64,000 bases of DNA from assembly GCA_963668625.2 (NCBI GenBank), contig CAXXKA010000008.1:288001-352000 (forward strand). Direction: 5' to 3'. This stretch comes from an uncultured candidate division Zixibacteria bacterium. Its GTDB lineage: Bacteria; Zixibacteria; MSB-5A5; UBA10806; 4484-95. This document shows positions 1 to 64,000 of the stretch, one piece after another. Position 1 is the first letter of the stretch. Each line of letters starts with the position of its first letter. Position numbers and translations under genes: made by a program. The notes below the pieces were generated by a model. That model was not told where the DNA came from and did no database searches. It saw only the letters and a list, made by a program, of their open reading frames with translations.

Positions 1-855
1 GATTATGGCTATTCATATTTCGCAACAGCCGTTGATTTCGATTTAGATGAAGATATCGATATAGTAGCCGCCGGGGCGTACGAGGATATTACCTGGTTCG
101 AAAACGATGGTGACGAAAATTTTACAGCCCACGATATATCCGACCTCGATACCTGTTTCTCGGCCTCGCTGGCAATCGCTGATTTGAATAATGATGGTGA
201 TCTGGATATAATTGCTCCTGATCTCTGGCAAGATAAGGTATTCGCTTTCATCAATCTCGGCGGTATGACATTCTCGATGTATACTATCGACCACTCTTAT
301 AACGGCGTCTATGATGTCGCCGTGGCGGATATCAATAACGATGGTTTTCTGGACATTACGGGAGCAGCCTGGGATGATGCAATGGTGTCATGGTGGGAAA
401 ATATCAGCGATAGCGGATATGTCCGTCACGACCTGACCGATGAATACCCACGCGCCAGACGAGCCAGACCGGCGGATATCAATGGCGACGGCGCTCTTGA
501 TATCGTAGCAACCTGCCAGCAGGGAGATAAACTCGCCTGGTGGGAAAACGACCTGTATACCTCCATCCCTGCTGATGATAATAAATTGCCCGAGAACGTA
601 TCTCTTCTAAGCGCCTACCCGAATCCATTTAACGCCACCACTACCATCTCATTCGATTTGAATAATCCTCAACAGACACGATTGGATATTTACGATATTC
701 AGGGCAGAAAAATAACCACCCTTCTAAATGAGTACAAACAGGCCGGGCATTATAATGTACATTTCGATGCTTCCGAATATGCCAGCGGTGTTTATCTATA
801 TCGCTTACAGGCAGGTGATTATTCCGAATCGAAAAGAGTGGTGCTGCTGAAATAG
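1..855 (+). CDS. FG-GAP/VCBS-repeat secreted protein with C-terminal T9SS-type sorting domain (5' partial)
   Basis: Frame 1 is open from base 1 (DYGYSYFATAVDFDLDEDIDIV...). Repeated D-x-N-x-D-G-x-x-D-I and WWEN motifs; C-terminus AYPNPFN...YASGVYLYRL...VLLK. Confidence 0.85.
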   Translation, partial: DYGYSYFATAVDFDLDEDIDIVAAGAYEDITWFENDGDENFTAHDISDLDTCFSASLAIADLNNDGDLDIIAPDLWQDKVFAFINLGGMTFSMYTIDHSYNGVYDVAVADINNDGFLDITGAAWDDAMVSWWENISDSGYVRHDLTDEYPRARRARPADINGDGALDIVATCQQGDKLAWWENDLYTSIPADDNKLPENVSLLSAYPNPFNATTTISFDLNNPQQTRLDIYDIQGRKITTLLNEYKQAGHYNVHFDASEYASGVYLYRLQAGDYSESKRVVLLK

Positions 856-882
856 ATATAAGATTTATCAAAAAAGTTAACG

Positions 883-910
883 GTAGGGGTTCATTATTTT
901 GAACCCCTTT
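883..910 (+). repeat. GTAG-type REP-like palindrome / terminator hairpin
   Basis: gtaggggttca-ttattt-tgaacccct, a 9-bp perfect stem just after the stop codon; similar copy at 43567. Confidence 0.6.
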
Positions 911-1261
911 CTATTTATATCATCCCGATCAAACAGGTGTTCGACATACGAAAAGACATGTCATGCCGTGCCTTTATGTTTGGTATTTGATTTCCCTCTT
1001 GAATGAAATTACAATCTATCATACCAGCCGGGCGGCCTGAACCCCATATTCCCGAACAATCCTTTATATTTTGCATATCATACAATAATGTTTATATTGA
1101 TATTCAAAATATGCCGAACCGGCTGAATGTATCGGCATTAATTTAACAGAGAGGTCAATAGCAAAGCCCGAATCAATATTTAGAAATAGAGCGTTTTGCC
1201 GAATATGTTAATGTCTCGAGCAGGTTGAGCAGTCGGCATTATTTAAATGAGGTAACACGAG

Positions 1262-2212
1262 ATGTCAAAAAATTTCGCCTTAATAGGATGCGGCGGTTAT
1301 GTCGCCCCTCGCCACATGAAAGCTATAAAAGATACTGGAAATACCCTGGTTGCCGCCATCGATCCGTTCGATTCTGTAGGCATACTCGACAGATATTTTA
1401 CCGATGTGCGTTTTTTCACCGAATTCGAACGCTTCGACCGTCATATTGATAAATTGCGACGTAAAAACGAGGGCTCCCAGGTTCACTACGTATCTATCTG
1501 CTCGCCTAATTTCCTTCATGACGCACACGCACGTTTCGCCCTTCGTATAGGCTCGAGCGCAATCTGTGAAAAGCCAATGGTGCTCAATCCCTGGAATATC
1601 GATGCTCTTCAGGAGCTCGAGGCCGAAAGTGAAGGAAAAATCAAAACGGTCTTACAGCTTCGGGTTCATCCCTCTATTATCAAACTAAAAGCCGAGTTGG
1701 AAAAAGCGAAATCCACTAAGAAAAAAGAGGTAGTTCTAACTTATATCACCTCACGCGGCCCCTGGTACCTGCAGTCATGGAAAGGTCAAATTGAAAAATC
1801 AGGCGGATTGGCAACCAATATCGGTATTCATTTCTTCGATATGTTGCTCTGGCTATTCGGTAAGGTGGAGCATAAAGAGGTGCATCACGATTCCCCTTTG
1901 AAAACCGGCGGCTATCTCGATTTAGAGGGAGCTAACGTAAAATGGTATCTATCTATCGATAGAAATGACCTGCCCAAAGAGGCAACCGATAAAGGCCAAC
2001 CGACATTCAGGTCTATCACCATTGATGGCGAAGAGTTGGAGTTCTCGGGCGGATTTACCGATTTGCACACCGTTGTCTACAAAGATATTCTCAACGGTAA
2101 AGGTTATGGTCTGGATGCGGTTAAGCCCTCGATAACTTTAGCCCACGATATCAGGAATGCCAAGGCTACCGGGATAAGCCCGAACTCCCATAGTTTTTTA
2201 CAGAAGCTATAG
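1262..2212 (+). CDS. wbpB: Gfo/Idh/MocA oxidoreductase, WbpB/WlbA-type UDP-GlcNAcA 3-dehydrogenase
   Basis: FALIGCGGYVAPRH, SICSPNFLHDAH, CEKP, TNIGIHFFD and EFSGGFTDLH motifs typical of WbpB/WlbA; RBS gaggt. Confidence 0.85.
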   Translation: MSKNFALIGCGGYVAPRHMKAIKDTGNTLVAAIDPFDSVGILDRYFTDVRFFTEFERFDRHIDKLRRKNEGSQVHYVSICSPNFLHDAHARFALRIGSSAICEKPMVLNPWNIDALQELEAESEGKIKTVLQLRVHPSIIKLKAELEKAKSTKKKEVVLTYITSRGPWYLQSWKGQIEKSGGLATNIGIHFFDMLLWLFGKVEHKEVHHDSPLKTGGYLDLEGANVKWYLSIDRNDLPKEATDKGQPTFRSITIDGEELEFSGGFTDLHTVVYKDILNGKGYGLDAVKPSITLAHDIRNAKATGISPNSHSFLQKL

Positions 2213-2396
2213 GCTAAGTTATTTCCAATAAATTATTTATCCGGTTTAACAGGCATTAACCCGGCCTGTTCAGGTAAACCATTAATATCATGATAATGTT
2301 GACAAAATATAGAATTATTATATATTACTATAACGATAACCCAAAGTATCGGGCAGGGAGTAATAATATAGTTAATTGGTAATCATCGGAGGTTTT

Positions 2397-3674
2397 ATGT
2401 TGCCTGCAGGTAACCGTTTTTTAGGATTTATCATTATCATAATACTAATTACCAGCGCTACGCTATACGGCAGGTTGCGATATATACCGGATGATTATAC
2501 GAATATTCAAACCGCAATCAATGATTCCGGCGGCGGCGATACTCTTATTGTGCGTCCCGGCACTTATTACGAAAATATCAATTTCAACGGGCAAAACCTG
2601 GTATTGGCCTCGGAGATGCTTCTAACCGGTGACTACAACTATATCGAAACCACTATCCTCGATGGCGACTCCTCGGATGCTGTTTTAACATTTGCCAACG
2701 GCGAGGGGCCATCATCTCTGGTATACGGCTTTACCATTCAACACGGCAAATCACATGATGGCGCCGGTGTTTTCTGTGATGGCGCCAGCCCGATTATCGC
2801 TTACAACATAATTCGCAATAATTATGCCTACCGTCCCACTGGCGGCGGTAATGGTGGCGGAGTATATTGCTCGTACTCCAACGCTATTATCATGAACAAT
2901 CTGATAGCGCACAATCAATGCTCGGGAGTCTATGGCGGATTCGGCGCCGGTATAGCCAGCAGAAACGCCGTTCCGATCATAATTAACAATACGATAACCC
3001 GTAATTTATCGAATCAACTCGGTGGCGGTTTATTCTCGACATATTCCAACCCGGTAGTTACCAACTGTATTTTCTGGAACAATGAGGCGGTAGATGAGGG
3101 CAACGAACTGTATATACACGAAAGCGATTTCTCTATCACCTACAGCGATATTTTCGCCGGCTATGCCGGACAGGGCAATATTAATTCCAACCCTGAATTC
3201 CGCGATCCGGCTAACGATGACTTCCGCCTGATGTCTACCGAATATGGTTATTCTTACGATTCACCATGCATCGATACGGGCAATCCATTGTTCAAGGATC
3301 ACATTCTTAGCGAACTATGGGGGCTGGGCACGGTAACCAGCGATATGGGCGCGTTTGGTGGTGGTGATTCCACCGGCACCGATATTTTCGGGGAAATACG
3401 GAGTATCCCCGATAAAATCGCTTTAAATCAGAATTATCCGAATCCTTTTAATCCGGTTACGAAAATAGATTTTAATTTGAACGAACCTCAACATGTAATA
3501 CTTAAAGTCTTCAATCTATTGGGCCAGGAAATAGAGTCGCTCATTGATAATACTCTTGAGGCCGGTTCGCACTCTGTTACATTTGACGCCTCAAAGCTTT
3601 CCAGCGGTGTATACTATTACACCCTGAAAACGAATGACAGAGTCGAATCGAGAAGTATGGTGTTGATGAAATAG
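2397..3674 (+). CDS. Secreted right-handed beta-helix (pectin-lyase-like) protein with T9SS-type sorting domain
   Basis: Signal peptide; IQTAIN...PGTYYENINF; GGG/N-rich beta-helix repeats; NYPNPFNP CTD. Start placed at the ATG after ggagg. Confidence 0.85.
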   Translation: MLPAGNRFLGFIIIIILITSATLYGRLRYIPDDYTNIQTAINDSGGGDTLIVRPGTYYENINFNGQNLVLASEMLLTGDYNYIETTILDGDSSDAVLTFANGEGPSSLVYGFTIQHGKSHDGAGVFCDGASPIIAYNIIRNNYAYRPTGGGNGGGVYCSYSNAIIMNNLIAHNQCSGVYGGFGAGIASRNAVPIIINNTITRNLSNQLGGGLFSTYSNPVVTNCIFWNNEAVDEGNELYIHESDFSITYSDIFAGYAGQGNINSNPEFRDPANDDFRLMSTEYGYSYDSPCIDTGNPLFKDHILSELWGLGTVTSDMGAFGGGDSTGTDIFGEIRSIPDKIALNQNYPNPFNPVTKIDFNLNEPQHVILKVFNLLGQEIESLIDNTLEAGSHSVTFDASKLSSGVYYYTLKTNDRVESRSMVLMK

Positions 3675-3763
3675 AATCATCTACCCGGCTATACGACATC
3701 AATTATAGTTTGCTATATTTATTGTCGATAATATATATAGTATAATTGCAAGGGGAGAAAATC

Positions 3764-4849
3764 ATGGGAAGACTTAGATTAAAATTGAGTGTTGTTTTAT
3801 GCCTGATAATTATCGGGCTTTTTAGCAGTTCACTTTCCGCTCAACCGCTGATTGCAGATCATACCCTGACCGGCTACTGGTCCGAAATACCGACCTCGGT
3901 TATTGATCGAATATCTAATGATTTCGAGATCTATTACTGGCATACCTCTCATGGCGGCCAGATTATTTCGGGCTTGACCGAGGTAAGCGATCTGGATGAC
4001 AGATTTCCGGATTTAAACTATTACCCGTACGAAATCATCAGTGAGATCGGCGATGACCTCGGCTACGATGGCGATACCACCTGGGCGGGACCTACCCGAA
4101 CATTCTTGAACAGCCATCCCAATTGTAATATGGTGATGTATAGCTGGTGCGGCGGCGTATCGTATAACAGCGAATCGGGTATTAACGTCTATCTCAATAA
4201 AATGACCGAACTGGAGAGCCAGTATCCAGGCGTAACATTCGTTTACATGACCGGCCATCTCGATGGTGGCGGGCCATCCGGCAACCTGTACGTTCGCAAC
4301 AACCAAATCCGCCAATACTGTAACGCCAATAACAAAGTGCTTTTCGATTTCGCGGATATCGAGTCATACGATCCCGATGGCAATTACTACCCCAATGCCA
4401 GTGACGCTTGCGAATGGTGTTCGAGCTGGTGTACCGATAACGGTCACGATTGCCTGGATGATTGCTACTGCGCTCATTCGCATTGTTTCAATTGCCGGCG
4501 TAAAGCCCAAACCTGGTGGGTGATGACCGCCCTTATCGCGGGATGGACAATAACGGATATCGAAACCGAAACCACCAACCTTCCGGGGAAAACTCATATA
4601 TCACAGAATTACCCTAATCCATTCAACGAATCGACCATTATAAAGTACGAGTTGATGAGCCAATCGGATATACTGATAGAAATTTTCACGGTGGATGGCC
4701 GTCTGGTTAAAACACTTGTCGATGGCAACAAACCGGCCGGAAGTTACCAGGTGATGTGGAATGCGTCCGAAAATTCGGCAGGAGTATACCTGGCAAAAAT
4801 AACGACCTCGGATTACGCTGAAAAAATAAAAATGATATTACTAAAATAG
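3764..4849 (+). CDS. Secreted protein of unknown function (HTSHG motif, Cys-rich segment) with T9SS-type sorting domain
   Basis: Signal peptide; HTSHGGQI, SWCG, TGHLDG, DFADIESYDPDG, CAHSHCFNC; NYPNPFN CTD. Confidence 0.8.
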   Translation: MGRLRLKLSVVLCLIIIGLFSSSLSAQPLIADHTLTGYWSEIPTSVIDRISNDFEIYYWHTSHGGQIISGLTEVSDLDDRFPDLNYYPYEIISEIGDDLGYDGDTTWAGPTRTFLNSHPNCNMVMYSWCGGVSYNSESGINVYLNKMTELESQYPGVTFVYMTGHLDGGGPSGNLYVRNNQIRQYCNANNKVLFDFADIESYDPDGNYYPNASDACEWCSSWCTDNGHDCLDDCYCAHSHCFNCRRKAQTWWVMTALIAGWTITDIETETTNLPGKTHISQNYPNPFNESTIIKYELMSQSDILIEIFTVDGRLVKTLVDGNKPAGSYQVMWNASENSAGVYLAKITTSDYAEKIKMILLK

Positions 4850-5065
4850 TAAACTACCACCGATTAAAGGACCGGCGGCTTTTATCCTGACTACTTAAAT
4901 CGGCTGGTACTGGCTGCAAAACTCCGATTTTGCGGCCCACCGTATTTGAAAAACTTCGGTTTGAATTTCTTCCATATTCCAGAACAAAATCTAAATACGG
5001 TTTGGCATGGCTTACTCTAAAGGTTATAGCAGCAAGATAAAAGGCTGTACTGGATTACCGCCTCC

Positions 5066-5202
5066 TTGATTGTTGAAAAATCCCGTATCATAGTCGCTGG
5101 TGTGACGAGGTCTTTTGTTTATCCTTTTCCGGCAACATACTGCATGAAAACCGGTGTCAGGAAATGATTCCTGCCACCTGAGCGAGGTTTTTCGACAACC
5201 TC
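5066..5202. mobile_element. 137-bp MITE-like element with imperfect terminal inverted repeats and a 4-bp target duplication (CTCC)
   Basis: Ends ttgattgttgaaaaatcc ... ggtttttcgacaacctc; CTCC at 5062-5065 and 5203-5206; internal similarity to 11353-11489. Confidence 0.65.
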
Positions 5203-5328
5203 CTCCGCGTCAATGACAGATATACTATAGTACTGCTATTGGGAGAATCAGCCGTTGCTACTGATAACCTGCCTGCTTTTTGAGAATGCTTCGCTTTAAA
5301 CGCGCACGCCGGTGTAACCGAGCGATCG

Positions 5329-6042
5329 TTAGTTTTTAACCTCGACACCACCCATAATCGCGATACCTTTAACAATAAGTTTCTTAGTCGCCATGCCCGA
5401 GTCTTCGCCGGATTTCTGTTCCCGTGATTGAATGGTCTTATCGCTCATACCGCCCATTATCGGCAAACCGTTAAATACCACACTCCAGTGCTTGGGGACT
5501 ACAATATCAACGCCACCCATAAAAGCGAATACATCGATGATCAGGGTATCGCCCTGCATTTCGGCGTTCGTTAGGTTGATCGTGCCGCCACCCATGATTG
5601 TCGTAGCGCTGCCGCCGATTAACTCTCTGGATCTGTAATTATACTCGCCACCCCCTATAACGGCGCTGAAATTGATAATGTTACTTTCGATACCGCCCGT
5701 TTTTCGTCCCGGACAAAACGCCTGCCTTATGATAGCAGCGCCGACGAGGATCAAGAGAATCGGCCACAACTGTCTAAAACCTATATCGAGAATGTCGAGT
5801 GCAGCCAGTTGAAATATTACGCCGATAGCCAGAATTATCAATCCGCCATAGGTATTTCGATACTCGGCAGGCTGCATCAACTTGCCCAGGCCGATAATAA
5901 TGAATATCAGTGGCCAAAAATCCCAGAAATCTATGCCCGTATCGAAACCAAAGCTATTTAGCAAACCGATAAGGCCTACCAGGATGATAAACAATCCAAG
6001 GATAGTTTTATAATTGAATATACTTTTAGTGCCAGCGCTCAT
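5329..6042 (-). CDS. LiaF-like / DUF5668 membrane protein (cell-envelope stress response)
   Basis: Four TM helices with WPL motifs, then a beta domain (AVIGG, TIMGG, AFMGGVDIVVP, AIMGGVEVKN). Confidence 0.8.
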   Translation of the reverse strand: MSAGTKSIFNYKTILGLFIILVGLIGLLNSFGFDTGIDFWDFWPLIFIIIGLGKLMQPAEYRNTYGGLIILAIGVIFQLAALDILDIGFRQLWPILLILVGAAIIRQAFCPGRKTGGIESNIINFSAVIGGGEYNYRSRELIGGSATTIMGGGTINLTNAEMQGDTLIIDVFAFMGGVDIVVPKHWSVVFNGLPIMGGMSDKTIQSREQKSGEDSGMATKKLIVKGIAIMGGVEVKN

Positions 6043-6129
6043 CTGCTCCTCCTATATTGAATACAATATTCTCGCAGTTAGAATCGGTAATCAAACCCAA
6101 CTATATACATTATACGGCTAAATATCAAA

Positions 6130-6558
6130 TCAGATTCGTATTTCTTCGATCCTGATGATTTTTTCCTCTATATACGAGTAAAACTGATCCAGCTCCAGTA
6201 AGTCAAGCGCCATCCAATTAGCGAATTTGCTTTTAGAAAAACCGGTGACAAACATCACGCAGTCACATTCGTTAATTCGCTCGGGATCGATGACGGGTAA
6301 ATTGTTCTTTTGGGAGGAAATCCTTTCATAAATCAATCGTCGAATTTCCGGTTTGAGATTGCTTAAATCAGCGGCGTTCACATCACTTTCGACTCGTATA
6401 TCCTCGGAGCAGGTACATGTTATTCTGGCAGCTATCAAAACCTTCTCAACTCCGTTATTATTGCTTTTGTCTTTCAGGGACACTGGAGCAATCATGAACA
6501 TGGGATGCTGGATCAAGCTTTGACATTGCTTGCAGTAACGTTTATTAGTATCAGTCAC
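6130..6558 (-). CDS. Hypothetical protein (weak CheW-like resemblance)
   Basis: 142-aa ORF with GTG start after an aggat RBS; LPVID motif and alternating beta strands. Confidence 0.5.
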   Translation of the reverse strand: MTDTNKRYCKQCQSLIQHPMFMIAPVSLKDKSNNNGVEKVLIAARITCTCSEDIRVESDVNAADLSNLKPEIRRLIYERISSQKNNLPVIDPERINECDCVMFVTGFSKSKFANWMALDLLELDQFYSYIEEKIIRIEEIRI

Positions 6559-6670
6559 ATATTATCCTGTTTTAGAAGTCAGACTACTGGCAATTTCTTT
6601 AACATATGAGATATCGGCATCGGTTCCTTAATTAGTAATGAAACGCTATATTTTTATTTCCCAAAATGCG

Positions 6671-6702
6671 AAAAGCCCGTCAGGGGGGCTAGACGGGCTC
6701 TT
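6671..6702 (-). terminator. Rho-independent terminator downstream of hemerythrin
   Basis: agcccgtc/gacgggct stem followed by a T-tract on the minus strand. Confidence 0.6.
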
Positions 6703-6815
6703 GTCACAAAGCAGTACTTTTATCGCCTGATATTATTTAGAATATCAATATGAATAATTTATGATAGTATCATGAAAATCATGTTAAAATCATAGACGGG
6801 ATAAATGGAAAACAA

Positions 6816-7265
6816 CTATTTATTTCCCATATTAGCTTTATTTTCCGAGGTTGACCTTTCACCCTGCTTACTTTTAATGAACAGGGCAAGGTCTTTATCC
6901 ATGGTGATTATATGTTTCACTACCCATTCCATCATAGAATTCAGGGTATCCACGGTAACTGGAAAACCTGCCCCCTTCTTTTGAAGCGTATCTATCAGAT
7001 CATCTATCTCATTAATAAAACGATCATGTTCACGTTTCTGAGCTTGATAATTGGGATAGCCAACCTCCAACTGGAGACTCTCTTCATCCGCGAAATGGAA
7101 TTTTACGTATTGTTGCAAGAACAACAGGGTATTAAGTACGTTTTCATTAGCTTTACCATGTTTCGCAGCTCTCCAGAAATTATCTAGTTTGCTAAACCAC
7201 TCACGATGCTGATCGTCTATTCTATCGTTACCGGTCAATAAATCCTGAGTAAAATTAATCTCCAT
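6816..7265 (-). CDS. Bacteriohemerythrin
   Basis: TGNDRIDDQH, HFADEE, YP..(Q)KREH and W..HI...D motifs. Confidence 0.9.
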   Translation of the reverse strand: MEINFTQDLLTGNDRIDDQHREWFSKLDNFWRAAKHGKANENVLNTLLFLQQYVKFHFADEESLQLEVGYPNYQAQKREHDRFINEIDDLIDTLQKKGAGFPVTVDTLNSMMEWVVKHIITMDKDLALFIKSKQGERSTSENKANMGNK

Positions 7266-7497
7266 AAATTACCTCTAAATCCTTTAAATTACGCCCAGTA
7301 AAAACTTTATTATGTTAATCGGTTACTAAATTGTCATAGTTAATACATTCGAATCGAATACTTATAAACGAAACAATCCAAGTCGTTGTACTAACTGTTA
7401 ATACTATATCGTAAAATGCTAACAGTATTAAGTTTTGACAATCATACGTAGTTCTGATTATAGTAATGGTGTTGGCGTTGCAAGCAAAGGAGGAGAC

Positions 7498-7974
7498 ATG
7501 CCTGCTAAAGTCAAACTTGATTGGAGCAAGTTCATCTTGAAGATCGAAATAAAGGCATCACCCTCACGGGTATTTAAAGCCTGGACGGATGCGGATGAGA
7601 TAAACAAGTGGTTTACCGTTAAAACCGAATTCGAGCCGGTTAAAGGCGGCAAAATTTATTTCGAATGGTTGGCGGGAGATAAATTCGAAACCGAATTGCT
7701 GGCAATAAAGAAAAACGAGCGGATATTGTTCCCGTTCGGAAAAAAGGGTGAAAAAGTAGAGGTAAGGTTAAAAAAGGATGGCCGTAACACCATACTTACA
7801 CTCAAACAATACGATATGAAAACCACCCCCGAGGCCAAATGGGCCATGCATAAAGGCTGCGAGGTGGGCTGGACTTTCTTCTTAGCCAACCTGAAAGCTT
7901 ATCTTGAACACGGTGTTGACCTCCGTGGAAAAAACAAAAAAAGAAGCTACAAACAGGGCTACTTGACGAGTTGA
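7498..7974 (+). CDS. SRPBCC/AHSA1 (START-like) domain protein
   Basis: IKASPSRVFKAWTD...KWF, GW..FL.NLKAYLE; ATG after ggagga. Confidence 0.85.
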   Translation: MPAKVKLDWSKFILKIEIKASPSRVFKAWTDADEINKWFTVKTEFEPVKGGKIYFEWLAGDKFETELLAIKKNERILFPFGKKGEKVEVRLKKDGRNTILTLKQYDMKTTPEAKWAMHKGCEVGWTFFLANLKAYLEHGVDLRGKNKKRSYKQGYLTS

Positions 7975-7980
7975 TACGAT

Positions 7981-8616
7981 ATGCCTACAGTAACCTCACT
8001 GGAAAAAATAAGACGCCTGAAAGGCTGGTTCGAGCTCACCCTGGATAAGCTATCCTCGTTTCCGGTTAATGATGAGTTAATTGTCAAATACAGGATCAAG
8101 ACCGGTGCGCGGTTTTTACCACATGAGATAAAAGAAATACGCGAGAAAGGCGAATACCTGTATACTAAAAGAAAAGCTTTCGATATTTTATCCCGAAGGC
8201 GGTATTCCGAAAGAGATATTCGCGAAAAACTCAGAAAAACGCTCGATAAAAGTAATTTTATCGATAAAGTAATTTCAGAGTTAAAAGACCTGAAATTCAT
8301 CGACGATCTCGAATATGCCAAAGCCCTGATTCACTCGCTGGGCGTCACCGGAAAAAGAAGTGTTCGCTATATACGCGATAAACTCTACCATAAAGGCATT
8401 CGGGATGAAATAATAGAAAAGGCTATCGAAAGCGAGCTCGAAAACTACGATGAAACGGAAATAGCTTATACTCTCGCGCGGAAAAAACACGCCACATTAA
8501 CGAAACTTCCCATGTTAAAAGCGAAAAAAAGAGTAGCCGACTTTCTCAAGGGACGGGGATTCAGCTGGGAGGATATAAGATACGCCCTTGACAGGGTATT
8601 CACGGAGGATGAGTAA
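7981..8616 (+). CDS. recX: Regulatory protein RecX
   Basis: LSRRRYSE..IR.KL, IDDLEYA, I..KL..KGI and FL..RGFS three-helix repeats. Confidence 0.85.
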   Translation: MPTVTSLEKIRRLKGWFELTLDKLSSFPVNDELIVKYRIKTGARFLPHEIKEIREKGEYLYTKRKAFDILSRRRYSERDIREKLRKTLDKSNFIDKVISELKDLKFIDDLEYAKALIHSLGVTGKRSVRYIRDKLYHKGIRDEIIEKAIESELENYDETEIAYTLARKKHATLTKLPMLKAKKRVADFLKGRGFSWEDIRYALDRVFTEDE

Positions 8617-8617
8617 T

Positions 8618-9427
8618 ATGGCGTTCTATGATGCTGACGATGCCGCGATCTACTATGAACAAACCGGCGATGGTAAACCCGTATTATTGATGCATGGTTA
8701 TGCGTTGAACAGCCTGATGTGGAAATATCAGCAACAGGCGATCAGCGAAAATTTCAGGATGATAACAGTCGACCTCCGTGGTTTCGGCCAATCCTCCTGT
8801 GGTGGCAAATGGTCCGGCAATATCATGGCGGATGATATATCGGGGCTGATAAACGAACTGGATATCGAAGAAGCGACGATCGTTGGCTTTTCGATGAGCG
8901 GCCCGGCGGCGTTTCGTCTGGCGTTGAAACATCCCGATAGAATTGCAAAACTGGTAATGGTCTCCTCCATACTACCCTCGGCCGGCAGACCACGAGAGAC
9001 GAAAGAGGCAAAATCACATAAAAAGGAGCTGGATATACTCACCCTGCGCGGCGTGGATGCCTGGGCGGATGCCATGGGGATTCGTAAAGGGCCGCTTGTA
9101 GGCAACATATTCAAACGCAATCCGGACTCCCGCGAAACCTGGGAGAAAATGTTATCCCGGCATAATCCGGATTTCCTGCGCTGTATGATGGAAGCTCGTC
9201 AAGCCTCGAATCCCTCGGAAAACTGGCGGGCGCGTCTGGCCGAGGTAACTCAGCCAACGTTAATAATAGCCGGCGCGCAGGATGAAAGGTTTATCGATGC
9301 CTCCAGTTATATGGAACGTCAGATACCAAACGCCAGATTGGAAATCATCAGCGGAGCCGGTCATATGGTAAATTTGGAAAAACCGGATGAATTCAATGCG
9401 GCATTGCTATCGTTTCTTAATGAATGA
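8618..9427 (+). CDS. Alpha/beta hydrolase (MhpC/PcaD-like)
   Basis: LLMHG, DLRGFGQS, GFSMSG nucleophile elbow, GAQD acid, GAGHMVNLEKP His. Confidence 0.9.
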   Translation: MAFYDADDAAIYYEQTGDGKPVLLMHGYALNSLMWKYQQQAISENFRMITVDLRGFGQSSCGGKWSGNIMADDISGLINELDIEEATIVGFSMSGPAAFRLALKHPDRIAKLVMVSSILPSAGRPRETKEAKSHKKELDILTLRGVDAWADAMGIRKGPLVGNIFKRNPDSRETWEKMLSRHNPDFLRCMMEARQASNPSENWRARLAEVTQPTLIIAGAQDERFIDASSYMERQIPNARLEIISGAGHMVNLEKPDEFNAALLSFLNE

Positions 9428-9631
9428 GGATACTTTTTACGCTTCCTAAAACGATACGCTTTTGCCAGAATGCGAAGCTTACCATGTTTAGTGCTGCCGG
9501 TAATCCAATTATTCGGACTATCTCGACAAAGAGATCACCACAGGAAAACGTTATCAGCGATCGCTCGCAATGGCTTTTCAACTATACTCTGAGTTTTATA
9601 AACCAGTACGTTCATCTCGAATAAATTCCAT

Positions 9632-9662
9632 AAAAAACGGGATGCCAACCGACACCCCGTTC
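9632..9662 (-). terminator. Rho-independent terminator
   Basis: Minus strand reads aacggggtgtcggttggcatcccgtttttt, just after the 9689 stop codon. Confidence 0.65.
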
Positions 9663-9688
9663 ATAAATCAGCTACTTCGGCCGGATAT

Positions 9689-10297
9689 TTAAAACTCGCC
9701 GAATTTCAGTGCGACATACCCCATTGGCCCGGATAAATCCTCGTCCTCCAGATCGACAAGCTCGGCTCCTGAGGTGTACAAATACGATGCCCCCAGCTCA
9801 CATCGTATATGACGAGCGATATTGATCTCGAATCCGAGATTGGGCTCCAGGGCAAAAAACGCGTCGCCGTTCGAGCCGGTCCAACCCTCATCTTCATCAT
9901 CATCCTTAAATTGATGTCCAACACCACCGGCGCCGATCAGTACACCGGCATTCAGGTGAATGATGTTGAAAGGTTGATAAATATACTCGAGCATCAAACC
10001 GCCATAGCCGACCGCAATCTGACGGGTGCGGCTGGTATCCGTACCTATTCGAGTTTCTTTGATATCATTGACCAAACCATAACCGGCTGCCCCTACGACC
10101 AGGCCATGATTGATAACCCAACCGCCTTTACCGCCTAGCCAAACAGCCGTTTCGCCATCAATATCACTTATTTTCACTACCGGCCCACCGTAGCCACCGC
10201 TTTTGATTTCGCCGGAGAAAATACTTTGCATCTCCTGCGCCATCAACGGAGAACCGACCATGACAATTAATAATAGAATGAATATTGATTTCCTCAC
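9689..10297 (-). CDS. Outer-membrane beta-barrel protein (OmpA-like/porin family), function unknown
   Basis: Signal peptide; Gly/aromatic alternating strands; C-terminal Phe (LKFGEF). Confidence 0.75.
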   Translation of the reverse strand: MRKSIFILLLIVMVGSPLMAQEMQSIFSGEIKSGGYGGPVVKISDIDGETAVWLGGKGGWVINHGLVVGAAGYGLVNDIKETRIGTDTSRTRQIAVGYGGLMLEYIYQPFNIIHLNAGVLIGAGGVGHQFKDDDEDEGWTGSNGDAFFALEPNLGFEINIARHIRCELGASYLYTSGAELVDLEDEDLSGPMGYVALKFGEF

Positions 10298-10472
10298 TTA
10301 ACTCTCCTTTCCATTTCCGTCTCAATTCGCTGCTCGTAGCCTGTAACACGTAATACTCGCCAACAGGTACGACCGATAATGGTATTTGTTTCCTTGAATT
10401 TGAGATTTTTCGAATAAAAAAAGGTTGACGATTTACGGCGCCAACCTAATTTTGCTTCATCCTGAGATAAAA

Positions 10473-10841
10473 CTATTTTTTTCTTCTAGTAGCTTTTTTC
10501 TTGGTGGTTTTCTTCTTGGCTACTTTTTTCTTGGCCACTTTCTTCTTGGTGGCTTTTTTCTTGGTGGCTTTCTTTTTAGTAGCTTTCTTCTTGGTGGTTT
10601 TCTTCTTGGCTACTTTTTTCTTAGTGGCTTTCTTTTTAGTAGCTTTCTTCTTGGTAGTTTTCTTCTTGGCTACTTTTTTCTTAGTGGCTTTCTTTTTGGT
10701 AGTTTTCTTCTTGGCCACTTTTTTCTTAGCTACTTTTTTCTTAGCTACTTTCTTTTTCGCCACTTTTTTCTTAGTCACTTTCTTCTTAGTCACTTTCTTC
10801 TTAGTGGCTTTCTTTTTTGCTGTTTTTTTCTTTGCAGGCAT
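10473..10841 (-). CDS. Histone H1-like Lys-rich DNA-binding protein
   Basis: MPA + 23 x KKKxx + RRKK (71 Lys of 122 aa); RBS ggagggg. Confidence 0.85.
10485..10832 (-). repeat. 15-bp tandem coding repeat ([15 protein letters not shown])
   Basis: Period-15 degenerate repeat, visible on the + strand as e.g. ttcttggtggctttc. Confidence 0.9.
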
Positions 10842-11134
10842 AACACCCCTCCAGGTTTAGTTTAAGTCAATATTTCTAAACATTGCTTTTTTACGTTAGA
10901 TAACCGTTCGTGTCAAGTATCAAATACCACTTTTTGTAAAAAAAATTTCGCATCAGTTTTTTAAAAACCCTCTTTTTGTTAAATCTAATAATGTTATCGT
11001 TACCCAACGCCAAAAAGTGAACAAACTATTTGCATTTTTTTTCAGTTTTAAATATTAAATTTTAGACACGAGAACTTATCGAGGATGTGCCGAATAGTAA
11101 TAATGACGATCGAATGAAACGAGAGTTGTTTAAA

Positions 11135-12123
11135 ATGTGTGATGTCTCGACTGAAATAGAAGTAAGGATGGATGCAATTATTGTTATGATAATACCTCTT
11201 TCTGCCTTAGTCAGGATCAATGAATATCGATTCGACGCCGAATGCTTCGTGGTAACCGCCTTCCTTCCTGAAAGAGGTACGCCGGTCGTCTGTAAGGGTA
11301 CTATCGAATGTCTTAATCTTAAAGGCAACGAGTTTCTCGATACGGTTGCGATGAGTTCATTGATAACTCTTAAAACAGTAATCGCCTGGCAAACAGAGTG
11401 GTTTATTCATCCTTTACCGGCGAAATACCCGAAGAACACCGCACGATGGAAAGGATTCCTGCCCGTTCGACAAGTTTTTCAACGATGCCAAATCAATAGT
11501 GATATCAATTTGAAAGAGGCTGTCTCTGCAACTATAGCCATTATCGGTTCGATAGGCGAACGGTTCGTGGCAATTCCCTCTGGAGATTCCGATATACCAT
11601 ATGATATGATTAAAACTCTCAATGGCGAATACGACGCTGGAATGTCGGAGGTTTCGGTATGATGGGGGATGTAATAGCCGAGGCGCGCTCGCTGATCATG
11701 GCCCCGGGAAATACGTCTGGCAAGGATACCGAGGCCGAAAATGTCCGCCGGCTCAAAGTTAGCCTTCAGGAACTTGTATGCAACGCCAACATGTTTTTAA
11801 AGGAAAACAATGACTCGGTCAACAATACCATCGATAACTTAGCGGTAAGCGTCATTGAATCAGGGACGTTTCTTGATGTCAATGAGGTATTATCGAATAA
11901 AATTGAGGTCAATTCGGCGGAAGTCTCTCGATCAGCTACCGAATTAACCGATAGGATTAGCCGGATCACCTTGCGAATCGAAAAGGGGGAAGGTACATTG
12001 GACAAATCAATCGCTGACGATCCTTTAGATTTAGATTTACGTGACACGATAAACATTCTTGATTCATCGATCACCGATTTCAAGAAAAAACCAGGTAGAT
12101 ACATGAAAGTGAGTATATTTTGA
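11135..12123 (+). pseudogene. mlaD: Decayed MlaD/MCE-family gene, split by a frameshift near 11655 and interrupted by a MITE
   Basis: N-terminal STEIEV..II...EYRF; MCE core ATI..IG..GERFVAI..GDS; second ORF ends IEKGEGTL.K.I.DD...L..TI..LD..ITDFKKKP.RY.KVSIF, typical of FCB MlaD C-termini; many non-consensus substitutions. Confidence 0.7.
11353..11489. mobile_element. Second copy of the 137-bp MITE, inside mlaD
   Basis: Shares atccttt.ccggc.a.atac, ggaaa.gattcctgcc and the gtttttc.ac right end with 5066-5202; same length. Confidence 0.6.
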
Positions 12124-14252
12124 TAAACTTCGTATTTGGTATACACAACCATCAACCGGTGGGCAACTTCGATTTCGTAATCGAGGACGCTTATAAGAAA
12201 TGTTATTTACCTTTCGTCAAGACTCTCGTTGAATTCCCCTCGATAAAGGTAACTCTTCACAACACCGGCATACTCTGGGATTGGATAGAGCAGAACCATC
12301 CCGAATATTTCGATTATATCGAAAAATTACTGAAAGCCGGGCAACTAGAACTTCTAAGCGGAGGATTTTACGAACCGATACTACCGGTTATCATGGATGA
12401 CCACAAGAAAGGCCAGATAAACAAGCTTTCCGAGTACATCCGCGAGAAATTCAAATTTACGCCTCGCGGTATGTGGCTGGCCGAACGAGTCTGGGAACCG
12501 CATCTTGCCGGGGTATTCGCCGACTGCGGTATCGAATATACCATCCTGGATGACACTCATTTCAGATGGGCCGGGCTTACCGAGGAACAACTTGACAGTT
12601 ACTTTATCACCGAGGAACAGCATAAAAAGATGGCGCTGTTCCCCATTTCCAAGCTCCTGCGATACGCCATCCCCTTCAAAACGGTTGATAAAGTCATCGA
12701 GGCTTTCGGCGTAATGAGCGAGAATCATGACGGGAAACTGGCAGTATACGCTGATGACGGTGAGAAATTCGGCAGTTGGCCGGATACGTATAAGCTTTGC
12801 TACGAGAAAAACTGGTTACCAGACTTCTTCGAGGCTATATCCGAGAATTCGGATTGGATCAAGATGAAATTCTTCTCAGAGGCAATGGATGAGGTGCCAC
12901 CGAACGGCCGTATATACCTTCCGACAGCCTCGTACGCCGAGATGGGGCAGTGGTCGATGCCCTCCAAAGGATTCGTACAATACGAGGAGTTGGAAAAACA
13001 TTTCAAAGAACATGATCTCTGGGAAAGCCACGGGTACCTGGTCCGGGGCGGATTCTGGCGGAATTTCCTAACTAAGTATCCAGAGTCGAACAATATGCAC
13101 AAAAAGATGTATCGGGTTGCCGCCAAGATAGAATCGATAGCCGAACCGTCATCTACCCAGAAACCCAGGCTCGAAGAGGCCACCGATCTGCTATACCAGG
13201 GGCAATGCAATTGTCCGTACTGGCATGGCGTTTTCGGAGGGTTATATCTTAACCATCTGCGTTACGCCACGTACAATCGCTTCATCCGGGCCGAGGCTAT
13301 TGTCGATGAAATCGGTGGACTGCCGAAATCAGGAAAGATCGATATCACTGACTTCACCGATGACGGTTATAACGAGGCGCTGATAGAAACTCGTGATATT
13401 AACGCCTACCTTACGCCCCAGTATGGCGGCGCAATGTTCGAATTGGATTTGAAGCGCAAAGGTTATAATCTTCTGGATACTATGACACGCCGCCTCGAGG
13501 GGTATCATAAGAAACTTACTGAGGTTCAGGATGAAAACACAAACACCGGCCAATCGATTCACGACCGCATTGAATCGAAAGAGGAAAACCTGGATAAATA
13601 CCTGATATACGATTGGCATAGGCGTTTGTCTTTTGTCGATCATATCATGCCGCATCAGGTTGAAATGGAGAGTTTCGCTAAAAACGATTACCAGGAAATG
13701 GGTGATTTCATTTTAGAACCTTTCGAACTGGAGACCAAGAAATCAACCAACAAGATTACGGCCGTATTAAAGCGTGACGGCCATCTATATCATCCCCGGA
13801 AAATTTATAACCTTTCCCTGGAAAAAACGATATCGGTTGGCAACAAAGAGGCTCTCCTCGAGGCGAACTACAGACTGGAGAACAACTCCGATAACGCTCT
13901 CTCGTTCGTACTTGGAATCGAATTCAACTGGGCCATGCTCGGCGGGGATGCTCCGGATAGGTACTATTATATAAAAGGACAAAAACTGGAAAATAACCGC
14001 TGTAATAGTCGCGGCGAAACAGGCAATGTCGCTGAGTTCGGCTTGAAAGACGACTACCATAAACTCGATATAAACTATAATCTATCTCAACCATGCCGCT
14101 TGTGGCGCTACCCTATTGAAACGGTCAGTTTATCGGAATACGGTTTCGAGCGCGTCTACCAATCCTCGCTAACCTGTTTGTGTTTCGATATCAAGCTCGA
14201 ACCGGGCAAAAGCAAAGATTTAGGCATAGTGATCAAGTTTTTGGATATTTAG
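12120..14252 (+). CDS. GH57 alpha-amylase/4-alpha-glucanotransferase (DUF1925/DUF1926 domains)
   Basis: HNHQPVGN, GMWLAERVWEP (nucleophile Glu), DDGEKFG (acid/base), YWHGVFGGLY; TTG start overlaps the upstream TGA. Confidence 0.92.
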   Translation: MINFVFGIHNHQPVGNFDFVIEDAYKKCYLPFVKTLVEFPSIKVTLHNTGILWDWIEQNHPEYFDYIEKLLKAGQLELLSGGFYEPILPVIMDDHKKGQINKLSEYIREKFKFTPRGMWLAERVWEPHLAGVFADCGIEYTILDDTHFRWAGLTEEQLDSYFITEEQHKKMALFPISKLLRYAIPFKTVDKVIEAFGVMSENHDGKLAVYADDGEKFGSWPDTYKLCYEKNWLPDFFEAISENSDWIKMKFFSEAMDEVPPNGRIYLPTASYAEMGQWSMPSKGFVQYEELEKHFKEHDLWESHGYLVRGGFWRNFLTKYPESNNMHKKMYRVAAKIESIAEPSSTQKPRLEEATDLLYQGQCNCPYWHGVFGGLYLNHLRYATYNRFIRAEAIVDEIGGLPKSGKIDITDFTDDGYNEALIETRDINAYLTPQYGGAMFELDLKRKGYNLLDTMTRRLEGYHKKLTEVQDENTNTGQSIHDRIESKEENLDKYLIYDWHRRLSFVDHIMPHQVEMESFAKNDYQEMGDFILEPFELETKKSTNKITAVLKRDGHLYHPRKIYNLSLEKTISVGNKEALLEANYRLENNSDNALSFVLGIEFNWAMLGGDAPDRYYYIKGQKLENNRCNSRGETGNVAEFGLKDDYHKLDINYNLSQPCRLWRYPIETVSLSEYGFERVYQSSLTCLCFDIKLEPGKSKDLGIVIKFLDI

Positions 14253-14354
14253 ACTTAAAAGCGACTAATCAATGCAGTAATTGTGAGGGTCTGAGCGACC
14301 GAGCAATAAGTCAATGAGGCTTCCAATCAATTGTTGAAGCAACATCAGGTATTA

Positions 14355-14381
14355 TAGGGGCGTTCGATCGAACTCCCCTAC
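14355..14381. repeat. REP-like palindrome / bidirectional terminator between convergent genes
   Basis: taggggcgttcgatcgaactcccctac. Confidence 0.55.
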
Positions 14382-14411
14382 CGTTTTAATGCGGATTCCT
14401 TAAGCAGTTAA

Positions 14412-14882
14412 TTACTCCTGCTCGCCTTCTGCAATTATCTCATTAATCTTTTCCCACATATCCTTATAATGGCTGCCCTTCCAATAAATACGCTTACACG
14501 AGGGACATCTCCGGAAACTATCCTGCGTTTTGAGAATATAGGGAAATACCTTATCCTCGATTTCAGCGGGGGGTACTATCTCACAAACATCGTTGCATTC
14601 CAAACATCTGGTGAACAGCTTTTCTCGAGCTGGGTATAACTGGAAATTGCTGATAACCTGCCTGATCTGGTTTTCCGGCGAATCGCTCTCGATAGACAAA
14701 TACCGCTCCGCACTGATTCGCTTAATCAAGCGGGTGTCTCGAGTCAGCACGATCCGCCCCTGCGAAAGCATTACGCCCAGTAGATGATTATCCTCGATTG
14801 AGGATTCGTAATATGTATCGTATCCCAGCATGCGTAGGTATCGGGCAAGCTTTCCGAGATTATCATCACATAAGAAAAGCAT
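14412..14882 (-). CDS. Mut7-C RNase (PIN-like, DUF82) domain protein with Zn ribbon
   Basis: FLCDDNLGKLARYLRMLGYDT, LTRD, RCLECN, CPSCKRIYWKGSH. Confidence 0.9.
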   Translation of the reverse strand: MLFLCDDNLGKLARYLRMLGYDTYYESSIEDNHLLGVMLSQGRIVLTRDTRLIKRISAERYLSIESDSPENQIRQVISNFQLYPAREKLFTRCLECNDVCEIVPPAEIEDKVFPYILKTQDSFRRCPSCKRIYWKGSHYKDMWEKINEIIAEGEQE

Positions 14883-15094
14883 ACCGAAATTTAACAAAGG
14901 TTAAGGCCACTGTCAATATTCTCGATGATTATTTACACATGTGTTAAAAAGTAGCGCGTATTAATCGGCGATCGGGGGATTTTGCCTGACCAGAAGTGGG
15001 AATTCTTTCTTACACGCATAACCAAAGCCATTACGAATCAAGCACGAAAAACATATGAATTGACAACCGGGTGATTTTTACATACCATTAATAC

Positions 15095-16510
15095 ATGGTG
15101 GAGAAACCCGAAATCCTTATAATCGATGCTGATAAGCAAGTCGTCGAATCATTAAGCGGTCTATTCAAAAATAAAGGCTATAAGCCATTTGGCGTATACA
15201 CGGGCCAGAAAGGTCTCGAGCTTGCTTTAAACGATGTTTTCGAATTGATACTGCTGGATAGCGTGTTGCCAGATTTGGACAGCCTGGAGTTGGTAAAACG
15301 CATAAAAGGTTTGAAAGTTTCAGCTCCGGTTATTGTGCTTACAACACCTGAGAATAAGCACAAAGCTATTGATATAGCTAAAAACGGCGCAGTCAATATA
15401 CTATTCAAGCCTCTTATAGATGACCTGGTTATCGAATCCTCGAATATCGCTATAAATCAACTGAAAAACAGTCGAGATATCGAAAAGCTCAGGCACTCCA
15501 TCTCCGAGCATTTTACGGTTTTAGGCCATTCGGAGGTAATCGAGAAATTCCGGGAAAAATTAAAACGTATAGCAGGCTCCAACTCCCGGGCTTTGTTTTT
15601 CGGTGAATCGGGCTCAGGTAAAGAGGCCGCCGCCCGGTATGTTCATTACACCTCCAGCCGCTCTACCGAGCCTTTCCATGGCATCAACTGTCTCGAGGCC
15701 GCCGGGAACCGGGCCGATAAGAAACATCACCTCGAATGCGATTTATTCGGCTATGAGCGGGACGCTTTCGTAGGCGCGAGTACAACCACCAAGGGCCGGT
15801 TTGAGATGGCCGAGGGCGGTACGGTTTATCTGAACGAGGTAGGCTCGCTTACCCCGGATCTCCAATCGAAACTTCTACGCATGATAGAGACGGGTAGTAT
15901 CACCCGCATGGGCGCGACCTCGGATATAAAAGTTGATTTGCGCATATTGGCAGGTACCACTATCGATCTGGAGGCCGAGGTTAAAGCCGGTAGATTCAGG
16001 GAGGATCTGTATTTCCGCTTGAATGTCATACCGACAGCCGTCCCGCCGCTTCGTGACTACAAGTCTGATATTCCGTTTATCTCCAGGAAAATCCTGGATA
16101 ATAGCGGGCAGATACGCAAGCGATTCGAGATGGCGGCTTTATCGTATCTAAAAGAGTATGATTGGCCGGGCAATATCAGGCAGCTTGATGAGATAGTCAC
16201 TAAAGCCGCGAAATTATCCTCGGGTGACATCATAACTGTCGGGGATGTTAAAAGCTCGTTCGAGCCGGGGGCGCAGAGGTCAAAAGCCATCCCGGAATCA
16301 CGATCATCACACCCCGAACTATTATCCGGGGACCTGTTTAAGCCTGAGCTGTCATATCGCGATCATGTGCTGGATTTCGAATTTCGATTGCTCCAGGAGG
16401 TGCTCGATAGGTGCAAGGGTAACATAACTAAGGCTGCCGAGATGTTTAAAACCGACAGGGGTAATCTATCCAAGAAAATAAAAAAGCTCGGTATTAAAGA
16501 TTCTCACTAA
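15095..16510 (+). CDS. NtrC/NtrX-family response regulator (REC + AAA+ + Fis HTH) with degenerate motifs
   Basis: Receiver domain; GESGSGKE; FREDLYFRLNV; WPGNIRQL; C-terminal HTH. GAFTGA reads DAFVGA. Confidence 0.9.
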   Translation: MVEKPEILIIDADKQVVESLSGLFKNKGYKPFGVYTGQKGLELALNDVFELILLDSVLPDLDSLELVKRIKGLKVSAPVIVLTTPENKHKAIDIAKNGAVNILFKPLIDDLVIESSNIAINQLKNSRDIEKLRHSISEHFTVLGHSEVIEKFREKLKRIAGSNSRALFFGESGSGKEAAARYVHYTSSRSTEPFHGINCLEAAGNRADKKHHLECDLFGYERDAFVGASTTTKGRFEMAEGGTVYLNEVGSLTPDLQSKLLRMIETGSITRMGATSDIKVDLRILAGTTIDLEAEVKAGRFREDLYFRLNVIPTAVPPLRDYKSDIPFISRKILDNSGQIRKRFEMAALSYLKEYDWPGNIRQLDEIVTKAAKLSSGDIITVGDVKSSFEPGAQRSKAIPESRSSHPELLSGDLFKPELSYRDHVLDFEFRLLQEVLDRCKGNITKAAEMFKTDRGNLSKKIKKLGIKDSH

Positions 16511-16583
16511 TTCTCCTTTCGATTCTCAGTCGATATTCATATATTTTATCCAAATGAGAATATTTTTATGAGATAGAGGCATT

Positions 16584-18227
16584 ATGGAATTCCTGAAAAA
16601 GAATTGGCCGCTAATAGCAAGTATCACAGTGCTATGGCTTATCGTAATCGTAATTTCTATCTATTCGGCGAATATCAATGACGGCAAATTTATTTATATC
16701 CTGGATGATCCTTACATCCATATGTCCATCGCAAAGAACATGGCCACTGATGGCAACTGGGGAGTAAATCCCGATCAGTTCTCGTCCTCATCATCCTCAC
16801 CGCTATGGACATTACTATTGGCCGGGCTTTTTAAACTTATGGGAGTGAACGAAATCATTCCACTAATAATCAACATCCTGGCAGCTACCTCGATACTGAT
16901 TCTAGCGCATATCTTCCTTCTCGGAAATGGTCTGGACAGACGTCTCATACTATTAACGCTGTTGATATTGCTCTGGGCAACCCCTTTGCCGTCCCTGATT
17001 TTCACCGGCCTCGAACATACGCTTTACGCCCTGATAGCTCTTATATTTCTACTGAAAAGCTCGTGCTATCTGGCAAGATTAAGATATACTGATAGTGAAC
17101 TCCCGCCGGTCGGCTCGTCTCCCTCGTTTTACGGGCTGTTAATACTTTCGGCTCTTTTAAGCGCCGTTCGCTATGAGGGATTGTTAATGATTTTTGTCGT
17201 ATGCGTGTATCTTTTCGTTCTTGGAAAACTATGGCGTGCGATCGCGCTGGGATTGACCTCCTTAATACCTGCGACTATCATGGGAGTAATAGCAACCTCG
17301 CATGGATGGTACTTCTTGCCTAATTCGGTGTTACTCAAAGGTGGCTTTCCCGATTTCAGTTCTTTTCGAGGCGTTGTCACATTTCTGGCCCAGGATGTTA
17401 TTCGCCTGTTTGATATTCATGCCCTGTTAATCCTGGTAATAATGGCATTAGCATTATATCTAGCAAACCGCTTTACCGGACGAATCAAGCCGGGCTATCA
17501 TATTCAGGCGCTGGTTATATTCATGTTTACCGTCTGGTTTCACCTTCAATTTGCCGATATTGGCTGGTATTTCCGTTACGAAGCTTACCTGATCACGTTG
17601 GGAATATTAGCGGTTATGATAACCTTGCCCAATATTAGGATAGATTTCAGCCTGAACGGTAGCGCCATTCGCAAACCATCCTCGATTATAGCCCTGACGG
17701 CGCTGGCAATACTGATTATAAGCCCCTTTTTCATAAGGGGCGGTTACTCGATATATTTTATGCGCACCTGTACCCACAATATCTATAGCCAGCAATACCA
17801 GATGGGGCTTTTTCTAGAGCGCTACTATAATAACCTGCCCGTGGTACTCAACGATATCGGCGCAGCCAGTTTCCTTTCCCGTACTAAAGTTGTCGATATC
17901 TGGGGGCTGGCGGACAAAGATGTTGCAGCCTCGATTTTTAAAAAACAGTACACGATAGAATCGATCGATAGTCTCGCTCGAGCTCGCGGCGCTCGGCTCG
18001 CACTGGTTTATGAAAATATTAATCGCATGTACAATGCCGGAGGAATACCCCCGAGCTGGCAGAAAGCTGGCTCCTGGACTATTCCGAATAATTCCGCCTG
18101 CTATAACGAGACGGTAACGTTTTACGCCATAGACAACACGGCTAAGACGGAAATCCAAAATCAGCTGATAGAGTATGCCCCGAAATTACCCCCGGATGTC
18201 AACTGGCAAATAATGAATAATGAATAG
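16584..18227 (+). CDS. Multi-pass membrane protein, probable GT-C fold glycosyltransferase
   Basis: DDPYIH loop after TM1; SSSPLW, GLEH, RYEG; C-terminal periplasmic DIGA...D.WGL domain. Confidence 0.7.
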   Translation: MEFLKKNWPLIASITVLWLIVIVISIYSANINDGKFIYILDDPYIHMSIAKNMATDGNWGVNPDQFSSSSSSPLWTLLLAGLFKLMGVNEIIPLIINILAATSILILAHIFLLGNGLDRRLILLTLLILLWATPLPSLIFTGLEHTLYALIALIFLLKSSCYLARLRYTDSELPPVGSSPSFYGLLILSALLSAVRYEGLLMIFVVCVYLFVLGKLWRAIALGLTSLIPATIMGVIATSHGWYFLPNSVLLKGGFPDFSSFRGVVTFLAQDVIRLFDIHALLILVIMALALYLANRFTGRIKPGYHIQALVIFMFTVWFHLQFADIGWYFRYEAYLITLGILAVMITLPNIRIDFSLNGSAIRKPSSIIALTALAILIISPFFIRGGYSIYFMRTCTHNIYSQQYQMGLFLERYYNNLPVVLNDIGAASFLSRTKVVDIWGLADKDVAASIFKKQYTIESIDSLARARGARLALVYENINRMYNAGGIPPSWQKAGSWTIPNNSACYNETVTFYAIDNTAKTEIQNQLIEYAPKLPPDVNWQIMNNE

Positions 18228-18320
18228 TGAATAAATTAGAAAAAAATTCTGCCTGATCGTATACGACTACGTATAGAAATGTAAAACGTAACATAATACC
18301 AGTTAGAAGAGGTGTATATC

Positions 18321-19250
18321 ATGATAAAAAGTAGCGATCTTTTTTCCCGGACATTACCTCAGAGTATCGGTGGCAAGATAGTTAATTTTCCGCTCATGAG
18401 AATTCTAATTTCCTTATTGTTTATCGCGCCTGTTTTTATTCTTCATAATTTGGCCGATAAATTAATCAAACAAATACCTGATCCCACGTCGGAATGGGTG
18501 CGACATTTTGAATCACTGATAATGATAATCCTGTTTATTATCGCCTATACCATGTACACGAAATATATCGAAAATAGATCAGCGCACGAGTTTTCCTCAA
18601 CCGGAGCGGTTCGGGAATTCGGTATCGGGTGTGCATTCGGAATGGGATTGATAGCTCTGGTGGTTGGCGTGCTGATCATTCCCGGCTATATCAGGTTTTC
18701 GGGAGCTAATAGCCCGCTCATTTTGCTTTCCGGCTTTTTCATGTTCGGCATACTCGCCTTTATCGAGGAGTTGCTATTCAGGCTGATACTTTTCAGATTG
18801 TTCGAGGAACTGCTTGGCAGTTGGATATCCATTATTCTGGTAGCGTTGCTTTTCGGAATAGCACATCTTGGAAACGAAAATGCCAGCATATTCAATTCTC
18901 TGGCAATAGCTCTCGAGGCCGGTATACTGATAGCTGCAGCTTTCATGCTAACCCGTCGGATATGGCTGATATTCGGCCTTCACCTGGGCTGGAACTATAT
19001 GCAATCAGGCGTTTTCGGCATTACCGTATCCGGTGAGGCCATCGATGGATTCCTGGTGCCACAAGTAGCCGGACCGAGAATTCTAACCGGAGGTGAATTC
19101 GGTGTGGAGGGTTCGCTAATCGCTGTAATCATATGTATGGCGGCTGGTATATATCTATCATATAGAGCACTCAATGCCGGACAGGTAGTTAAGCCCCTAT
19201 GGCGTCGCAATAAAACTGATTTTAATATCGAGCAAAGCTTGACAGAATAA
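18321..19250 (+). CDS. CPBP (CAAX/Abi) family intramembrane glutamic endopeptidase
   Basis: EELLFR, FGIAH, HLGWN motifs; GGEFGVEGS. Confidence 0.9.
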   Translation: MIKSSDLFSRTLPQSIGGKIVNFPLMRILISLLFIAPVFILHNLADKLIKQIPDPTSEWVRHFESLIMIILFIIAYTMYTKYIENRSAHEFSSTGAVREFGIGCAFGMGLIALVVGVLIIPGYIRFSGANSPLILLSGFFMFGILAFIEELLFRLILFRLFEELLGSWISIILVALLFGIAHLGNENASIFNSLAIALEAGILIAAAFMLTRRIWLIFGLHLGWNYMQSGVFGITVSGEAIDGFLVPQVAGPRILTGGEFGVEGSLIAVIICMAAGIYLSYRALNAGQVVKPLWRRNKTDFNIEQSLTE

Positions 19251-19380
19251 GCAGTTATATCTTAAAGCTACCGCATTAAACATCATTCTTTACTATCAGT
19301 ATTAAATCGCGTATATTCTTGCTGAATTTTAGGGAAACTGGGTAATTCAGCCCGGATTCCGTTTTTAGATGTAATAATAA

Positions 19381-20787
<1,407 letters not shown>

Positions 20788-20825
20788 GAATAATAGAACA
20801 CGTTTTAACATTTCAAATAACGGTG

Positions 20826-20853
20826 CCCATCCCCGCTATAAAGCGGGGGTGGG
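20826..20853 (+). terminator. Hairpin / terminator after tpl
   Basis: cccatccccgct-ataa-agcgggggtggg. Confidence 0.55.
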
Positions 20854-21079
20854 ATACTATGAATTTCAAACCAGGTTAATGAACGCTTCCATCTATCTAA
20901 ATTGCGTACAACCATAATTACCACATAACCCATTACTATATATATCAATATTCACTATTTGGTCTCGCTCCCCTTAACATATCGCTCATTATTTCGGCTC
21001 TTTATTGAAGCCCTCGCAATATAATTACGATAATGTTTATAGGGATATTAATTCCTGTCAAATTTTAAATGAGAGTAAT

Positions 21080-21703
21080 ATGATAAAAACCGAAAGAACC
21101 GCAGATAATCAGCTGAGCCCGGCGCTGGCTAAACTCGGGGAAAACATCGAAATATCTTTTACGGATGATAATACTATCCAATTCGTCATGTCATCCGAAC
21201 ATAAGGCGGATAATATCTTCTCCCCGGATATTATCCAAAAAATATTCGCCCAACTAATTCTCCGAGCCAACGGCTTTTTTACGAAAGAAATGTCGTTACA
21301 ACTTCAGAACCCGGCCAACCTGCATATCGTAAAAGAGGAGTCATTCGAGACTAAACCGATTTCCTCATGGATAATCATATCGGGTGCGTTCAAAGGGCTC
21401 TTCATTTTCAGTTATGAGAACAAACTGGCCGAGTACGTGCTCAACAGGTTCATAACCGATCAAATCGGTGAGGATGAATACCATGAGCTACTGCAGGATA
21501 TGATCTCCGAGATTACCAATATCATTTCTGGAGGCGCCTCCGACCTGATACACGATTCCATGGGGAACTCGATTCTGGAAGTACCGGTGACCGTAGTGGA
21601 CAATAAGCTAAAATGCCTTTGTGACCAGGCCGAGTTTATGTCATACCACGGGCTCACCAACAGGGGATATTTCGAAATCACCACGATGGTTTCGAATACT
21701 TAA
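21080..21703 (+). CDS. cheX: CheX/CheC-family chemotaxis phosphatase-like protein
   Basis: SWIIISGAFKG, D.ISEITNIISG (ExxN), LEVPVTV; directly upstream of cheY. Confidence 0.7.
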   Translation: MIKTERTADNQLSPALAKLGENIEISFTDDNTIQFVMSSEHKADNIFSPDIIQKIFAQLILRANGFFTKEMSLQLQNPANLHIVKEESFETKPISSWIIISGAFKGLFIFSYENKLAEYVLNRFITDQIGEDEYHELLQDMISEITNIISGGASDLIHDSMGNSILEVPVTVVDNKLKCLCDQAEFMSYHGLTNRGYFEITTMVSNT

Positions 21704-21736
21704 AGCGAATATAATTATTTCGATAAGGAGTTAAAG

Positions 21737-22102
21737 ATGGCGACCGTGTTAGTCGTTGATGATTCTAAAGTGATGCGACGAAGTATAAAATCCGTTATCG
21801 CCCAGGCCGGACACAAGGTTATAGGTGAGGCCGAAAACGGTCAATTGGCTTATGAAGCATACTCTGAACTAAAACCGGATGTTGTTACTATGGATGTCGC
21901 CATGCCGGTTATGGATGGTGTCGAGGCTGCTCAGAGAATACTCAAATCCTTTCCCGAGGCTAATATCATTATGGTAAGCGCCCAGAACCAGGAGGATTTA
22001 ATCATCCAGGCGGCTAAGGCCGGCATAAAAAACTATTTCCTAAAACCACTACAAGCCGAAAAAGTCAAACAAATTCTAGATAGTATCGCCGAACTAACCT
22101 AG
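21737..22102 (+). CDS. cheY: Single-domain response regulator (CheY-like)
   Basis: VVDDS, VTMDVAMPVMDG, MVSA, KP; RBS aaggag. Confidence 0.88.
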   Translation: MATVLVVDDSKVMRRSIKSVIAQAGHKVIGEAENGQLAYEAYSELKPDVVTMDVAMPVMDGVEAAQRILKSFPEANIIMVSAQNQEDLIIQAAKAGIKNYFLKPLQAEKVKQILDSIAELT

Positions 22103-22444
22103 CCATGCAAAACAGGTAACAGGCGATACTATAGACTGATAATTTCTCATATAATACTATCAAGTAGCCTTTAACTGATTAATATTACCACCCACTACCA
22201 GGATTCACAATAATTCCCGAGAGAGACAAACACTTTATATAAAGATTATTAATATCCTATAATTTGGTATTCGGCTGAATCTCAGATCAGATTGGTAATT
22301 ACCATTCAGAAACAATTACTTTAAGAAATTGGCACTTAATTTTGGAATAATTGCATGTTGGCAACAATACTATTTATTATATAGTAAAATGAATAATTAT
22401 TACTTAATTACGATGAGTAACTTGAAAGAATGAGGTATCGCTGA

Positions 22445-23482
22445 ATGAAGTATGTAGTCACCGGCGGGGCAGGGTTTCTGGGAATCAATCTGGTACGTTA
22501 TTTATTAGCTAAAGAGCAGCATGTAACATCGCTGGATATACAGCCGTTTACTTACTCGGACTGTAAGGATAAAATAAGGGTAATAGATGGAGATATTCGT
22601 AATCGGGATGATGTTCGCAAGGCTTATAGGGATGCCGATATTGTAGTGCACTCCGCAGCCGCTTTACCGCTGTATAAACCCGAGGATATATATTCAACCA
22701 ATATTGAGGGAACGAGGATAGTTTTCGATGAGGCTATGAAACTCGGCGTTAAGCGGGTAATTCATATTTCATCCACCTCTGTTTATGGCATTCCCGACCA
22801 TCACCCCCTGGTAGAAACAGACCAAATGTACTGTGTCGGTCCCTACGGCGAAACCAAGGTGGAGGCCGAAAGAATCGCATTAGAATATCGGGAAAAGGGT
22901 TTATGCTTACCAATTATCCGTCCCAAATCGTTTATCGGTCCGGAGAGACTCGGAGTTTTCGCCATTTTCTACGAATGGGCTAGAGATGGTCATGGCTTCC
23001 CGATTCTCGGTAAGGGAAATAATCTTTATCAATACCTCGATGTCGAGGATTTGTGCGATGCTATATGGGCAACCGCGACACTGCCCGCGAATGTCGTGAA
23101 CGATACGTTTAATATTGGCGCTAAAGTATACGGCACACCGAGAACCGATTTTCAGGCGGTGTTGGATCATGCCGGTCATGGTAAGAAAGTCGTATCCATA
23201 CCGGAGGCTCCGGCAATAGCGGCATTAAGAATGTTGGAATTTCTTCACCTCTCGCCGCTTTATAAATGGATATATGAAACAGCCGGTAAAGAATCGTTCG
23301 TTTCAATCGAAAAAGCCGAAAAGGTGCTGGGCTATGCCCCCAAATACTCAAATCAGGATGCCTTAATCAGAAATTACGAGTGGTATATTCAAAATTGCGA
23401 TTCTCTGGGAAGCGGCTCAGGTGTAACACATCGTATACCCTGGGGACAGGGAGCTTTAAAACTGGCTAAAAATTTCTTCTAA
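22445..23482 (+). CDS. NAD-dependent epimerase/dehydratase (extended SDR)
   Basis: [23 protein letters not shown] (YxxxK). Confidence 0.9.
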
Positions 23483-23543
23483 GGTTAGTGATACCCTGCC
23501 TGAAATAGTCAGGATTAAAATATCAAGAACGCTATCATAAATC

Positions 23544-23573
23544 AAACATTCCCGATAAATATCGGGAACGTTT
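23544..23573 (+). terminator. Hairpin / probable terminator
   Basis: aaacattcccgat-aaat-atcgggaacgttt. Confidence 0.5.
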
Positions 23574-23713
23574 ATTGTGCTTCCGGTAACTTATTTACCC
23601 GACTGAAGCCAACCGATATCTAAAACTCATATAATTATACTGGAACAATCATGTTATAAATAGTAGTATTAGGTAATGTACACATAACACCAGCAATAAC
23701 TCAGGAGTGAGCT

Positions 23714-24520
23714 ATGCAATACTATAGAAAATACCTCTTTTTATCGTTACCGGTTATTTTAGTTATAATAGCCTGCTCGACCGTTCCGATGACCGGCAGG
23801 AAACAGCTAAATATCATCCCGGAATCGCAGATCAACTCCATGAGCTTCAACCAGTATGATGAGTTCATCAACACGCATAAGTTAAGCGACAACCAAGCTC
23901 AAACAGACATGGTCAAGCGGGTAGGACAAAAGATCCAGGCGGCGGTAGAGCAATATTTCGCACAGGAGGGAATGTCCTCGAAACTTCGCAATTACCGGTG
24001 GGAGTTCAACCTGGTCGAGGATTCGCTGGTAAACGCCTGGTGCATGCCCGGTGGTAAGGTAGTTGTCTATACCGGTATTCTACCGCTAACACGCGATGAG
24101 AAGGGGTTGGCCGTAGTCATGGGACACGAGATCGCCCACGCAATCGCCCAGCATGGCAGCGAACGTATGAGTCAGGGGCTGGTTACGGAGTTCGGCGGCA
24201 TGGCTCTTTCAAAAGCTATCGAGGATAAACCCGAGGAGACACGGAACCTGTATATGTCGGCATTCGGTTTGGGCGCTCAACTGGGTGTACTTCTGCCCTA
24301 TAGCCGTCTTCATGAAAGCGAAGCAGATCATCTGGGGCTTATTTTCATGGCGATGGCCGGTTACGACCCACATGTTGCGGTGGATTTCTGGTCTCGTATG
24401 GCCGAGATGAAAGACGGCGCAGCGCCACCGGAATTTTTAAGCACACATCCCTCGGATCAGACCAGGATAAATGATATAAAAAACCTTCTGCCCGAGGCTA
24501 TGACATACTACGAGAATTAA
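23714..24520 (+). CDS. M48 family metallopeptidase lipoprotein
   Basis: Lipobox IIAC; NAWCMPGGKV; GHEIAH (HExxH); ESEAD; FLSTHP. Confidence 0.92.
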   Translation: MQYYRKYLFLSLPVILVIIACSTVPMTGRKQLNIIPESQINSMSFNQYDEFINTHKLSDNQAQTDMVKRVGQKIQAAVEQYFAQEGMSSKLRNYRWEFNLVEDSLVNAWCMPGGKVVVYTGILPLTRDEKGLAVVMGHEIAHAIAQHGSERMSQGLVTEFGGMALSKAIEDKPEETRNLYMSAFGLGAQLGVLLPYSRLHESEADHLGLIFMAMAGYDPHVAVDFWSRMAEMKDGAAPPEFLSTHPSDQTRINDIKNLLPEAMTYYEN

Positions 24521-24569
24521 GCTGATAGAGAAAACGACAGCCTTGAAAAAATTTCAACAGGAGTAACCG

Positions 24570-25048
24570 ATGCGATATATCGCAACTATTATGATCCTGG
24601 CTTTCGCGGTACTGATAACCAGGGAGTCACCGGGGACAACATTCTGCCCGATATCAACGACCTTTCATGGTTAGAGGGAAATTGGCGCGGAGATTTCGAG
24701 GGTAATCCATTCGAATGTTATTATACCTCTCCGAAGGGCGGGGAAATTCTGAGTGTAAGCAAAGAATTCCATGAGGATAAACCTTGTTTCATAGAATTCG
24801 AGAAATTCTCGCAATCGAATAACACTATAATCATGACACCTTACCCGGCCGGTAAGCAAAGTGTTAATTTTACACTTACCGATTACGACCGCTCGATTAA
24901 ATCAGCCAAGTTCGTAAATCGCGAGCACGATTTCCCGACTGAGATTATCTACGAGATAACATCCGGTGGTAAAATGAAAATCACCGTAGCAGGAGATCAT
25001 GCTGGCAAACGTATGGAGTTAATAGTTAGTCTCGAAAAAGAAAAATAG
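24570..25048 (+). pseudogene. DUF6265-like exported protein with a 1-nt frameshift just after the signal peptide
   Basis: RBS aggag + ATG 24570 encodes signal MRYIATIMILAFAVLIT; the mature domain (DINDLSWLEGNWRG...FVNREHDFPTEIIY) continues in another frame from about 24620. Confidence 0.7.
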
Positions 25049-25304
25049 AATTACTGTTTTCATGATAATTGATCCCGCAACGGAATAGTTCCGACAACAA
25101 TATCTCTATCATATAACCAGTATCCCGTTTATAAATACACGGTCATGACTTACGCCTGGCATAAATGGCAACGATTTTGTATTAACCGATTAGAAATTCA
25201 TATAAGCTTATATGCATCTCATTATTCGCAAAAAACAATCCTCTCGTACTCAAGCGCTTCTCAACGAGAAGGTAAATCAGGGACACTAATGATATCGCAT
25301 ATAA

Positions 25305-25334
25305 GAAAACATCGCGAGATATTAACTCGCGATG
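25305..25334 (-). terminator. Rho-independent terminator closing the TonB/PorV locus
   Basis: Minus strand reads catcgcgagttaatatctcgcgatgttttct. Confidence 0.65.
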
Positions 25335-25391
25335 AATCATAATCATAATATTAGTAATTCTCGAAAAAACTTAGCGGAAACTCCGCATCTA

Positions 25392-27035
25392 TCAATCCTC
25401 GATATCAGTCGATAATTTAAAACGCAATATCCTGTTATTACCACTATCGGAAATATACACGGTTCGTCTATCGGCGAAATAATCGTAGGCTATTCCGCGA
25501 GGATGGTTCATATATCCCTCGCTGACCATTGTGGAATCACCGAGCACACCCCAGGATTCCAGGAAATCACCGCCGGGGCCGAATTTGTAGGCGCATAATG
25601 AATCGCCGGAGACCGTATCGGGTGAGCAGACAATATAGATATTGCCGGAGGGATCGACAGTGGCCGCGTTAGGCCGTATATCCAAATTCTCATCAAGATA
25701 CAAATCTACTTCAGGGCCGGGAGTAATCGCCGCCTGGAAATATTGAACATGATAATATGAGTTAATATACCAGCTAAGTAACTGGGTTTTGAAACTCGAG
25801 GAATCCTGCGTCGACAGGAGAAACAAACCGTCGCTTTTTAAAAACGCGGTAATCCCATTAGGATGGTCGGTATAGCTCACTCCGGTACCGTAATCAACGA
25901 TCGGATTATGTGCCGTATCGGGCACATTCGGATCGGCGCCGGCTATCGCGAATTCGGAAGCGACCATGTAGTCGCTATCGTATTCGAGATCGGCAAAACC
26001 GAAAAACATATAAACCTGACCGGTACCATCGAGAAGGCTATCGTAGCCACAGGCTAAATATGTTTTGTCATCGGTAGGCATATCGCTGATATCGGTGAAT
26101 ATGAAATTGTCGGTTATCATTGAATCCGCCGTCGGATTATCAGCCGTAAAACAGATCACCGGCTCACCGTCACCGCCGGGGCCGACATCTATTTTGTAAA
26201 TATCGCTGGTGCCGTTCACTACCAGCAAATGAAGAACCTCGTTCTGGCTAATGCCAGTCGGATGAGGAACATCATAGGTATCGTGGATGGTACCCGCGGC
26301 ATCCAGACGTACGATTCGATTGTTACCGGTGTCGCAAACATACAGATACGTATCCAGTCCGATCAGCATATTGCCCGGGTTCAAGAAACTATAACCATTG
26401 TCATCATCCCATGGCGGATTAAGCTGTATGAAAGTCGTATCGGAGAGCCCGGCTAAAACATCCTGAAGCTTTATGCCGATCTGAACCGACTGTGCGCCCG
26501 AGGGAGGCGTTATCGAGGCAGTCAGAAGTTGCCATTCGCTGGAATTAGCGGAAATCGCGGCCCCACTCGGGGTATCATTATCCCAATAATACATCAACTG
26601 CGCCTGACCGCCTTCATCGTTATCGTATACGTAAATACTACATGTATAAGTCATCTCATCATCAACCGGTATGGGATCACTTTTGATAGTCAGGTCGGAT
26701 TCGGAAATCCAGTATAACTGCGCGCTGTAATCACCGCCATTAACAATTGCTTCTTCCCTGTTGGCGAACAAAGAATCGGATGATAGCTCCCAATCCGACA
26801 GTTCATAATAAGTAGTGCTATCGACTGTTTCCTCCACCCAGGTTTCCATATCGCCGTTACTAATTAGCTGTTCATAGTTCTGGGTATTGGGATTAATCCC
26901 CCATAAAACGGCGTCATCGATATAAACAGCAGCGCTTTCGAATCTAGTTTCCTGAGGACGGGATATTTTCTCTCCACAAGAAAGGATTAAAAACACGATC
27001 ATCATAACCGATACTAATGCTAAAACGTATTTCAT
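25392..27035 (-). CDS. Lipoprotein with CBM-like jelly-roll domain and NHL/beta-propeller repeats
   Basis: Lipobox LILSC; NGDMETW...IGIKL domain; YVCDTGNNRI, HPRGIA, YISDSGNNRILRF NHL motifs. Confidence 0.8.
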   Translation of the reverse strand: MKYVLALVSVMMIVFLILSCGEKISRPQETRFESAAVYIDDAVLWGINPNTQNYEQLISNGDMETWVEETVDSTTYYELSDWELSSDSLFANREEAIVNGGDYSAQLYWISESDLTIKSDPIPVDDEMTYTCSIYVYDNDEGGQAQLMYYWDNDTPSGAAISANSSEWQLLTASITPPSGAQSVQIGIKLQDVLAGLSDTTFIQLNPPWDDDNGYSFLNPGNMLIGLDTYLYVCDTGNNRIVRLDAAGTIHDTYDVPHPTGISQNEVLHLLVVNGTSDIYKIDVGPGGDGEPVICFTADNPTADSMITDNFIFTDISDMPTDDKTYLACGYDSLLDGTGQVYMFFGFADLEYDSDYMVASEFAIAGADPNVPDTAHNPIVDYGTGVSYTDHPNGITAFLKSDGLFLLSTQDSSSFKTQLLSWYINSYYHVQYFQAAITPGPEVDLYLDENLDIRPNAATVDPSGNIYIVCSPDTVSGDSLCAYKFGPGGDFLESWGVLGDSTMVSEGYMNHPRGIAYDYFADRRTVYISDSGNNRILRFKLSTDIED

Positions 27036-27039
27036 CGAA

Positions 27040-28038
27040 CTAATACTCCAATACCACCGAGAAAATGTTAGTGCCGCCGAGATCTTTCATGTCGGTATAA
27101 GCGAAATCCAGAAGCGCGTTAAAACCCGAGGCGTTTATTTTAAGCCCGGCGCCCAGCGAGAAATTTTCGACCGAGGAGTTGAACAGGTAACCGCCCCTGA
27201 GAAAGAGCATATCCTGGTAGCCGTATTCGACACCCATCGCGATATTTTCGGCGTTGTCTGTTGGATGGTTTAACTGTGTCGCCCAGGTAAGCTTTCCGTT
27301 GTCGGTCGTCAGCGGATCGAAAGCCGCCGAAAGCTTGAACACGGTTGGCGAGGAGAACGACTGGTAATCTTTCTCGATCCACTCACCGGATACTGTTTTA
27401 TACCGGAAAGAACCTTCAGGCTTAATCCTGCCCCCGAAATTCGACATATTAATAGCGAAACGAGTTGCGTAAAAATCGGTCTGATACAGAGTGCCGAGAT
27501 CGAACATCAAGGCGCGCATCTTCAAATCGTCCAAGTTTTCCTGCGCGAATTTGATAGTAAGCCCGCAGGAGAAATATTCCGTAAGTCTGATAGCGTATGT
27601 CAACCCGGCCGCAAAATCGGAATAGTCGAACATCTCGCCATTACCGGTCGGATTGTACTCGTCGGTCATCTCGAACGAGTCGGTTCCCAGGGTAATCAAG
27701 TAGGCTCCCAGCACATTCGAGTCATCCAGATGTTTGGTAACCCCGAAAAAACTATGCTTGAACTCTACTACCCATTGACGGTAGGCGAATCCGAAACCAT
27801 CCCTGTCATTGAAAGCGATACCGGCGGGATTGTGGTACAGTGCGAAAGCATCCGTAGCCGTTGCGGTGTAGGCTCCAGCCAGGGAGGCCGCCCTGGCGCC
27901 AACCCCGATTTTCAAAAATGTCATGGCTGAGGTGCCGGAACGCTCCTCGCCCAGGCTGGGGAAAATGTTGCCGGCGTTTGCTGATGAGATAGCCATGATA
28001 ATCAGCAGTACAGTTATAATTCTCGTAACTTTTACCAT
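27040..28038 (-). CDS. PorV/PorQ-family outer-membrane beta-barrel
   Basis: FLKIGVGARAASLAGAY, YHNPAGIA, FDLGTLY, GVEY..MLFLRGGY. Confidence 0.88.
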   Translation of the reverse strand: MVKVTRIITVLLIIMAISSANAGNIFPSLGEERSGTSAMTFLKIGVGARAASLAGAYTATATDAFALYHNPAGIAFNDRDGFGFAYRQWVVEFKHSFFGVTKHLDDSNVLGAYLITLGTDSFEMTDEYNPTGNGEMFDYSDFAAGLTYAIRLTEYFSCGLTIKFAQENLDDLKMRALMFDLGTLYQTDFYATRFAINMSNFGGRIKPEGSFRYKTVSGEWIEKDYQSFSSPTVFKLSAAFDPLTTDNGKLTWATQLNHPTDNAENIAMGVEYGYQDMLFLRGGYLFNSSVENFSLGAGLKINASGFNALLDFAYTDMKDLGGTNIFSVVLEY

Positions 28039-30818
28039 GCTATTGATATCCCCAGTTTGATATTACGCGGCGCCAAGTATCTGGCCGGATCGAACGGGTA
28101 AGGATAGGTCGGAGAGATATCCGGGTTTATCGGATCGTTCCAGCTTGGCAGAACTTCATCTCCATACTCGTAAGCCGTGCCGGTTAGCGGATTAATTATC
28201 TTGGAATTATTTTCGTTAGTAAGATTCGTAATTTCGAGGAACAACGAATATTTCAAACCGAAGGCCTCGAAATGTTTCTTTACGCTCATGTCTATCCAGC
28301 GCCAATCCTCGGCTGTTTTGCTATAAGGATCGTTGTTGTTCTTGATATATTCCGGTTCCTGGCCGACCTTCTCGATCTTCGTATAGGTGGTATACCTCTT
28401 ACCGGACTGCCAGAAAAAGCGAAGGTACAGATTCCATTTATCGGGAAGATTGAACACTCCGAAATGATAACGGTCTCCCTCATTGGCGAACAGGGAAACA
28501 TCAGCGGATAGACGGAGCGGCCTGTCCCAGGAAAGGTAATTCTCTTTAATCGATTTCTCCTCGAGCTCGCCCTTGGCCACCAGAAGCTCATCCTTGGGAG
28601 AGGAACTCTTACCGGTTGCCACCGAGTACGATCCCTGCAGGATGATATTCATCAACTTGCTGGCGCGTTTCTTGTACTCTATCTCGATACCGCGTGAACG
28701 AGCATAGTCGAGATTGAAATACATCTGGAAACTCTGGTTGGCATACCTGCCGCCCTGCGAGATACTGAACGAAGCGATATAATCGAAAATATCTTTGTAA
28801 TAAGTCGTTACCGAAAGAACGTCATTGGTGGTTATCTCGTAGCGCATACCCAACTCGTACGATACGGTCGTCTCCGGATTCAAATTAGGGTTGCCGAACA
28901 ACGGGTAGGATGAGTTCGTACTGACCGAGGATAGCTTGGCATAAACTCTCTGCGGCTGTGGTAATTTCGAGAAATGGCCGTACGAATAAAAAAGCATCAC
29001 ATTATCCAAAACCGGGTGGGAAATACCCAGCCTGGGGGAGAGATGGCTTTTACCGCGATGGCCGAAGAAATCGAAGGTATCGTTAATGTACGATTGTTTC
29101 AAATTATCCGATATTATCTCGGACTTCTGGTCGATCACCAGATCATCCACATAATCTCCGGGGAGCCACCAATCAAAGCGAAGACCCAGGTTTATGATAA
29201 GACCGAACGACGTGATCTTGTCCTGAACGTATACCGCACCGGTGTTCGGGTACACTTTATATATATCATGGTCGAGCCCAAGACCGTCCTGGCCGATACC
29301 TGGCTTGTTAATATCCACCATCTGGATTTGCTGCAGGTTAGACTCGAAACCGGCCTTAGCTACGTGCTTATCGCCGATACTCAGGTTGGCGTCGTACTTG
29401 AAAGTAAACTGTTCGAAATAATAGTCGCGCCACTCTTCGGCTTCACCGTAATCATAGAAACCATCACCGGTGGTTATTTCATAATGCGAATCGTCTATAC
29501 CATCGTTGGGGTTGGAATCCGGTACAAAGAAATAGTTAATCGGTAATATGTCGATGGGCTCCTCGAGATAGTCATCCCAGTTATTATCACCGACCGCATT
29601 ACGCATCTGGGTGAAAAAGCGAGAAAGCCTGAATTCATGGAAAAATCTCGGGCTGGTCGTATGTGAAAAGAGCAAGCTTTGTTGATTGGAAACCCTGGTA
29701 CGCGTGCTATAATCCTCAAGAATATTTTGATACTGGAAAGGGTACGAATCGAAATCGGGATTAGGGTTTTCGAAATCATTGGAATCGAATCCCTGGTTTA
29801 TGCTGGCCGATCCCTTGAACGTTCCCACCAATTTCATTCTGGGGTTAAAGCGATGAGTAAGCTTAAACAGCCCCGAATACTGGTTAGCTTCTCGCGGGGC
29901 GAATTGAGTCCCACCGAAAAGCGAGGAACGCAGATTATGCGTGTGAGGCAGATAAGTATCTGAAAGGTTCGAATAAGCTGAAAGGAAAAACGATGTTTTT
30001 TTCGAAAGTATAATCGGCCCGGAAAGCTGTAACTCGGTAACATCCGAATTGAAATTTGAGGCGTCGAATATTCCGAAATCATCCGTCTTGTAAGAAAGCT
30101 TACCGGAATAATTCTCTACCGAGCCCTCTTTGGTTTTAACCTGAACGACACCCGACATAGCCTGGCCGTATTCGGCGTTAAATCCGCCGGTTAACACCTC
30201 GAACTCCTCGATAGCGCCGGCCGTGACTGTCAGTCCGCCGGTACCGCCGGTGTACGGATCTTGAATCGAGATGCCGTCCACGAGATACGAGTTCTCGTAC
30301 GATCGCCCGCCTCGAATATGTATATCATTTCCGATAGCCACGACACCGGCCTGATTTTTCACCAGGTCGGCCACATTTTCAACCACCAACTCATCGATTT
30401 GCCTCGCACCCAATGTCGTACCGCTCTCGGTTTGTTCGATATCCATAAGGGGCTTCTCGCCGAGCACGACAACGCTGTCGCCGGCTATGAACGTTTCGGT
30501 TAGTTGAAAATCTATCACCAGCGTATCGTCATCGGCAACCTTCACACCTGTGCGAAGAATCGGTGTATAGCCGATCAATCGGGCCTCGATATTGTAAGTC
30601 CCGCCCTTCATATTTTTAATCTTGTAGCGACCGGCGAAATCGGTCTTGGCGCCATAGTAAGTACCTTTAACCATCACCGTAACACCGATAAGCTCTTCGC
30701 CGTTTGCCGAATCGGTGACAACACCCATGATGACCGTATTCTCGGCCCTGGATATTTGGAATGTACTTACGATGAATACTAATATGCAGGGTATTAAAAG
30801 TAGAAATCTTTTACTCAT
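28032..30818 (-). CDS. TonB-dependent receptor with N-terminal carboxypeptidase-regulatory-like domain
   Basis: Start MSKRFLLL (signal); GVVTDSANGEELIG; plug IHIRGGR, GGFNAEYGQAMSGVV; SPRLGISHP; GNPNLNPETT; PRNIKLGISIAW. Confidence 0.92.
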   Translation of the reverse strand: MSKRFLLLIPCILVFIVSTFQISRAENTVIMGVVTDSANGEELIGVTVMVKGTYYGAKTDFAGRYKIKNMKGGTYNIEARLIGYTPILRTGVKVADDDTLVIDFQLTETFIAGDSVVVLGEKPLMDIEQTESGTTLGARQIDELVVENVADLVKNQAGVVAIGNDIHIRGGRSYENSYLVDGISIQDPYTGGTGGLTVTAGAIEEFEVLTGGFNAEYGQAMSGVVQVKTKEGSVENYSGKLSYKTDDFGIFDASNFNSDVTELQLSGPIILSKKTSFFLSAYSNLSDTYLPHTHNLRSSLFGGTQFAPREANQYSGLFKLTHRFNPRMKLVGTFKGSASINQGFDSNDFENPNPDFDSYPFQYQNILEDYSTRTRVSNQQSLLFSHTTSPRFFHEFRLSRFFTQMRNAVGDNNWDDYLEEPIDILPINYFFVPDSNPNDGIDDSHYEITTGDGFYDYGEAEEWRDYYFEQFTFKYDANLSIGDKHVAKAGFESNLQQIQMVDINKPGIGQDGLGLDHDIYKVYPNTGAVYVQDKITSFGLIINLGLRFDWWLPGDYVDDLVIDQKSEIISDNLKQSYINDTFDFFGHRGKSHLSPRLGISHPVLDNVMLFYSYGHFSKLPQPQRVYAKLSSVSTNSSYPLFGNPNLNPETTVSYELGMRYEITTNDVLSVTTYYKDIFDYIASFSISQGGRYANQSFQMYFNLDYARSRGIEIEYKKRASKLMNIILQGSYSVATGKSSSPKDELLVAKGELEEKSIKENYLSWDRPLRLSADVSLFANEGDRYHFGVFNLPDKWNLYLRFFWQSGKRYTTYTKIEKVGQEPEYIKNNNDPYSKTAEDWRWIDMSVKKHFEAFGLKYSLFLEITNLTNENNSKIINPLTGTAYEYGDEVLPSWNDPINPDISPTYPYPFDPARYLAPRNIKLGISIAW

Positions 30819-32253
30819 CGGCAAACTCGTTTTGCAATATATGTGTAAATATCTGACGGAAACCGTCATTAACGTTACAATCGAAAACAGGGAAACTGAA
30901 AAACACCAGCCTGGCAGGCTCCTGTGTCGAGGCATCTGGATCGTAGGGGAATCGTACAGCCATAGTATCGCCAATAGCGCCGGCATCATTAGCCGCCCCG
31001 ATCTGGTAAATCGCGGCGATACCATCACCAATTAATCCCTCGGGTTTTGCCGGGGCAAATGAAAAGTCATGAGATATCGACTGTGTCGTTCTCAATTCGT
31101 AAGGATATCCATCCATGAGATTAAGAGAATCCGGCTGGACGAATAAAGTCGGCCTGAAAACGTCGGTGTCATAAATAGAATCAACAGGCATAAACGGATA
31201 TATGATCGTATCCGAAGTCGAATAATCAGTATTTAAAAATACGTGACCGCCCGAGTTGATGAAGTTCGTAATGCCTGTTGCGGTTCGATCGAAATTCCTC
31301 GCGGTACCGGCGTTGTAAACCAGTATATCGAAATCCCTCAAACCATGCTCGAAATCCTGACTGTAGTAAATCGGCCGATCCGTAAAATCAAGAGAGGTAA
31401 ATTCAATACCGAGATCGTTCATGACAGCGGAAAACATCGTATCAGCCAGGATAGACTGGTACGAGTTGTCATCAACATACAGTACCTCGCCATGAGGCTC
31501 GAGTACCTGCCATACGCCGGTAGTCTCCGGGTAGTACACGACATCGCTGTAAGCTCCCGCGATATCCTGACATCTGAGGAACACTCGATAGTAACCTGAA
31601 TCGAGTTCCTCGAACGTATGGGTAAATGTCAGCGAATCGAGCCTTAGCCAATCGGACTCCAATGAGTCCTTTTCGTGCACCCATTGAATCGAGGAATCCA
31701 TAAGGCATATCTCGTATCCTGAAATCGACTCGTCGCCGTCGGGATCGCTCGAGATCCAGGTGAACGTATGATATCCCAGCGTAACCGAGTGCTCGGAGGC
31801 ATACTCGTTTATGAACGTGGCCGGGAAATTCACTGTCGGCGCGGAGTTTATTATCGGGAAAGTCAGAGATGAAGGCGAGGGGTCAATTGCCGAATCCGAA
31901 TCCATCGCTCTGACGTAAAACGTGAACAGATCGACTAACGTATCGATCTCCACGTAGAACGTGTCCATAACATCCTCGGTGAATGACCAGGCGCCGTCGA
32001 CCGTGGTATCATCCCATGCCCACTCGTAACCTATCACTTCACCGTCAGGATCATCGCCATACCAGTGCAACACCAGCATACTCGCCGAGGTGTCGGGCAT
32101 GGCCGTGGAATCGATAACTCCGAGAGAGTCACCGATTGCCAAAAATAGATGAGTATCGGGCGGCCTGTTAGGATTCGGATTCGATACTTTCTTATCCGTA
32201 CAGGCCGCCAGACCCATCATTATCGCCAGTAGAAAAATTATTAATTTCTTCAA
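30811..32253 (-). CDS. Acidic lipoprotein of unknown function (Ig/FN3-like repeats)
   Basis: Lipobox LAAC; NRPPDT; two W.G/S.DPDG repeats; FYVRAMD...DPSP. Confidence 0.8.
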   Translation of the reverse strand: MKKLIIFLLAIMMGLAACTDKKVSNPNPNRPPDTHLFLAIGDSLGVIDSTAMPDTSASMLVLHWYGDDPDGEVIGYEWAWDDTTVDGAWSFTEDVMDTFYVEIDTLVDLFTFYVRAMDSDSAIDPSPSSLTFPIINSAPTVNFPATFINEYASEHSVTLGYHTFTWISSDPDGDESISGYEICLMDSSIQWVHEKDSLESDWLRLDSLTFTHTFEELDSGYYRVFLRCQDIAGAYSDVVYYPETTGVWQVLEPHGEVLYVDDNSYQSILADTMFSAVMNDLGIEFTSLDFTDRPIYYSQDFEHGLRDFDILVYNAGTARNFDRTATGITNFINSGGHVFLNTDYSTSDTIIYPFMPVDSIYDTDVFRPTLFVQPDSLNLMDGYPYELRTTQSISHDFSFAPAKPEGLIGDGIAAIYQIGAANDAGAIGDTMAVRFPYDPDASTQEPARLVFFSFPVFDCNVNDGFRQIFTHILQNEFADE

Positions 32254-32274
32254 TTTCTATCGCAAATATTCTTG

Positions 32275-34272
32275 TTACTTCAACAACATCATTTGCTTGC
32301 TGTCAACGAAATCACCTGCTTCGATTCGGTAGAAATATACACCGGATGCTACCGAATTGCCAAAACTATCTTCGCCATGCCAGGTGATACTGTGATTACC
32401 GACCGCGACATCGCTCTGGTAAACCTCGTAGACTTTTCTGCCCAGTACGTCATATATCGAAAGCTCGACATCACACTGCTCGGCCAGAGAGAACATGATC
32501 GCGGTGCTCGGGTTGAACGGGTTAGGGTAGTTCTGGCTCAAAGCGGTCTGCACAGGCAAGGCAACCTCGTCATCAACATCACCGGCATCCTGGAAATCAG
32601 CATACATTCTCGGCATGAGCTGATAGTCATCGTTAGGCGGATTGTTGTATGAATACTGACCGAGGCAACCGGTAATCTGCTGCGGTACTGTCGGCATAGG
32701 TTGGCCGGGGATATCAGTACCGTAATCGATTCTCATCATAAGATCACCGGTACCGTCATTTATAGTCATGGTGGCGGACTCACCACCGGCAGGCCACGGA
32801 TCGGGATCAGCGGTAATGATGCAGGGTGAAAGCACAACCACGCGGCCCTCGTACAATTCACCATTACCCTCGTTAAGCTGGGCACAGGTAACGGACACAG
32901 GATCGACTATTCCTTCGGCTTCGCCAAAATTAGTAATCCTGTCGACCTCGCTGACCTCGAGTTGGTTTTTGCCGTAATACTGGGCAATAACGCCGGTAGC
33001 CTGAACCGAATCGCCGATCGATATAGTAGCCTCATCGCTAAACAGTATTACATCGATACCGGCATCGTCCATCTGCATGAAGAAATCGGTGCGTCCGCTG
33101 CCGAAATTGTAACTGGTAGCGATACCTGTCAGGATAGCCGCGGAATCGAGCATATCGGGAATGAAATTTTCATCGGCATCGACTATGGCCTCGGCTATAG
33201 TCATCTCCCTCGGATTGAGTATCACGTAGGTTTTGAAATTCCACGGAGCCTCGGATGGCTCGGTACGTTCATTACCCTCATCATCATCAGCCCAGATATA
33301 GAAATCTATACGAGTACCGGCCGGTAACGGAGGTATGTTATAGAAAAAGTCGTTATCCGATCCCTCGGACATACGCACGTTTATCCAGCTTCCCAGGTTG
33401 AGCCTGTAATACAAACGAACGATATTTACTTCACCGTCAGGATCGAACACGTTGGCCGAAATATTAACCGCATCATTCTCAAAGGGGTGATCGGGATACC
33501 ATTCAATATTACCGATAATCGGCGCTCCGGACGGGAACGCGATATCCCTCATGTAACGCGGCTGCAAGTTGTAGTTATCGAAACGATGATAAACCACGCC
33601 GTTGACATACTCGAACTGCGTACCGACCGTAGGCAGGTAAGCGATGGAATCGGATGCCTCGCGTACCATAAACTGATGACCGGTGGAGTCGTGACATACC
33701 CAGGTAGCTGAGCTGGAATACACAACCAGCGAATCCACGGTTACGTCATAAACCCTGATATAACAACCCTCGAACTGCTCGGCCAAAGAATCAGCCCCGC
33801 CGGTCGAGTCGATAAGATCGGCCGTCACTACTATCGGCTCCGGTTCCGGATTACCGAACGAGTGGAAATCCCAGGTTCCCGGCACGATGAACAATTCGGT
33901 CATATTGCATGTCCATGGTGGGTCGTAGCTTGGAGAGTACCCGTATTCGCTAACCAAAGCGTCGACCGTAATCGAATCGCCCGGAATCAGGGTCGGGAAA
34001 TTATCCGGTGAGGGATTGTAAGCCATAACACCGGAAAACGGGCCGCCCTCGGCCATCTCCATGTAAAAAGTTACGCCGTCACCTGCGTAATACAGGCCGG
34101 TACCAGCCGTGACAATACCGCCCACATGAACGGTGTCACCCTCGTAATGTGAGCTATCCTCTCCAACAGGAACTTCCTGTATATCTCTAATGCTAACTTC
34201 AGGGTATTGCGCGAAACTGAATGCCGCCAATACCAGCACGCCAAGCATGGCCATAACCATAGCTTTGTTCAT
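32275..34272 (-). CDS. Secreted protein with two ExeM/YhcR-like OB-fold modules, an Ig-like domain and a T9SS-type sorting domain
   Basis: SIRDIQ..GIVTA..EY..TEL..EQFEG..LQPR and TIAEA..G..T..GDSV..G...YYG...ELYEG..LMPR; NYPNPFNP CTD. Confidence 0.8.
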   Translation of the reverse strand: MNKAMVMAMLGVLVLAAFSFAQYPEVSIRDIQEVPVGEDSSHYEGDTVHVGGIVTAGTGLYYAGDGVTFYMEMAEGGPFSGVMAYNPSPDNFPTLIPGDSITVDALVSEYGYSPSYDPPWTCNMTELFIVPGTWDFHSFGNPEPEPIVVTADLIDSTGGADSLAEQFEGCYIRVYDVTVDSLVVYSSSATWVCHDSTGHQFMVREASDSIAYLPTVGTQFEYVNGVVYHRFDNYNLQPRYMRDIAFPSGAPIIGNIEWYPDHPFENDAVNISANVFDPDGEVNIVRLYYRLNLGSWINVRMSEGSDNDFFYNIPPLPAGTRIDFYIWADDDEGNERTEPSEAPWNFKTYVILNPREMTIAEAIVDADENFIPDMLDSAAILTGIATSYNFGSGRTDFFMQMDDAGIDVILFSDEATISIGDSVQATGVIAQYYGKNQLEVSEVDRITNFGEAEGIVDPVSVTCAQLNEGNGELYEGRVVVLSPCIITADPDPWPAGGESATMTINDGTGDLMMRIDYGTDIPGQPMPTVPQQITGCLGQYSYNNPPNDDYQLMPRMYADFQDAGDVDDEVALPVQTALSQNYPNPFNPSTAIMFSLAEQCDVELSIYDVLGRKVYEVYQSDVAVGNHSITWHGEDSFGNSVASGVYFYRIEAGDFVDSKQMMLLK

Positions 34273-34285
34273 CTTGTACTCCTTT

Positions 34286-36427
34286 TCATTTAATGATAAC
34301 TATCTTTCCTCGTTGTACATCCCCCGAAACATCGTTCTTTACCGTATATAAATACATACCAGTTGCCAATGCTTGGTCAGCCTCCGAGACAACATCCCAG
34401 CTATGCATACCGCCGGAAAATTCTATGTCGCCCTCGGCGAAATCCTCATACCAGGCTATATCATCGCCGTTATACGTATCTGAGTCATGAGAAAACGCAT
34501 CGACGATTTCGCCCGCCAGAGTGTAAATCGTTACTGTACACTTATTGGGAAGATTATAAAAATGTATCATTCTTTGACGTTCCTTCGGGCCATCGGCGCT
34601 TCGACCATCCCAGCTCGCGAAAGAACGATAGGGATTAGGAAACACTCCGACCTTAGCATCCGCAGCAGCAGCCTCGGGGCCGGGAAACACTCTATTATAG
34701 TTAACCAGCGGACTCGATTCGAGGCTCTCGAGGTTATTAGCCGGATCGCCCGTATCGAATGCTGTTACGGAATAAATATACTGCCAACCGTTCAATAAAT
34801 CATTATTGGTTAATTTATAATACATCGAATCGCCATCGATTACTACTGGCATATCCAGCCTGACATACTCCAGGCCGGTATTAAACCCGATTGAATCAAC
34901 CAGGTCGAACTGGCCTATCATCTGCAACAGGTCTTTCAATCCCTGGCTTTGATTATCCTGAGTAATCCGGGCGCGATAAATTCGATACCCTTCGAAATCA
35001 GCTCTGCCCAAAACCGGGTCGACATAAGATTCAGGCGAGTTATCCCAATAAACCTCAACCGTATTATCCAGGGCCCGTACTTTCATGGTAGGCGGCGGCG
35101 GGGCAGAGGGTAAAATATACCTATCTATGATTCCATTAGGCGGCGTTCCTCCGGGCCCCTCCTGATCCTCGCCGGGATCGAGAATACCATTAGAATTTTT
35201 ATCTTCACCGTCATAAGCGATCTGCGCCCATCTGGCGTTATTTACGAGATTCGTTTTTGATAATTCGGTATCATCGCCGATCGGATCGGGGCCGAATTTA
35301 GACGCGCACACCAGGGCGAACACGACCTGCATGGTTGAATCGGGCATTAAGGTCGGAAACGGCCCGGTCGATATCAACATAGTCCAGTTGCTCGAGGCGT
35401 AGCAGTCGGCCGACCAACCGCTGCGAGGTGTATCGTTAAAGCCGTTGGAAAGTCTATCGTAACGAGTGTTATCGCTTACCGGAGCGATAAACCACAAATT
35501 CGGATCACTGGAGTTATTCCATTTCCAGATATTATAATTGACTGCCGCCGAGTCGGTATACAGTATCCGGTTATCGAACTCATCCCGATAAGCGGGCGGT
35601 GTACTACCGAGCACCCTGCAGCCAATGTAACTTTCAGCGAAACCGTCATCGCCATCGTTTTCGTATGAATAACCCATTGCCATACTATCGATAAAATTAC
35701 AGGGATCATCATAGAAACTCCAACTCCTGTTTGGGCCGCTAAAAGGAGTCAACTCGGCATTTCCTATAGTGGGCTCGTACCAGTAACCAACCCAGATATC
35801 GTCAATAGGTGAGTCGCTATTATTGGTTATATCAAATGAAAAAATCACGAAAGCATCGGCAAACGGTAAACTCCAGGAGTATGTCTCCTGATGCACGTCG
35901 ATACCGAATGGATCATGGTTGGGAATTTCAGATTGGTTACCGTAGGCATCCACGACGAATCTGGAGGAGTCGGAGAAATCACAAATAAAATCCTGATGGC
36001 TTATCGCCTCGGGGTGGAAAAAACGAGAGCTTGTCAAGCTGGAGCGCTCTTCTATCTGGTAGATAACCGAGCCGGTATCGCGAGTGGTAAATTCGAATCC
36101 CTCGGTGCCCTCCGCTTCCGGGTATGCATCAACGGCGCCCGTTGAAACTTTACGTTGACCGTTTTGCTCTCCACCGAACCACAGGCCTCCCATCCACAAA
36201 TGCTCTATACTGGAGCCGATGGGATATTCACACGAGGGCTGATCATCTTTTTGAAAAGCCGTACCGTAGACCCCGTAGTTGGTGATTGTTAGGCTAATAT
36301 CCCCAATTGTGGTATAGTGTGTATCGTCATCAAGGGCTATTGATGAGTAACCTGCTATAACCATCGATAATACCGCAATGCTCATGATGATGAGACTTTT
36401 TATATTTCTTTTTTCGGATGATTTCAT
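34286..36427 (-). CDS. Large secreted protein typical of FCB TonB/PorV loci (FN3-like + CTD-like C-terminus)
   Basis: Signal; ITNYG..G; EYPIGS..EHL; Ca-binding-like DKNSNGILDPGED; FEGYRIYR; VFPNPY...IYTLAGE...WD...ATGMYLY. Confidence 0.8.
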   Translation of the reverse strand: MKSSEKRNIKSLIIMSIAVLSMVIAGYSSIALDDDTHYTTIGDISLTITNYGVYGTAFQKDDQPSCEYPIGSSIEHLWMGGLWFGGEQNGQRKVSTGAVDAYPEAEGTEGFEFTTRDTGSVIYQIEERSSLTSSRFFHPEAISHQDFICDFSDSSRFVVDAYGNQSEIPNHDPFGIDVHQETYSWSLPFADAFVIFSFDITNNSDSPIDDIWVGYWYEPTIGNAELTPFSGPNRSWSFYDDPCNFIDSMAMGYSYENDGDDGFAESYIGCRVLGSTPPAYRDEFDNRILYTDSAAVNYNIWKWNNSSDPNLWFIAPVSDNTRYDRLSNGFNDTPRSGWSADCYASSNWTMLISTGPFPTLMPDSTMQVVFALVCASKFGPDPIGDDTELSKTNLVNNARWAQIAYDGEDKNSNGILDPGEDQEGPGGTPPNGIIDRYILPSAPPPPTMKVRALDNTVEVYWDNSPESYVDPVLGRADFEGYRIYRARITQDNQSQGLKDLLQMIGQFDLVDSIGFNTGLEYVRLDMPVVIDGDSMYYKLTNNDLLNGWQYIYSVTAFDTGDPANNLESLESSPLVNYNRVFPGPEAAAADAKVGVFPNPYRSFASWDGRSADGPKERQRMIHFYNLPNKCTVTIYTLAGEIVDAFSHDSDTYNGDDIAWYEDFAEGDIEFSGGMHSWDVVSEADQALATGMYLYTVKNDVSGDVQRGKIVIIK

Positions 36428-36598
36428 TACTACCGCTTTTTGATCTTTTATTAAAAAAAACTACTTCCAGTTGACTGCTATTTTTTACCTGTATTCATTA
36501 GTAATATATAAATTATTTCTTACATTAAAAGCATTATTTTACACTATTTTTGTTATTATTCCGTTAACTATTTTAGACTTAAAATTAACACTCGTATC

Positions 36599-36636
36599 AA
36601 AAAAAACGGTCGCCCCGCATAAGCGGAACGACCGTC
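36599..36636 (-). terminator. Rho-independent terminator after the giant dockerin protein gene
   Basis: Minus strand reads gacggtcgttccgcttatgcggggcgaccgttttttt. Confidence 0.75.
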
Positions 36637-36649
36637 AAGAAAAACCTAC

Positions 36650-39600
36650 TTACTTCGATATGTTGAGGTTGTTATTCTGTTTAATCTGAGAGGAGGAGGT
36701 AGAGGTGGTAGAGTTATCGCAATTCGGCCAACCGGCAGGCGCGGTCGCGGGAAGCTCTTCCGGAGTGGTCCACTCGGGAGTGTAATCTTCCTCGTCGCCA
36801 ACATCATCGCCGCAATACTTGAGCGTATTAGCGCCACGGAAGTATTGGACGAGATAAGTCACGTCAGCACCGATTACAGAGCAATCGCCGTTAGCATCCG
36901 CCGAGGCATAAAATCCATCAAGCAAACACGGAGTCGATATGCCGCGGAAGTAGTTTACCAGGTAAGTAACGTCAGCGCCGATAACGTTCGGCGGCCAGGC
37001 AGTAACAGCGTACATATTGGCATCACCGGGTAGATATTCGTAATTATCTCCGCCTTCCTCACAGTTGAGGCCGGTATCGAAATCATCATTGGAGCGAGGC
37101 TGAACTCTCCAGTAGCCCCAGCGCCAGCGTACCACACCGGTTAAACCATCAATGCGCTGACCAACTTCAACGGAATCGAAATTGGTATATTTGCCGTCGA
37201 AAGCGATCGTGTCGGCATTGTCCGTCAGGGACATGATAAGTACACGAGCAGTGTCGTTGCTGGTTTCCATCGATACGATTTCGAGAGAATCGCACAACTG
37301 GACCAGGACGCCCTCGAAATTCTCGCGATAGGCATCTAAGGTGTTGTACTGGAAATCGCCGGCATCATATGTCTTGTAGGTCGGCTCAGCGACGCCACTG
37401 CCAACTATAGTAACATTTTTGAAATCATCAATATTGGAGATCTCGGTAGCGCCGTAATATTCGGTTACCTGACCCGTCAGGATAACGGTATCACCTTCAA
37501 CGGGGCGATCCATACTTGCATCCCAATACTGATAGCTGCCATAGCAAAGTACACCGTTATTAGTAGTGCCGCTAAGGTCGCTGATATAGATATTATTGTA
37601 CGTGAAAGCGGTCGTATCGGCAATGATACAGCCTCTCATGGTAATGATAGCATCGAGCAGATCACTCGGGTAGGTATTGTCTACACCAGGATCGGTGGTT
37701 GTCTGTACCATGTTGATAGGGGTAAAGCCCTGATAGAACGGGGTGCTCACGGGTGTAGTAATACCAATACCTGAGCTATCCGTGACGTTAGCCACGGTTA
37801 CCTCATCGAGAATACCGTTACCCATCGCCGGGCTGAGTGTCAGGAATACTCTGACAAGATCGGCATCCAGCGCGGCAGCCGTAACCGACAGGCCACTGGT
37901 AATAGTATAGTTACCCGGGGTTTCGGCGGAACCCTGATCCAGGGCGCGATCGAACATCACGCACAGGGTCGACTGATCGATCGGGAAGGAAGCGGTAACT
38001 GTCGGAGGAGGCACGATGTTAACCTGAAGGTCGGAATCCATACGCGGTTGAAGTTTAAGACGATCGTCGTACTGGTCGTAAGTAACTATACCGATGACAT
38101 AATCGTATACGAGGTCGGTTGACGGCGGGTAAGCCGAGAGAGTCATGTCATAGATATCGGGTCCGAGAAGTACGGAATCAGCGCCGGAACCGGAATCGGT
38201 GATCCACCATTTGCCATAACCGGGTGAACTACCAACGGTGACATCCTCGATCTGAACGAGAACACCCTCGTAAGCCTCACCGGTGAAACTGCAGTCGCCA
38301 AGCGGCAGCAGGTCACTTATGGAGATGACGAGCGGATCAGGTACGGGAGTATTCGTGCCGAGCAGGGTGTATTCGACTAACGAATCGAGTTCGGTTATAC
38401 CGACATACTCACTGACAGTGGCGCGAACCTGATAGTAATCGCCGATAGCGGCGGTTTCAAGGTCGACTTCCTGAGTGGCCGAGGTCAGATCATACCAGAG
38501 TATACCCTCATAGGTAGTACCTTCGGGATCCTGAATGAACAGACCGGTGCCCGAACCCTGGTTATCGACAGCGGTAACGACGCCGCAAACCTCGACAATA
38601 CCGGAATCGACAAAGGTTGACGGGTAGCAGTTATCGAGAATGTTATCGAAAGGATCGAACGAGTTCTGTATCTCGAAAATAGTGTTCGTAGCGGTACATT
38701 CGATAGCTTCCGTCTGGAAATCAGCAGCACTTCTGGGCTCGAGCCTGTTAGCGCTATAAGCATATTTATGAACACCGGTGATAGTGTAATATTCTTCACC
38801 GGTAGCAATCGGGAGAGAATCCAGCAGGTCGTCATCAACCAGGAATGTATCATTGCTGGCGTCAAAAGCCCAGTAACTGCCATGATCGGCTACTTCACCA
38901 ATGGTAACATTGCTGACTACGACAAGCATATTCTCATAAGCCTCGTCGGCTTCATCACAAGCATCGGTAATATCCGAGCCATCAACCAGAATCGGTGTAA
39001 CGACATTGCCGCTGGAAACCAGGGTAACATCCGTCACGTTAGTAAGCTCGGTTAAACCGTAGTACTCGGTAACATCAGCGGTAATCTCAACCAGATCACC
39101 AACCGCGAAACTTGAGAGATCATAAGAACCGGCATAAACCCAGATACCACCGTAGGTGGAAGCAGCAGGGTCCTGCAGGGACATGGCACTACCCAGAATG
39201 CCGGTAATAATACCTGTGGTGGTAATATCAGTCTCACCGCTGTGCGGACCATCATAACAATCACCACCGGTGGCAGGGTAGTTTAATTCGTTGATCGTGT
39301 AATCAACGGTGGTACCACCATCATCGATATCCGAAGAAAATCTCGGGTATACCCGGTATTTATCGTAGTAATAATGAACAATACCTACAATGTAGTCGTA
39401 AGTTTGACCCTGCACCAGATCAACTGGATTATCCGTGCCATATTTATGCATCTGGTCGTCCACAGCGCAAGAATCAGAAGCGCCGGCGGTTTTAACCCAG
39501 GCCACATTATCAGCATCGGGACCAACGACACAGGTTACATTTTCCAATTTGACCAGTACGCCTTCATAAGCCTCTGTCGAACCGTTACAATCAGCGTTAA

Positions 39601-41308
39601 GATTATCTGAAGTAACCGTGGTAGTGCAAACTGAATTACCCGTAGAATTGGTCGTTACCGACACGACACTGGAAAGCTGAGAACAGCCGTAGTATTCGGC
39701 AACCGAACCAATTACCGTGACATTATCGCCTATGCTCAGGCTATAATTATCATCATAAACATAAATACCGTTCCAATCGGTGGTGGTACAATCTTGAATG
39801 TAGAAATCAGGATAAGAACCCTGATTAATACCGGTAACCGTACCGGTAACTGAGATATTTTCAGACAAGCGAGGTGAATCATAGCAATTGCCATTAGCCT
39901 CAATCGTGTACTGAACATCATAGATTGACACTTCCTCGGGACCGCCGGCAACCAGATTGAATGAACAATCATCCACATAAACTGTAGCATCGCCGTCCCA
40001 ATTGTCGGAATCATCATAACACCTGATACCGACCTTAACGGAAGTGGCGCCTGTCGGGGCCGCCGTCGAATAGGTCATCAATTGCCAATCGGCCAGATCG
40101 GAGGAATAATTGCTTGACCATGTATTACCGGTATCCCAGGCAAAATAAATCGTGATATCGCCTGCGATATCGTTGTCGTAAACATAGAGACTACAAATAT
40201 ATGTTTCTTCAGCCGTAATTGTAAACGAATTCGAGAAAAGCTCACAGTCTGCTTGTATTTGAGAGGTCCAGGTCAGATTAGCGCTGTAGCTTCCGCCATG
40301 GACGGTGGTGCCTTCCTGGGCTCCGGTAATCGAACCGCTGGCATCCAGTTCCCAACTATCGGCAGGGCCGGTAGCACCGTTCTCGGTCCAGAGCTCGAAG
40401 TCGCCGTTCTCGAGGCTAGCGCTCGGGTAATCCGAAACGGTATAGTTATTAACGTAGGATTCTACGCGCTCACCATCGTCATCTTTAACCTGCACATAGT
40501 ATTCAACCAGAGTACCAGCCACCTGAGCCGGCATAGTATACCAGTAATAACCATCGGTAGCATCAATGCTATCGTGATATACAGCGGTATACGCCAGAGT
40601 CGGGGCTGTTGTCTGGTAGTAAAGACTGTCATCATCAATAGTGCCATCGGAATCGGTTAATTCCGACCAAACCAATACGACATCATCAGGCAATACGGTC
40701 GGGTAAGGATCACGGTAAACGAATCCTATTTCCGGGGGCTGATTCGCGCCGCCCGTTCCCTCGAACAAGGTAACATCATCGACAAAAACGGTGGCATCGC
40801 CGTCCCAATCACCCGAGATATCATACTGCCGAATAAGAATTTTGCCATAGGCAGCGCCGGCGGCGGCATTCGCTGCAAAGCTGTATTCTACCCAGGCGGC
40901 GGAATCCGAGGAATAGACGCCCGAATAACTGGCCGATAGATATGCCTGTCCTGAATCATACCACTCGAAACATAAACGAAGTCGACCGGCAATATCATTA
41001 TCATACATCCAGGCATAAACCGTATAAAGCTCTTCGCCCGTAACGGCGAACATATCGGAAACGAAATCCTGATTGGACTGTGAGGTCCAGGTCAGGTTTA
41101 CGCTATAACTGTCACCGTGAACTGTTGTGCCTTCCTGAGAACTGGTGAAATCCGAATTATCGTTAGTCCAGTTATCAGGCGGTCCACTCGTTCCACCGGT
41201 CCAGCTTTCAAAATCGCTATTAGCGATCGTAACTGGAGTCTGGGCGAAAGCGGGAATACACAATACGGCCGACATCATAATAGCCAGCAATATCTTAATC
41301 TTCATCAT
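36650..41308 (-). CDS. Giant secreted protein: 2 CBM4/9-like domains, 4 ExeM/YhcR-like OB-fold modules, Ig-like domains, C-terminal dockerin
   Basis: Signal MMKIKILL after RBS gaaagga; two N.DFE.W...VDD repeats; four I..(Q)..G.VT..QD..G..GD.V...V.EY.G...E.YEG.LV...PR..D modules; GDAN..IGADVTYLV duplicated dockerin. Confidence 0.85.
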   Translation of the reverse strand: MMKIKILLAIMMSAVLCIPAFAQTPVTIANSDFESWTGGTSGPPDNWTNDNSDFTSSQEGTTVHGDSYSVNLTWTSQSNQDFVSDMFAVTGEELYTVYAWMYDNDIAGRLRLCFEWYDSGQAYLSASYSGVYSSDSAAWVEYSFAANAAAGAAYGKILIRQYDISGDWDGDATVFVDDVTLFEGTGGANQPPEIGFVYRDPYPTVLPDDVVLVWSELTDSDGTIDDDSLYYQTTAPTLAYTAVYHDSIDATDGYYWYTMPAQVAGTLVEYYVQVKDDDGERVESYVNNYTVSDYPSASLENGDFELWTENGATGPADSWELDASGSITGAQEGTTVHGGSYSANLTWTSQIQADCELFSNSFTITAEETYICSLYVYDNDIAGDITIYFAWDTGNTWSSNYSSDLADWQLMTYSTAAPTGATSVKVGIRCYDDSDNWDGDATVYVDDCSFNLVAGGPEEVSIYDVQYTIEANGNCYDSPRLSENISVTGTVTGINQGSYPDFYIQDCTTTDWNGIYVYDDNYSLSIGDNVTVIGSVAEYYGCSQLSSVVSVTTNSTGNSVCTTTVTSDNLNADCNGSTEAYEGVLVKLENVTCVVGPDADNVAWVKTAGASDSCAVDDQMHKYGTDNPVDLVQGQTYDYIVGIVHYYYDKYRVYPRFSSDIDDGGTTVDYTINELNYPATGGDCYDGPHSGETDITTTGIITGILGSAMSLQDPAASTYGGIWVYAGSYDLSSFAVGDLVEITADVTEYYGLTELTNVTDVTLVSSGNVVTPILVDGSDITDACDEADEAYENMLVVVSNVTIGEVADHGSYWAFDASNDTFLVDDDLLDSLPIATGEEYYTITGVHKYAYSANRLEPRSAADFQTEAIECTATNTIFEIQNSFDPFDNILDNCYPSTFVDSGIVEVCGVVTAVDNQGSGTGLFIQDPEGTTYEGILWYDLTSATQEVDLETAAIGDYYQVRATVSEYVGITELDSLVEYTLLGTNTPVPDPLVISISDLLPLGDCSFTGEAYEGVLVQIEDVTVGSSPGYGKWWITDSGSGADSVLLGPDIYDMTLSAYPPSTDLVYDYVIGIVTYDQYDDRLKLQPRMDSDLQVNIVPPPTVTASFPIDQSTLCVMFDRALDQGSAETPGNYTITSGLSVTAAALDADLVRVFLTLSPAMGNGILDEVTVANVTDSSGIGITTPVSTPFYQGFTPINMVQTTTDPGVDNTYPSDLLDAIITMRGCIIADTTAFTYNNIYISDLSGTTNNGVLCYGSYQYWDASMDRPVEGDTVILTGQVTEYYGATEISNIDDFKNVTIVGSGVAEPTYKTYDAGDFQYNTLDAYRENFEGVLVQLCDSLEIVSMETSNDTARVLIMSLTDNADTIAFDGKYTNFDSVEVGQRIDGLTGVVRWRWGYWRVQPRSNDDFDTGLNCEEGGDNYEYLPGDANMYAVTAWPPNVIGADVTYLVNYFRGISTPCLLDGFYASADANGDCSVIGADVTYLVQYFRGANTLKYCGDDVGDEEDYTPEWTTPEELPATAPAGWPNCDNSTTSTSSSQIKQNNNLNISK

Positions 41309-42067
41309 CTTTCCTTTCTCGTTGAAAGATTTACTTATCACCACAATTTCTTCTAAAAAACTTTCTTGAATTTTTAAGCCGTTAACCAGCTCATCGAATT
41401 AAGTCAGACAATTTTCCTGATTTCCATTGTCTTATTTTGTTAAGTACCATTAAAACTACATTACAACTATTATCAGAACTTCCTGATGGTGCGCGGCTAA
41501 ATATAACCGGAGTGATGCTTTTCCCCGATCGTTCACATGCAGCCAGGGCTGCCATTCGAAACGGTAATATCATGACGTGTGCTTTAAATTAAAAACATCA
41601 CTGACCCGTTCTTTCCGTATCATTAACCACGGTTAAACTTAATATCACCACCTTTTAAAAAAATCATATGAGCATGTTATTAAAGTCAGGTTAAAAGTTT
41701 TTGATTTTACTGCCATAATAATACTCTTGAAAAACCTCCGATGACAAAGCGGTAATAATATCCGCACCTGTTCCTTTGATCACGTTTACTACTTCACCGC
41801 CAACCGGTATTTTAAAACTTTCTTTTTTGTTTCCTACTGCTTCGATGTTAAATCAATAGCTAAGTATAGAATTAGCTTTAGCACACTGTTAGTCGTTTGT
41901 TAGGCTTTTGTAAAACATCTTCCAAACCGAAGTTTTTAAGTAGAAAAGTACTTTTATTTTCAGTAGCCCTCTTCATCTAAAACATGAGTTCTAGATACTT
42001 ATATTTTAATCAATTATCATGAATAATACAATAAAAATATGACAAAAAACAAGGTTAACCGATAAGC

Positions 42068-42607
42068 TTAAACTAATTTATCAAGCAATAGCCGGGCGGC
42101 TTCCGAGGCTGAGTATATAGTAGAGTCTATTTTTAATAACGGTTCTTTTTCATATGCATAATCGTAACCGAACCCCGGTAATTTCGTTAACCCCTGCTGT
42201 GCCCGTTCATACAGATTGACAATCTCCGCTCGATCAGTACGGTTTTTCTCCCTTTCGATACAAATCTCAATCGGACAATCGATCCAGACGACCTGCAAAC
42301 CCTTAATGCGCTTACGGGCCATCTGACGACCGCAACCCTGCCCGTCAACCGAATCGATGATAGCGTTAACACCATATCTGTTAAGAAGTTCGGCGGTTAG
42401 AATAGCACAGCGATAAACCAGTTCTCTTTCCTCGCGGGTAAATTGCGGATTGGGAGTAATAAACTGGCGTATTTCATCCAAACGAATATATTCGCAAACT
42501 AGCTTATTGTCATCTAATAGCTTGATGAGTTCTTTGGAAATAGTAGTCTTTCCCGAGCCGGATAGCCCGGTTACCCATAAAGTCCAGGGTTTCTCTATTG
42601 CTGTCAC
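42068..42607 (-). CDS. Adenylyl-sulfate-kinase-like P-loop kinase, copy 1
   Basis: WVTGLSGSGKTT, LDEIR, IIDS, WIDCPIEICIERE; GTG start after ggag chosen by comparison with the paralog. Confidence 0.8.
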   Translation of the reverse strand: MTAIEKPWTLWVTGLSGSGKTTISKELIKLLDDNKLVCEYIRLDEIRQFITPNPQFTREERELVYRCAILTAELLNRYGVNAIIDSVDGQGCGRQMARKRIKGLQVVWIDCPIEICIEREKNRTDRAEIVNLYERAQQGLTKLPGFGYDYAYEKEPLLKIDSTIYSASEAARLLLDKLV

Positions 42608-42746
42608 CTCACTCCAAATCCTTTCAAAGCCCAAGATTATAAAATACGGTTGCTTATGTCAATAACGAATAACACTATTAACAAATAATTAACTAGGTTT
42701 ATGATGATAATTATCGTATATTGTTCCGGTTCAACAGATAGGAGAT

Positions 42747-43517
42747 ATGATGACAAACACCGAAAATAATGCCAGTATGGATAATTTCTGGTTAAATCTA
42801 AAAAACAAATCTGAAAATGCTATAAAGAAGGGGAAAATGCCCCTGATAATAGTCGATCTCGATGGCACTCTCGTGGATTACACGATGAGAACATACAGCA
42901 TTTTCCAGGAAATGCCGAACAATTTTGACCTTCCCGATAATGTAAGAGATATAATTCTATCGATAAAACCCTCCGAATTCCACTACCATCCCCGGGAAAA
43001 CCTGAATAGCGTTGGTATCGAGGATAGTGAATTGGTTGATCAACTCTCGGCTTTCTGGGAGAAAAGCTTCCTATCGAATTATTATCTTCACTACGATATC
43101 CCTCTTGATGGCAGCGAGGAGTTCATCAGGAATATTCTCGATCATGGTATAAATATTGTATATCTAACCGGTCGGGATGAGGAAAACATGGGTATGGGCA
43201 CAAGGACCTGGCTACAAAAATACAACCTGCACCCCCTGGAGAATCGCACCCGCCTGCTCCTGAAAACGGATATGAGCTTGATTAATTACCAGGCCAAAGA
43301 TAAAAACTGTGAGATAATCAAAACACTCGGCGAACCAGTGCTCATAATCGATAACGAACCTATCGAGTTGGCCACTACCTGGGGTAGATTCCCCGAGGCA
43401 ATAGGTATTTTAATGGAGACCCAAAACACCGGTCGCAAAGCCGAACTGCCGGCAAACACTATCAGGATGCCTAATTTTCTCGAGCTGAATTCGAAAATCG
43501 AAATACCGAGTTACTGA
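42747..43517 (+). CDS. HAD-superfamily phosphatase, copy 1
   Basis: DLDGTL (motif I), YLTGR (II), K (III), IIDNEP (IV). Confidence 0.82.
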   Translation: MMTNTENNASMDNFWLNLKNKSENAIKKGKMPLIIVDLDGTLVDYTMRTYSIFQEMPNNFDLPDNVRDIILSIKPSEFHYHPRENLNSVGIEDSELVDQLSAFWEKSFLSNYYLHYDIPLDGSEEFIRNILDHGINIVYLTGRDEENMGMGTRTWLQKYNLHPLENRTRLLLKTDMSLINYQAKDKNCEIIKTLGEPVLIIDNEPIELATTWGRFPEAIGILMETQNTGRKAELPANTIRMPNFLELNSKIEIPSY

Positions 43518-43566
43518 TATTTCCGAATCCGGTATCTGCATAAAATATTAAGTACATGTAGGTATC

Positions 43567-43595
43567 GTAGGGATTCAGAAATTTGAATCCCTGCT
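43567..43595. repeat. GTAG-type REP-like palindrome between convergent genes
   Basis: gtagggattca-gaaatt-tgaatccctgc, similar to 883-910. Confidence 0.55.
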
Positions 43596-43691
43596 TAGTA
43601 TATACGATATATCCCTAACTAATCACGATAAGGTAAACATAGTCCTCATAATAATATAAACATTTAAAAGGAGGATAATCGTTTTCGATAA

Positions 43692-44237
43692 CTATTCTAG
43701 AGTATCAGCGATGAGTCTGGCCGATTGATCGGCGGTAAAAGCAATAGAATCGATTTTTAAAAGTGGATTCGGCTCATATGCATAATCGTAGCCTAAGCCG
43801 GGCAATTTTAGCTGCCCTTGAAGGGCTTGTTGATATAAATCCACGATCTCGGCTTTATCCTCTCGGTTATGCTCCCGCTCGATACAAGTATCCAGAGGAC
43901 AGTCTATCCATATAATGTGGAAATTCGCGAGGTATCTCTTGGCCAGTTCACGTGCCTCGCCCCGACCGTCCACGGAATCGATTATAGTGTTAATTCCTTG
44001 AGCTTGCATGAGTTGCGCGATTAAAATAGAGCTTCTGTAGATAAACTCTTTCTCCTCCTGGCTAAAAGTCGGCTCGGGAGTTAAGAACTGCCGAATCTCA
44101 TCGGCCCTGACATATTCATAGCGCGTATTTTTGGATTCCAGTATTTTTATCAGGCTTTTACAAATAGTGGACTTGCCCGAACCCGAAAGGCCGGTTATCC
44201 AGATGATCCAAGGTTGTTTTATTTTAGTTTCGCCCAT
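43692..44237 (-). CDS. Adenylyl-sulfate-kinase-like P-loop kinase, copy 2
   Basis: WITGLSGSGKST, ADEIRQFLTPEP, IIDSVDG, WIDCPLDTCIERE; paralog of 42068. Confidence 0.82.
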   Translation of the reverse strand: MGETKIKQPWIIWITGLSGSGKSTICKSLIKILESKNTRYEYVRADEIRQFLTPEPTFSQEEKEFIYRSSILIAQLMQAQGINTIIDSVDGRGEARELAKRYLANFHIIWIDCPLDTCIEREHNREDKAEIVDLYQQALQGQLKLPGLGYDYAYEPNPLLKIDSIAFTADQSARLIADTLE

Positions 44238-44362
44238 CTTCGAGTCCTCAGCTCACAATATCACTAATGTTCGCTGATGTCAAGAAACTTGCGAAACTAA
44301 CTAAAAATTAGTATCGTTCGACAATATAATTGATATATTTAAGTAAAATAGGATGATGAATT

Positions 44363-45127
44363 ATGACCCAAAAACAAAATCTGCAAATCGATTATTCCAA
44401 TTTCTGGCAAAAAATATCTCAACGAGCTAAAAGCGTGAAATCTTCCGGCGACCGGCCGATACTCATAATCGACCTGGATGGCACATTGGTGGACTACACT
44501 TTAAGAACGTATAAGATTTTCCAGAAAGCTCTGCAGGAACTCGACCTGCCGGACACGATCAAAAAACAGGTCGATGATATCAAGCGCGAGGATTACGATT
44601 ATTTCCCGAAAACAAATTTCGTCCGGGCCAATATCGGGGATGATAAAACTATCAACGATCTGACCGGTTTCTGGGAGGGTAAGTATTTCATCAATGAGTA
44701 TCTCAAATACGATAAGCAAATCCCCGGCGCCTACGAATTTATCTCGAATATCCTCCAACTCGGTATCGAGATCGTGTACTTGACCGGCAGGGATGACCAG
44801 AATATGGGGGATGGAACTCGCATGTGGCTTAAAGAGAACGGCTTCTTAGTTGATGGTGACAATAGATGTCGTTTGTTGATGAAAATGGATCTGGAAATTG
44901 AGAACTACGAATCCAAAGCCCGTAATGGCGAAACTATCGGGACGCTCGGTCAGCCGGTTTTGATTATCGACAATGAGCCGATTGAGCTGCAAACGATGTC
45001 GGAAAGATTCCCGGATGCCAATATCGTGTTGGTGGATATGCCCAATTCCGGCAAGCCGGCTAAATTGCCCGAGGACATTTTCAAGATTAAGGATTTCCGA
45101 AAATTAAACGAGGCGTTCGAGAAATAG
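44363..45127 (+). CDS. HAD-superfamily phosphatase, copy 2
   Basis: DLDGTLVDYT, YLTGRD, IIDNEPIEL; paralog of 42747. Confidence 0.82.
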   Translation: MTQKQNLQIDYSNFWQKISQRAKSVKSSGDRPILIIDLDGTLVDYTLRTYKIFQKALQELDLPDTIKKQVDDIKREDYDYFPKTNFVRANIGDDKTINDLTGFWEGKYFINEYLKYDKQIPGAYEFISNILQLGIEIVYLTGRDDQNMGDGTRMWLKENGFLVDGDNRCRLLMKMDLEIENYESKARNGETIGTLGQPVLIIDNEPIELQTMSERFPDANIVLVDMPNSGKPAKLPEDIFKIKDFRKLNEAFEK

Positions 45128-45517
45128 TACATTCGCAAGGTTAGAACAATTTAATACTTTTTCTGTTCTGCATTTAACCAGAATAACTATTAGTTGTTAG
45201 CGAAAGAACGAATCGTGATATTGTATCACCACTGTCCAACGCATCCTTCTCCTTGCGAGCAACCGTAGGGGATCACTATCGGGACTTCAATCGCTCCGCT
45301 CATTTGCAATGAAGTTACTGGGAGTTTTTCAACAATCCAAGCTCCTGCAAACCAGGGAAACTAAACTTTAAATCGGCATGATTCGTTAGAATTAAAACGG
45401 AGCTGTATCCTGATACTAACTTCTAATTTAGTCCCAAAATAATTTTACCGATTTTACCGCGCTGAATGATCAAGATAGCAAATTAATCCCGGAAATTAGT
45501 AGCTATTTACATATACC

Positions 45518-45547
45518 AAAACAGGGAGTACTCAAGCACTCCCTGTT
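45518..45547 (-). terminator. Rho-independent terminator after the MFS gene
   Basis: aacagggagt/actccctgtt 10-bp stem with a minus-strand T-tract. Confidence 0.65.
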
Positions 45548-45581
45548 CGTTATTCTTTATTAGTTTTAAGGTCTATTAGAT

Positions 45582-47045
45582 TTAAGCTTTTTTAGTACCT
45601 GGTTTCGGCATCGCTTTCCAGATTTTAACGGCAAGCAAGAAACCGATTACCGTAAACGGAATCAGGAATACCGGCCACCAGCTCCAGTTGGACGAGGTGA
45701 TAAAGCCCAGGCTCAACGACTGGAATCCGGTACCAAGGTACACGAAACCATCGATTAAGCCAACAGCCGTCGCCGCCGCTCGTTTGCCGCCGAAATCCAT
45801 AGTCGAGGTGCCCGAAAGCATACCGTGCGTACCGATAACACAGAACGACATCAACACGACAGCAATTGCCAGAAGCATTTGATCTCCTTTAACCACGAAT
45901 ACCATCAGGAGAGTGGCAAAGAACATGAGGCCATAAAGCAAGCCGGCCACCGGGCCTCTTCGCGAACCGAAAACCTTATCCGAAAGTACACCGGCAACCA
46001 TGCCACCGAACACGCCCGCCAGCATCAGTATCAAGCCCCAGTGTTGACGCATGAATGCATCCGAGGCTTGATGCAGGAAATCTTTCAGGTAAATCGGATA
46101 CCAGTGCATCACGCCGTTACGCAGAACACCGGTGCAGAACTCGATCAGGGCGATTGTCAGGATGATCTTGTTGGTCAGGATTTTCTTCAAGATATCTTTC
46201 AAGTTGAACGGCTTATCGTCCTCGCCCGAGGAGGCATCCGCGGTATTGAAATCCTGGAATCCCGCGCCGCTGGGAGTATCACGCAAAATAAACAGGTCGA
46301 GTATGGCAAATATCACCAGTATACCGGCCGGCACGAAAAACACCCACCATGTCTGATCGTTTGCCGTACCGGCGATACCCAGTATGTTACGCATCGCCAC
46401 CTGTATGAAATTCAGATCGACATCGACAACCGCTTTGGTGGCATTGACGATAGCGAATCCCCAGTCGAAAGCGAAATATATGCCCAGCGAGATCAGTATC
46501 CCGAATATCCCGCCGAACACACCTCGTTCCCGTACGTGGAACCAGGAGGCATTTACTTTTACGATAGCCACTGCGCCGAAACTCTGGAAATACATATTGA
46601 GCGCGTAAAAGAACGAGAATACCACAGTCAAATTCATAGCCCATTCGTGAACCAGGAAACCGTAGGTAATTATTCCCATCAGTACATTGGCAATAGCTGC
46701 GCCGGTCGCGCCGATAAGGATGGCCTTTTTACCGCCGATCCTATCGGTCAACGGTCCGTTTATCAAAAAAGCCAGGGCATAAGTGATAGTACCGGCGGCG
46801 AATATAATACCGAAATCCTCCTTGGTCATTAATTCACCCAGGGCATTTTTGGATACGGTCAGGTTATATCGAGCCATATATAAGAAAGCGTACGTAAATC
46901 CGAGAGGCAGCCAGTTGATAACTCGCCGGAGTTTGAATTGCATCGTATGGTGTACATCCGGATTCTCCCGGAAAATATCCATCAACACATACGCCACCAC
47001 CATCACGATAGGCGCAATGGAGATAAGGTCAAACAGTAACTTCAT
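45582..47045 (-). CDS. MFS transporter, organophosphate:Pi antiporter (GlpT/UhpT, OPA) family
   Basis: YAFLYMARYN (conserved Arg), GPLTDRIGG, WFHVRERG, GVLRNG...W.P, GVLSDKVFGSRRGP, A.G.IDGFVYLG. Confidence 0.85.
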   Translation of the reverse strand: MKLLFDLISIAPIVMVVAYVLMDIFRENPDVHHTMQFKLRRVINWLPLGFTYAFLYMARYNLTVSKNALGELMTKEDFGIIFAAGTITYALAFLINGPLTDRIGGKKAILIGATGAAIANVLMGIITYGFLVHEWAMNLTVVFSFFYALNMYFQSFGAVAIVKVNASWFHVRERGVFGGIFGILISLGIYFAFDWGFAIVNATKAVVDVDLNFIQVAMRNILGIAGTANDQTWWVFFVPAGILVIFAILDLFILRDTPSGAGFQDFNTADASSGEDDKPFNLKDILKKILTNKIILTIALIEFCTGVLRNGVMHWYPIYLKDFLHQASDAFMRQHWGLILMLAGVFGGMVAGVLSDKVFGSRRGPVAGLLYGLMFFATLLMVFVVKGDQMLLAIAVVLMSFCVIGTHGMLSGTSTMDFGGKRAAATAVGLIDGFVYLGTGFQSLSLGFITSSNWSWWPVFLIPFTVIGFLLAVKIWKAMPKPGTKKA

Positions 47046-47571
47046 AATTTCCTCCAGAGAATTTAAATATAATGATTTTCACTAAGACAGGCGTTCTCGT
47101 AAGCAAAATACTTCCTATCAGTTGATCTAAAAGATTCGCGAAAGGATACATTGCTTATATCATATTACAACGCCGCTAAATATAAACTTAAGCTCATAAT
47201 TTATCAAGTGAAAACCCGGAAACACGATTGACCTTAATGATTCAAGCTTAAATGTTATCCGCAAATAAATCGTCAGCTCAGGATATTACCGGCGGTCATC
47301 GAGATACCGGGTTACCCGTATTATAATATCGTTTCGCAGCTTATGGAATTTTTTAAAATCCGAGACCGGAGAATGCCATTGATACACAAAAAGGTCATAG
47401 AATCCCGTATTAATCATATTTTAACATATATCTAACATCCCGTACCCCATAAAACATGAATCCTTCATCCTGAGCAAAAGGACTCCTTATATAGCTCTTT
47501 TAGACTTATCCTCCGCCCAAACGATAATAATAATTGACTTATCAATACCGCAGTATTAAACTATATTTACT

Positions 47572-49140
47572 ATGAAAATATGTACTCCAAACCAGATGCA
47601 GGAAATCGACCGCAAAGCTATTGAAGGACTCGGTATACCCGGGTTAGAATTAATGGAAAACGCAGGCCGGTCGGTTTACGACATGATTTTAGAATATTAC
47701 GGACCCGCCGAGGGCAACCGGGTGGCGATTGTCGCCGGTAAAGGAAATAATGGCGGTGATGGTCACGTAGTCGCGCGTTACCTCAAGGAGGATGGCGCGC
47801 ATGTAGAGATCTACCTGATCGGTAAGAAAAGCCAGGTTAAAGGTGATGCCGCCGAGAACCTGATGCGAGCCGAACGTATCGGCATAGCTATTCACGAAAT
47901 CGAGGATTCCGAGGATCTCATAATTCCCGAGGACACATGGGTAATTGTCGATGCCATTTTCGGAACGGGTTTCAACGGCAAGCTTCGCCAACCATACGAT
48001 CATATCATCAAGAAAATCAATCAATCCGGTATACCGGTAGTGGCTGTGGATACCCCCTCCGGCCTGGATGGTACCACCGGCCGTGTAACCGATCCCTGTA
48101 TCAATGCCGATATTACAGTCACGTTCGGTCTTGCGAAAATCGGCCAGGCATTGTATCCGGGCAAGGCTAATTGCGGCAATCTCGAGGTTGTCGATATAGG
48201 TTTCCCTCCGGGCCTGGATGATGATATCCACACTTATCTTATCACCGCCGAGGAGGCGGTAAAGCTTCTGCCTCATCGAATACATAACGCTCACAAGGGT
48301 AATTTCGGTAAGCTGTTCGTATTAGCCGGCTCCACCGGACTTACCGGCGCCGCCTGTCTGGCCTCGATGGCCGCATACCGTTCCGGAGCGGGACTGGTAA
48401 CTTTAGGTTGCCCGGCCTCCCTTAACCAGATATTCGAAACCAAGCTCACCGAGGTGATGACAAAACCCTTACCCGATGTCGCCAAGAAAGGCTGTCTGGC
48501 CACGCGCGGTATGGGCGAGATTCGCGAGATGATCGACTGGGCGGATGCTATAGCAATCGGCCCCGGAATCGGGACTCATCACGAAACAGCCGAACTGGTG
48601 ACAAGATTGGTTGAGGAGATAGACAAACCAATGGTTATCGATGCCGACGGTTTGAACATACTATCGAAAAATCTCGAAAGCTTGAAAGCCCACAAGCGAC
48701 CGCTGGTGATCTCACCGCATCCCGGCGAGTTCGCTCGTCTCTCCGGCCACAGCATAGATGAGGTTCAACAGTACCCGATAGATTTAGCCTCGCAATTCGC
48801 CTGGGATTACGATTTAAGCGTGATTTTAAAAGGAGCGCCGACAGTTGTAACCCGTCGCTCAGGCAATATTTATATCAACTATTCGGGCAATGATGGCATG
48901 GCAACCGGTGGCTCAGGGGATGTTTTAACCGGGCTGATCGGCGGTTTCCTGGCTCAGGGTGTGTGCTATTCCGATGCTGCCGTGCTGGCAACATACGTGC
49001 ATGGTCTGGCCGGAGATATTGCGGCCGAGATTTACGGCACCCGAGGTATGATAGCCGGTGATATCCTTCAGTTCGTTCCGCAAGCATTAAGCGAGCTCGA
49101 GAACTGTTGCGATGATGATATAGGCGATTACGAGGACTAA
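47572..49140 (+). CDS. nnr: Bifunctional NAD(P)H-hydrate epimerase/dehydratase
   Basis: LMENAG, GKGNNGGDG, DAIFGTG, DTPSG, HKGNFG, IGPGIG, DADGLN, PHPGEF, MATGGSGDVLTG. Confidence 0.95.
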   Translation: MKICTPNQMQEIDRKAIEGLGIPGLELMENAGRSVYDMILEYYGPAEGNRVAIVAGKGNNGGDGHVVARYLKEDGAHVEIYLIGKKSQVKGDAAENLMRAERIGIAIHEIEDSEDLIIPEDTWVIVDAIFGTGFNGKLRQPYDHIIKKINQSGIPVVAVDTPSGLDGTTGRVTDPCINADITVTFGLAKIGQALYPGKANCGNLEVVDIGFPPGLDDDIHTYLITAEEAVKLLPHRIHNAHKGNFGKLFVLAGSTGLTGAACLASMAAYRSGAGLVTLGCPASLNQIFETKLTEVMTKPLPDVAKKGCLATRGMGEIREMIDWADAIAIGPGIGTHHETAELVTRLVEEIDKPMVIDADGLNILSKNLESLKAHKRPLVISPHPGEFARLSGHSIDEVQQYPIDLASQFAWDYDLSVILKGAPTVVTRRSGNIYINYSGNDGMATGGSGDVLTGLIGGFLAQGVCYSDAAVLATYVHGLAGDIAAEIYGTRGMIAGDILQFVPQALSELENCCDDDIGDYED

Positions 49141-49431
49141 CCAGCCTCGAATAAAATCCCTATAGAACCATTTAATAGCATGGGCGTATTAAGAAAAAGA
49201 AGTCGTTTTGGTTTAGTATTTTCAATTATTTCCAAAAGCAAGTGATAACTTAACAATATCATAAATCAACCTACTGATTTTTATTGAGCGATAAGGTAGC
49301 CGTGTAGATGACGAGCAAGGGCTCCTGACGCGGGCCAACTAAACAATGATGATTACCCACTCGATGGCAGAGCCTTGATATATTAACGGGGGATTGAAAA
49401 AACATCAATTAAACATTACAAAGGAGGCAGG

Positions 49432-49860
49432 ATGCTGAAACATAAAGGGGCTGCAATTATCATTCTTCTAGCGGCAATTATCAATTGCTCTAAATTTTGC
49501 GAGGTCGACCAAATCTATCAAATCGGTAAGCAAGGAGATGAAAACATCATCCTGGCTTATCAGGTACGATGCCAAGAAAAATCGAATAACTGGGTGGGGG
49601 TTACCTGGAAAGAGAAGGACAAACATTTCGAGCCCGGTATAGGTAAGATTTTTATGGCTAGAAATTCGGATTATATTTGGATCGAGAGAGTTTCACCCGA
49701 TACGGTCAAAGTATATACCGATACCGACACCGCCAAGGTTAAAGTCGAACAAGCGCGGGGAATTACGTTCGTTTATGAGCGAAAAGATCCCGAGTTTTTC
49801 GAAAACGATAGTTTAAAAGTGCACAAGCTGGAGGCGATAGCCAACCTTAAAGATAAATAG
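49432..49860 (+). CDS. Hypothetical exported protein / lipoprotein
   Basis: RBS aaggagg; hydrophobic N-terminus ending IINC. Confidence 0.7.
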   Translation: MLKHKGAAIIILLAAIINCSKFCEVDQIYQIGKQGDENIILAYQVRCQEKSNNWVGVTWKEKDKHFEPGIGKIFMARNSDYIWIERVSPDTVKVYTDTDTAKVKVEQARGITFVYERKDPEFFENDSLKVHKLEAIANLKDK

Positions 49861-50178
49861 CGTAAGCCGTCTGAATGTCGGTTACCGGTGGATATTTCCG
49901 TCCGATGAATTGCCTCAGGCAAAAGGCCATTTCGCTTGTTTTACCGCTTAAGCTATGATCGGTCCGGCCTCATTTAGATGTAATAAACGGTGAAGGATCG
50001 TCGGCATAAGAAGAAGCCCGGCAGTTTTGAAATTGCAGATATACCAGATATTCTGAATAAAAAAATATCACTAGTGTCCGGCGTTTTTCGCTAATTTTTA
50101 TATTTTTCTTTGGAATTGTTAGTGAAAAATATTTTCCGATATAATTATTATATTCAGCGTATCATGCATCCTTACATG

Positions 50179-50583
50179 TCCTGCTGATGTTAGGCTTAGT
50201 TTCCTGGTTTCCAAGCGCTGCTTGGAAACCTTCTTGAGTCATGTAGAATGCGCATTCTGCCGGTAAACAAGCCACGTTGAGAAGCAGCGCTTCGCAACGA
50301 GATGGAAAGGCCGGACAGTAGTGAAAAAATATAGTTATATAAAAAGTATTGCCAATAAAACAATCTATTTCCTGGTTTATATTAATATGGGCATTTTGGG
50401 AAACTCATTATACGTGATTTTGGTTATTATTTTCAATCGCTACTGTCCGGCCTTTCCTTCATGTTGTGAAGCACTGCTTCGCATACTGGATTGCCTGCCG
50501 GTTGAATGAGCATGCTGCATGACTCAAGAAGGTTTCTAAGCAGCGCTTTGAAAACAGGGGGACTAAGTTTAACATCGGCAGGA
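50179..50583. repeat. Long imperfect inverted repeat (~145-bp arms, ~115-bp AT-rich spacer)
   Basis: 50179-50322 is the reverse complement of 50438-50583 (e.g. gaaaccttcttgagtcatg / catgactcaagaaggtttc; ggaaaggccggacagtag / ctactgtccggcctttcc). Confidence 0.85.
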
Positions 50584-50770
50584 TTCGCTAGAATGAAAAT
50601 AGTGCTATTTCCTGAGACTAACTTTTTATTCAATCCAAAAATCATTTTGCTGATATTTAATCCGTAAAGTGATTAAGATAGCAAATTAACCACGGACACT
50701 GATGATTTTAAATATGAACCGAATAATGTTAGGTTAATGAACAGGTTAAAACAATTGAGGGGGCAGGTAA

Positions 50771-52963
50771 ATGAGCGCAACACAAATACTTTCGGTGTTT
50801 GTTTTACTGGCCTTTTTAATTATGGAGGGATCTGCCGAGATGCGACCAAAGCCAGCCAATAATAAAAATATATTATCCGATACCAGTTATGTCCCATATC
50901 GATCTCCCGAGCCCGGGATTATCCGTCAACAGGGCAATAGACTGAAAAACGAAAAATCCGTCTACCTTAAACAGCACGCTTATAATCCTGTCGATTGGTT
51001 TGCCTGGGGTGAGGAGGCATTTAACAGGGCTAAAGCCGATAATCGGCCAATATTTTTATCGATCGGTTACTCCTCCTGTCACTGGTGCCATGTAATGGAG
51101 GAGCAGGTATTTACCAGGGATGATATAGCCCTTTTCATGAACGAGAATTATATCAATATAAAGCTAGATCGTGAGGAGCGTCCGGATATCGATGCTGTTT
51201 ATATGGATGCCGTTCAGGCGATGACCGGTTCGGGTGGATGGCCGCTTTCGGTATTTTTAACACCTGATCTCAAACCGTTTTACGGCGACACTTACTACCC
51301 GCCCGATCAATTTTTATTCACAATCAATCAAATAGCTGCCGCTTATGCGGATAATAAGGATAAGATCGAGGAGGCGGCCACTAATTTAACCGACATCCTA
51401 TCTGAAAATCTTCAGGTTTCGCTTTCGACTAAGCTTTCCCACGAGATGATAGAATCGCTGGCGGAGAGAGCTAAAACGCAAATCGATAAGCAATGGGGCG
51501 GATTTTCAGGTAATATGAAATTCCCGACTCCGATTCGCTGGCAATTTCTGCTTCACTATTACCGTAAAAACGGTGATGGCGAAATAGCCGGAATGCTTAG
51601 AACTACGCTGGATAATATGGCCTCGGGGGGATTGTTCGATCATATAGGCGGCGGCTTTCATCGCTACGCAACAGATAGAATCTGGCTGGTGCCGCATTTC
51701 GAAAAGATGCTTTACGATAACGCCCAACTCGCTTTGCTTTACCTGGAGGCCTCGGTCGTTTTCGATGACCCACGCTACTCACAAATCAGTCGGGAGACCG
51801 TTGATTTCATGATTGATGAAATGTCGGGTGAGGAGGGCGGATTCTATTCCAGTTATGATGCCGACAGCGACGGGAGGGAGGGGCTTTATTATCTCTGGTC
51901 TGAACAGGAGATACTGGAGGTTGCCGGCGAGCAGGACGGCCCGGCGCTGGCTATGATATTAGGTGTGACTCCGGAGGGTAATTTCGAGGGTATGAATGTA
52001 TTAACTCGCCGGGCGGAGTTATTTGATATTGAATCCAAAATAGGACTTAATGAAAATACTATAAGTCAACTTTTCGATAAGTACCGGGATAAGCTCAGGA
52101 ATTTTCGTGACAAGCGCACATCCCCCTCACTGGACAGGAAGATAATCGCCTCATGGAACGGCCTGGCGATATCGGCCCTGGCAAAAGCTTATGGAGTATT
52201 CAAAGAAGATAGATATATAAAATCTGCCGAGAAAGCGGCGGATTACCTTCTTAAAATTCATATCGATGAAAACGGCGGTTTGTTCAGATCCTCCTATGAG
52301 GGTAAACCGGAACATGATGGTGTTCTGGATGACTACTCGTTTCTGGCCAATGGCCTTTTGGACTTATACCAGGCCTCGGGAAACATACGATACCTGGAAA
52401 AAGCTATGGAACTGATCGATTATACTAATACTAATTTCTCGAGTGAGAATGGCGGTTATTTCCTGACTCATGCGGATGTCGATACGCCGATCGGAAGAAA
52501 AATCGAGCTGTTCGATAATGTACGTCCCTCCGGTAATGCCATGATGGTCGAGGCGCTGGTCAAGTCCGGTGCTATAACCGGTAACAGCGGTTATCACGAT
52601 AAAGCCGGAACACTGGTCGATTTATATTCCGAGATCATGAACAAAGCCGGCATCGAGATGGCCGGCTGGCTGGATGCGGCGATAAAATTGAACGGCCCGT
52701 ACTATGAGTTGATAATAGCCGGCGATGACAATCTGATATTTCATAAATTAAACTCCGTTTACTGGGATAATCTTCCCTGCCACGCGGTATTGGTAGATAT
52801 TCCGGGGGATGGTTTACGAAGTGATGTGGTCAAATCGGCTCGAGACAAAACCGCTATTAAGGGTCTGGCCACCGCTTATGTCTGCAAGCTTGGCACATGT
52901 AATCTACCCACCTCCGATCCGGAAGAGTTGAAGATTCAACTAATAAACGGCTGGGTAAAATAG
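50771..52963 (+). CDS. Thioredoxin-domain protein, YyaL/SSP411 (DUF255) family
   Basis: [59 protein letters not shown]; N-terminal signal-like segment. Confidence 0.92.
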
Positions 52964-53088
52964 TACTCTATCAAGATAAATAACCGATGTTTCGTAACCG
53001 TTTCGGAAAGTGATAATAAAATTGAACTTGCCAGAATAAATCGGATGATCGTATAATAGCGATCACATTTTAAACCGCTGGAGGTTAT

Positions 53089-53583
53089 ATGCCAAATATT
53101 CATCCGATGCTGATACATTTCCCGATTGCTTTGATAATTATTACATTTATTGTTGATATACTGGGTATCTCGCTCAAGCAAAAATCGCTGATACAGGCTG
53201 GTACAGTCACAACCGCCGGGGCGTTTTTAGGTGCGATCATTGCCGTTATCAGCGGCCTGATGGTTGAGGATTCTGTCTGGATGCCGGCCGCGGCTCATGA
53301 GATTCTCGAAACGCATGAGTTATTCGGTTTCATTGCCCTCTCGATAATCGCTATAATGGCGATAATTCGGCTGGCCATGAGAGATAAACTCGAGGGTGGT
53401 ATGAGATGGTTGATGGTGACCCTGGGCGCGATATCCTGCGCGGTCGTGATTAACGGCGCGTATTTGGGCGGCGAGATGGTATACACTCATGGCGCCGGTG
53501 TGGATGCCGCTCGTGACTGCGTTAACGAAAAAGCCATATTACGGGAAAAGCTGGAGAATGCCGAGAGTAATCAAGCACAATAG
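53089..53583 (+). CDS. DUF2231 family membrane protein
   Basis: HPMLIHFPIAL, HE..G, GAYLGGEMVYTHG. Confidence 0.85.
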   Translation: MPNIHPMLIHFPIALIIITFIVDILGISLKQKSLIQAGTVTTAGAFLGAIIAVISGLMVEDSVWMPAAAHEILETHELFGFIALSIIAIMAIIRLAMRDKLEGGMRWLMVTLGAISCAVVINGAYLGGEMVYTHGAGVDAARDCVNEKAILREKLENAESNQAQ

Positions 53584-53666
53584 TACTTGAATGGGATATT
53601 TTCGGATTCAATAAGCTTAGTCGAATTAGTTTGGAAATAAACGCGATTATGTCTTAAAATAAATAT

Positions 53667-55361
53667 ATGGCCGAACTGACATATCTCAGAGATTTAGTTA
53701 TTATACTTGCCCTGGCAGTCGTGGTGGTAGCTATATTGCATCGCCTGGGTATACCCACGATTGCGGGGTTCATACTGGCCGGCGTAATCGTCGGGCCGCA
53801 TGCGTTAAAAATTATCGATGATCCTCATCAGGTGGAAATATTAGCCGAGCTTGGCGTGGCCCTGCTGCTATTCGGTATCGGACTGGAGCTGTCGCTCGAT
53901 CGATTGAAAAAGCTTTGGCGACCGATTATCATAGGTGGCACGCTGCAGGTGGGTATGACTATAGCCGCCGCGATATTTATATCACGAGCTTTAGGCTATT
54001 CAACCAATATCTCGATACTGATTGGTTGTTTGCTGGCTATTTCCAGTACTGCCATCGTACTGCGCGGACTGGAGGTGCGCGGCGAGGTCGATGCTCCTCA
54101 CGGGCGATTGACTCTCGGTATTCTGGTTTTTCAGGATTTATTGGTAGTCCCGATGATACTTCTGGTACCGATATTATCCGGCTCCGGCTCCAGTGTCGGC
54201 GAAGTGGCCCTGACAATGGCCCGGGCGGTAGCAATATTAATAGGCGTGGTGCTTGCCTCCCGTCTGGTAGTCCCCCGAGCTCTTCACATGATTGCTAAGA
54301 CCCGTCAAAGGCAACTGTTTTTACTTTCGGTTTTACTAATTGCTATAGGGACTGCCTGGATCACTTCCAGGGCCGGTGTGTCGTTGGCGCTGGGCGCGTT
54401 TTTAGCCGGTCTGGTGGTGGCAGGCTCGGAATACCGTCACCAGGTACTTGCCGATATGATACCGTTTAGAGAAGTTTTCACCAGTATCTTCTTTATCTCG
54501 ATAGGTATGCTTCTTTCGCCTATGTCGTTTATTGAAAATATAATACCAATTGTTTTACTGCTATTAGCGATATTAGTCGGCAAGGCAATAATCGTGTTTA
54601 TCACCGGTATGGCGATGAGGTTGCCGGTGAGGGTGGCTATACTGGCCTCGGCTGCGTTGGCGCAGGTGGGTGAGTTCTCGTTCGTGATCTCGAAATCGGC
54701 GCAGGCGACCGGTTTGCTAACGGAGTATTTGTCGGGCATAATCATTCCGGCGGCAATCCTCTCGATGTTCATAACTCCTTTCGCGCTGGCTTTTGGGCCT
54801 CACCTGGCGGCAGGCGTGGGTAAGATGAAAACTCTCACGAGAATGCTCAAGGTGGTCAGTGTCGAGGACGCTCCGGAGAAAATACGCAAGTTGCACGATC
54901 ACGTTATTATCGGAGGTTACGGTTTCACCGGCGAAAAATTGGCGGAATCGCTCAAAGGCTGCGGTATAGCCTATGTGGTGATAGAGTTAAATCCGCAGAA
55001 CGTTCAGCGAGCGGTGGAAAAAGGCGATCCGGCTTATTACGGTGATATTACCAGCATTGAGGTAATGGAGCATCTCGATTTGACTCATGCCCGAGAACTG
55101 GTGCTGGTGATAAACGATCCCGGAGCAATAGCCCGCGCGATAAAAGCCGCCCGACGGATAGCACCCGAACTACACATTACGGCTCGCACCAACTATCTTC
55201 TCGATGTCAAACCGCTTCTCGATTCGGGAGCTACCGAGGTAGTACCCGCCGAGCTAGAGGCCGCCGTTGAAATCACATCGAGAATAGTAAACAGATGCAA
55301 GATACCCGAGGGCGATATAACCAAACAACTCGATCGTATTCGCAACAAGTGGATGGATTAA
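53667..55361 (+). CDS. CPA2-family cation:proton antiporter with TrkA-N (KTN) domain (Kef-like)
   Basis: AELGVALLLFGIGLE, SSTAIV, LVFQD, LGAFLAG, QVGEFSFV; HVIIGGYG...YGD. Confidence 0.92.
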   Translation: MAELTYLRDLVIILALAVVVVAILHRLGIPTIAGFILAGVIVGPHALKIIDDPHQVEILAELGVALLLFGIGLELSLDRLKKLWRPIIIGGTLQVGMTIAAAIFISRALGYSTNISILIGCLLAISSTAIVLRGLEVRGEVDAPHGRLTLGILVFQDLLVVPMILLVPILSGSGSSVGEVALTMARAVAILIGVVLASRLVVPRALHMIAKTRQRQLFLLSVLLIAIGTAWITSRAGVSLALGAFLAGLVVAGSEYRHQVLADMIPFREVFTSIFFISIGMLLSPMSFIENIIPIVLLLLAILVGKAIIVFITGMAMRLPVRVAILASAALAQVGEFSFVISKSAQATGLLTEYLSGIIIPAAILSMFITPFALAFGPHLAAGVGKMKTLTRMLKVVSVEDAPEKIRKLHDHVIIGGYGFTGEKLAESLKGCGIAYVVIELNPQNVQRAVEKGDPAYYGDITSIEVMEHLDLTHARELVLVINDPGAIARAIKAARRIAPELHITARTNYLLDVKPLLDSGATEVVPAELEAAVEITSRIVNRCKIPEGDITKQLDRIRNKWMD

Positions 55362-55540
55362 AAATAAATTCTTAAAAACTGATATTTACATGGATATATT
55401 CGTTGTCTATAGTCATACTCATTTTAAAAACATATTGCTTCGTGATCAGGTGAGAGAGGCTACTATATCTAAAGTCTATAGCGGGAATTACATCATGATA
55501 TTTTATAATTATCTCTAATCCAGAGATTATACGAAACGTT

Positions 55541-56032
55541 TTAAATCTTCATTCCAACCATAGCCACCTGGTAAGCATATTCCCGGGCAGGCCATTCGAA
55601 TTCCAGGCCGACCTGACTGACTGTTTCCACCAGGTCAACACCCGAACCCTCCGGGCAGTACAGAGCGATATAGCCGGGATGGTCAAGAAGGAAATCGTTA
55701 ACTTTCAAGCGTAACTGTTTTCTGGCTCGCCCCTGCCAATACAAACAACAATAAACCTGCTTTTCGCTCCAGTTGGGGTGACGTTTTTTCATGATTTCGG
55801 CGTGCGCTTTTAAATCGAATTTGTTGATTATACAGAATACCGGTTTTGCCATATCTATCAGTTTATCCAACAGCGGCGCGCGAGGCGGGCAGATATCACG
55901 CCTGTTATAATTCGGGCAGCCTTTGGGATGACCGGGGTATGGTAGTTTGCAGTAACCACGCACACGCCGGTCTATAATTGGAGTCACCTGAATCACCTCA
56001 ATATCCCGAATATCCGATATTATCGCTTTCAT
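55541..56032 (-). CDS. DUF2284-like Cys-rich metal-binding protein
   Basis: VRGYC...GCPNY....CPP, CCLYW, CPEGSGVDL..T. Confidence 0.7.
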   Translation of the reverse strand: MKAIISDIRDIEVIQVTPIIDRRVRGYCKLPYPGHPKGCPNYNRRDICPPRAPLLDKLIDMAKPVFCIINKFDLKAHAEIMKKRHPNWSEKQVYCCLYWQGRARKQLRLKVNDFLLDHPGYIALYCPEGSGVDLVETVSQVGLEFEWPAREYAYQVAMVGMKI

Positions 56033-56257
56033 GATGTTACAATATATATATAAATCCGCCAATTAACAATTTGATATTATTATCAGTGGCCTCATAGAAA
56101 TCTTTGCTATCGAATCATTTTGACAGTTTGTAATTATATTTAACCGGATTAATCAAATGCAATATTTATTATGAGTACCCGTATATCCAATTGATTATTA
56201 GTGATTACGATACCGATACAGTTAACAGGGGGAATACTCATTCAAGAGTATTATAAT

Positions 56258-59242
56258 ATGTCATCGAATATGGAAAACGATTATTACTCCGATATATCAT
56301 GCAGTGTCAGCCTGAAAGATGTTCGCTGGATATTCAGGGCGCGTTTTGTTTCCGCTCTGGTGATATTGCTGGCTTACTATTTTATCTGGGTCGGTAATCT
56401 GCTCCAATTCGAATTCTGGGTGTTTGCCATCGCCCCTGTTTTCGAGATGTTCGTGAATCAACCGTATAAAATCATAATCACTCGGATAAAAAACCGTCAA
56501 TTATTGCTGGTAATCAATCATATTCTGGATATCATAGCAATTACCTGGGGCATGCATTTCGCGGGTGGCATGAATATGCCCGTATTGCTGCTTGCTTATG
56601 CCCTGGTGATAATTTACAGTGGTTTCGCCCTGCGTTCGTATTTTTCATATATTCTGGCAAACCTGGCTTTTATCGCTCATGGAATCCTGGTCTACCTGGA
56701 GCTTTCAGGGCAGATACCGACGATCGACTCTCTCAGGAACGATATAGTTATGAGCACCGATATCAGGATAGCGACGACGATACTGGTATTGCCGTTTTTT
56801 AATCTGATCGCGCATTTTTCCACGTACCTGTCGATCGGTCTGAAAGCTGGTAGAAGTGATCTCAAACAGGCTGTTTCCGATCTTCAGAGTGAAAACCGGG
56901 AACGAATAGGGATAGAATCAGCTCTTCGTGAAAGTGAGGAGAAGTATCGCTCGATATTCGAGTTATTCGTTGACCTGTATTATCAAACCGATATTAAAGG
57001 GATCATAACCAATGTCTCACCCTCGTGCGCCAGATTGTCGGGTTATTTACCCGAGGAGGTAATCGGCAAAAATGTCACCCTGTTTTATCCCAACCCCGAG
57101 CAGAGAAATTCGTTGATGAAAGAATTGCTGTTGAAAGACACGATATATGATTTCGAGATTATATTGAGGAGTAAGGATGGCCGTCACGTGCCCTCCTCGG
57201 TTAGCAGTCGAATCATTTACGGTGAATCCAACAAGCCCGTTCGTATAGAGGGAGCGGTTAGAGACATCTCCAGCCGAAAGAGAACCGAGGAAAAATTGAA
57301 ACATGTTTCCTCGAGGAATCAAGCGATACTTGCAGCCATTCCCGATATCATCATGGAGGTCGATAAGAATAAAATATACACATGGGCCAACCGGGCGGGT
57401 TACCAATTTTTCGGCAAAGATGTTATCGGTAAGAACGCCGAATATTATTTCGAGGGCGAGCAAGATACTTTAACCCTGGTGAATCATCTATTCAAGGGGG
57501 ATGAAGAGGTAGTCTATGTAGAAAGCTGGCAACGTCGCAATGATAATCAAGTCAGGCTTTTGGCCTGGTGGTGCCGGGTTCTCAAAGATATCCAGGGGAA
57601 TACCGTAGGAGCGCTTTCTACGGCCAGGGATATCACCGAGATAAAACAGGCCGAACAATCACTTCTAAATTCAGAGAGAAAGTATCGATCTCTTATCGAG
57701 GCCATGCGGGATGGTGTCGGTTACACCGATCTGGATGAAAACATTCTGTTCGCTAATAATTCCATGTGCCGTATTTTCGGTTACACCAGGGATGAGTTAG
57801 TCGGCATGAATTTAAGAGATATCGTGGTAAAGGATGACCTGGATAAGGTATATGCCGGCACCAGGCGACGAAGGTCCAGGCGCTACGACCAGTATGAGAT
57901 ATCCATCATACGTAAAAACGGAGAGCATCGCCAGATAAGCGCCTCGATCACGCCTCTTCTTAACGATATCGGAAAAGTAATCGGCTCTGTAGGCATATTA
58001 GCCGATATCTCGGAGATGAAGAAAGCAGAAGAGGAGAAAAGGCAGCTCAAAGAGAAACTGATTCGGGCACAGCGTATGGAATCGCTGGGAGTTTTAGCCG
58101 GCGGTGTAGCTCATGACCTGAATAATATACTGGGCCCGCTTATTGCCTACCCGGATATTATCAAGATGGATCTTCCCGAGGACAGCCGCATAGCCCAGCA
58201 AGTCACCCGCATGGAGAAATCGGCCTTGCGGGCGGTTGATATAGTACAGGATTTGCTTACCATGGCTCGCCGGGGGCGGTATGAGATGAGTCCACTAAAT
58301 ATCAATACCGTGATCGAGGATTATTTGAGCTCCGCTGATTTTTCTAATGCTAAGACCAAACATCCAGAAATCGAGGTGATAATGACTCTCGATAAATCAA
58401 TCCCGCCGGTGCATGGTTCCTATGCGCATCTCTCGAAAGTGGTAATGAACCTGGCTATTAACGCCATTGAGGCTATGCCCGGGGGAGGCGAGTTGACATT
58501 AAAAACCGAGCATAAAAATATCGAACAACTTATCGGTGGATTCGATAATATCGAAACCGGGGAGTACGCGATTATAACTGTCAGCGATACCGGGCTCGGT
58601 ATTGATGAAAAAGATTTAAAGCACATGTTCGAGCCGTTTTATTCAAAAAAGGAGATGGGTCGAAGCGGCAGTGGCCTGGGATTGGCAATCGTATATGGAG
58701 TGCTTAAAGATCATAACGGCTACATCGATGTTATAAGCAAACTGAACGAGGGAAGCAATTTCATCATTTATCTTCCTATCGTTAATGTTGATGAGGAGTT
58801 GGAGGAGAAACCAGTAATAGATATCAGGGGAAACGAAAGGATACTTATTGTCGATGATATAGAGGAACAGCGCGAACTGGCCTCGACCATGCTTTCGACG
58901 CTCGGTTACACTGTCGAGGTTATGCCGGAGGGTAGATCGGCGGTCGAGTTCATAACTAAAAACGATGTCGACCTGGTGGTGCTGGATATGATAATGGAAA
59001 ACGATTTTGACGGTTTGGACACATATAAAGAGATGGTCAAATACAAACCCGGGCAGAAAGCCATTATCGCAAGTGGTTATGCGCAAACCGACAGGGTAAG
59101 AGAGGCGGAGAGTATTGGAGTTAGCAAATATATACGCAAACCTTACACTATGCAGAAATTAGGCAAGGCGATCAGGGAGGTGCTGGAGGTAAAAGGAAGC
59201 GATTATCGAGAGGAACCGAAAGTAACCCAGCAATCCGTATGA
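56258..59242 (+). CDS. Membrane-bound hybrid sensor histidine kinase (multi-TM, 3 PAS, HisKA, HATPase, REC)
   Basis: N-terminal TMs; three PAS/PAC (RDIS, RDIT, DISE); GGVAHDLNN; NAIEAM; DTGLG; GSGLGL; receiver VDD/LDM/KP. Confidence 0.93.
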   Translation: MSSNMENDYYSDISCSVSLKDVRWIFRARFVSALVILLAYYFIWVGNLLQFEFWVFAIAPVFEMFVNQPYKIIITRIKNRQLLLVINHILDIIAITWGMHFAGGMNMPVLLLAYALVIIYSGFALRSYFSYILANLAFIAHGILVYLELSGQIPTIDSLRNDIVMSTDIRIATTILVLPFFNLIAHFSTYLSIGLKAGRSDLKQAVSDLQSENRERIGIESALRESEEKYRSIFELFVDLYYQTDIKGIITNVSPSCARLSGYLPEEVIGKNVTLFYPNPEQRNSLMKELLLKDTIYDFEIILRSKDGRHVPSSVSSRIIYGESNKPVRIEGAVRDISSRKRTEEKLKHVSSRNQAILAAIPDIIMEVDKNKIYTWANRAGYQFFGKDVIGKNAEYYFEGEQDTLTLVNHLFKGDEEVVYVESWQRRNDNQVRLLAWWCRVLKDIQGNTVGALSTARDITEIKQAEQSLLNSERKYRSLIEAMRDGVGYTDLDENILFANNSMCRIFGYTRDELVGMNLRDIVVKDDLDKVYAGTRRRRSRRYDQYEISIIRKNGEHRQISASITPLLNDIGKVIGSVGILADISEMKKAEEEKRQLKEKLIRAQRMESLGVLAGGVAHDLNNILGPLIAYPDIIKMDLPEDSRIAQQVTRMEKSALRAVDIVQDLLTMARRGRYEMSPLNINTVIEDYLSSADFSNAKTKHPEIEVIMTLDKSIPPVHGSYAHLSKVVMNLAINAIEAMPGGGELTLKTEHKNIEQLIGGFDNIETGEYAIITVSDTGLGIDEKDLKHMFEPFYSKKEMGRSGSGLGLAIVYGVLKDHNGYIDVISKLNEGSNFIIYLPIVNVDEELEEKPVIDIRGNERILIVDDIEEQRELASTMLSTLGYTVEVMPEGRSAVEFITKNDVDLVVLDMIMENDFDGLDTYKEMVKYKPGQKAIIASGYAQTDRVREAESIGVSKYIRKPYTMQKLGKAIREVLEVKGSDYREEPKVTQQSV

Positions 59243-59370
59243 TTAAAATAGGAAAATAAGTCATTCCCGAAAGGTGAAATCCACATTTTTATGAGGAAGA
59301 AACGGCAATGAATCAGGGTAATCCATCTCAACTACCGTGAGGTGGGAAAGCCGGTCGTGCTGCAAGCAAC

Positions 59371-59811
59371 CTAAGGCGTAAATCTCTCCAGATTCTTATA
59401 AATACGCCCGAGATAGCTTTCGAATCTCTCGATCTCATTAGTCGAAAAACCGTTGTACAATATCCGGCTCATCCCGCGCGATACGCCAACATATAAATCC
59501 TGGAAGGCTTTATCTTTCCTGGTACGCTCTATGAATATCTGGCGGCGGTCAATTTCGGACCTGACTCGTCTTATCAGGCCGGCACTCTCCAGACGGTCGA
59601 GCATACTGGTTAATGTCGATTTGCCCAGCGAAGTCTCTTTGGCCAGCTCGGATATCGGGATTTTACCGCATCTCCAGAGAGCGAACATTATACGCCCCTG
59701 GGATGGATTAATCTCTTTTACGCCGTGATCTTTCAACAGACGGCTGAAAACCCGTCCTGTTAGCTGATGTATTTTGGCGATTAATCTGTCGCCGGTGCGC
59801 TCTTTGCTCAT
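59371..59811 (-). CDS. MarR-family transcriptional regulator
   Basis: QGRIMFAL, ISELA..TSL.KSTLTSMLDRLE..GLIRR....DRR. Confidence 0.92.
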   Translation of the reverse strand: MSKERTGDRLIAKIHQLTGRVFSRLLKDHGVKEINPSQGRIMFALWRCGKIPISELAKETSLGKSTLTSMLDRLESAGLIRRVRSEIDRRQIFIERTRKDKAFQDLYVGVSRGMSRILYNGFSTNEIERFESYLGRIYKNLERFTP

Positions 59812-60139
59812 TTATTACCCCGCCTTAGTAATTTCCTGATTGTCCCATCATAATACCGGCTATTATATGATTTTGGTGAGTTTTGTCAAGCTAATGTATT
59901 GGTTTAAGCGGTTATTTTGCAGCCAGTTACGATGATGTAACCGGATTTTCATGATATTATATGGGAAATTACTATATAGTAGCATACTAAAGGAGGTTGG
60001 TAGAGAGTCTCCGGGAACGGATTTTATCAACAATCCCGGAGACATTAATCGGGCGCGAATCTATTTAAACATGTAAGTAATATTTATAATTTCTTGCGCG
60101 GGTTAGTCACGCCCCAGGTAAGCGCGATTTACTACTGAA

Positions 60140-60916
60140 TCATTGGTCTTTAAACGGCTCTTTCACGAGTTTGCAATTTATCATTGAGGTGGTGAATTCT
60201 TTGGTCAGGCTGCAATGAATTAACTTTAATTTCCGTATCGGCGTGATTTCAATCGAGGCGATATTAAACGGGCTGTCCTCCACGATTTTCAAAAACCGCT
60301 TCACTGTCATCTTGTTTAACCCGCCGGCGATCTCGGACAGATTGGTGGCGCCATCATTTTTGAATTTCCCTCGCCATCTTATGATCGATTTCTCGGAGCA
60401 TATCAGATGAGCCCAGGGGAACACCGAGCAGGAGTGGCCGCCTACGGGATGGTACCACACCGGGCCGAACGAGATTAACACGCAACCGCCCTCTTTCAGG
60501 AAATTATACATATTGCTCAGCTCTTTAGCGGGATCACCATAATGCTCGAAAGCATCCTTGCTGATAATGATATCCGCCCGGCAATCGGTAGCCTGGCAAA
60601 ATTGGCAAATATCTCCTACATTTTGCTCGGCGGCGCGGTTTTTTCCCAGCTCTAAAAAATGCTCCTGTATATCAATCCCAATAGCTTTACTCGCGCCCCA
60701 CTTAGCTATCTGAATCGTATCCCGGCCGGTGCCGCAGCCATAATCTATGACTGTCTTGCCTAGCACCAGTTCAGCTATACTATCGCCGAAAATGTTTTTC
60801 AAGTTCGAGGCGGTATTGGCGCTTTGCTCCGACACCTCATCAGCTAGCCCGTTATTTTTCAATTGTTGGGCTTTGGTTAAAATGAATTCGCCGAGTCTGC
60901 CGCCGATTAAGGCCAT
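60140..60916 (-). CDS. Class I SAM-dependent methyltransferase
   Basis: VIDYGCGTG, GIDI, DAFEHY.DP, LKEGG, FGP.WYHP.GGH. Confidence 0.88.
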   Translation of the reverse strand: MALIGGRLGEFILTKAQQLKNNGLADEVSEQSANTASNLKNIFGDSIAELVLGKTVIDYGCGTGRDTIQIAKWGASKAIGIDIQEHFLELGKNRAAEQNVGDICQFCQATDCRADIIISKDAFEHYGDPAKELSNMYNFLKEGGCVLISFGPVWYHPVGGHSCSVFPWAHLICSEKSIIRWRGKFKNDGATNLSEIAGGLNKMTVKRFLKIVEDSPFNIASIEITPIRKLKLIHCSLTKEFTTSMINCKLVKEPFKDQ

Positions 60917-61453
60917 GAGTACCTCCTCGTTTCATACCTGTTTGAGCCGGTGTCAGGAAACGTTAACCGATAAAATGAATTTCAGACTATAACCAGGTTG
61001 CTAAGTAATACTATTGTCTATGCAGTCGAGATTTATAGAATGCATAAAATTTGCTTAATGACCAAAACAGTAATCCGCGCCAGCAACAACACGAGCTGGT
61101 GTAAACATCCAAATAGCAATAAGTTCAGTGTACTGTCAAGTGATGTAAAACAATGTCTGCTACAAGTTAGCAAATAAGAATATGAAGTCAAGATAATTTG
61201 TTAGAGTTTAAACAATCTTTCAGAACTATTTTTTCTAAGCTTGTTTGACCATAAATTATGTTTTATAGGCGAACGATTTTAAAGCTCAATCATTTCACTA
61301 AAACTATAATATATATTACCATACCTACAATATGCTTGCAATGTAAAAGAAAAAATAGTAATTTTAATGATATAGTCAATATTGGAGAAACTAAAGCAAT
61401 TATAAATAGGAAAAGCATAATAACTACTGTTAAATTTTAATCAGGAGGCTCTA

Positions 61454-61660
61454 GTGTCATTCGTTACATATGAAAATACAAACAATCCGCATGTGGCCAT
61501 CCATCGCGAAGATTGTTCGCATATCAATAAACATGGCGGCGTGCATCGGGATGGAAAAGAACATTACCATTACCATGAAAGCTACAACGAGGCTGTAAGA
61601 TATGCTGAAACTTTAAAATTGGAATTGAAAGTTTGCAGCACTTGTAATCCTGATATGTAA
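61454..61660 (+). CDS. Small hypothetical protein with putative Zn-binding His/Cys motifs
   Basis: RBS aggagg + GTG; IHREDC...CSTCNP. Confidence 0.65.
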   Translation: MSFVTYENTNNPHVAIHREDCSHINKHGGVHRDGKEHYHYHESYNEAVRYAETLKLELKVCSTCNPDM

Positions 61661-61699
61661 TACTATTGCACTAAAATAAGATTATTAAGGGAGGATGCT

Positions 61700-62098
61700 G
61701 TGGCTATTTTCGGTATAGGCGCATATTATGAAAAAGACGTAAGCCAGAAATTTATAGATCAGAAGATAATCGGTACTGGCCATTCTGAAATTGATGGTCC
61801 CGATATTCACTGCTTTATTAAATCTCTAAAGGTTGGCGATATTGTTTATATTAAATCATATCCCCCAGCAGCTGAACATATCACCATAAAAGCTATTGGA
61901 GTCATAACAGATATGTTTATTATTAGTAATAAAGATGTCGCAATCGGCAGAAATGTAAGCTGGTTAAGCCTTGAGAAATTTGATATTCTACCGCCAACTG
62001 GTAAAAACCAAGTAAGATACAATACTCTTTATGAAGAATGGCATCCCAGCGTTCAAAAAGTTATTATTGATAGAGTATTAAGTCGCCTGGTAGCGTAG
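61700..62098 (+). CDS. Hypothetical protein resembling the PUA/EVE-like N-terminal domain of McrB/Mrr-type restriction proteins
   Basis: RBS ggagga + GTG; F.....IG.G, LKVGDIVYIK, IKAIGVI, RNVSW, NTLYE. Confidence 0.6.
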   Translation: MAIFGIGAYYEKDVSQKFIDQKIIGTGHSEIDGPDIHCFIKSLKVGDIVYIKSYPPAAEHITIKAIGVITDMFIISNKDVAIGRNVSWLSLEKFDILPPTGKNQVRYNTLYEEWHPSVQKVIIDRVLSRLVA

Positions 62099-62439
62099 TA
62101 ATTTATTTATTGAGATTTTGAATTCACTTTTTATAGCCATATAAATCGACATGGGATTGGTTCAATGACAGTCAACTTGATAAAGTGCTGTGATATTCTA
62201 AATAATTTCTCTCCCCAAGAATAATAACCTTCTATAACCATTTAATTTCTAAGATAATATCCAAAAATCTTATAATACCATCCGCTTCTTTTATTTCCCT
62301 TCCCCAAATGTCACATATAATTTTCCTTGACTATTTCATCGAAAACCCTAAATTTCCTGAATGTTTAGCCTTTTGAGAATGTGAAAAAAGTAACTAGTAA
62401 TATAAATGATGTTGTGGTTCAACTAACGGAGGAGTTTTA

Positions 62440-64000
62440 ATGAGTTACGGTCTTATAGCCGCCGTTTTAGGTGGGGTTGGCTTAATCTTTGCCTTCTTCC
62501 TCTATCTTTCGATTGCCCGCAAGGATGCTGGTACCGACCAGATGAAAGAACTTGCGAAGGTCATTCATGATGGCGCTATGGTGTTCCTTAAACGGGAATA
62601 CTCGATCCTGGCTATTTTTATCGTGGTCGTATTTGCCCTGTTAGCCTGGAGAATCGGTCTGTGGACAGGTATCTGCTTCGTAAGCGGCGCTCTCTGTTCG
62701 ATGATCGCCGGCTGGTTCGGCATGCAGGCCGCTACCAAAGCTAACGTACGCACCGCCGCCGCCGCCAAGAATTCAGGCGAGCCGGCCGCGTTGAAAGTCG
62801 CATTCTCGGGCGGCGCAGTAATGGGTATGTCGGTCGCCAGTCTGGGCTTGATCGGCGTGGGTGTCTATTTCTATTTCTTCGGCGACCCCGAAGCATTCAA
62901 GAGTGTCAGTGGTTTCGCTATGGGCGCGTCCTCTATCGCCCTGTTCGCTCGTGTCGGTGGTGGTATTTACACCAAGGCCGCTGATGTCGGCGCTGACCTC
63001 GTCGGTAAAGTCGAGGCAGGTATTCCCGAGGACGATCCTCGTAACCCCGCTGTCATAGCTGATAACGTAGGCGACAACGTAGGCGACACAGCCGGTATGG
63101 GCGCTGATTTATTCGAGTCGTATGTCGGTTCGATTATCGCGGCTATCACGATCGCGGCCACCGCTACCTGGGGAAATATCCCTCAGTTGCGCGAGGCTTA
63201 CATGGCCCTGCCGCTTCTTATCGTAACTGTCGGTATCGTTGCCTCTATGCTGGGTATTCTGTCGGTACACGTTTTCGCCAAGATGGACCCGGCGGCAGTA
63301 TTAAGAATCGTAACTTATGTCGGCTCCGTATTGATGCTTGGCGCTACCTATGTGCTGGTTTCGCAAACCGGCGTTGCGGTCAGCGTATTCTGGGCAGTGC
63401 TTGCCGGTAATGTCGCCGGTATCATCCTCGGCCTTCTTACCGAGTACTATACGGCAGCCGGGCCAATTCGCAAAATCGCCGATGCCTGTAAGACAGGTCC
63501 GGCCACCTGTATTATCGCCGGCTTGGATGTCGGTATGCAATCGGTTGCTCTGCCGGTGCTGGTTATCTCGATAGCTGTTTATGTCGCTCATATGCTTGCC
63601 GGTTTATACGGTATCGGTATTGCCGCTGTTGGTATGCTGGGTACTATCGGTGTTACCATGGCCGTTGACGCTTACGGTCCGGTTGCCGATAATGCCGGCG
63701 GTATCACCGAGATGGCCGGTCTGGGTAAAGATATCAGAAAAATCACTGATCACCTCGATGCCCTGGGTAACACCACCGCCGCCATAGGTAAGGGTTTCGC
63801 GATCGGTTCGGCCGCGTTAACCGCGTTGGCCCTGTTCTCGGCTTACAGTTCGGCTGTCGGCCTCGAGGCTATCGACCTGATGAACGTGACAGTTATTGTC
63901 GGTCTGTTCATTGGCGGTATCCTGCCATTCCTGGTCGCCTCGTTCACCATGAGCGCCGTGGGTAAAGCTGCGTTCAAGATGGTGGAAGAGGTTCGTCGCC
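62440..64000 (+). CDS. hppA: Membrane pyrophosphatase, K+-dependent, probably Na+-translocating (3' partial)
   Basis: Absent from the ORF track because it has no stop in the window. ATG after ggagga; [46 protein letters not shown]; [12 protein letters not shown]; [10 protein letters not shown]. Confidence 0.95.

Follow-up and report, generated by a model that had tools for sequence, protein, structure and literature searches.

In Bacteroides thetaiotaomicron, the DNA-utilisation locus ddbABCDEF is needed for DNA depletion, and its DUF5689 protein DdbD, for which PDB entry 4jbm was used, is a predicted DNA-binding partner of the TonB-dependent receptor (TBDR) DdbC (Sharan et al., PNAS 2025, PMC12478041); in Riemerella anatipestifer, both members of the pair RA0C_RS04915/RA0C_RS04920 are essential for transformation (Huang et al. 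2021, PMC8459023). DUF5689 thus has published links to the use and uptake of DNA by TonB-dependent systems (PMC12478041, PMC8459023), which bears out the link to DNA drawn for the module family in an earlier note on the sequence considered here. The nuclease activity of Xds and ExeM is abolished when their OB region is deleted (PMC6085458, PMC6746945); measured nucleic-acid binding by any DUF5689 or ExeM-OB domain was not found in the available parts of the literature on them. A review (PMC10202324) describes cognate PorV-like barrels of the T9SS: PorQ-PorZ, and SprF/PorP together with type B cargo.

The locus analysed here lies in a window of 64,000 nucleotides from a Zixibacteria bacterium and spans positions 25392-41308, with seven ORFs that are all on the minus strand and co-oriented, as the earlier note had read them:

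36650-41308, minus strand: g1, 1552-aa secreted protein, counted from the MMKIK start
36605-36636, minus strand: intrinsic terminator directly 3' of g1 (14-bp stem, 9 G-C pairs, T-run)
34286-36427, minus strand: g2, 713-aa secreted protein
32275-34272, minus strand: g3, 665 aa
30811-32253, minus strand: g4, 480-aa lipoprotein, lipobox LAAC
28032-30818, minus strand: g5, TBDR, 928 aa counted from the signal-peptide start
27040-28038, minus strand: g6, 332 aa, PorV/PorQ-family outer-membrane barrel
25392-27035, minus strand: g7, 547-aa lipoprotein, lipobox ILSC
25310-25334, minus strand: intrinsic terminator 3' of g7 (9-bp stem, 6 G-C pairs, T-run)

Going from g2 to g7, gaps of 13 and then 21 nt are followed by overlaps of 8 and then 7 nt and by a last gap of 4 nt, the stop of g4 overlapping the start of the TBDR gene g5, so that the tight or overlapping packing claimed for the last six genes is real; likewise, the terminators placed at 36599 and 25305 point to the stem and T-run sites at 36636-36605 and 25334-25310. 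Since these follow g1 and g7, g1 is a transcription unit of its own and g2-g7 form one operon, both ending in strong terminators; three domain types common to g1 and g3/g7 were counted as linking g1 to the operon. The longest ORF form of g1 begins at 41344. Pfam and NCBIfam scans of the seven proteins gave no match to EEP or other nuclease domains, to SusD or to glycoside hydrolases, in agreement with the earlier note, and no secreted nuclease was seen among these proteins or the 40 other ORFs of the window.

The domains of g1, g3 and g7 are arranged as follows:

40709-41239, minus strand: g1 jelly-roll domain 1 (~aa 24-200), 26% identical to g7 aa 58-193 (E 6e-9)
39944-40441, minus strand: g1 jelly-roll domain 2 (~aa 290-455), 37% identical to g7 aa 58-192 (E 3e-21)
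39314-39943, minus strand: g1 module M1 (aa 456-665), predicted tandem OB (AF2, Foldseek, DUF5689 E 0.0019)
38705-39313, minus strand: g1 module M2 (aa 666-868; six-module alignment, one NF033681 stretch)
38015-38704, minus strand: g1 module M3 (aa 869-1098; six-module alignment, NF033681)
37739-38014, minus strand: g1 Ig-like spacer separating M3 from M4 (SWM_repeat, weak at E 0.0043)
37067-37738, minus strand: g1 module M4 (aa 1191-1414; six-module alignment, NF033681, sub-threshold tRNA_anti-codon OB match at E 5.6e-4)
36809-37066, minus strand: g1 dockerin-like two-repeat segment, resembling the C-termini of P0060 and P0067
33529-34212, minus strand: g3 module Ma (Pfam/NCBIfam)
33253-33528, minus strand: g3 Ig-like domain (Pfam/NCBIfam)
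32581-33252, minus strand: g3 module Mb (Pfam/NCBIfam)
32278-32529, minus strand: g3 T9SS type A CTD (Pfam/NCBIfam)
26421-26918, minus strand: g7 CBM4_9-like jelly roll (CBM_4_9 E 7e-4, 20.4 bits against 25.9)

The six ~200-aa modules, four in g1 and two in g3 as had been proposed, are true repeats with pairwise identities of 20-32%, and their alignment follows the shared motif quoted earlier. The NCBIfam model NF033681 (ExeM/NucH) matches g1 in four stretches (E 4e-43) and g3 once (E 5e-5); the match to g1 covers model positions 1-112 of 546 only, with 148 bits against a cutoff of 300, and corresponds to the N-terminal OB region of the model. The AF2 model of M1 (pLDDT 90.5, pTM 0.89) has two five-stranded barrels, and its Foldseek matches are nucleic-acid OB proteins, with Teb1 AB (4e-5) and p204 HINab-dsDNA (8.6e-4) followed, in order, by CST, RPA, POT1, p202 and IFI16 HIN; 4jbm is also among them, and the TM-scores to HIN domains are low (0.36-0.40). 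On this modelling every module is a predicted tandem OB fold of the ExeM/YhcR type, and the AlphaFold and Foldseek check suggested in the earlier note thereby favours the fold it had assigned. The Pfam model of DUF5689 itself matches two of the modules, weakly (18.6 and 20.4 bits; cutoff 28.6), and gives no match in the other four, and PF18942 (DUF5689) is precomputed on 18 of the best 65 homologues of g3.

All modules show strong acidity (net -23 to -34 for those of g1), which is unusual for DNA binders and had been offered as a reason for caution. The acidity is as described, but it is family-wide, and because a bona fide ExeM/NucH protein and nuclease-fused modules are equally acidic, the caveat loses force. 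A module profile search returned 19,707 cluster representatives at E<=1e-3, the top 149 carrying 2-7 modules each. Two relatives are g1 orthologues (P0250 and P0251, 57-59% identical over M1), and a further relative of M1 is a full ExeM/NucH nuclease (P0255, 678 bits against a cutoff of 300). Modules occur fused to or alongside EEP domains (P0210, P0255, L061), with a PLD/NucT-like partner (P0166) and with a metallophosphoesterase (P0256), and a CAZyme catalytic domain is absent from all 37 multi-module proteins sampled; where relatives have a catalytic domain fused to modules, it is a phosphoesterase and never a CAZyme.

Outside the modules, the first jelly roll of g1 matches none of the Pfam and NCBIfam families at E<=10. 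The dockerin of g1 is partly upheld: its C-terminus is 45-49% identical (E 7e-12, 3e-15) to those of P0060 and P0067, on which PF00404 is precomputed, but Pfam finds no dockerin in g1 at E<=1. The assignments of g3 (AF2 pLDDT 87) as a CTD protein and of g7 as an NHL lipoprotein hold, the latter through Pfam NHL and SGL matches to its beta-propeller, PknD-type NHL matches among PDB sequences and its lipobox; about 65 full-length g3 orthologues were found, the named ones being from Zixibacteria MAGs.

As to the outer-membrane apparatus, g5 is a TBDR, as claimed, with CarbopepD_reg (PF13715, 1.6e-16), Plug (PF07715, 9.4e-12) and a 22-strand-type barrel (PF00593, 8.8e-27); a SusC-type assignment was ruled out (TIGR04056, 60 bits against a cutoff of 368, N-terminus only). 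The g6 protein is a member of the PorV/PorQ family (NF033709, 199 bits, cutoff 90) but a paralogue rather than PorV itself, the equivalog being rejected at 82.9 bits against 250 (NF033710). The g4 lipoprotein has no known family in Pfam or NCBIfam, its nearest ESM Atlas clusters are unnamed, its homologues among 80 loci occur only in the close cassettes discussed below, and it is proposed as a partner of the TBDR at the surface, or as its lid. The g2 protein has no Pfam family and belongs to an unnamed FCB-group family. Besides EF-hand-like loops and an Fn3-like region it has a CTD-like tail (~34289-34660) that is divergent and is retained in 10 of 10 cassette proteins; TIGR04183 stays sub-threshold (16.5 bits, cutoff 23) on this protein, called CTD-like in the earlier note. 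A complex of g6 with this tail is predicted with a score of 0.90, against 0.00 for the best of three controls, with at least 91% contact agreement between runs and partner pLDDT of at least 71; 116 of the 157 solved complexes attain this mark, as do 2 of the 215 mismatched pairs, counts that hold only roughly because own alignments were used. By this prediction the CTD-like tail of g2 docks on g6, although solved PorV-CTD-type complexes may exist, so that the pass may reflect likeness only.

The cassette of g2, g4 lipoprotein, TBDR and PorV-like barrel recurs in three other lineages (L070, L036 and L061), where g2 homologues are 34-38% identical over their full length, where a module-bearing CTD protein occupies the g3 position in all three, and where no CAZyme was seen among the ORFs scanned around the cassettes; in L061, a gene with a divergent module and Exo_endo_phos (EEP nuclease) adjoins. 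This sample is small, the three close loci having been met by chance among loci fetched for CTD. In the synteny comparison set out in the earlier note, in which consistent CAZyme neighbours would speak against nucleic acid, the close loci have module proteins and no CAZyme. More distant TBDR/g2-like/PorV-like trios adjoin a sulfatase and GH94, GHL10 and CBM20/CBM48 proteins, which shows that specificity for DNA does not lie in the platform as such. Pfam scans of five distant cassettes found neither modules nor g4 in any of them.

Since an importer is combined with six double-barrel domains of the kind needed by extracellular DNases, capture and uptake of environmental DNA is the most likely function; with about even confidence, the locus is read as a system that captures extracellular nucleic acid, DNA being the likeliest, at the cell surface and couples this to import through a TonB-dependent route, as a Zixibacteria variant of the Bacteroidota DUF5689 + TBDR loci. 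The modules would bind nucleic acid, and do so multivalently, concentrating eDNA at the cell surface, with divalent cations probably taking part in view of the acidity; g6 would hold the CTD-like tail of g2 uncleaved and anchor g2 beside the TBDR, as PorQ holds PorZ, and g4, g7 or both may serve as surface partners of the TBDR. The captured polymer may be cut by nucleases encoded elsewhere, or DNA may be threaded as in Riemerella, and the TBDR would carry oligonucleotides or DNA into the periplasm, supplying phosphorus, nitrogen or carbon, or serving transformation. The earlier note had envisaged eDNA/RNA bound on a dockerin-anchored, T9SS-exported scaffold and imported as fragments; the OB type, the DNA-linked family and the synteny support this in part, but T9SS export of the giant g1 is unsupported because g1 has no CTD, and neither a cohesin nor a nuclease to produce the fragments was seen in the window.

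These features may also reflect a PUL-like system for a glycan or other non-nucleic polymer, in which carbohydrate, or a polymer of the matrix, would be the ligand of the OB modules and jelly rolls, and oligosaccharides would enter through the TBDR. OB stands for oligonucleotide/oligosaccharide binding, so that the ligand cannot be read from the fold by itself, and the CBM_4_9 match of g7, with its two homologous copies in g1, leaves room for a carbohydrate component; a weak, sub-threshold CBM_56 match in the middle domain of g3 (E 1e-4), the CAZyme and sulfatase neighbours of the distant trios and the acidity of the modules point the same way. Nevertheless, this reading is rather unlikely, given the lack of CAZymes in the locus and among the ORFs scanned around the three close cassettes, the lack of CAZyme catalytic domains in the 37 multi-module proteins sampled, the phosphoesterase-type fusions, and the requirement for the OB domain in two characterised DNases.

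Natural transformation rather than nutrition, with the modules passing intact DNA through the TBDR to ComEA/ComEC-type machinery, would suit an operon without a nuclease, the dependence of R. anatipestifer on a DUF5689 protein and a CarboxypepD_reg barrel, and the relationship drawn by Sharan et al. between ddb loci and the Riemerella system. It is judged very unlikely, though sequence analysis of this kind does not tell it apart from the main reading: the 40 other window ORFs showed no ComEC, ComEA, DprA or ComF, a pair of large scaffolds with six modules together with an NHL lipoprotein resembles bulk capture more, and a secreted-type nuclease is adjacent in L061. Slimmer still are the chances that the module proteins act as adhesins on the surface or organise the matrix, tethering the cell to eDNA-rich biofilm or detritus or binding its own surface, with an unrelated TBDR substrate: CTD-anchored multi-module proteins of non-catalytic type are very common, a g3-like protein occurs without the cassette in L001, and g1 is transcribed separately, but g3 is packed into a tight operon with the TBDR and this arrangement is repeated in all three close cassettes.

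Compared with known systems, the locus shares with SusC/SusD PULs the operon logic of TBDR, surface lipoproteins and surface binding proteins, but g5 is not SusC/RagA by the NCBIfam cutoff, and SusD and CAZymes are absent here. With ExeM/NucH/Xds it shares the OB region, one module relative being a full member, whereas g1 and g3 lack the EEP catalytic domain and LTD, and their modules are repeated and non-catalytic. The g6/g2 pair recalls PorQ-PorZ and SprF/PorP with its cargo in placing a PorV-family barrel gene beside that of a protein with a CTD-like tail, the holding being predicted here, but it is part of an operon for TonB-dependent uptake instead of a module for secretion, attachment or gliding. 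The Riemerella pair also joins a DUF5689 surface protein to a CarboxypepD_reg barrel, proposed to bind DNA and carry it across the outer membrane; there one surface protein combines choice-of-anchor J, DUF5689 and DUF5017, and near the Zixibacteria locus competence genes were not seen. The ddb locus likewise has a PUL-like layout, a CarboxypepD_reg-type non-SusC TonB-dependent transporter, DUF5689-type tandem-OB protein(s) and a fold like the HIN/p202 dsDNA-binding domains, 4jbm being common to both. It differs in that its OB protein is a single lipoprotein lid, whereas the locus described here, which lacks a nuclease, carries 4 + 2 OB modules on CTD- and dockerin-bearing scaffolds, places a lipoprotein of another, unnamed family (g4) next to the TBDR, and adds a PorV/PorQ paralogue, the g2 protein and an NHL lipoprotein, all in the phylum Zixibacteria.

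Seven co-oriented genes (g1-g7) make up a candidate system for nucleic-acid capture at the cell surface and TonB-dependent uptake, a reading for which the chances are judged to be about even. The coordinates are those of start sites yielding signal peptides:

36650-41308, minus strand: g1, 1552 aa, giant protein with modules M1-M4; the start chosen is the signal-peptide start
34286-36427, minus strand: g2, 713 aa, large secreted protein with a CTD-like tail
32275-34272, minus strand: g3, 665 aa, CTD protein with modules Ma and Mb
30811-32253, minus strand: g4, 480 aa, lipoprotein with a lipobox
28032-30818, minus strand: g5, 928 aa, TonB-dependent receptor (TBDR)
27040-28038, minus strand: g6, 332 aa, PorV-like barrel
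25392-27035, minus strand: g7, 547 aa, lipoprotein with a lipobox
36636-36605, minus strand: strong terminator-like hairpin
25334-25310, minus strand: strong terminator-like hairpin

Within g2-g7, adjacent genes leave gaps of 4-21 nt or overlap by 7-8 nt; this tight spacing, together with the two hairpins, indicates that g1 is a transcription unit of its own and g2-g7 an operon, and the co-oriented seven-gene locus described in the earlier note is thus borne out. Among its gene labels, family searches support g5 as a TBDR, g3 as carrying a T9SS C-terminal sorting domain (type A CTD; 36.5 bits against a cutoff of 23 for TIGR04183, 27.9 against 27 for PF18962), g7 as an NHL-repeat protein, of the PknD kind, and g6 as a member of the PorV/PorQ family (NF033709, 199 bits against 90), whereas the CTD of g2 is sub-threshold (16.5 bits) and g6 fails the PorV equivalog (NF033710, 82.9 bits against 250) as well as the PorQ and PorV2 equivalog cutoffs. 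Pfam and NCBIfam searches assigned no family to g2 or g4, which fall only in unnamed FCB-group clusters of the ESM Atlas; a DUF4960 neighbour in the same resource (score 0.91) is a lead at most. PDB sequence searches returned no match for g1, g2 or g4, and Rfam none anywhere in the window. Three domain types of g1 recur in operon proteins: the modules and an Ig-like domain are common to g1 and g3, and two g1 jelly rolls, a domain for which no Pfam or NCBIfam family was found in g1, match that of g7 (37% identity, E 3e-21).

The six modules, segments of ~200-230 aa, align on a shared motif with 20-32% pairwise identity, four in g1 and two in g3 as the earlier note had counted them. NF033681 (ExeM/NucH) matches four stretches of g1 (E 4e-43; the best, aa 499-604, against model positions 1-112) and one of g3 (aa 408-481 against 38-108), all confined to the OB region at model positions about 1-120. 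The whole-protein scores, 148 bits for g1 and 22 bits for g3, fall far under the cutoff of 300 because the EEP catalytic domain is absent, Pfam finding no Exo_endo_phos match in either protein; for contrast, P0255, a database relative of M1 and a full ExeM/NucH nuclease, reaches 678 bits over model positions 1-546. Pfam DUF5689 (PF18942, cutoff 28.6 bits) matches M1 (18.6 bits, nearly end to end) and Mb (20.4 bits), both weakly, and none of the other four window modules; it is precomputed on 18 of the 65 best g3 homologues. About 65 full-length homologues of g3 were found, those named by source being Zixibacteria MAGs, and the homologue search returned no longer proteins homologous to Mb.

The AlphaFold2 model of M1, from 14 module sequences (pLDDT 90.5, pTM 0.89), consists of two five-stranded beta-barrels, and the matches listed by Foldseek against the PDB are almost all OB-fold proteins, including the Teb1 AB tandem OB (4e-5), p204 HINab bound to dsDNA (8.6e-4), CST, RPA, POT1 and p202 on dsDNA (4jbm); whole-module matches to the HIN domains of IFI16 and p202 have TM values of 0.36-0.40, and single-OB matches TMt values of up to 0.66. 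Each module is a tandem OB, and since the search with M1 returned almost only OB-fold proteins, the objection that the modules are not OB folds fails; the ExeM/YhcR-like label holds by profile, model and structural matches alike. With the whole g3 model (50 orthologues, mean pLDDT 87) multi-domain beta-sandwich chains dominated the Foldseek results, which became informative once one module was folded alone. As far as the available text of the reports goes, deletion of the OB domain of Vibrio Xds abolishes nuclease activity, the LTD being dispensable, and deletion of the YhcR-like region of Shewanella ExeM ("two putative OB-fold regions") almost abolishes it (PMC6085458/PMC6746945).

A module profile retrieved 19,707 cluster representatives out of 1.84 billion at E<=1e-3, of which 10,738 reach <=1e-10 and 2,477 <=1e-30; the best 149 (P0061 left out) carry 2-7 modules each. 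Pfam (E<=1e-5), applied to every fourth of these 149 (n=37), found CTD-type domains in 22, LTD in 7, DUF5689 in 8, and Exo_endo_phos (P0210), PLDc_2 (P0166, NucT-like) and sortase in one each; DUF5689 scores 112.8 bits in P0190. An apparent EEP domain in 26 of the 149 multi-module proteins (phmmer) proved to be an artefact of short matches beside the CTD, and a charge statistic built on this count was dropped with it. Thirteen proteins share words with M1, including g1 itself (P0101), P0255 and P0256, in which a metallophosphoesterase is joined to a CTD; JGI names two of the 13 "predicted extracellular nuclease". The g1 orthologues P0250 and P0251 show 57-59% identity, and for P0251, as for P0008, an orthologue of g3, JGI gives the longest contig as 11,627 nt, a shared figure that hints at a putative g1-g3 linkage elsewhere.

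The acidity of the modules had been noted as a caution against nucleic-acid binding. Every one of the 460 modules in the best 149 representatives has a net negative charge (median -22), as do those fused to catalytic domains (P0210, -22, -21 and -18; P0166, -22 and -19; P0255, -25 and -25; P0256, -28; a Rhodothermaceae locus, L061, -9), and acidity therefore cannot tell window modules from nuclease modules. Acidity extends to all seven locus proteins, with a pI of about 4.05-4.2 and 3-6% K+R in the five surface proteins, while the cytoplasmic proteins of the window range from pI 5 to 9.7 and its other CTD proteins are acidic too, indicating a trait of the exoproteome; a salt-in halophile was considered as the cause and rejected on these ordinary cytoplasmic values. 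If the modules do bind DNA, they probably require divalent cations. The window has three more acidic T9SS CTD proteins (pI 4.05-4.6), at 1-4846:

1-852: FG-GAP CTD protein
2376-3671: CTD protein
3746-4846: CTD protein

The proposed export of the scaffold by the T9SS is supported for g3, with its CTD above cutoff, but not for g1, in which TIGR04183 and PF18962 find no CTD. The dockerin label of g1 is indirect: Pfam finds no dockerin type I (PF00404) at E<=1, but the dockerin-like segment shows 45-49% identity with the C-termini of the g3-like proteins P0060 and P0067, which bear precomputed PF00404. Neither the seven proteins nor 40 other window ORFs contain a cohesin. The proteins P0075 and P0079, both from outside the window, combine a cohesin (PF00963) with a T9SS CTD, the only domain in common with g3, and cohesin-CTD proteins of this kind could act as surface receptors for dockerin-bearing g1-like proteins.

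The C-terminal ~120 aa of g2 form a CTD-like sandwich with an insertion, and the motif is kept in all ten cassette proteins. Prediction of a complex between g6 and the last 179 aa of g2 scored 0.90 (best of three controls, 0.00), a mark that solved complexes attained in 116 of 157 cases and mismatched pairs in 2 of 215, this calibration being rough since own alignments were used; contacts agree by at least 91% between runs, the partner pLDDT is at least 71, and the predicted interface is made by the conserved CTD-like strands. Because solved PorV-CTD complexes may exist, the pass may reflect likeness only. The predicted complex fits the published proposal, in the text available, that a CTD escapes cleavage when held by its cognate PorV-like barrel, as in PorQ-PorZ (PMC10202324). 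In g2 and three close homologues, EF-hand-like loops (DKNxNGxLDPGED) and an N-terminal SxxYP...EH...GxWxG block are invariant, and no catalytic motif is recognisable.

Eighty loci from other genomes were fetched by a scan with the g3 alignment in which the pattern picked was the CTD motif, so that 78 are merely CTD proteins and full-length g3 relatives occur only in L001 and L070. Cassettes (g2, g4, TBDR and PorV-like barrel) came to light only when every ORF of these loci was compared by BLASTP with the seven window proteins, which makes the sample accidental and small. The closest are L070 (g2 38%, g3 27%, g4 28%, TBDR 42% and PorV-like 40% identity), with an NHL protein and the gene order of the window; L036 from Balneola (g2 35%, g4 25%, TBDR 32%, PorV-like 31%), also with an NHL protein; and L061 (g2 34%, g4 26%, TBDR 34%), whose contig ends within the TBDR. 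A module HMM detects modules in six ORFs from five of the 80 loci, and the protein at the g3 position bears them in all three close cassettes: three modules in L070, an LTD, two modules and a CTD in L036, and two weak modules and a CTD in L061, where a divergent gene also joins one module to Exo_endo_phos. The g3-like protein of L001 lies amid housekeeping genes without a cassette, and in L055 a module protein adjoins a FadL/PorV-like barrel. In L061 (5025-9005, plus strand) one open frame of 1274 aa runs stopless from the module/CTD protein (CTD at aa 741-815) into g4-like lipoprotein sequence, a fusion or an assembly error. Near the cassettes lie two other genes: one in L070 (4270-5415, minus strand) resembles phosphate-selective porins (Porin_O_P, E 2e-6), and one in L036 (3966-4823, plus strand) has a metallo-beta-lactamase fold of RNase Z-like type (E 4e-17, under cutoffs).

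Directly upstream of g1, two divergent pairs of genes are found, each of a kinase and a phosphatase-like protein, followed by a transporter:

42071-42634 and 43695-44237: APS-kinase-like P-loop kinases
42747-43514 and 44363-45124: HAD-IIIB acid-phosphatase-like proteins, no obvious signal peptide
45585-47045: MFS transporter of the GlpT/PgtP/UhpC organophosphate family, beyond the pairs

These genes might be tied to the salvage of phosphate or nucleotides. A Mut7-C RNase-domain protein (14415-14897, minus strand) and a GH57 alpha-amylase/4-alpha-glucanotransferase (12120-14249, plus strand) appear to be cytoplasmic and to have no connection with the locus.

Six distant loci (L030, L077, L047, L073, L011 and L067) have a trio made up of TBDR (26-29% identity, where it could be measured), large protein and PorV-like barrel (29-33%), in which the large protein resembles g2 only over the C-terminal ~180 aa and g4 and the modules are absent. 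A Pfam scan of five of them (L067 left out) identified, beside the trio, GH94 in L030, a CBM20-like CTD protein and a sulfatase in L077, a CBM48 CTD protein in L047 and two GHL10 genes in L073, and an ExbB-ExbD-TonB set inside it in L011. A glycan or mixed-polymer system of PUL type would agree with these CAZyme and CBM neighbours and with the weak CBM_4_9 match of the g7 jelly roll (E 7e-4); it is nevertheless considered unlikely, no CAZyme being present in the locus or among the ORFs scanned around the three close cassettes, and CAZyme catalytic domains being absent from the 37 sampled module proteins (Pfam, E<=1e-5). Since the trio, found in nine of the 80 loci (Cloacimonadota, Marinimicrobia, Balneola, Rhodothermaceae and others), adjoins differing cargo, it is a generic platform, the OB modules being linked to the version close to that of the window.

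DNA uptake of the transformation type has a precedent, in that loci combining DUF5689 with a TonB-dependent transporter were, in the available text, linked to transformation (2021) and to the use of DNA (2025), in Bacteroidota only. The seven proteins and 40 other window ORFs include no secreted nuclease, which suits this reading, and no competence protein, which does not; it is regarded as improbable. Adhesion without import, distinctly improbable, would engage the anchored module proteins and leave aside the receptor g5.

Capture and TonB-dependent import of nucleic acids, the favoured reading, would carry the DUF5689-TBDR principle beyond Bacteroidota to another phylum and in a different form, with multimerised non-catalytic OB scaffolds, anchored by CTD or dockerin, and a PorV-like barrel inside the uptake operon. 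More tentatively, the trio may represent an undescribed SusD-less uptake architecture of the FCB group, in which a TBDR works with a dedicated PorV/PorQ barrel permanently holding an uncleaved g2-like tail, the Zixibacteria version being specialised for eDNA by tandem-OB scaffolds. If so, T9SS export would be wired directly to nutrient import, and Zixibacteria would possess a multivalent, non-catalytic "DNA-osome" with CTD and dockerin anchors. In sediments, the habitat of Zixibacteria, extracellular DNA is an important reservoir of P, N and C, and to our knowledge who captures it, and how, is poorly known. The module family is essentially uncharacterised outside nucleases, and with 19,707 representatives a single binding assay would annotate thousands of proteins. 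The literature searched contained no description of a PorV-like/TBDR operon or of a trio of TBDR, g2-type tail protein and PorV/PorQ-family barrel, nor, in the parts available, of such a Zixibacteria locus, although the supplementary lists of Huang et al. and Sharan et al. may include relatives outside Bacteroidota.

Among known systems, the locus differs from a SusC/SusD PUL in having neither a SusC/RagA-family TBDR nor SusD: g5 scores 60.4 bits on TIGR04056 (cutoff 368), over the N-terminal 210 positions only, and Pfam and NCBIfam find no SusD-family lipoprotein in the seven proteins, nor any nuclease, in agreement with the earlier note. From ExeM/NucH nucleases, g1 and g3 differ in having the OB region without the EEP catalytic domain. 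The nearest parallel is the ddbABCDEF locus of B. thetaiotaomicron, which, in the text available, is required for depletion of exogenous DNA and in which DdbC is a TonB-dependent transporter and DdbD a DUF5689 protein that AlphaFold3 predictions place on DdbC and that is structurally similar to the dsDNA-binding domain of p202 (PDB 4JBM); both are homologous to RA0C_RS04915/RA0C_RS04920 (Sharan et al. 2025, PMC12478041), of which, in Riemerella, where both are essential for transformation, RS04915 is a CarboxypepD_reg barrel and RS04920 carries DUF5689 (Huang et al., PMC8459023). In the available text, the Xds, ExeM, Ddb and Riemerella papers report no direct binding measurement for the OB/DUF5689 domain, and Price et al., on TBDT lids, mention neither DUF5689 nor DNA. 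The receptor g5 is like DdbC in its architecture alone (CarboxypepD_reg, Plug and barrel). Whereas the Ddb locus places a single DUF5689 lipoprotein lid beside its TBDR, g4 has no DUF5689 or module match and the modules are carried by g3, with its CTD, and the dockerin-like g1; nor do the seven proteins or the 40 other window ORFs include a secreted or periplasmic nuclease, as expected of a Ddb-type locus, although the related L061 does have a nuclease. The best reading makes the locus a relative, by principle and by key domain, of the Ddb and Riemerella systems, with a different construction.

What the first reader, a model, noticed from the sequence alone, without database searches (positions are those of the whole stretch)
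42068..45127. Tandemly duplicated divergent kinase/HAD-phosphatase cassette, possibly a split PNKP-like or metabolite phospho-switch module
Seen: the order kinase(-)/HAD(+)/kinase(-)/HAD(+), each pair divergent across ~125-140 bp. Both spacers keep 'gct.atgtcaa' (TTGACA on the minus strand). The paralogs are clearly diverged yet all four ORFs keep their catalytic motifs. The kinases resemble APS kinase but have LDEIR/ADEIR instead of LDGDNVR, and no sulfate-assimilation genes are nearby. The HADs have DLDGT/LTGR/K/DNEP. Known: T4 polynucleotide kinase-phosphatase fuses a P-loop kinase (GxxGSGKS, DxxR) to a DxDGT/SGR HAD domain. Inference: a two-gene kinase/phosphatase unit for nucleic-acid end healing or nucleotide/organophosphate interconversion, retained twice with diverged specificity.
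Basis: partly seen in the sequence, partly recalled or inferred. Interest (0 to 1): 0.7.

Follow-up and report, generated by a model that had tools for sequence, protein, structure and literature searches.

The report
Duplicated kinase-phosphatase gene pair, substrate unknown
Two diverged copies of a back-to-back gene pair, one gene for an enzyme that adds a phosphate and one for an enzyme that removes one, sit next to a phosphate-ester transporter; the pair recurs in other bacteria, probably handles a small metabolite rather than sulfate or broken nucleic acids, and its substrate is unknown.

Summary
The four ORFs are real and arranged as described: K1(-)/H1(+)/K2(-)/H2(+), with K1/K2 56% and H1/H2 45% identical. 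The kinases have the APS-kinase fold (TM 0.81). They belong to a separate clade of about 53 clusters that misses every NCBIfam APS-kinase cut-off and lacks the LDGD and ISP motifs and one adenine-stacking Phe. The phosphatases are HAD enzymes with a 75-residue helical C1 cap and no close solved relative. That cap type points to small molecules, not the capless PNKP type. The divergent K/H pairing recurs in 3 of the 5 close-clade genome loci, in different flanks. Distant relatives of the HAD are fused to P-loop kinases (2 proteins) and to a transporter 44% identical to the window's neighbouring GlpT-like MFS. No sulfate-assimilation gene lies in the 64 kb window. The shared spacer motif is not beyond chance. 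Synonymous sites are saturated, so dN/dS is uninformative. Verdict: a conserved, uncharacterised small-molecule kinase/phosphatase module, duplicated long ago. It is not an APS kinase by motif and not a split PNKP. The substrate is unknown, possibly nucleotide-like.

The parts
42068..42634 (-). K1, an APS-kinase-fold P-loop kinase of the non-canonical clade. It is 188 aa from the TTG start; I infer that the 179-aa database entry P0024 starts at the GTG at 42607.
   Evidence: It groups with P0022 and P0033 in the kinase tree.
42635..42746 (.). Divergent spacer 1 (112 bp). It holds TTGACA on the minus strand and a promoter-like site for H1 at 42678-42705.
   Evidence: The shared 11-mer is not beyond chance.
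42747..43517 (+). H1, a C1-capped HAD phosphatase (256 aa) with motifs DLDGT, LTGR, K and DNEP.
   Evidence: It falls in the H1-type group of the tree.
43692..44237 (-). K2, the paralogous kinase (181 aa).
   Evidence: Model pLDDT 88.4. Best structural match is A. fulgidus APS kinase, TM 0.81.
44238..44362 (.). Divergent spacer 2 (125 bp). It holds a promoter-like TTGACA-17-TATTGT with an extended TG for K2 at 44283-44255.
44363..45127 (+). H2, the paralogous HAD phosphatase (254 aa). The cap lies at about residues 44-118.
   Evidence: Model pLDDT 91.7. Fold search returned only generic C1 HADs.
45520..45547 (+). Terminator-like hairpin (10 pairs) in the convergent gap between H2 and the transporter gene.
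   Evidence: This is a consensus scan only; the number of terminator-like sites in the region was no higher than in shuffles.
45582..47045 (-). GlpT/UhpC/PgtP-like MFS transporter (487 aa), convergent to H2. It is a probable organophosphate:phosphate antiporter linked to this HAD family.
   Evidence: It is 44% identical over its full length to the MFS half of the MFS-HAD fusion P0256. Orthologues lie beside the HAD in L006 and 8 kb from it in L005.

Best explanation
The region holds two old paralogous copies of a conserved two-gene module. One gene encodes a cytoplasmic P-loop kinase with the APS-kinase fold and a rebuilt acceptor site. The other, transcribed divergently, encodes a cytoplasmic HAD phosphatase with a C1 cap. 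I propose that the two enzymes act on the same small phosphorylated metabolite, most likely one after the other. The kinase would add a second phosphate to an organophosphate that already carries one, and the HAD would remove one phosphate from the bisphosphate, so the phosphate ends up at a new position. The substrate would be supplied by the neighbouring GlpT-like organophosphate:phosphate antiporter. What the kinase keeps from APS kinase (the catalytic Asp, two phosphate-clamping Arg/Lys and one base-stacking Phe) makes a nucleotide-like or otherwise anionic phospho-ester the best guess. The two copies would handle two related substrates. Shown: the gene anatomy, fold, motifs, clade separation, recurrent pairing and fusions. 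Inferred: the shared substrate, the order of the reactions, the role of the transporter and the nature of the substrate.
For: (1) Separate kinase clade. Bit scores to K2 fall from 170 to 80 between the clade and canonical APS kinases. A branch of 3.6+2.9 changes per site, with 100/100 support, separates the 53 clade rows from 5 canonical ones. All NCBIfam APS-kinase cut-offs are missed, for example 72-83 bits against 138.7.
(2) Acceptor site, mapped onto M. tuberculosis CysC (PMC4373884, passages) through. Kept: Asp480 (D46), Arg483 (R49), Phe492 (F58), Arg497 (K/R63), Arg559 (R121) and Cys556 (C118). Lost: Asp478 (becomes the invariant R44), Ile-Ser-Pro (becomes the invariant DSVD) and Phe576 (becomes P or A). 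An 8-residue insert at the lid lysine creates R121-x3-R125.
(3) The fold is APS kinase: TM 0.81, with APS kinases at ranks 1-41.
(4) HAD. The model (pLDDT 91.7) has five helices inserted directly after motif I. Fold hits are C1-capped small-molecule HADs only, TM 0.57 or less. The nearest matches by sequence profile are class C acid phosphatase and e(P4), at E 0.002-0.03.
(5) Coupling to a kinase. A clade kinase lies divergently upstream of the HAD in L001, L002 and L003, with different flanks in L002 and L003, and twice in the window. Three further K/H pairs are inferred from equal contig lengths of 4993, 3511 and 8479. Two of the 15 long HAD relatives scanned are HAD plus AAA_33 kinase fusions.
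(6) Coupling to the transporter. P0256 is an MFS-HAD fusion whose MFS half is 44% identical to the window's MFS (E 3e-137). An orthologous MFS (706 bits) lies 142 bp downstream of the HAD in L006. The MFS aligns to GlpT 1pw4 with the RKNF and LRYG arginines kept.
(7) Both copies are old and constrained. K1 and K2 sit in different supported groups, each with partners from other samples. pN is 0.28 and 0.36 against pS 0.75 and 0.84.
Against: No substrate evidence exists, so the order of reactions and the 'phosphate move' are pure inference. The pairing is not obligatory. L004 and L005, a long-branch subclade of the close HAD clade, have no kinase within the DNA held. L006 and all 21 distant loci (L007-L027) also lack the clade kinase; for those 21 loci the Pfam scan covered only the two ORFs on each side of the HAD, and it found no other P-loop kinase there. 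The genomic context of the 24-row second kinase subclade is unknown. The transporter is missing from the full 10 kb flanks of L001, and it is convergent, not co-transcribed, in the window. L001 shares its upstream 1434-aa gene with the window (65% identity), so it is not an independent context. The fused kinases are only 22-23% identical to K2. Contexts of distant HAD relatives are mixed (NUDIX, phosphonate-type ABC, trehalose enzymes), so the wider family is functionally diverse.
Confidence: 0.4

Rival explanations
1. Opposing pair, a phospho-switch. The kinase and the HAD catalyse the forward and reverse reaction on one metabolite or cofactor and set its level, as a regulated cycle rather than a pathway.
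For: The evidence is the same coupling as for the main reading: adjacency and fusions. Divergent transcription from a shared spacer would allow separate control of the two genes.
Against: An unregulated cycle wastes ATP, and no regulator gene or sensor domain is conserved beside the pair. The MFS-HAD fusion fits handling of transported material better than level-setting.
Confidence: 0.2
2. True sulfur activation. K1 and K2 are divergent APS kinases that make PAPS, and the HADs remove the 3'-phosphate of PAP or PAPS.
For: Pfam APS_kinase scores 69-75 bits, above the 21.1 cut-off. The fold is APS kinase. The catalytic Asp, both phosphosulfate Arg positions and one Phe are kept. Sources name clade members adenylylsulfate kinase. 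The nearest Atlas look-alike clusters are auto-named adenylyl-sulfate kinase.
Against: All six NCBIfam APS-kinase models are missed by wide margins. The LDGD first Asp, ISP and the second Phe are replaced by other clade-invariant residues. No ATP sulfurylase, reductase or sulfotransferase appears among the 40 ORFs scanned in the window or the 30 ORFs scanned within 5 kb in L001-L006. A long tree branch separates the clade.
Confidence: 0.08
3. Split PNKP. The kinase phosphorylates 5'-OH ends and the HAD removes 3'-phosphates of RNA or DNA, as in T4 or mammalian PNKP.
For: DxxR and RxxxR motifs are present. Weak hits exist to bacterial Pnkp (26 bits), to the C. thermocellum Pnkp kinase domain (E 1e-3) and to PSTK, a tRNA-directed kinase (E 3e-11). 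HAD-then-kinase fusions exist in relatives; from memory, that is the domain order of mammalian PNKP.
Against: The HAD has a C1 cap whereas PNKP is C0 (PMC11164532, passages). HAD_PNKP is below its cut-off. No PNK appears among the fold hits listed to rank 50. No ligase, Hen1 or nuclease partner was found. The family is linked to a small-molecule transporter.
Confidence: 0.07
4. Unrelated neighbours. The two genes merely share a promoter region and the tandem repeat is a neutral segmental duplication.
For: The pairing is absent in L004 and L005. The spacer motif is not significant.
Against: The same divergent arrangement occurs in Ignavibacteria and Zixibacteria records with different flanks. 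Fusions of the HAD family with P-loop kinases exist. Both copies are intact, with every family-invariant residue kept, after synonymous sites have saturated.
Confidence: 0.05

Closest known systems
Adenylyl-sulfate (APS) kinase, CysC (Pfam PF01583; solved examples 7yq1, 8a8h, 4bzp)
   Same: Same fold (TM 0.81, 2.2 A rmsd). Full-length sequence match (E 1e-28 with the clade profile). The P-loop, catalytic Asp, two phosphate-binding Arg positions, one adenine-stacking Phe and the ATP-stacking Arg are kept.
   Different: The first Asp of LDGD is an invariant Arg. ISP is an invariant DSVD. The second Phe is lost. There is an 8-residue lid insert with RxxxR. The proteins score below every NCBIfam cut-off. 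They form a separate clade on a long branch, have no sulfur genes nearby, and are paired with a HAD.
Class C acid phosphatase / lipoprotein e(P4) nucleotidases (PF03767; 3pct, 3ocy, 3et4)
   Same: These are the best sequence-profile matches among solved structures, over motifs II-III (E 0.002-0.03). PF03767 is just above its cut-off (29-36 bits against 27). Both are HAD enzymes with a helical cap that act on small phospho-esters.
   Different: Only 65-80 residues match. The e(P4) equivalog model scores 18-22 bits against 216. By reading, there is no signal peptide or lipobox, so the window's proteins are cytoplasmic. Motif IV is DNEP.
Polynucleotide kinase-phosphatase (T4 Pnkp, mammalian PNKP, bacterial Pnkp)
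   Same: The logic is the same: a P-loop kinase with DxxR working with a DxDGT HAD phosphatase. Distant relatives of this HAD are fused to a P-loop kinase.
   Different: The HAD is capped (C1) rather than capless. The kinase is APS-kinase-like, not Pnk-like. The proteins are separate. The Pfam and NCBIfam PNKP models are not met.
Kinase-then-HAD 'phosphate move' pathways such as HldE/GmhB in heptose synthesis (recalled, not tested here)
   Same: Proposed logic only: phosphorylate a phospho-sugar to a bisphosphate, then a HAD removes the original phosphate.
   Different: There is no sequence relationship to those enzymes, and no substrate is known here.
GlpT/UhpT/PgtP organophosphate:phosphate antiporters (for the neighbouring gene)
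   Same: The neighbour aligns to GlpT 1pw4 (E 1e-21) with the two arginine motifs kept. It hits TIGR00881 at 157 bits.
   Different: It scores below all the family cut-offs (157 against 407, 112 against 632). It represents a subfamily that occurs fused to this HAD family.

Membership tests
APS kinase (CysC, EC 2.7.1.25) | Scores above the curated family cut-off | tested here: inconclusive
   The broad Pfam PF01583 model is met (69.4 and 75.0 bits against 21.1). None of the six NCBIfam APS-kinase models is met, for example TIGR00455 at 72.4 and 82.9 bits against 138.7.
APS kinase (CysC, EC 2.7.1.25) | Invariant LDGD motif (Asp478 and Asp480 of M. tuberculosis CysC) | tested here: not met
   The motif reads R[LAM]D in all 27 clade sequences. 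The first Asp is replaced by the invariant R44 and the second Asp is kept. The motif's role is taken from PMC4373884, passages.
APS kinase (CysC, EC 2.7.1.25) | APS pocket: two Phe sandwiching the adenine, plus the Ile-Ser backbone of the ISP stretch | tested here: not met
   The Phe492 equivalent is kept (F58). The Phe576 position is P or A. ISP is replaced by the invariant DSVD.
APS kinase (CysC, EC 2.7.1.25) | APS-kinase fold | tested here: met
   Foldseek ranks 1-41 are APS kinases, with TM 0.76-0.82.
APS kinase (CysC, EC 2.7.1.25) | Phosphorylates APS to PAPS | not testable with these tools
   This needs an enzyme assay.
Polynucleotide kinase-phosphatase (PNKP) | Phosphatase domain of the PNKP HAD type (PF25109) | tested here: not met
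   18.8 and 17.4 bits against a cut-off of 27.6, with no stretch passing on its own.
Polynucleotide kinase-phosphatase (PNKP) | Capless (C0) HAD giving access to polymer ends | tested here: not met
   The model shows five helices (residues 46-116) inserted after motif I, pLDDT 91.7. The C0 against C1 rule, and PNKP listed as C0, come from PMC11164532, passages.
Polynucleotide kinase-phosphatase (PNKP) | Pnk-type kinase domain | tested here: not met
   TIGR04075 scores 26.2 bits against 750, for K2 only. The CthPnkp kinase domain matches at E 1e-3, against 1e-28 for APS kinase. No PNK appears among the fold hits listed to rank 50.
HAD superfamily phosphatase | Four catalytic motifs (DxDxT; S/T; K; acidic pair) | tested here: met
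   D37, D39, T41, K174, D203, N204 and E205 are invariant and T141 is nearly invariant (T or S) in 14 sequences. PF00702 scores 24.9 and 29.5 bits, around the 26.4 cut-off. The fold search returns HAD enzymes at probability 1.00.
Class B/C acid phosphatase (PF03767, e(P4)) | Full-length family match and equivalog score | tested here: not met
   PF03767 matches only profile positions 118-186 of 230. TIGR01533 scores 21.8 and 18.2 bits against 216.
Organophosphate:phosphate antiporter family (neighbour gene) | Family score and the two substrate-binding arginines of GlpT | tested here: inconclusive
   It scores below the cut-offs (TIGR00881 157.5 against 407.75). It aligns to 1pw4 with the Arg of RKNF and of LRYG conserved. 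The residue numbers R45 and R269 are recalled.

The most novel reading that the evidence does not exclude
The module is a salvage route that gives mononucleotides, or another phospho-ester, the treatment PNKP gives polymer ends. The GlpT-like antiporter would import a 'wrong-position' phospho-ester, for example nucleoside 3'-monophosphates released by secreted nucleases. The APS-kinase-like enzyme would phosphorylate the free hydroxyl to give a bisphosphate, and the capped HAD would remove the original phosphate, yielding the usable isomer such as a 5'-NMP. The released phosphate would drive further antiport. The two gene pairs would cover two substrate classes, such as purine and pyrimidine or ribo and deoxyribo. 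Hints: the acceptor site keeps the phosphate clamps and one stacking Phe. The HAD's nearest sequence relatives are nucleotidases. Secreted EEP-family proteins lie upstream of the pair in L003, and a HAD-EEP fusion exists. NUDIX genes lie beside distant relatives in 8 of 21 loci.
Probability: 0.12. Interest if true: 0.7.

Novelty: new variant of a known kind. Interest (0 to 1): 0.45.

Why it matters
Automatic annotation calls these kinases adenylylsulfate kinases. That would wrongly credit Zixibacteria-, Ignavibacteria- and related genomes with PAPS synthesis. The evidence defines a separate APS-kinase-fold clade with a rebuilt acceptor site. It is tied to an uncharacterised branch of a large HAD family (937 representative clusters at E 0.001 or better) and to a subfamily of organophosphate antiporters. 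Finding the substrate would assign a function to three families at once. It could also reveal a new route for taking up and re-positioning phosphate esters in poorly known, uncultured lineages.

Tried and rejected
(1) Complex prediction of K2 with H2 using alignments A5 and A4 (after queue-full answers). The result was no verdict (score 0.00 in two runs) and is not used either way.
(2) dN/dS between the copies. Synonymous sites are saturated (pS 0.747 and 0.841; dS is undefined for the HADs), so no ratio can be given. Only pN well below pS can be reported.
(3) The spacer motif as a conserved operator. It was rejected because 217 of 1000 shuffles match as well. GTCAA (TTGAC on the minus strand) occurs in all 5 K/H spacers by reading, which fits an ordinary -35 box.
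(4) Anti-phage defence. PADLOC gave only weak generic P-loop hits, 24 bits or less, and nothing for the HADs.
(5) The ESM Atlas gave only generic names: 'HAD family hydrolase' and an automatic 'phosphoserine phosphatase family' for H2, and 'adenylyl-sulfate kinase family' for K2. These are leads only.
(6) Sequence search of H2 against solved structures gave nothing meaningful.
(7) Literature searches for APS-kinase-like proteins, and for HAD with P-loop kinase or transporter neighbourhoods, listed nothing that describes this pair. Only listings were seen, and subscription papers are not covered.
(8) A third conserved neighbour was sought. None is shared by all K/H loci.
(9) Equal contig length was used as a proxy for co-location of metagenomic K and H proteins. 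It gave three matches, but the word-indexed search misses many family members, so no rate can be derived.
Full report
OBSERVATION

The two K/H pairs are divergent across 112 and 125 bp. The first spacer would be 139 bp if K1 starts at its tenth codon, which I infer from the 179-aa database entry P0024. K1 and K2 are 56% identical and H1 and H2 45% identical. At the DNA level only patches align, at 64-76% identity.

The shared GCTnATGTCAA exists in both spacers. However, 217 of 1000 shuffles of the two spacers give an equally long match with one mismatch or fewer. It is therefore not evidence of a conserved site. It contains TTGACA on the kinase strand, and a promoter-like TTGACA-17-TATTGT precedes K2.

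THE KINASES

Pfam places both kinases in APS_kinase (69 and 75 bits; cut-off 21.1), with weaker hits to AAA_33, KTI12, CPT and others. All six NCBIfam APS-kinase models are missed by wide margins, for example TIGR00455 at 72 and 83 bits against 138.7.

In the 5.8-billion-protein set, bit scores to K2 drop sharply from 170 to 80 between about 53 clusters and ordinary APS kinases. In a tree of 58 rows, the 53 clade rows are split from 5 canonical kinases by a branch of 3.6+2.9 changes per site with 100/100 support. Rows shorter than 165 aa and the duplicate K1 entry P0024 were left out of that tree.

The AlphaFold model of K2 (pLDDT 88.4, lower in the lid) matches APS kinases at Foldseek ranks 1-41 (TM 0.76-0.82). 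PSTK follows at TM 0.63. No polynucleotide kinase appears among the chains listed to rank 50.

I mapped the clade onto the residues described for M. tuberculosis CysC (PMC4373884, passages read through 'find'), using the alignments.
- Kept: the Asp next to the acceptor hydroxyl (D46), both Arg that hold the phosphosulfate (R49, and K or R at 63), one of the two Phe that sandwich the adenine (F58), the Arg that stacks on ATP (R121) and the lid Cys (C118).
- Lost: the first Asp of LDGD (an invariant Arg, R44), the ISP stretch (an invariant DSVD) and the second Phe (P or A).
- Added: eight residues at the position of the lid lysine, which creates an R121-x3-R125 pair.

These proteins are APS-kinase-fold enzymes with a rebuilt acceptor site. 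The site still looks made for an anionic, possibly base-bearing, substrate.

THE PHOSPHATASES

H1 and H2 carry all four HAD motifs. D37, D39, T41, K174, D203, N204, E205 and P206 are invariant and T141 is nearly invariant in 14 sequences.

Pfam gives only marginal, partial hits: Acid_phosphat_B at 29 and 36 bits against 27, over profile positions 118-186 of 230. HAD_PNKP is below its cut-off at 17-19 bits against 27.6. The single sequence finds no solved relative. The family profile finds class C acid phosphatase and e(P4) at E 0.002-0.03, over motifs II-III only.

The model (pLDDT 91.7) has five helices between residues 46 and 116, inserted straight after the motif I strand. That is a C1 cap. 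Foldseek returns only generic C1-capped small-molecule HADs at TM 0.57 or less and 11-16% identity. They include phosphoglycolate phosphatases, beta-phosphoglucomutase and pseudouridine-5'-phosphatase, with a mitochondrial deoxyribonucleotidase at rank 36 and AphA at rank 44.

Capless C0 HADs such as PNKP take macromolecules, while C1- and C2-capped ones mostly take small molecules (PMC11164532, passages). By reading, neither H1 nor H2 has an N-terminal hydrophobic segment, so both should be cytoplasmic.

The exhaustive search found a large family: 937 representatives at E 0.001 or better, 591 at 1e-10 or better, but only 6 at 1e-30 or better.

IS THE PAIRING CONSERVED?

One genome scan with the HAD alignment gave 27 loci. 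A clade-specific kinase HMM hit 3 of the 27 (L001, L002 and L003) plus both window copies. In each case the kinase is on the opposite strand directly upstream of the HAD, with spacers of 94-280 bp.

In the HAD tree the close clade (20 of 30 rows, 100/100 support) contains H1, H2 and L001-L005. L004 and L005, together with P0132, form a long-branch subclade (1.44) that has no kinase. L006 falls outside the close clade, with the Bdellovibrionota-type sequences. So 3 of the 5 close-clade genome loci have the pair.

Flanks differ: a prolyl oligopeptidase in L002, and two EEP-family proteins (one with a T9SS tail) in L003. L001 shares the window's upstream giant gene at 65% identity, so it is not independent of the window.

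None of the loci shows a second pair, but only L001 has full flanks.

The 21 distant loci have no clade kinase. In the Pfam scan, which covered only the two ORFs on each side of the HAD (72 ORFs), a NUDIX gene lies within two genes downstream on the opposite strand in 8 of 21, a phosphonate-type ABC binding protein lies upstream in 5, and trehalose-related enzymes are present in 3. Much of this is probably shared ancestry within Bdellovibrionales.

FUSIONS

I scanned 15 long proteins (339 aa or more) from the 150 representatives listed, together with 5 of ordinary length.
- Two (P0168, P0235) are HAD followed by an AAA_33 P-loop kinase.
- One (P0256) is an MFS transporter followed by the HAD.
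- One (P0237) is the HAD followed by an EEP domain.
- One (P0134) is a tandem HAD.

The fused kinases are only 22-23% identical to K2.

The MFS half of P0256 is 44% identical over its full length to the window's MFS gene at 45582-47045 (E 3e-137). The closest orthologues of that gene lie 142 bp downstream of the HAD in L006 (706 bits) and 8 kb from it in L005 (618 bits).

That MFS is GlpT/UhpC/PgtP-like but scores below the family cut-offs. It aligns to GlpT 1pw4 with the arginines of the RKNF and LRYG motifs conserved.

AGE AND SELECTION

K1 (with P0022 and P0033) and K2 (with P0011 and P0012) lie in different supported groups of one 29-row subclade. H1 and H2 lie in two weakly supported groups. 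The duplication therefore predates this genome's lineage.

Synonymous differences are saturated (pS 0.747 and 0.841), against pN 0.278 and 0.364. A dN/dS value cannot be given, but both copies have clearly been under constraint on average, and both keep every family-invariant residue. H1 and H2 differ more in the cap (39% identity) than in the core (56-75%). This is compatible with diverged specificity but does not prove it.

CONTEXT

No sulfate-assimilation gene is found among the 40 ORFs scanned in the window or the 30 ORFs scanned within 5 kb in L001-L006. PADLOC finds nothing relevant.

INTERPRETATION

Three things are established. The kinase clade is distinct, has the APS-kinase fold and has an altered acceptor site. 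The HAD clade is distinct and C1-capped. The HAD family is linked, by adjacency and by fusion, to P-loop kinases and to a GlpT-like transporter.

From this I infer a cytoplasmic small-molecule module. The mechanism I think most likely is sequential action on an imported phospho-ester: the kinase makes a bisphosphate and the HAD removes one phosphate. That logic is recalled from HldE/GmhB and from PNKP itself. I hold it at about 0.4.

Rivals:
- An opposing kinase/phosphatase switch (0.2).
- True APS kinase with a PAP(S) phosphatase (0.08).
- A split PNKP (0.07).
- Unrelated neighbours (0.05).

The remaining probability is for mechanisms I have not thought of.

LIMITS

- The contexts of the second kinase subclade (24 rows, some named Zixibacteria) and of the fusion proteins are unknown.
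- No supplements were consulted.
- Literature searches turned up no description of this pair, but I saw only listings and two sets of passages.

Noticed in passing
window 36650-41344 (-): This 1564-aa secreted-looking protein has no Pfam match at E 1e-5 or better and has dockerin-like repeats near its C-terminus (by reading). Its homologue (65% identity over the first 670 residues, 44% over the rest) occupies the same position upstream of the kinase in the Zixibacteria record L001, so the window's organism is probably related to that lineage.
   Followed up: partly
window 25392-36427 (-): A run of minus-strand genes: an NHL/SGL-repeat protein, a PorV-like protein, a TonB-dependent receptor with a carboxypeptidase-regulatory domain, and proteins with FlgD-Ig or T9SS sorting tails. 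It looks like an outer-membrane uptake and type IX secretion cargo cluster. ORFs 28032-31031 and 30811-32253 overlap by about 220 bp, so one start is probably called too early.
   Followed up: no
L016-L021, L023, L026 (around locus position 10700-12100 or equivalent): In Bdellovibrionales records the distant HAD relative has a NUDIX hydrolase gene on the opposite strand within two genes downstream (8 of 21 loci). In 5 loci a phosphonate/phosphite-type ABC binding protein plus ATPase lie upstream. This may be a conserved nucleotide or organophosphate unit of its own, or only shared synteny.
   Followed up: partly
L008 7030-8823, L012 7564-9453, L014 2529-4169: Three distant HAD relatives sit beside trehalose-type enzymes: GH15 with a trehalase-like N-domain in two loci and a GT20 trehalose-6-phosphate-synthase-like gene in one. 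This hints that part of the wider HAD family acts on sugar phosphates.
   Followed up: no
L003 5264-9097 (+): Two endonuclease/exonuclease/phosphatase-family proteins, one with a T9SS sorting tail, lie directly upstream of the K/H pair in an Ignavibacteria record. A HAD-EEP fusion (P0237) exists among the distant relatives.
   Followed up: no
window 47572-49140 (+): A bifunctional NAD(P)HX epimerase/dehydratase (YjeF type) is divergent from the MFS gene. This adjacency is not seen in the related loci, so it is probably unrelated to the module.
   Followed up: partly
window 49432-49860 (+) and 41391-41573 (-): These small ORFs (142 and 60 aa) flank the region and have no Pfam match. The 142-aa one has a hydrophobic N-terminus followed by a Cys (by reading), so it could be a lipoprotein.
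   Followed up: no
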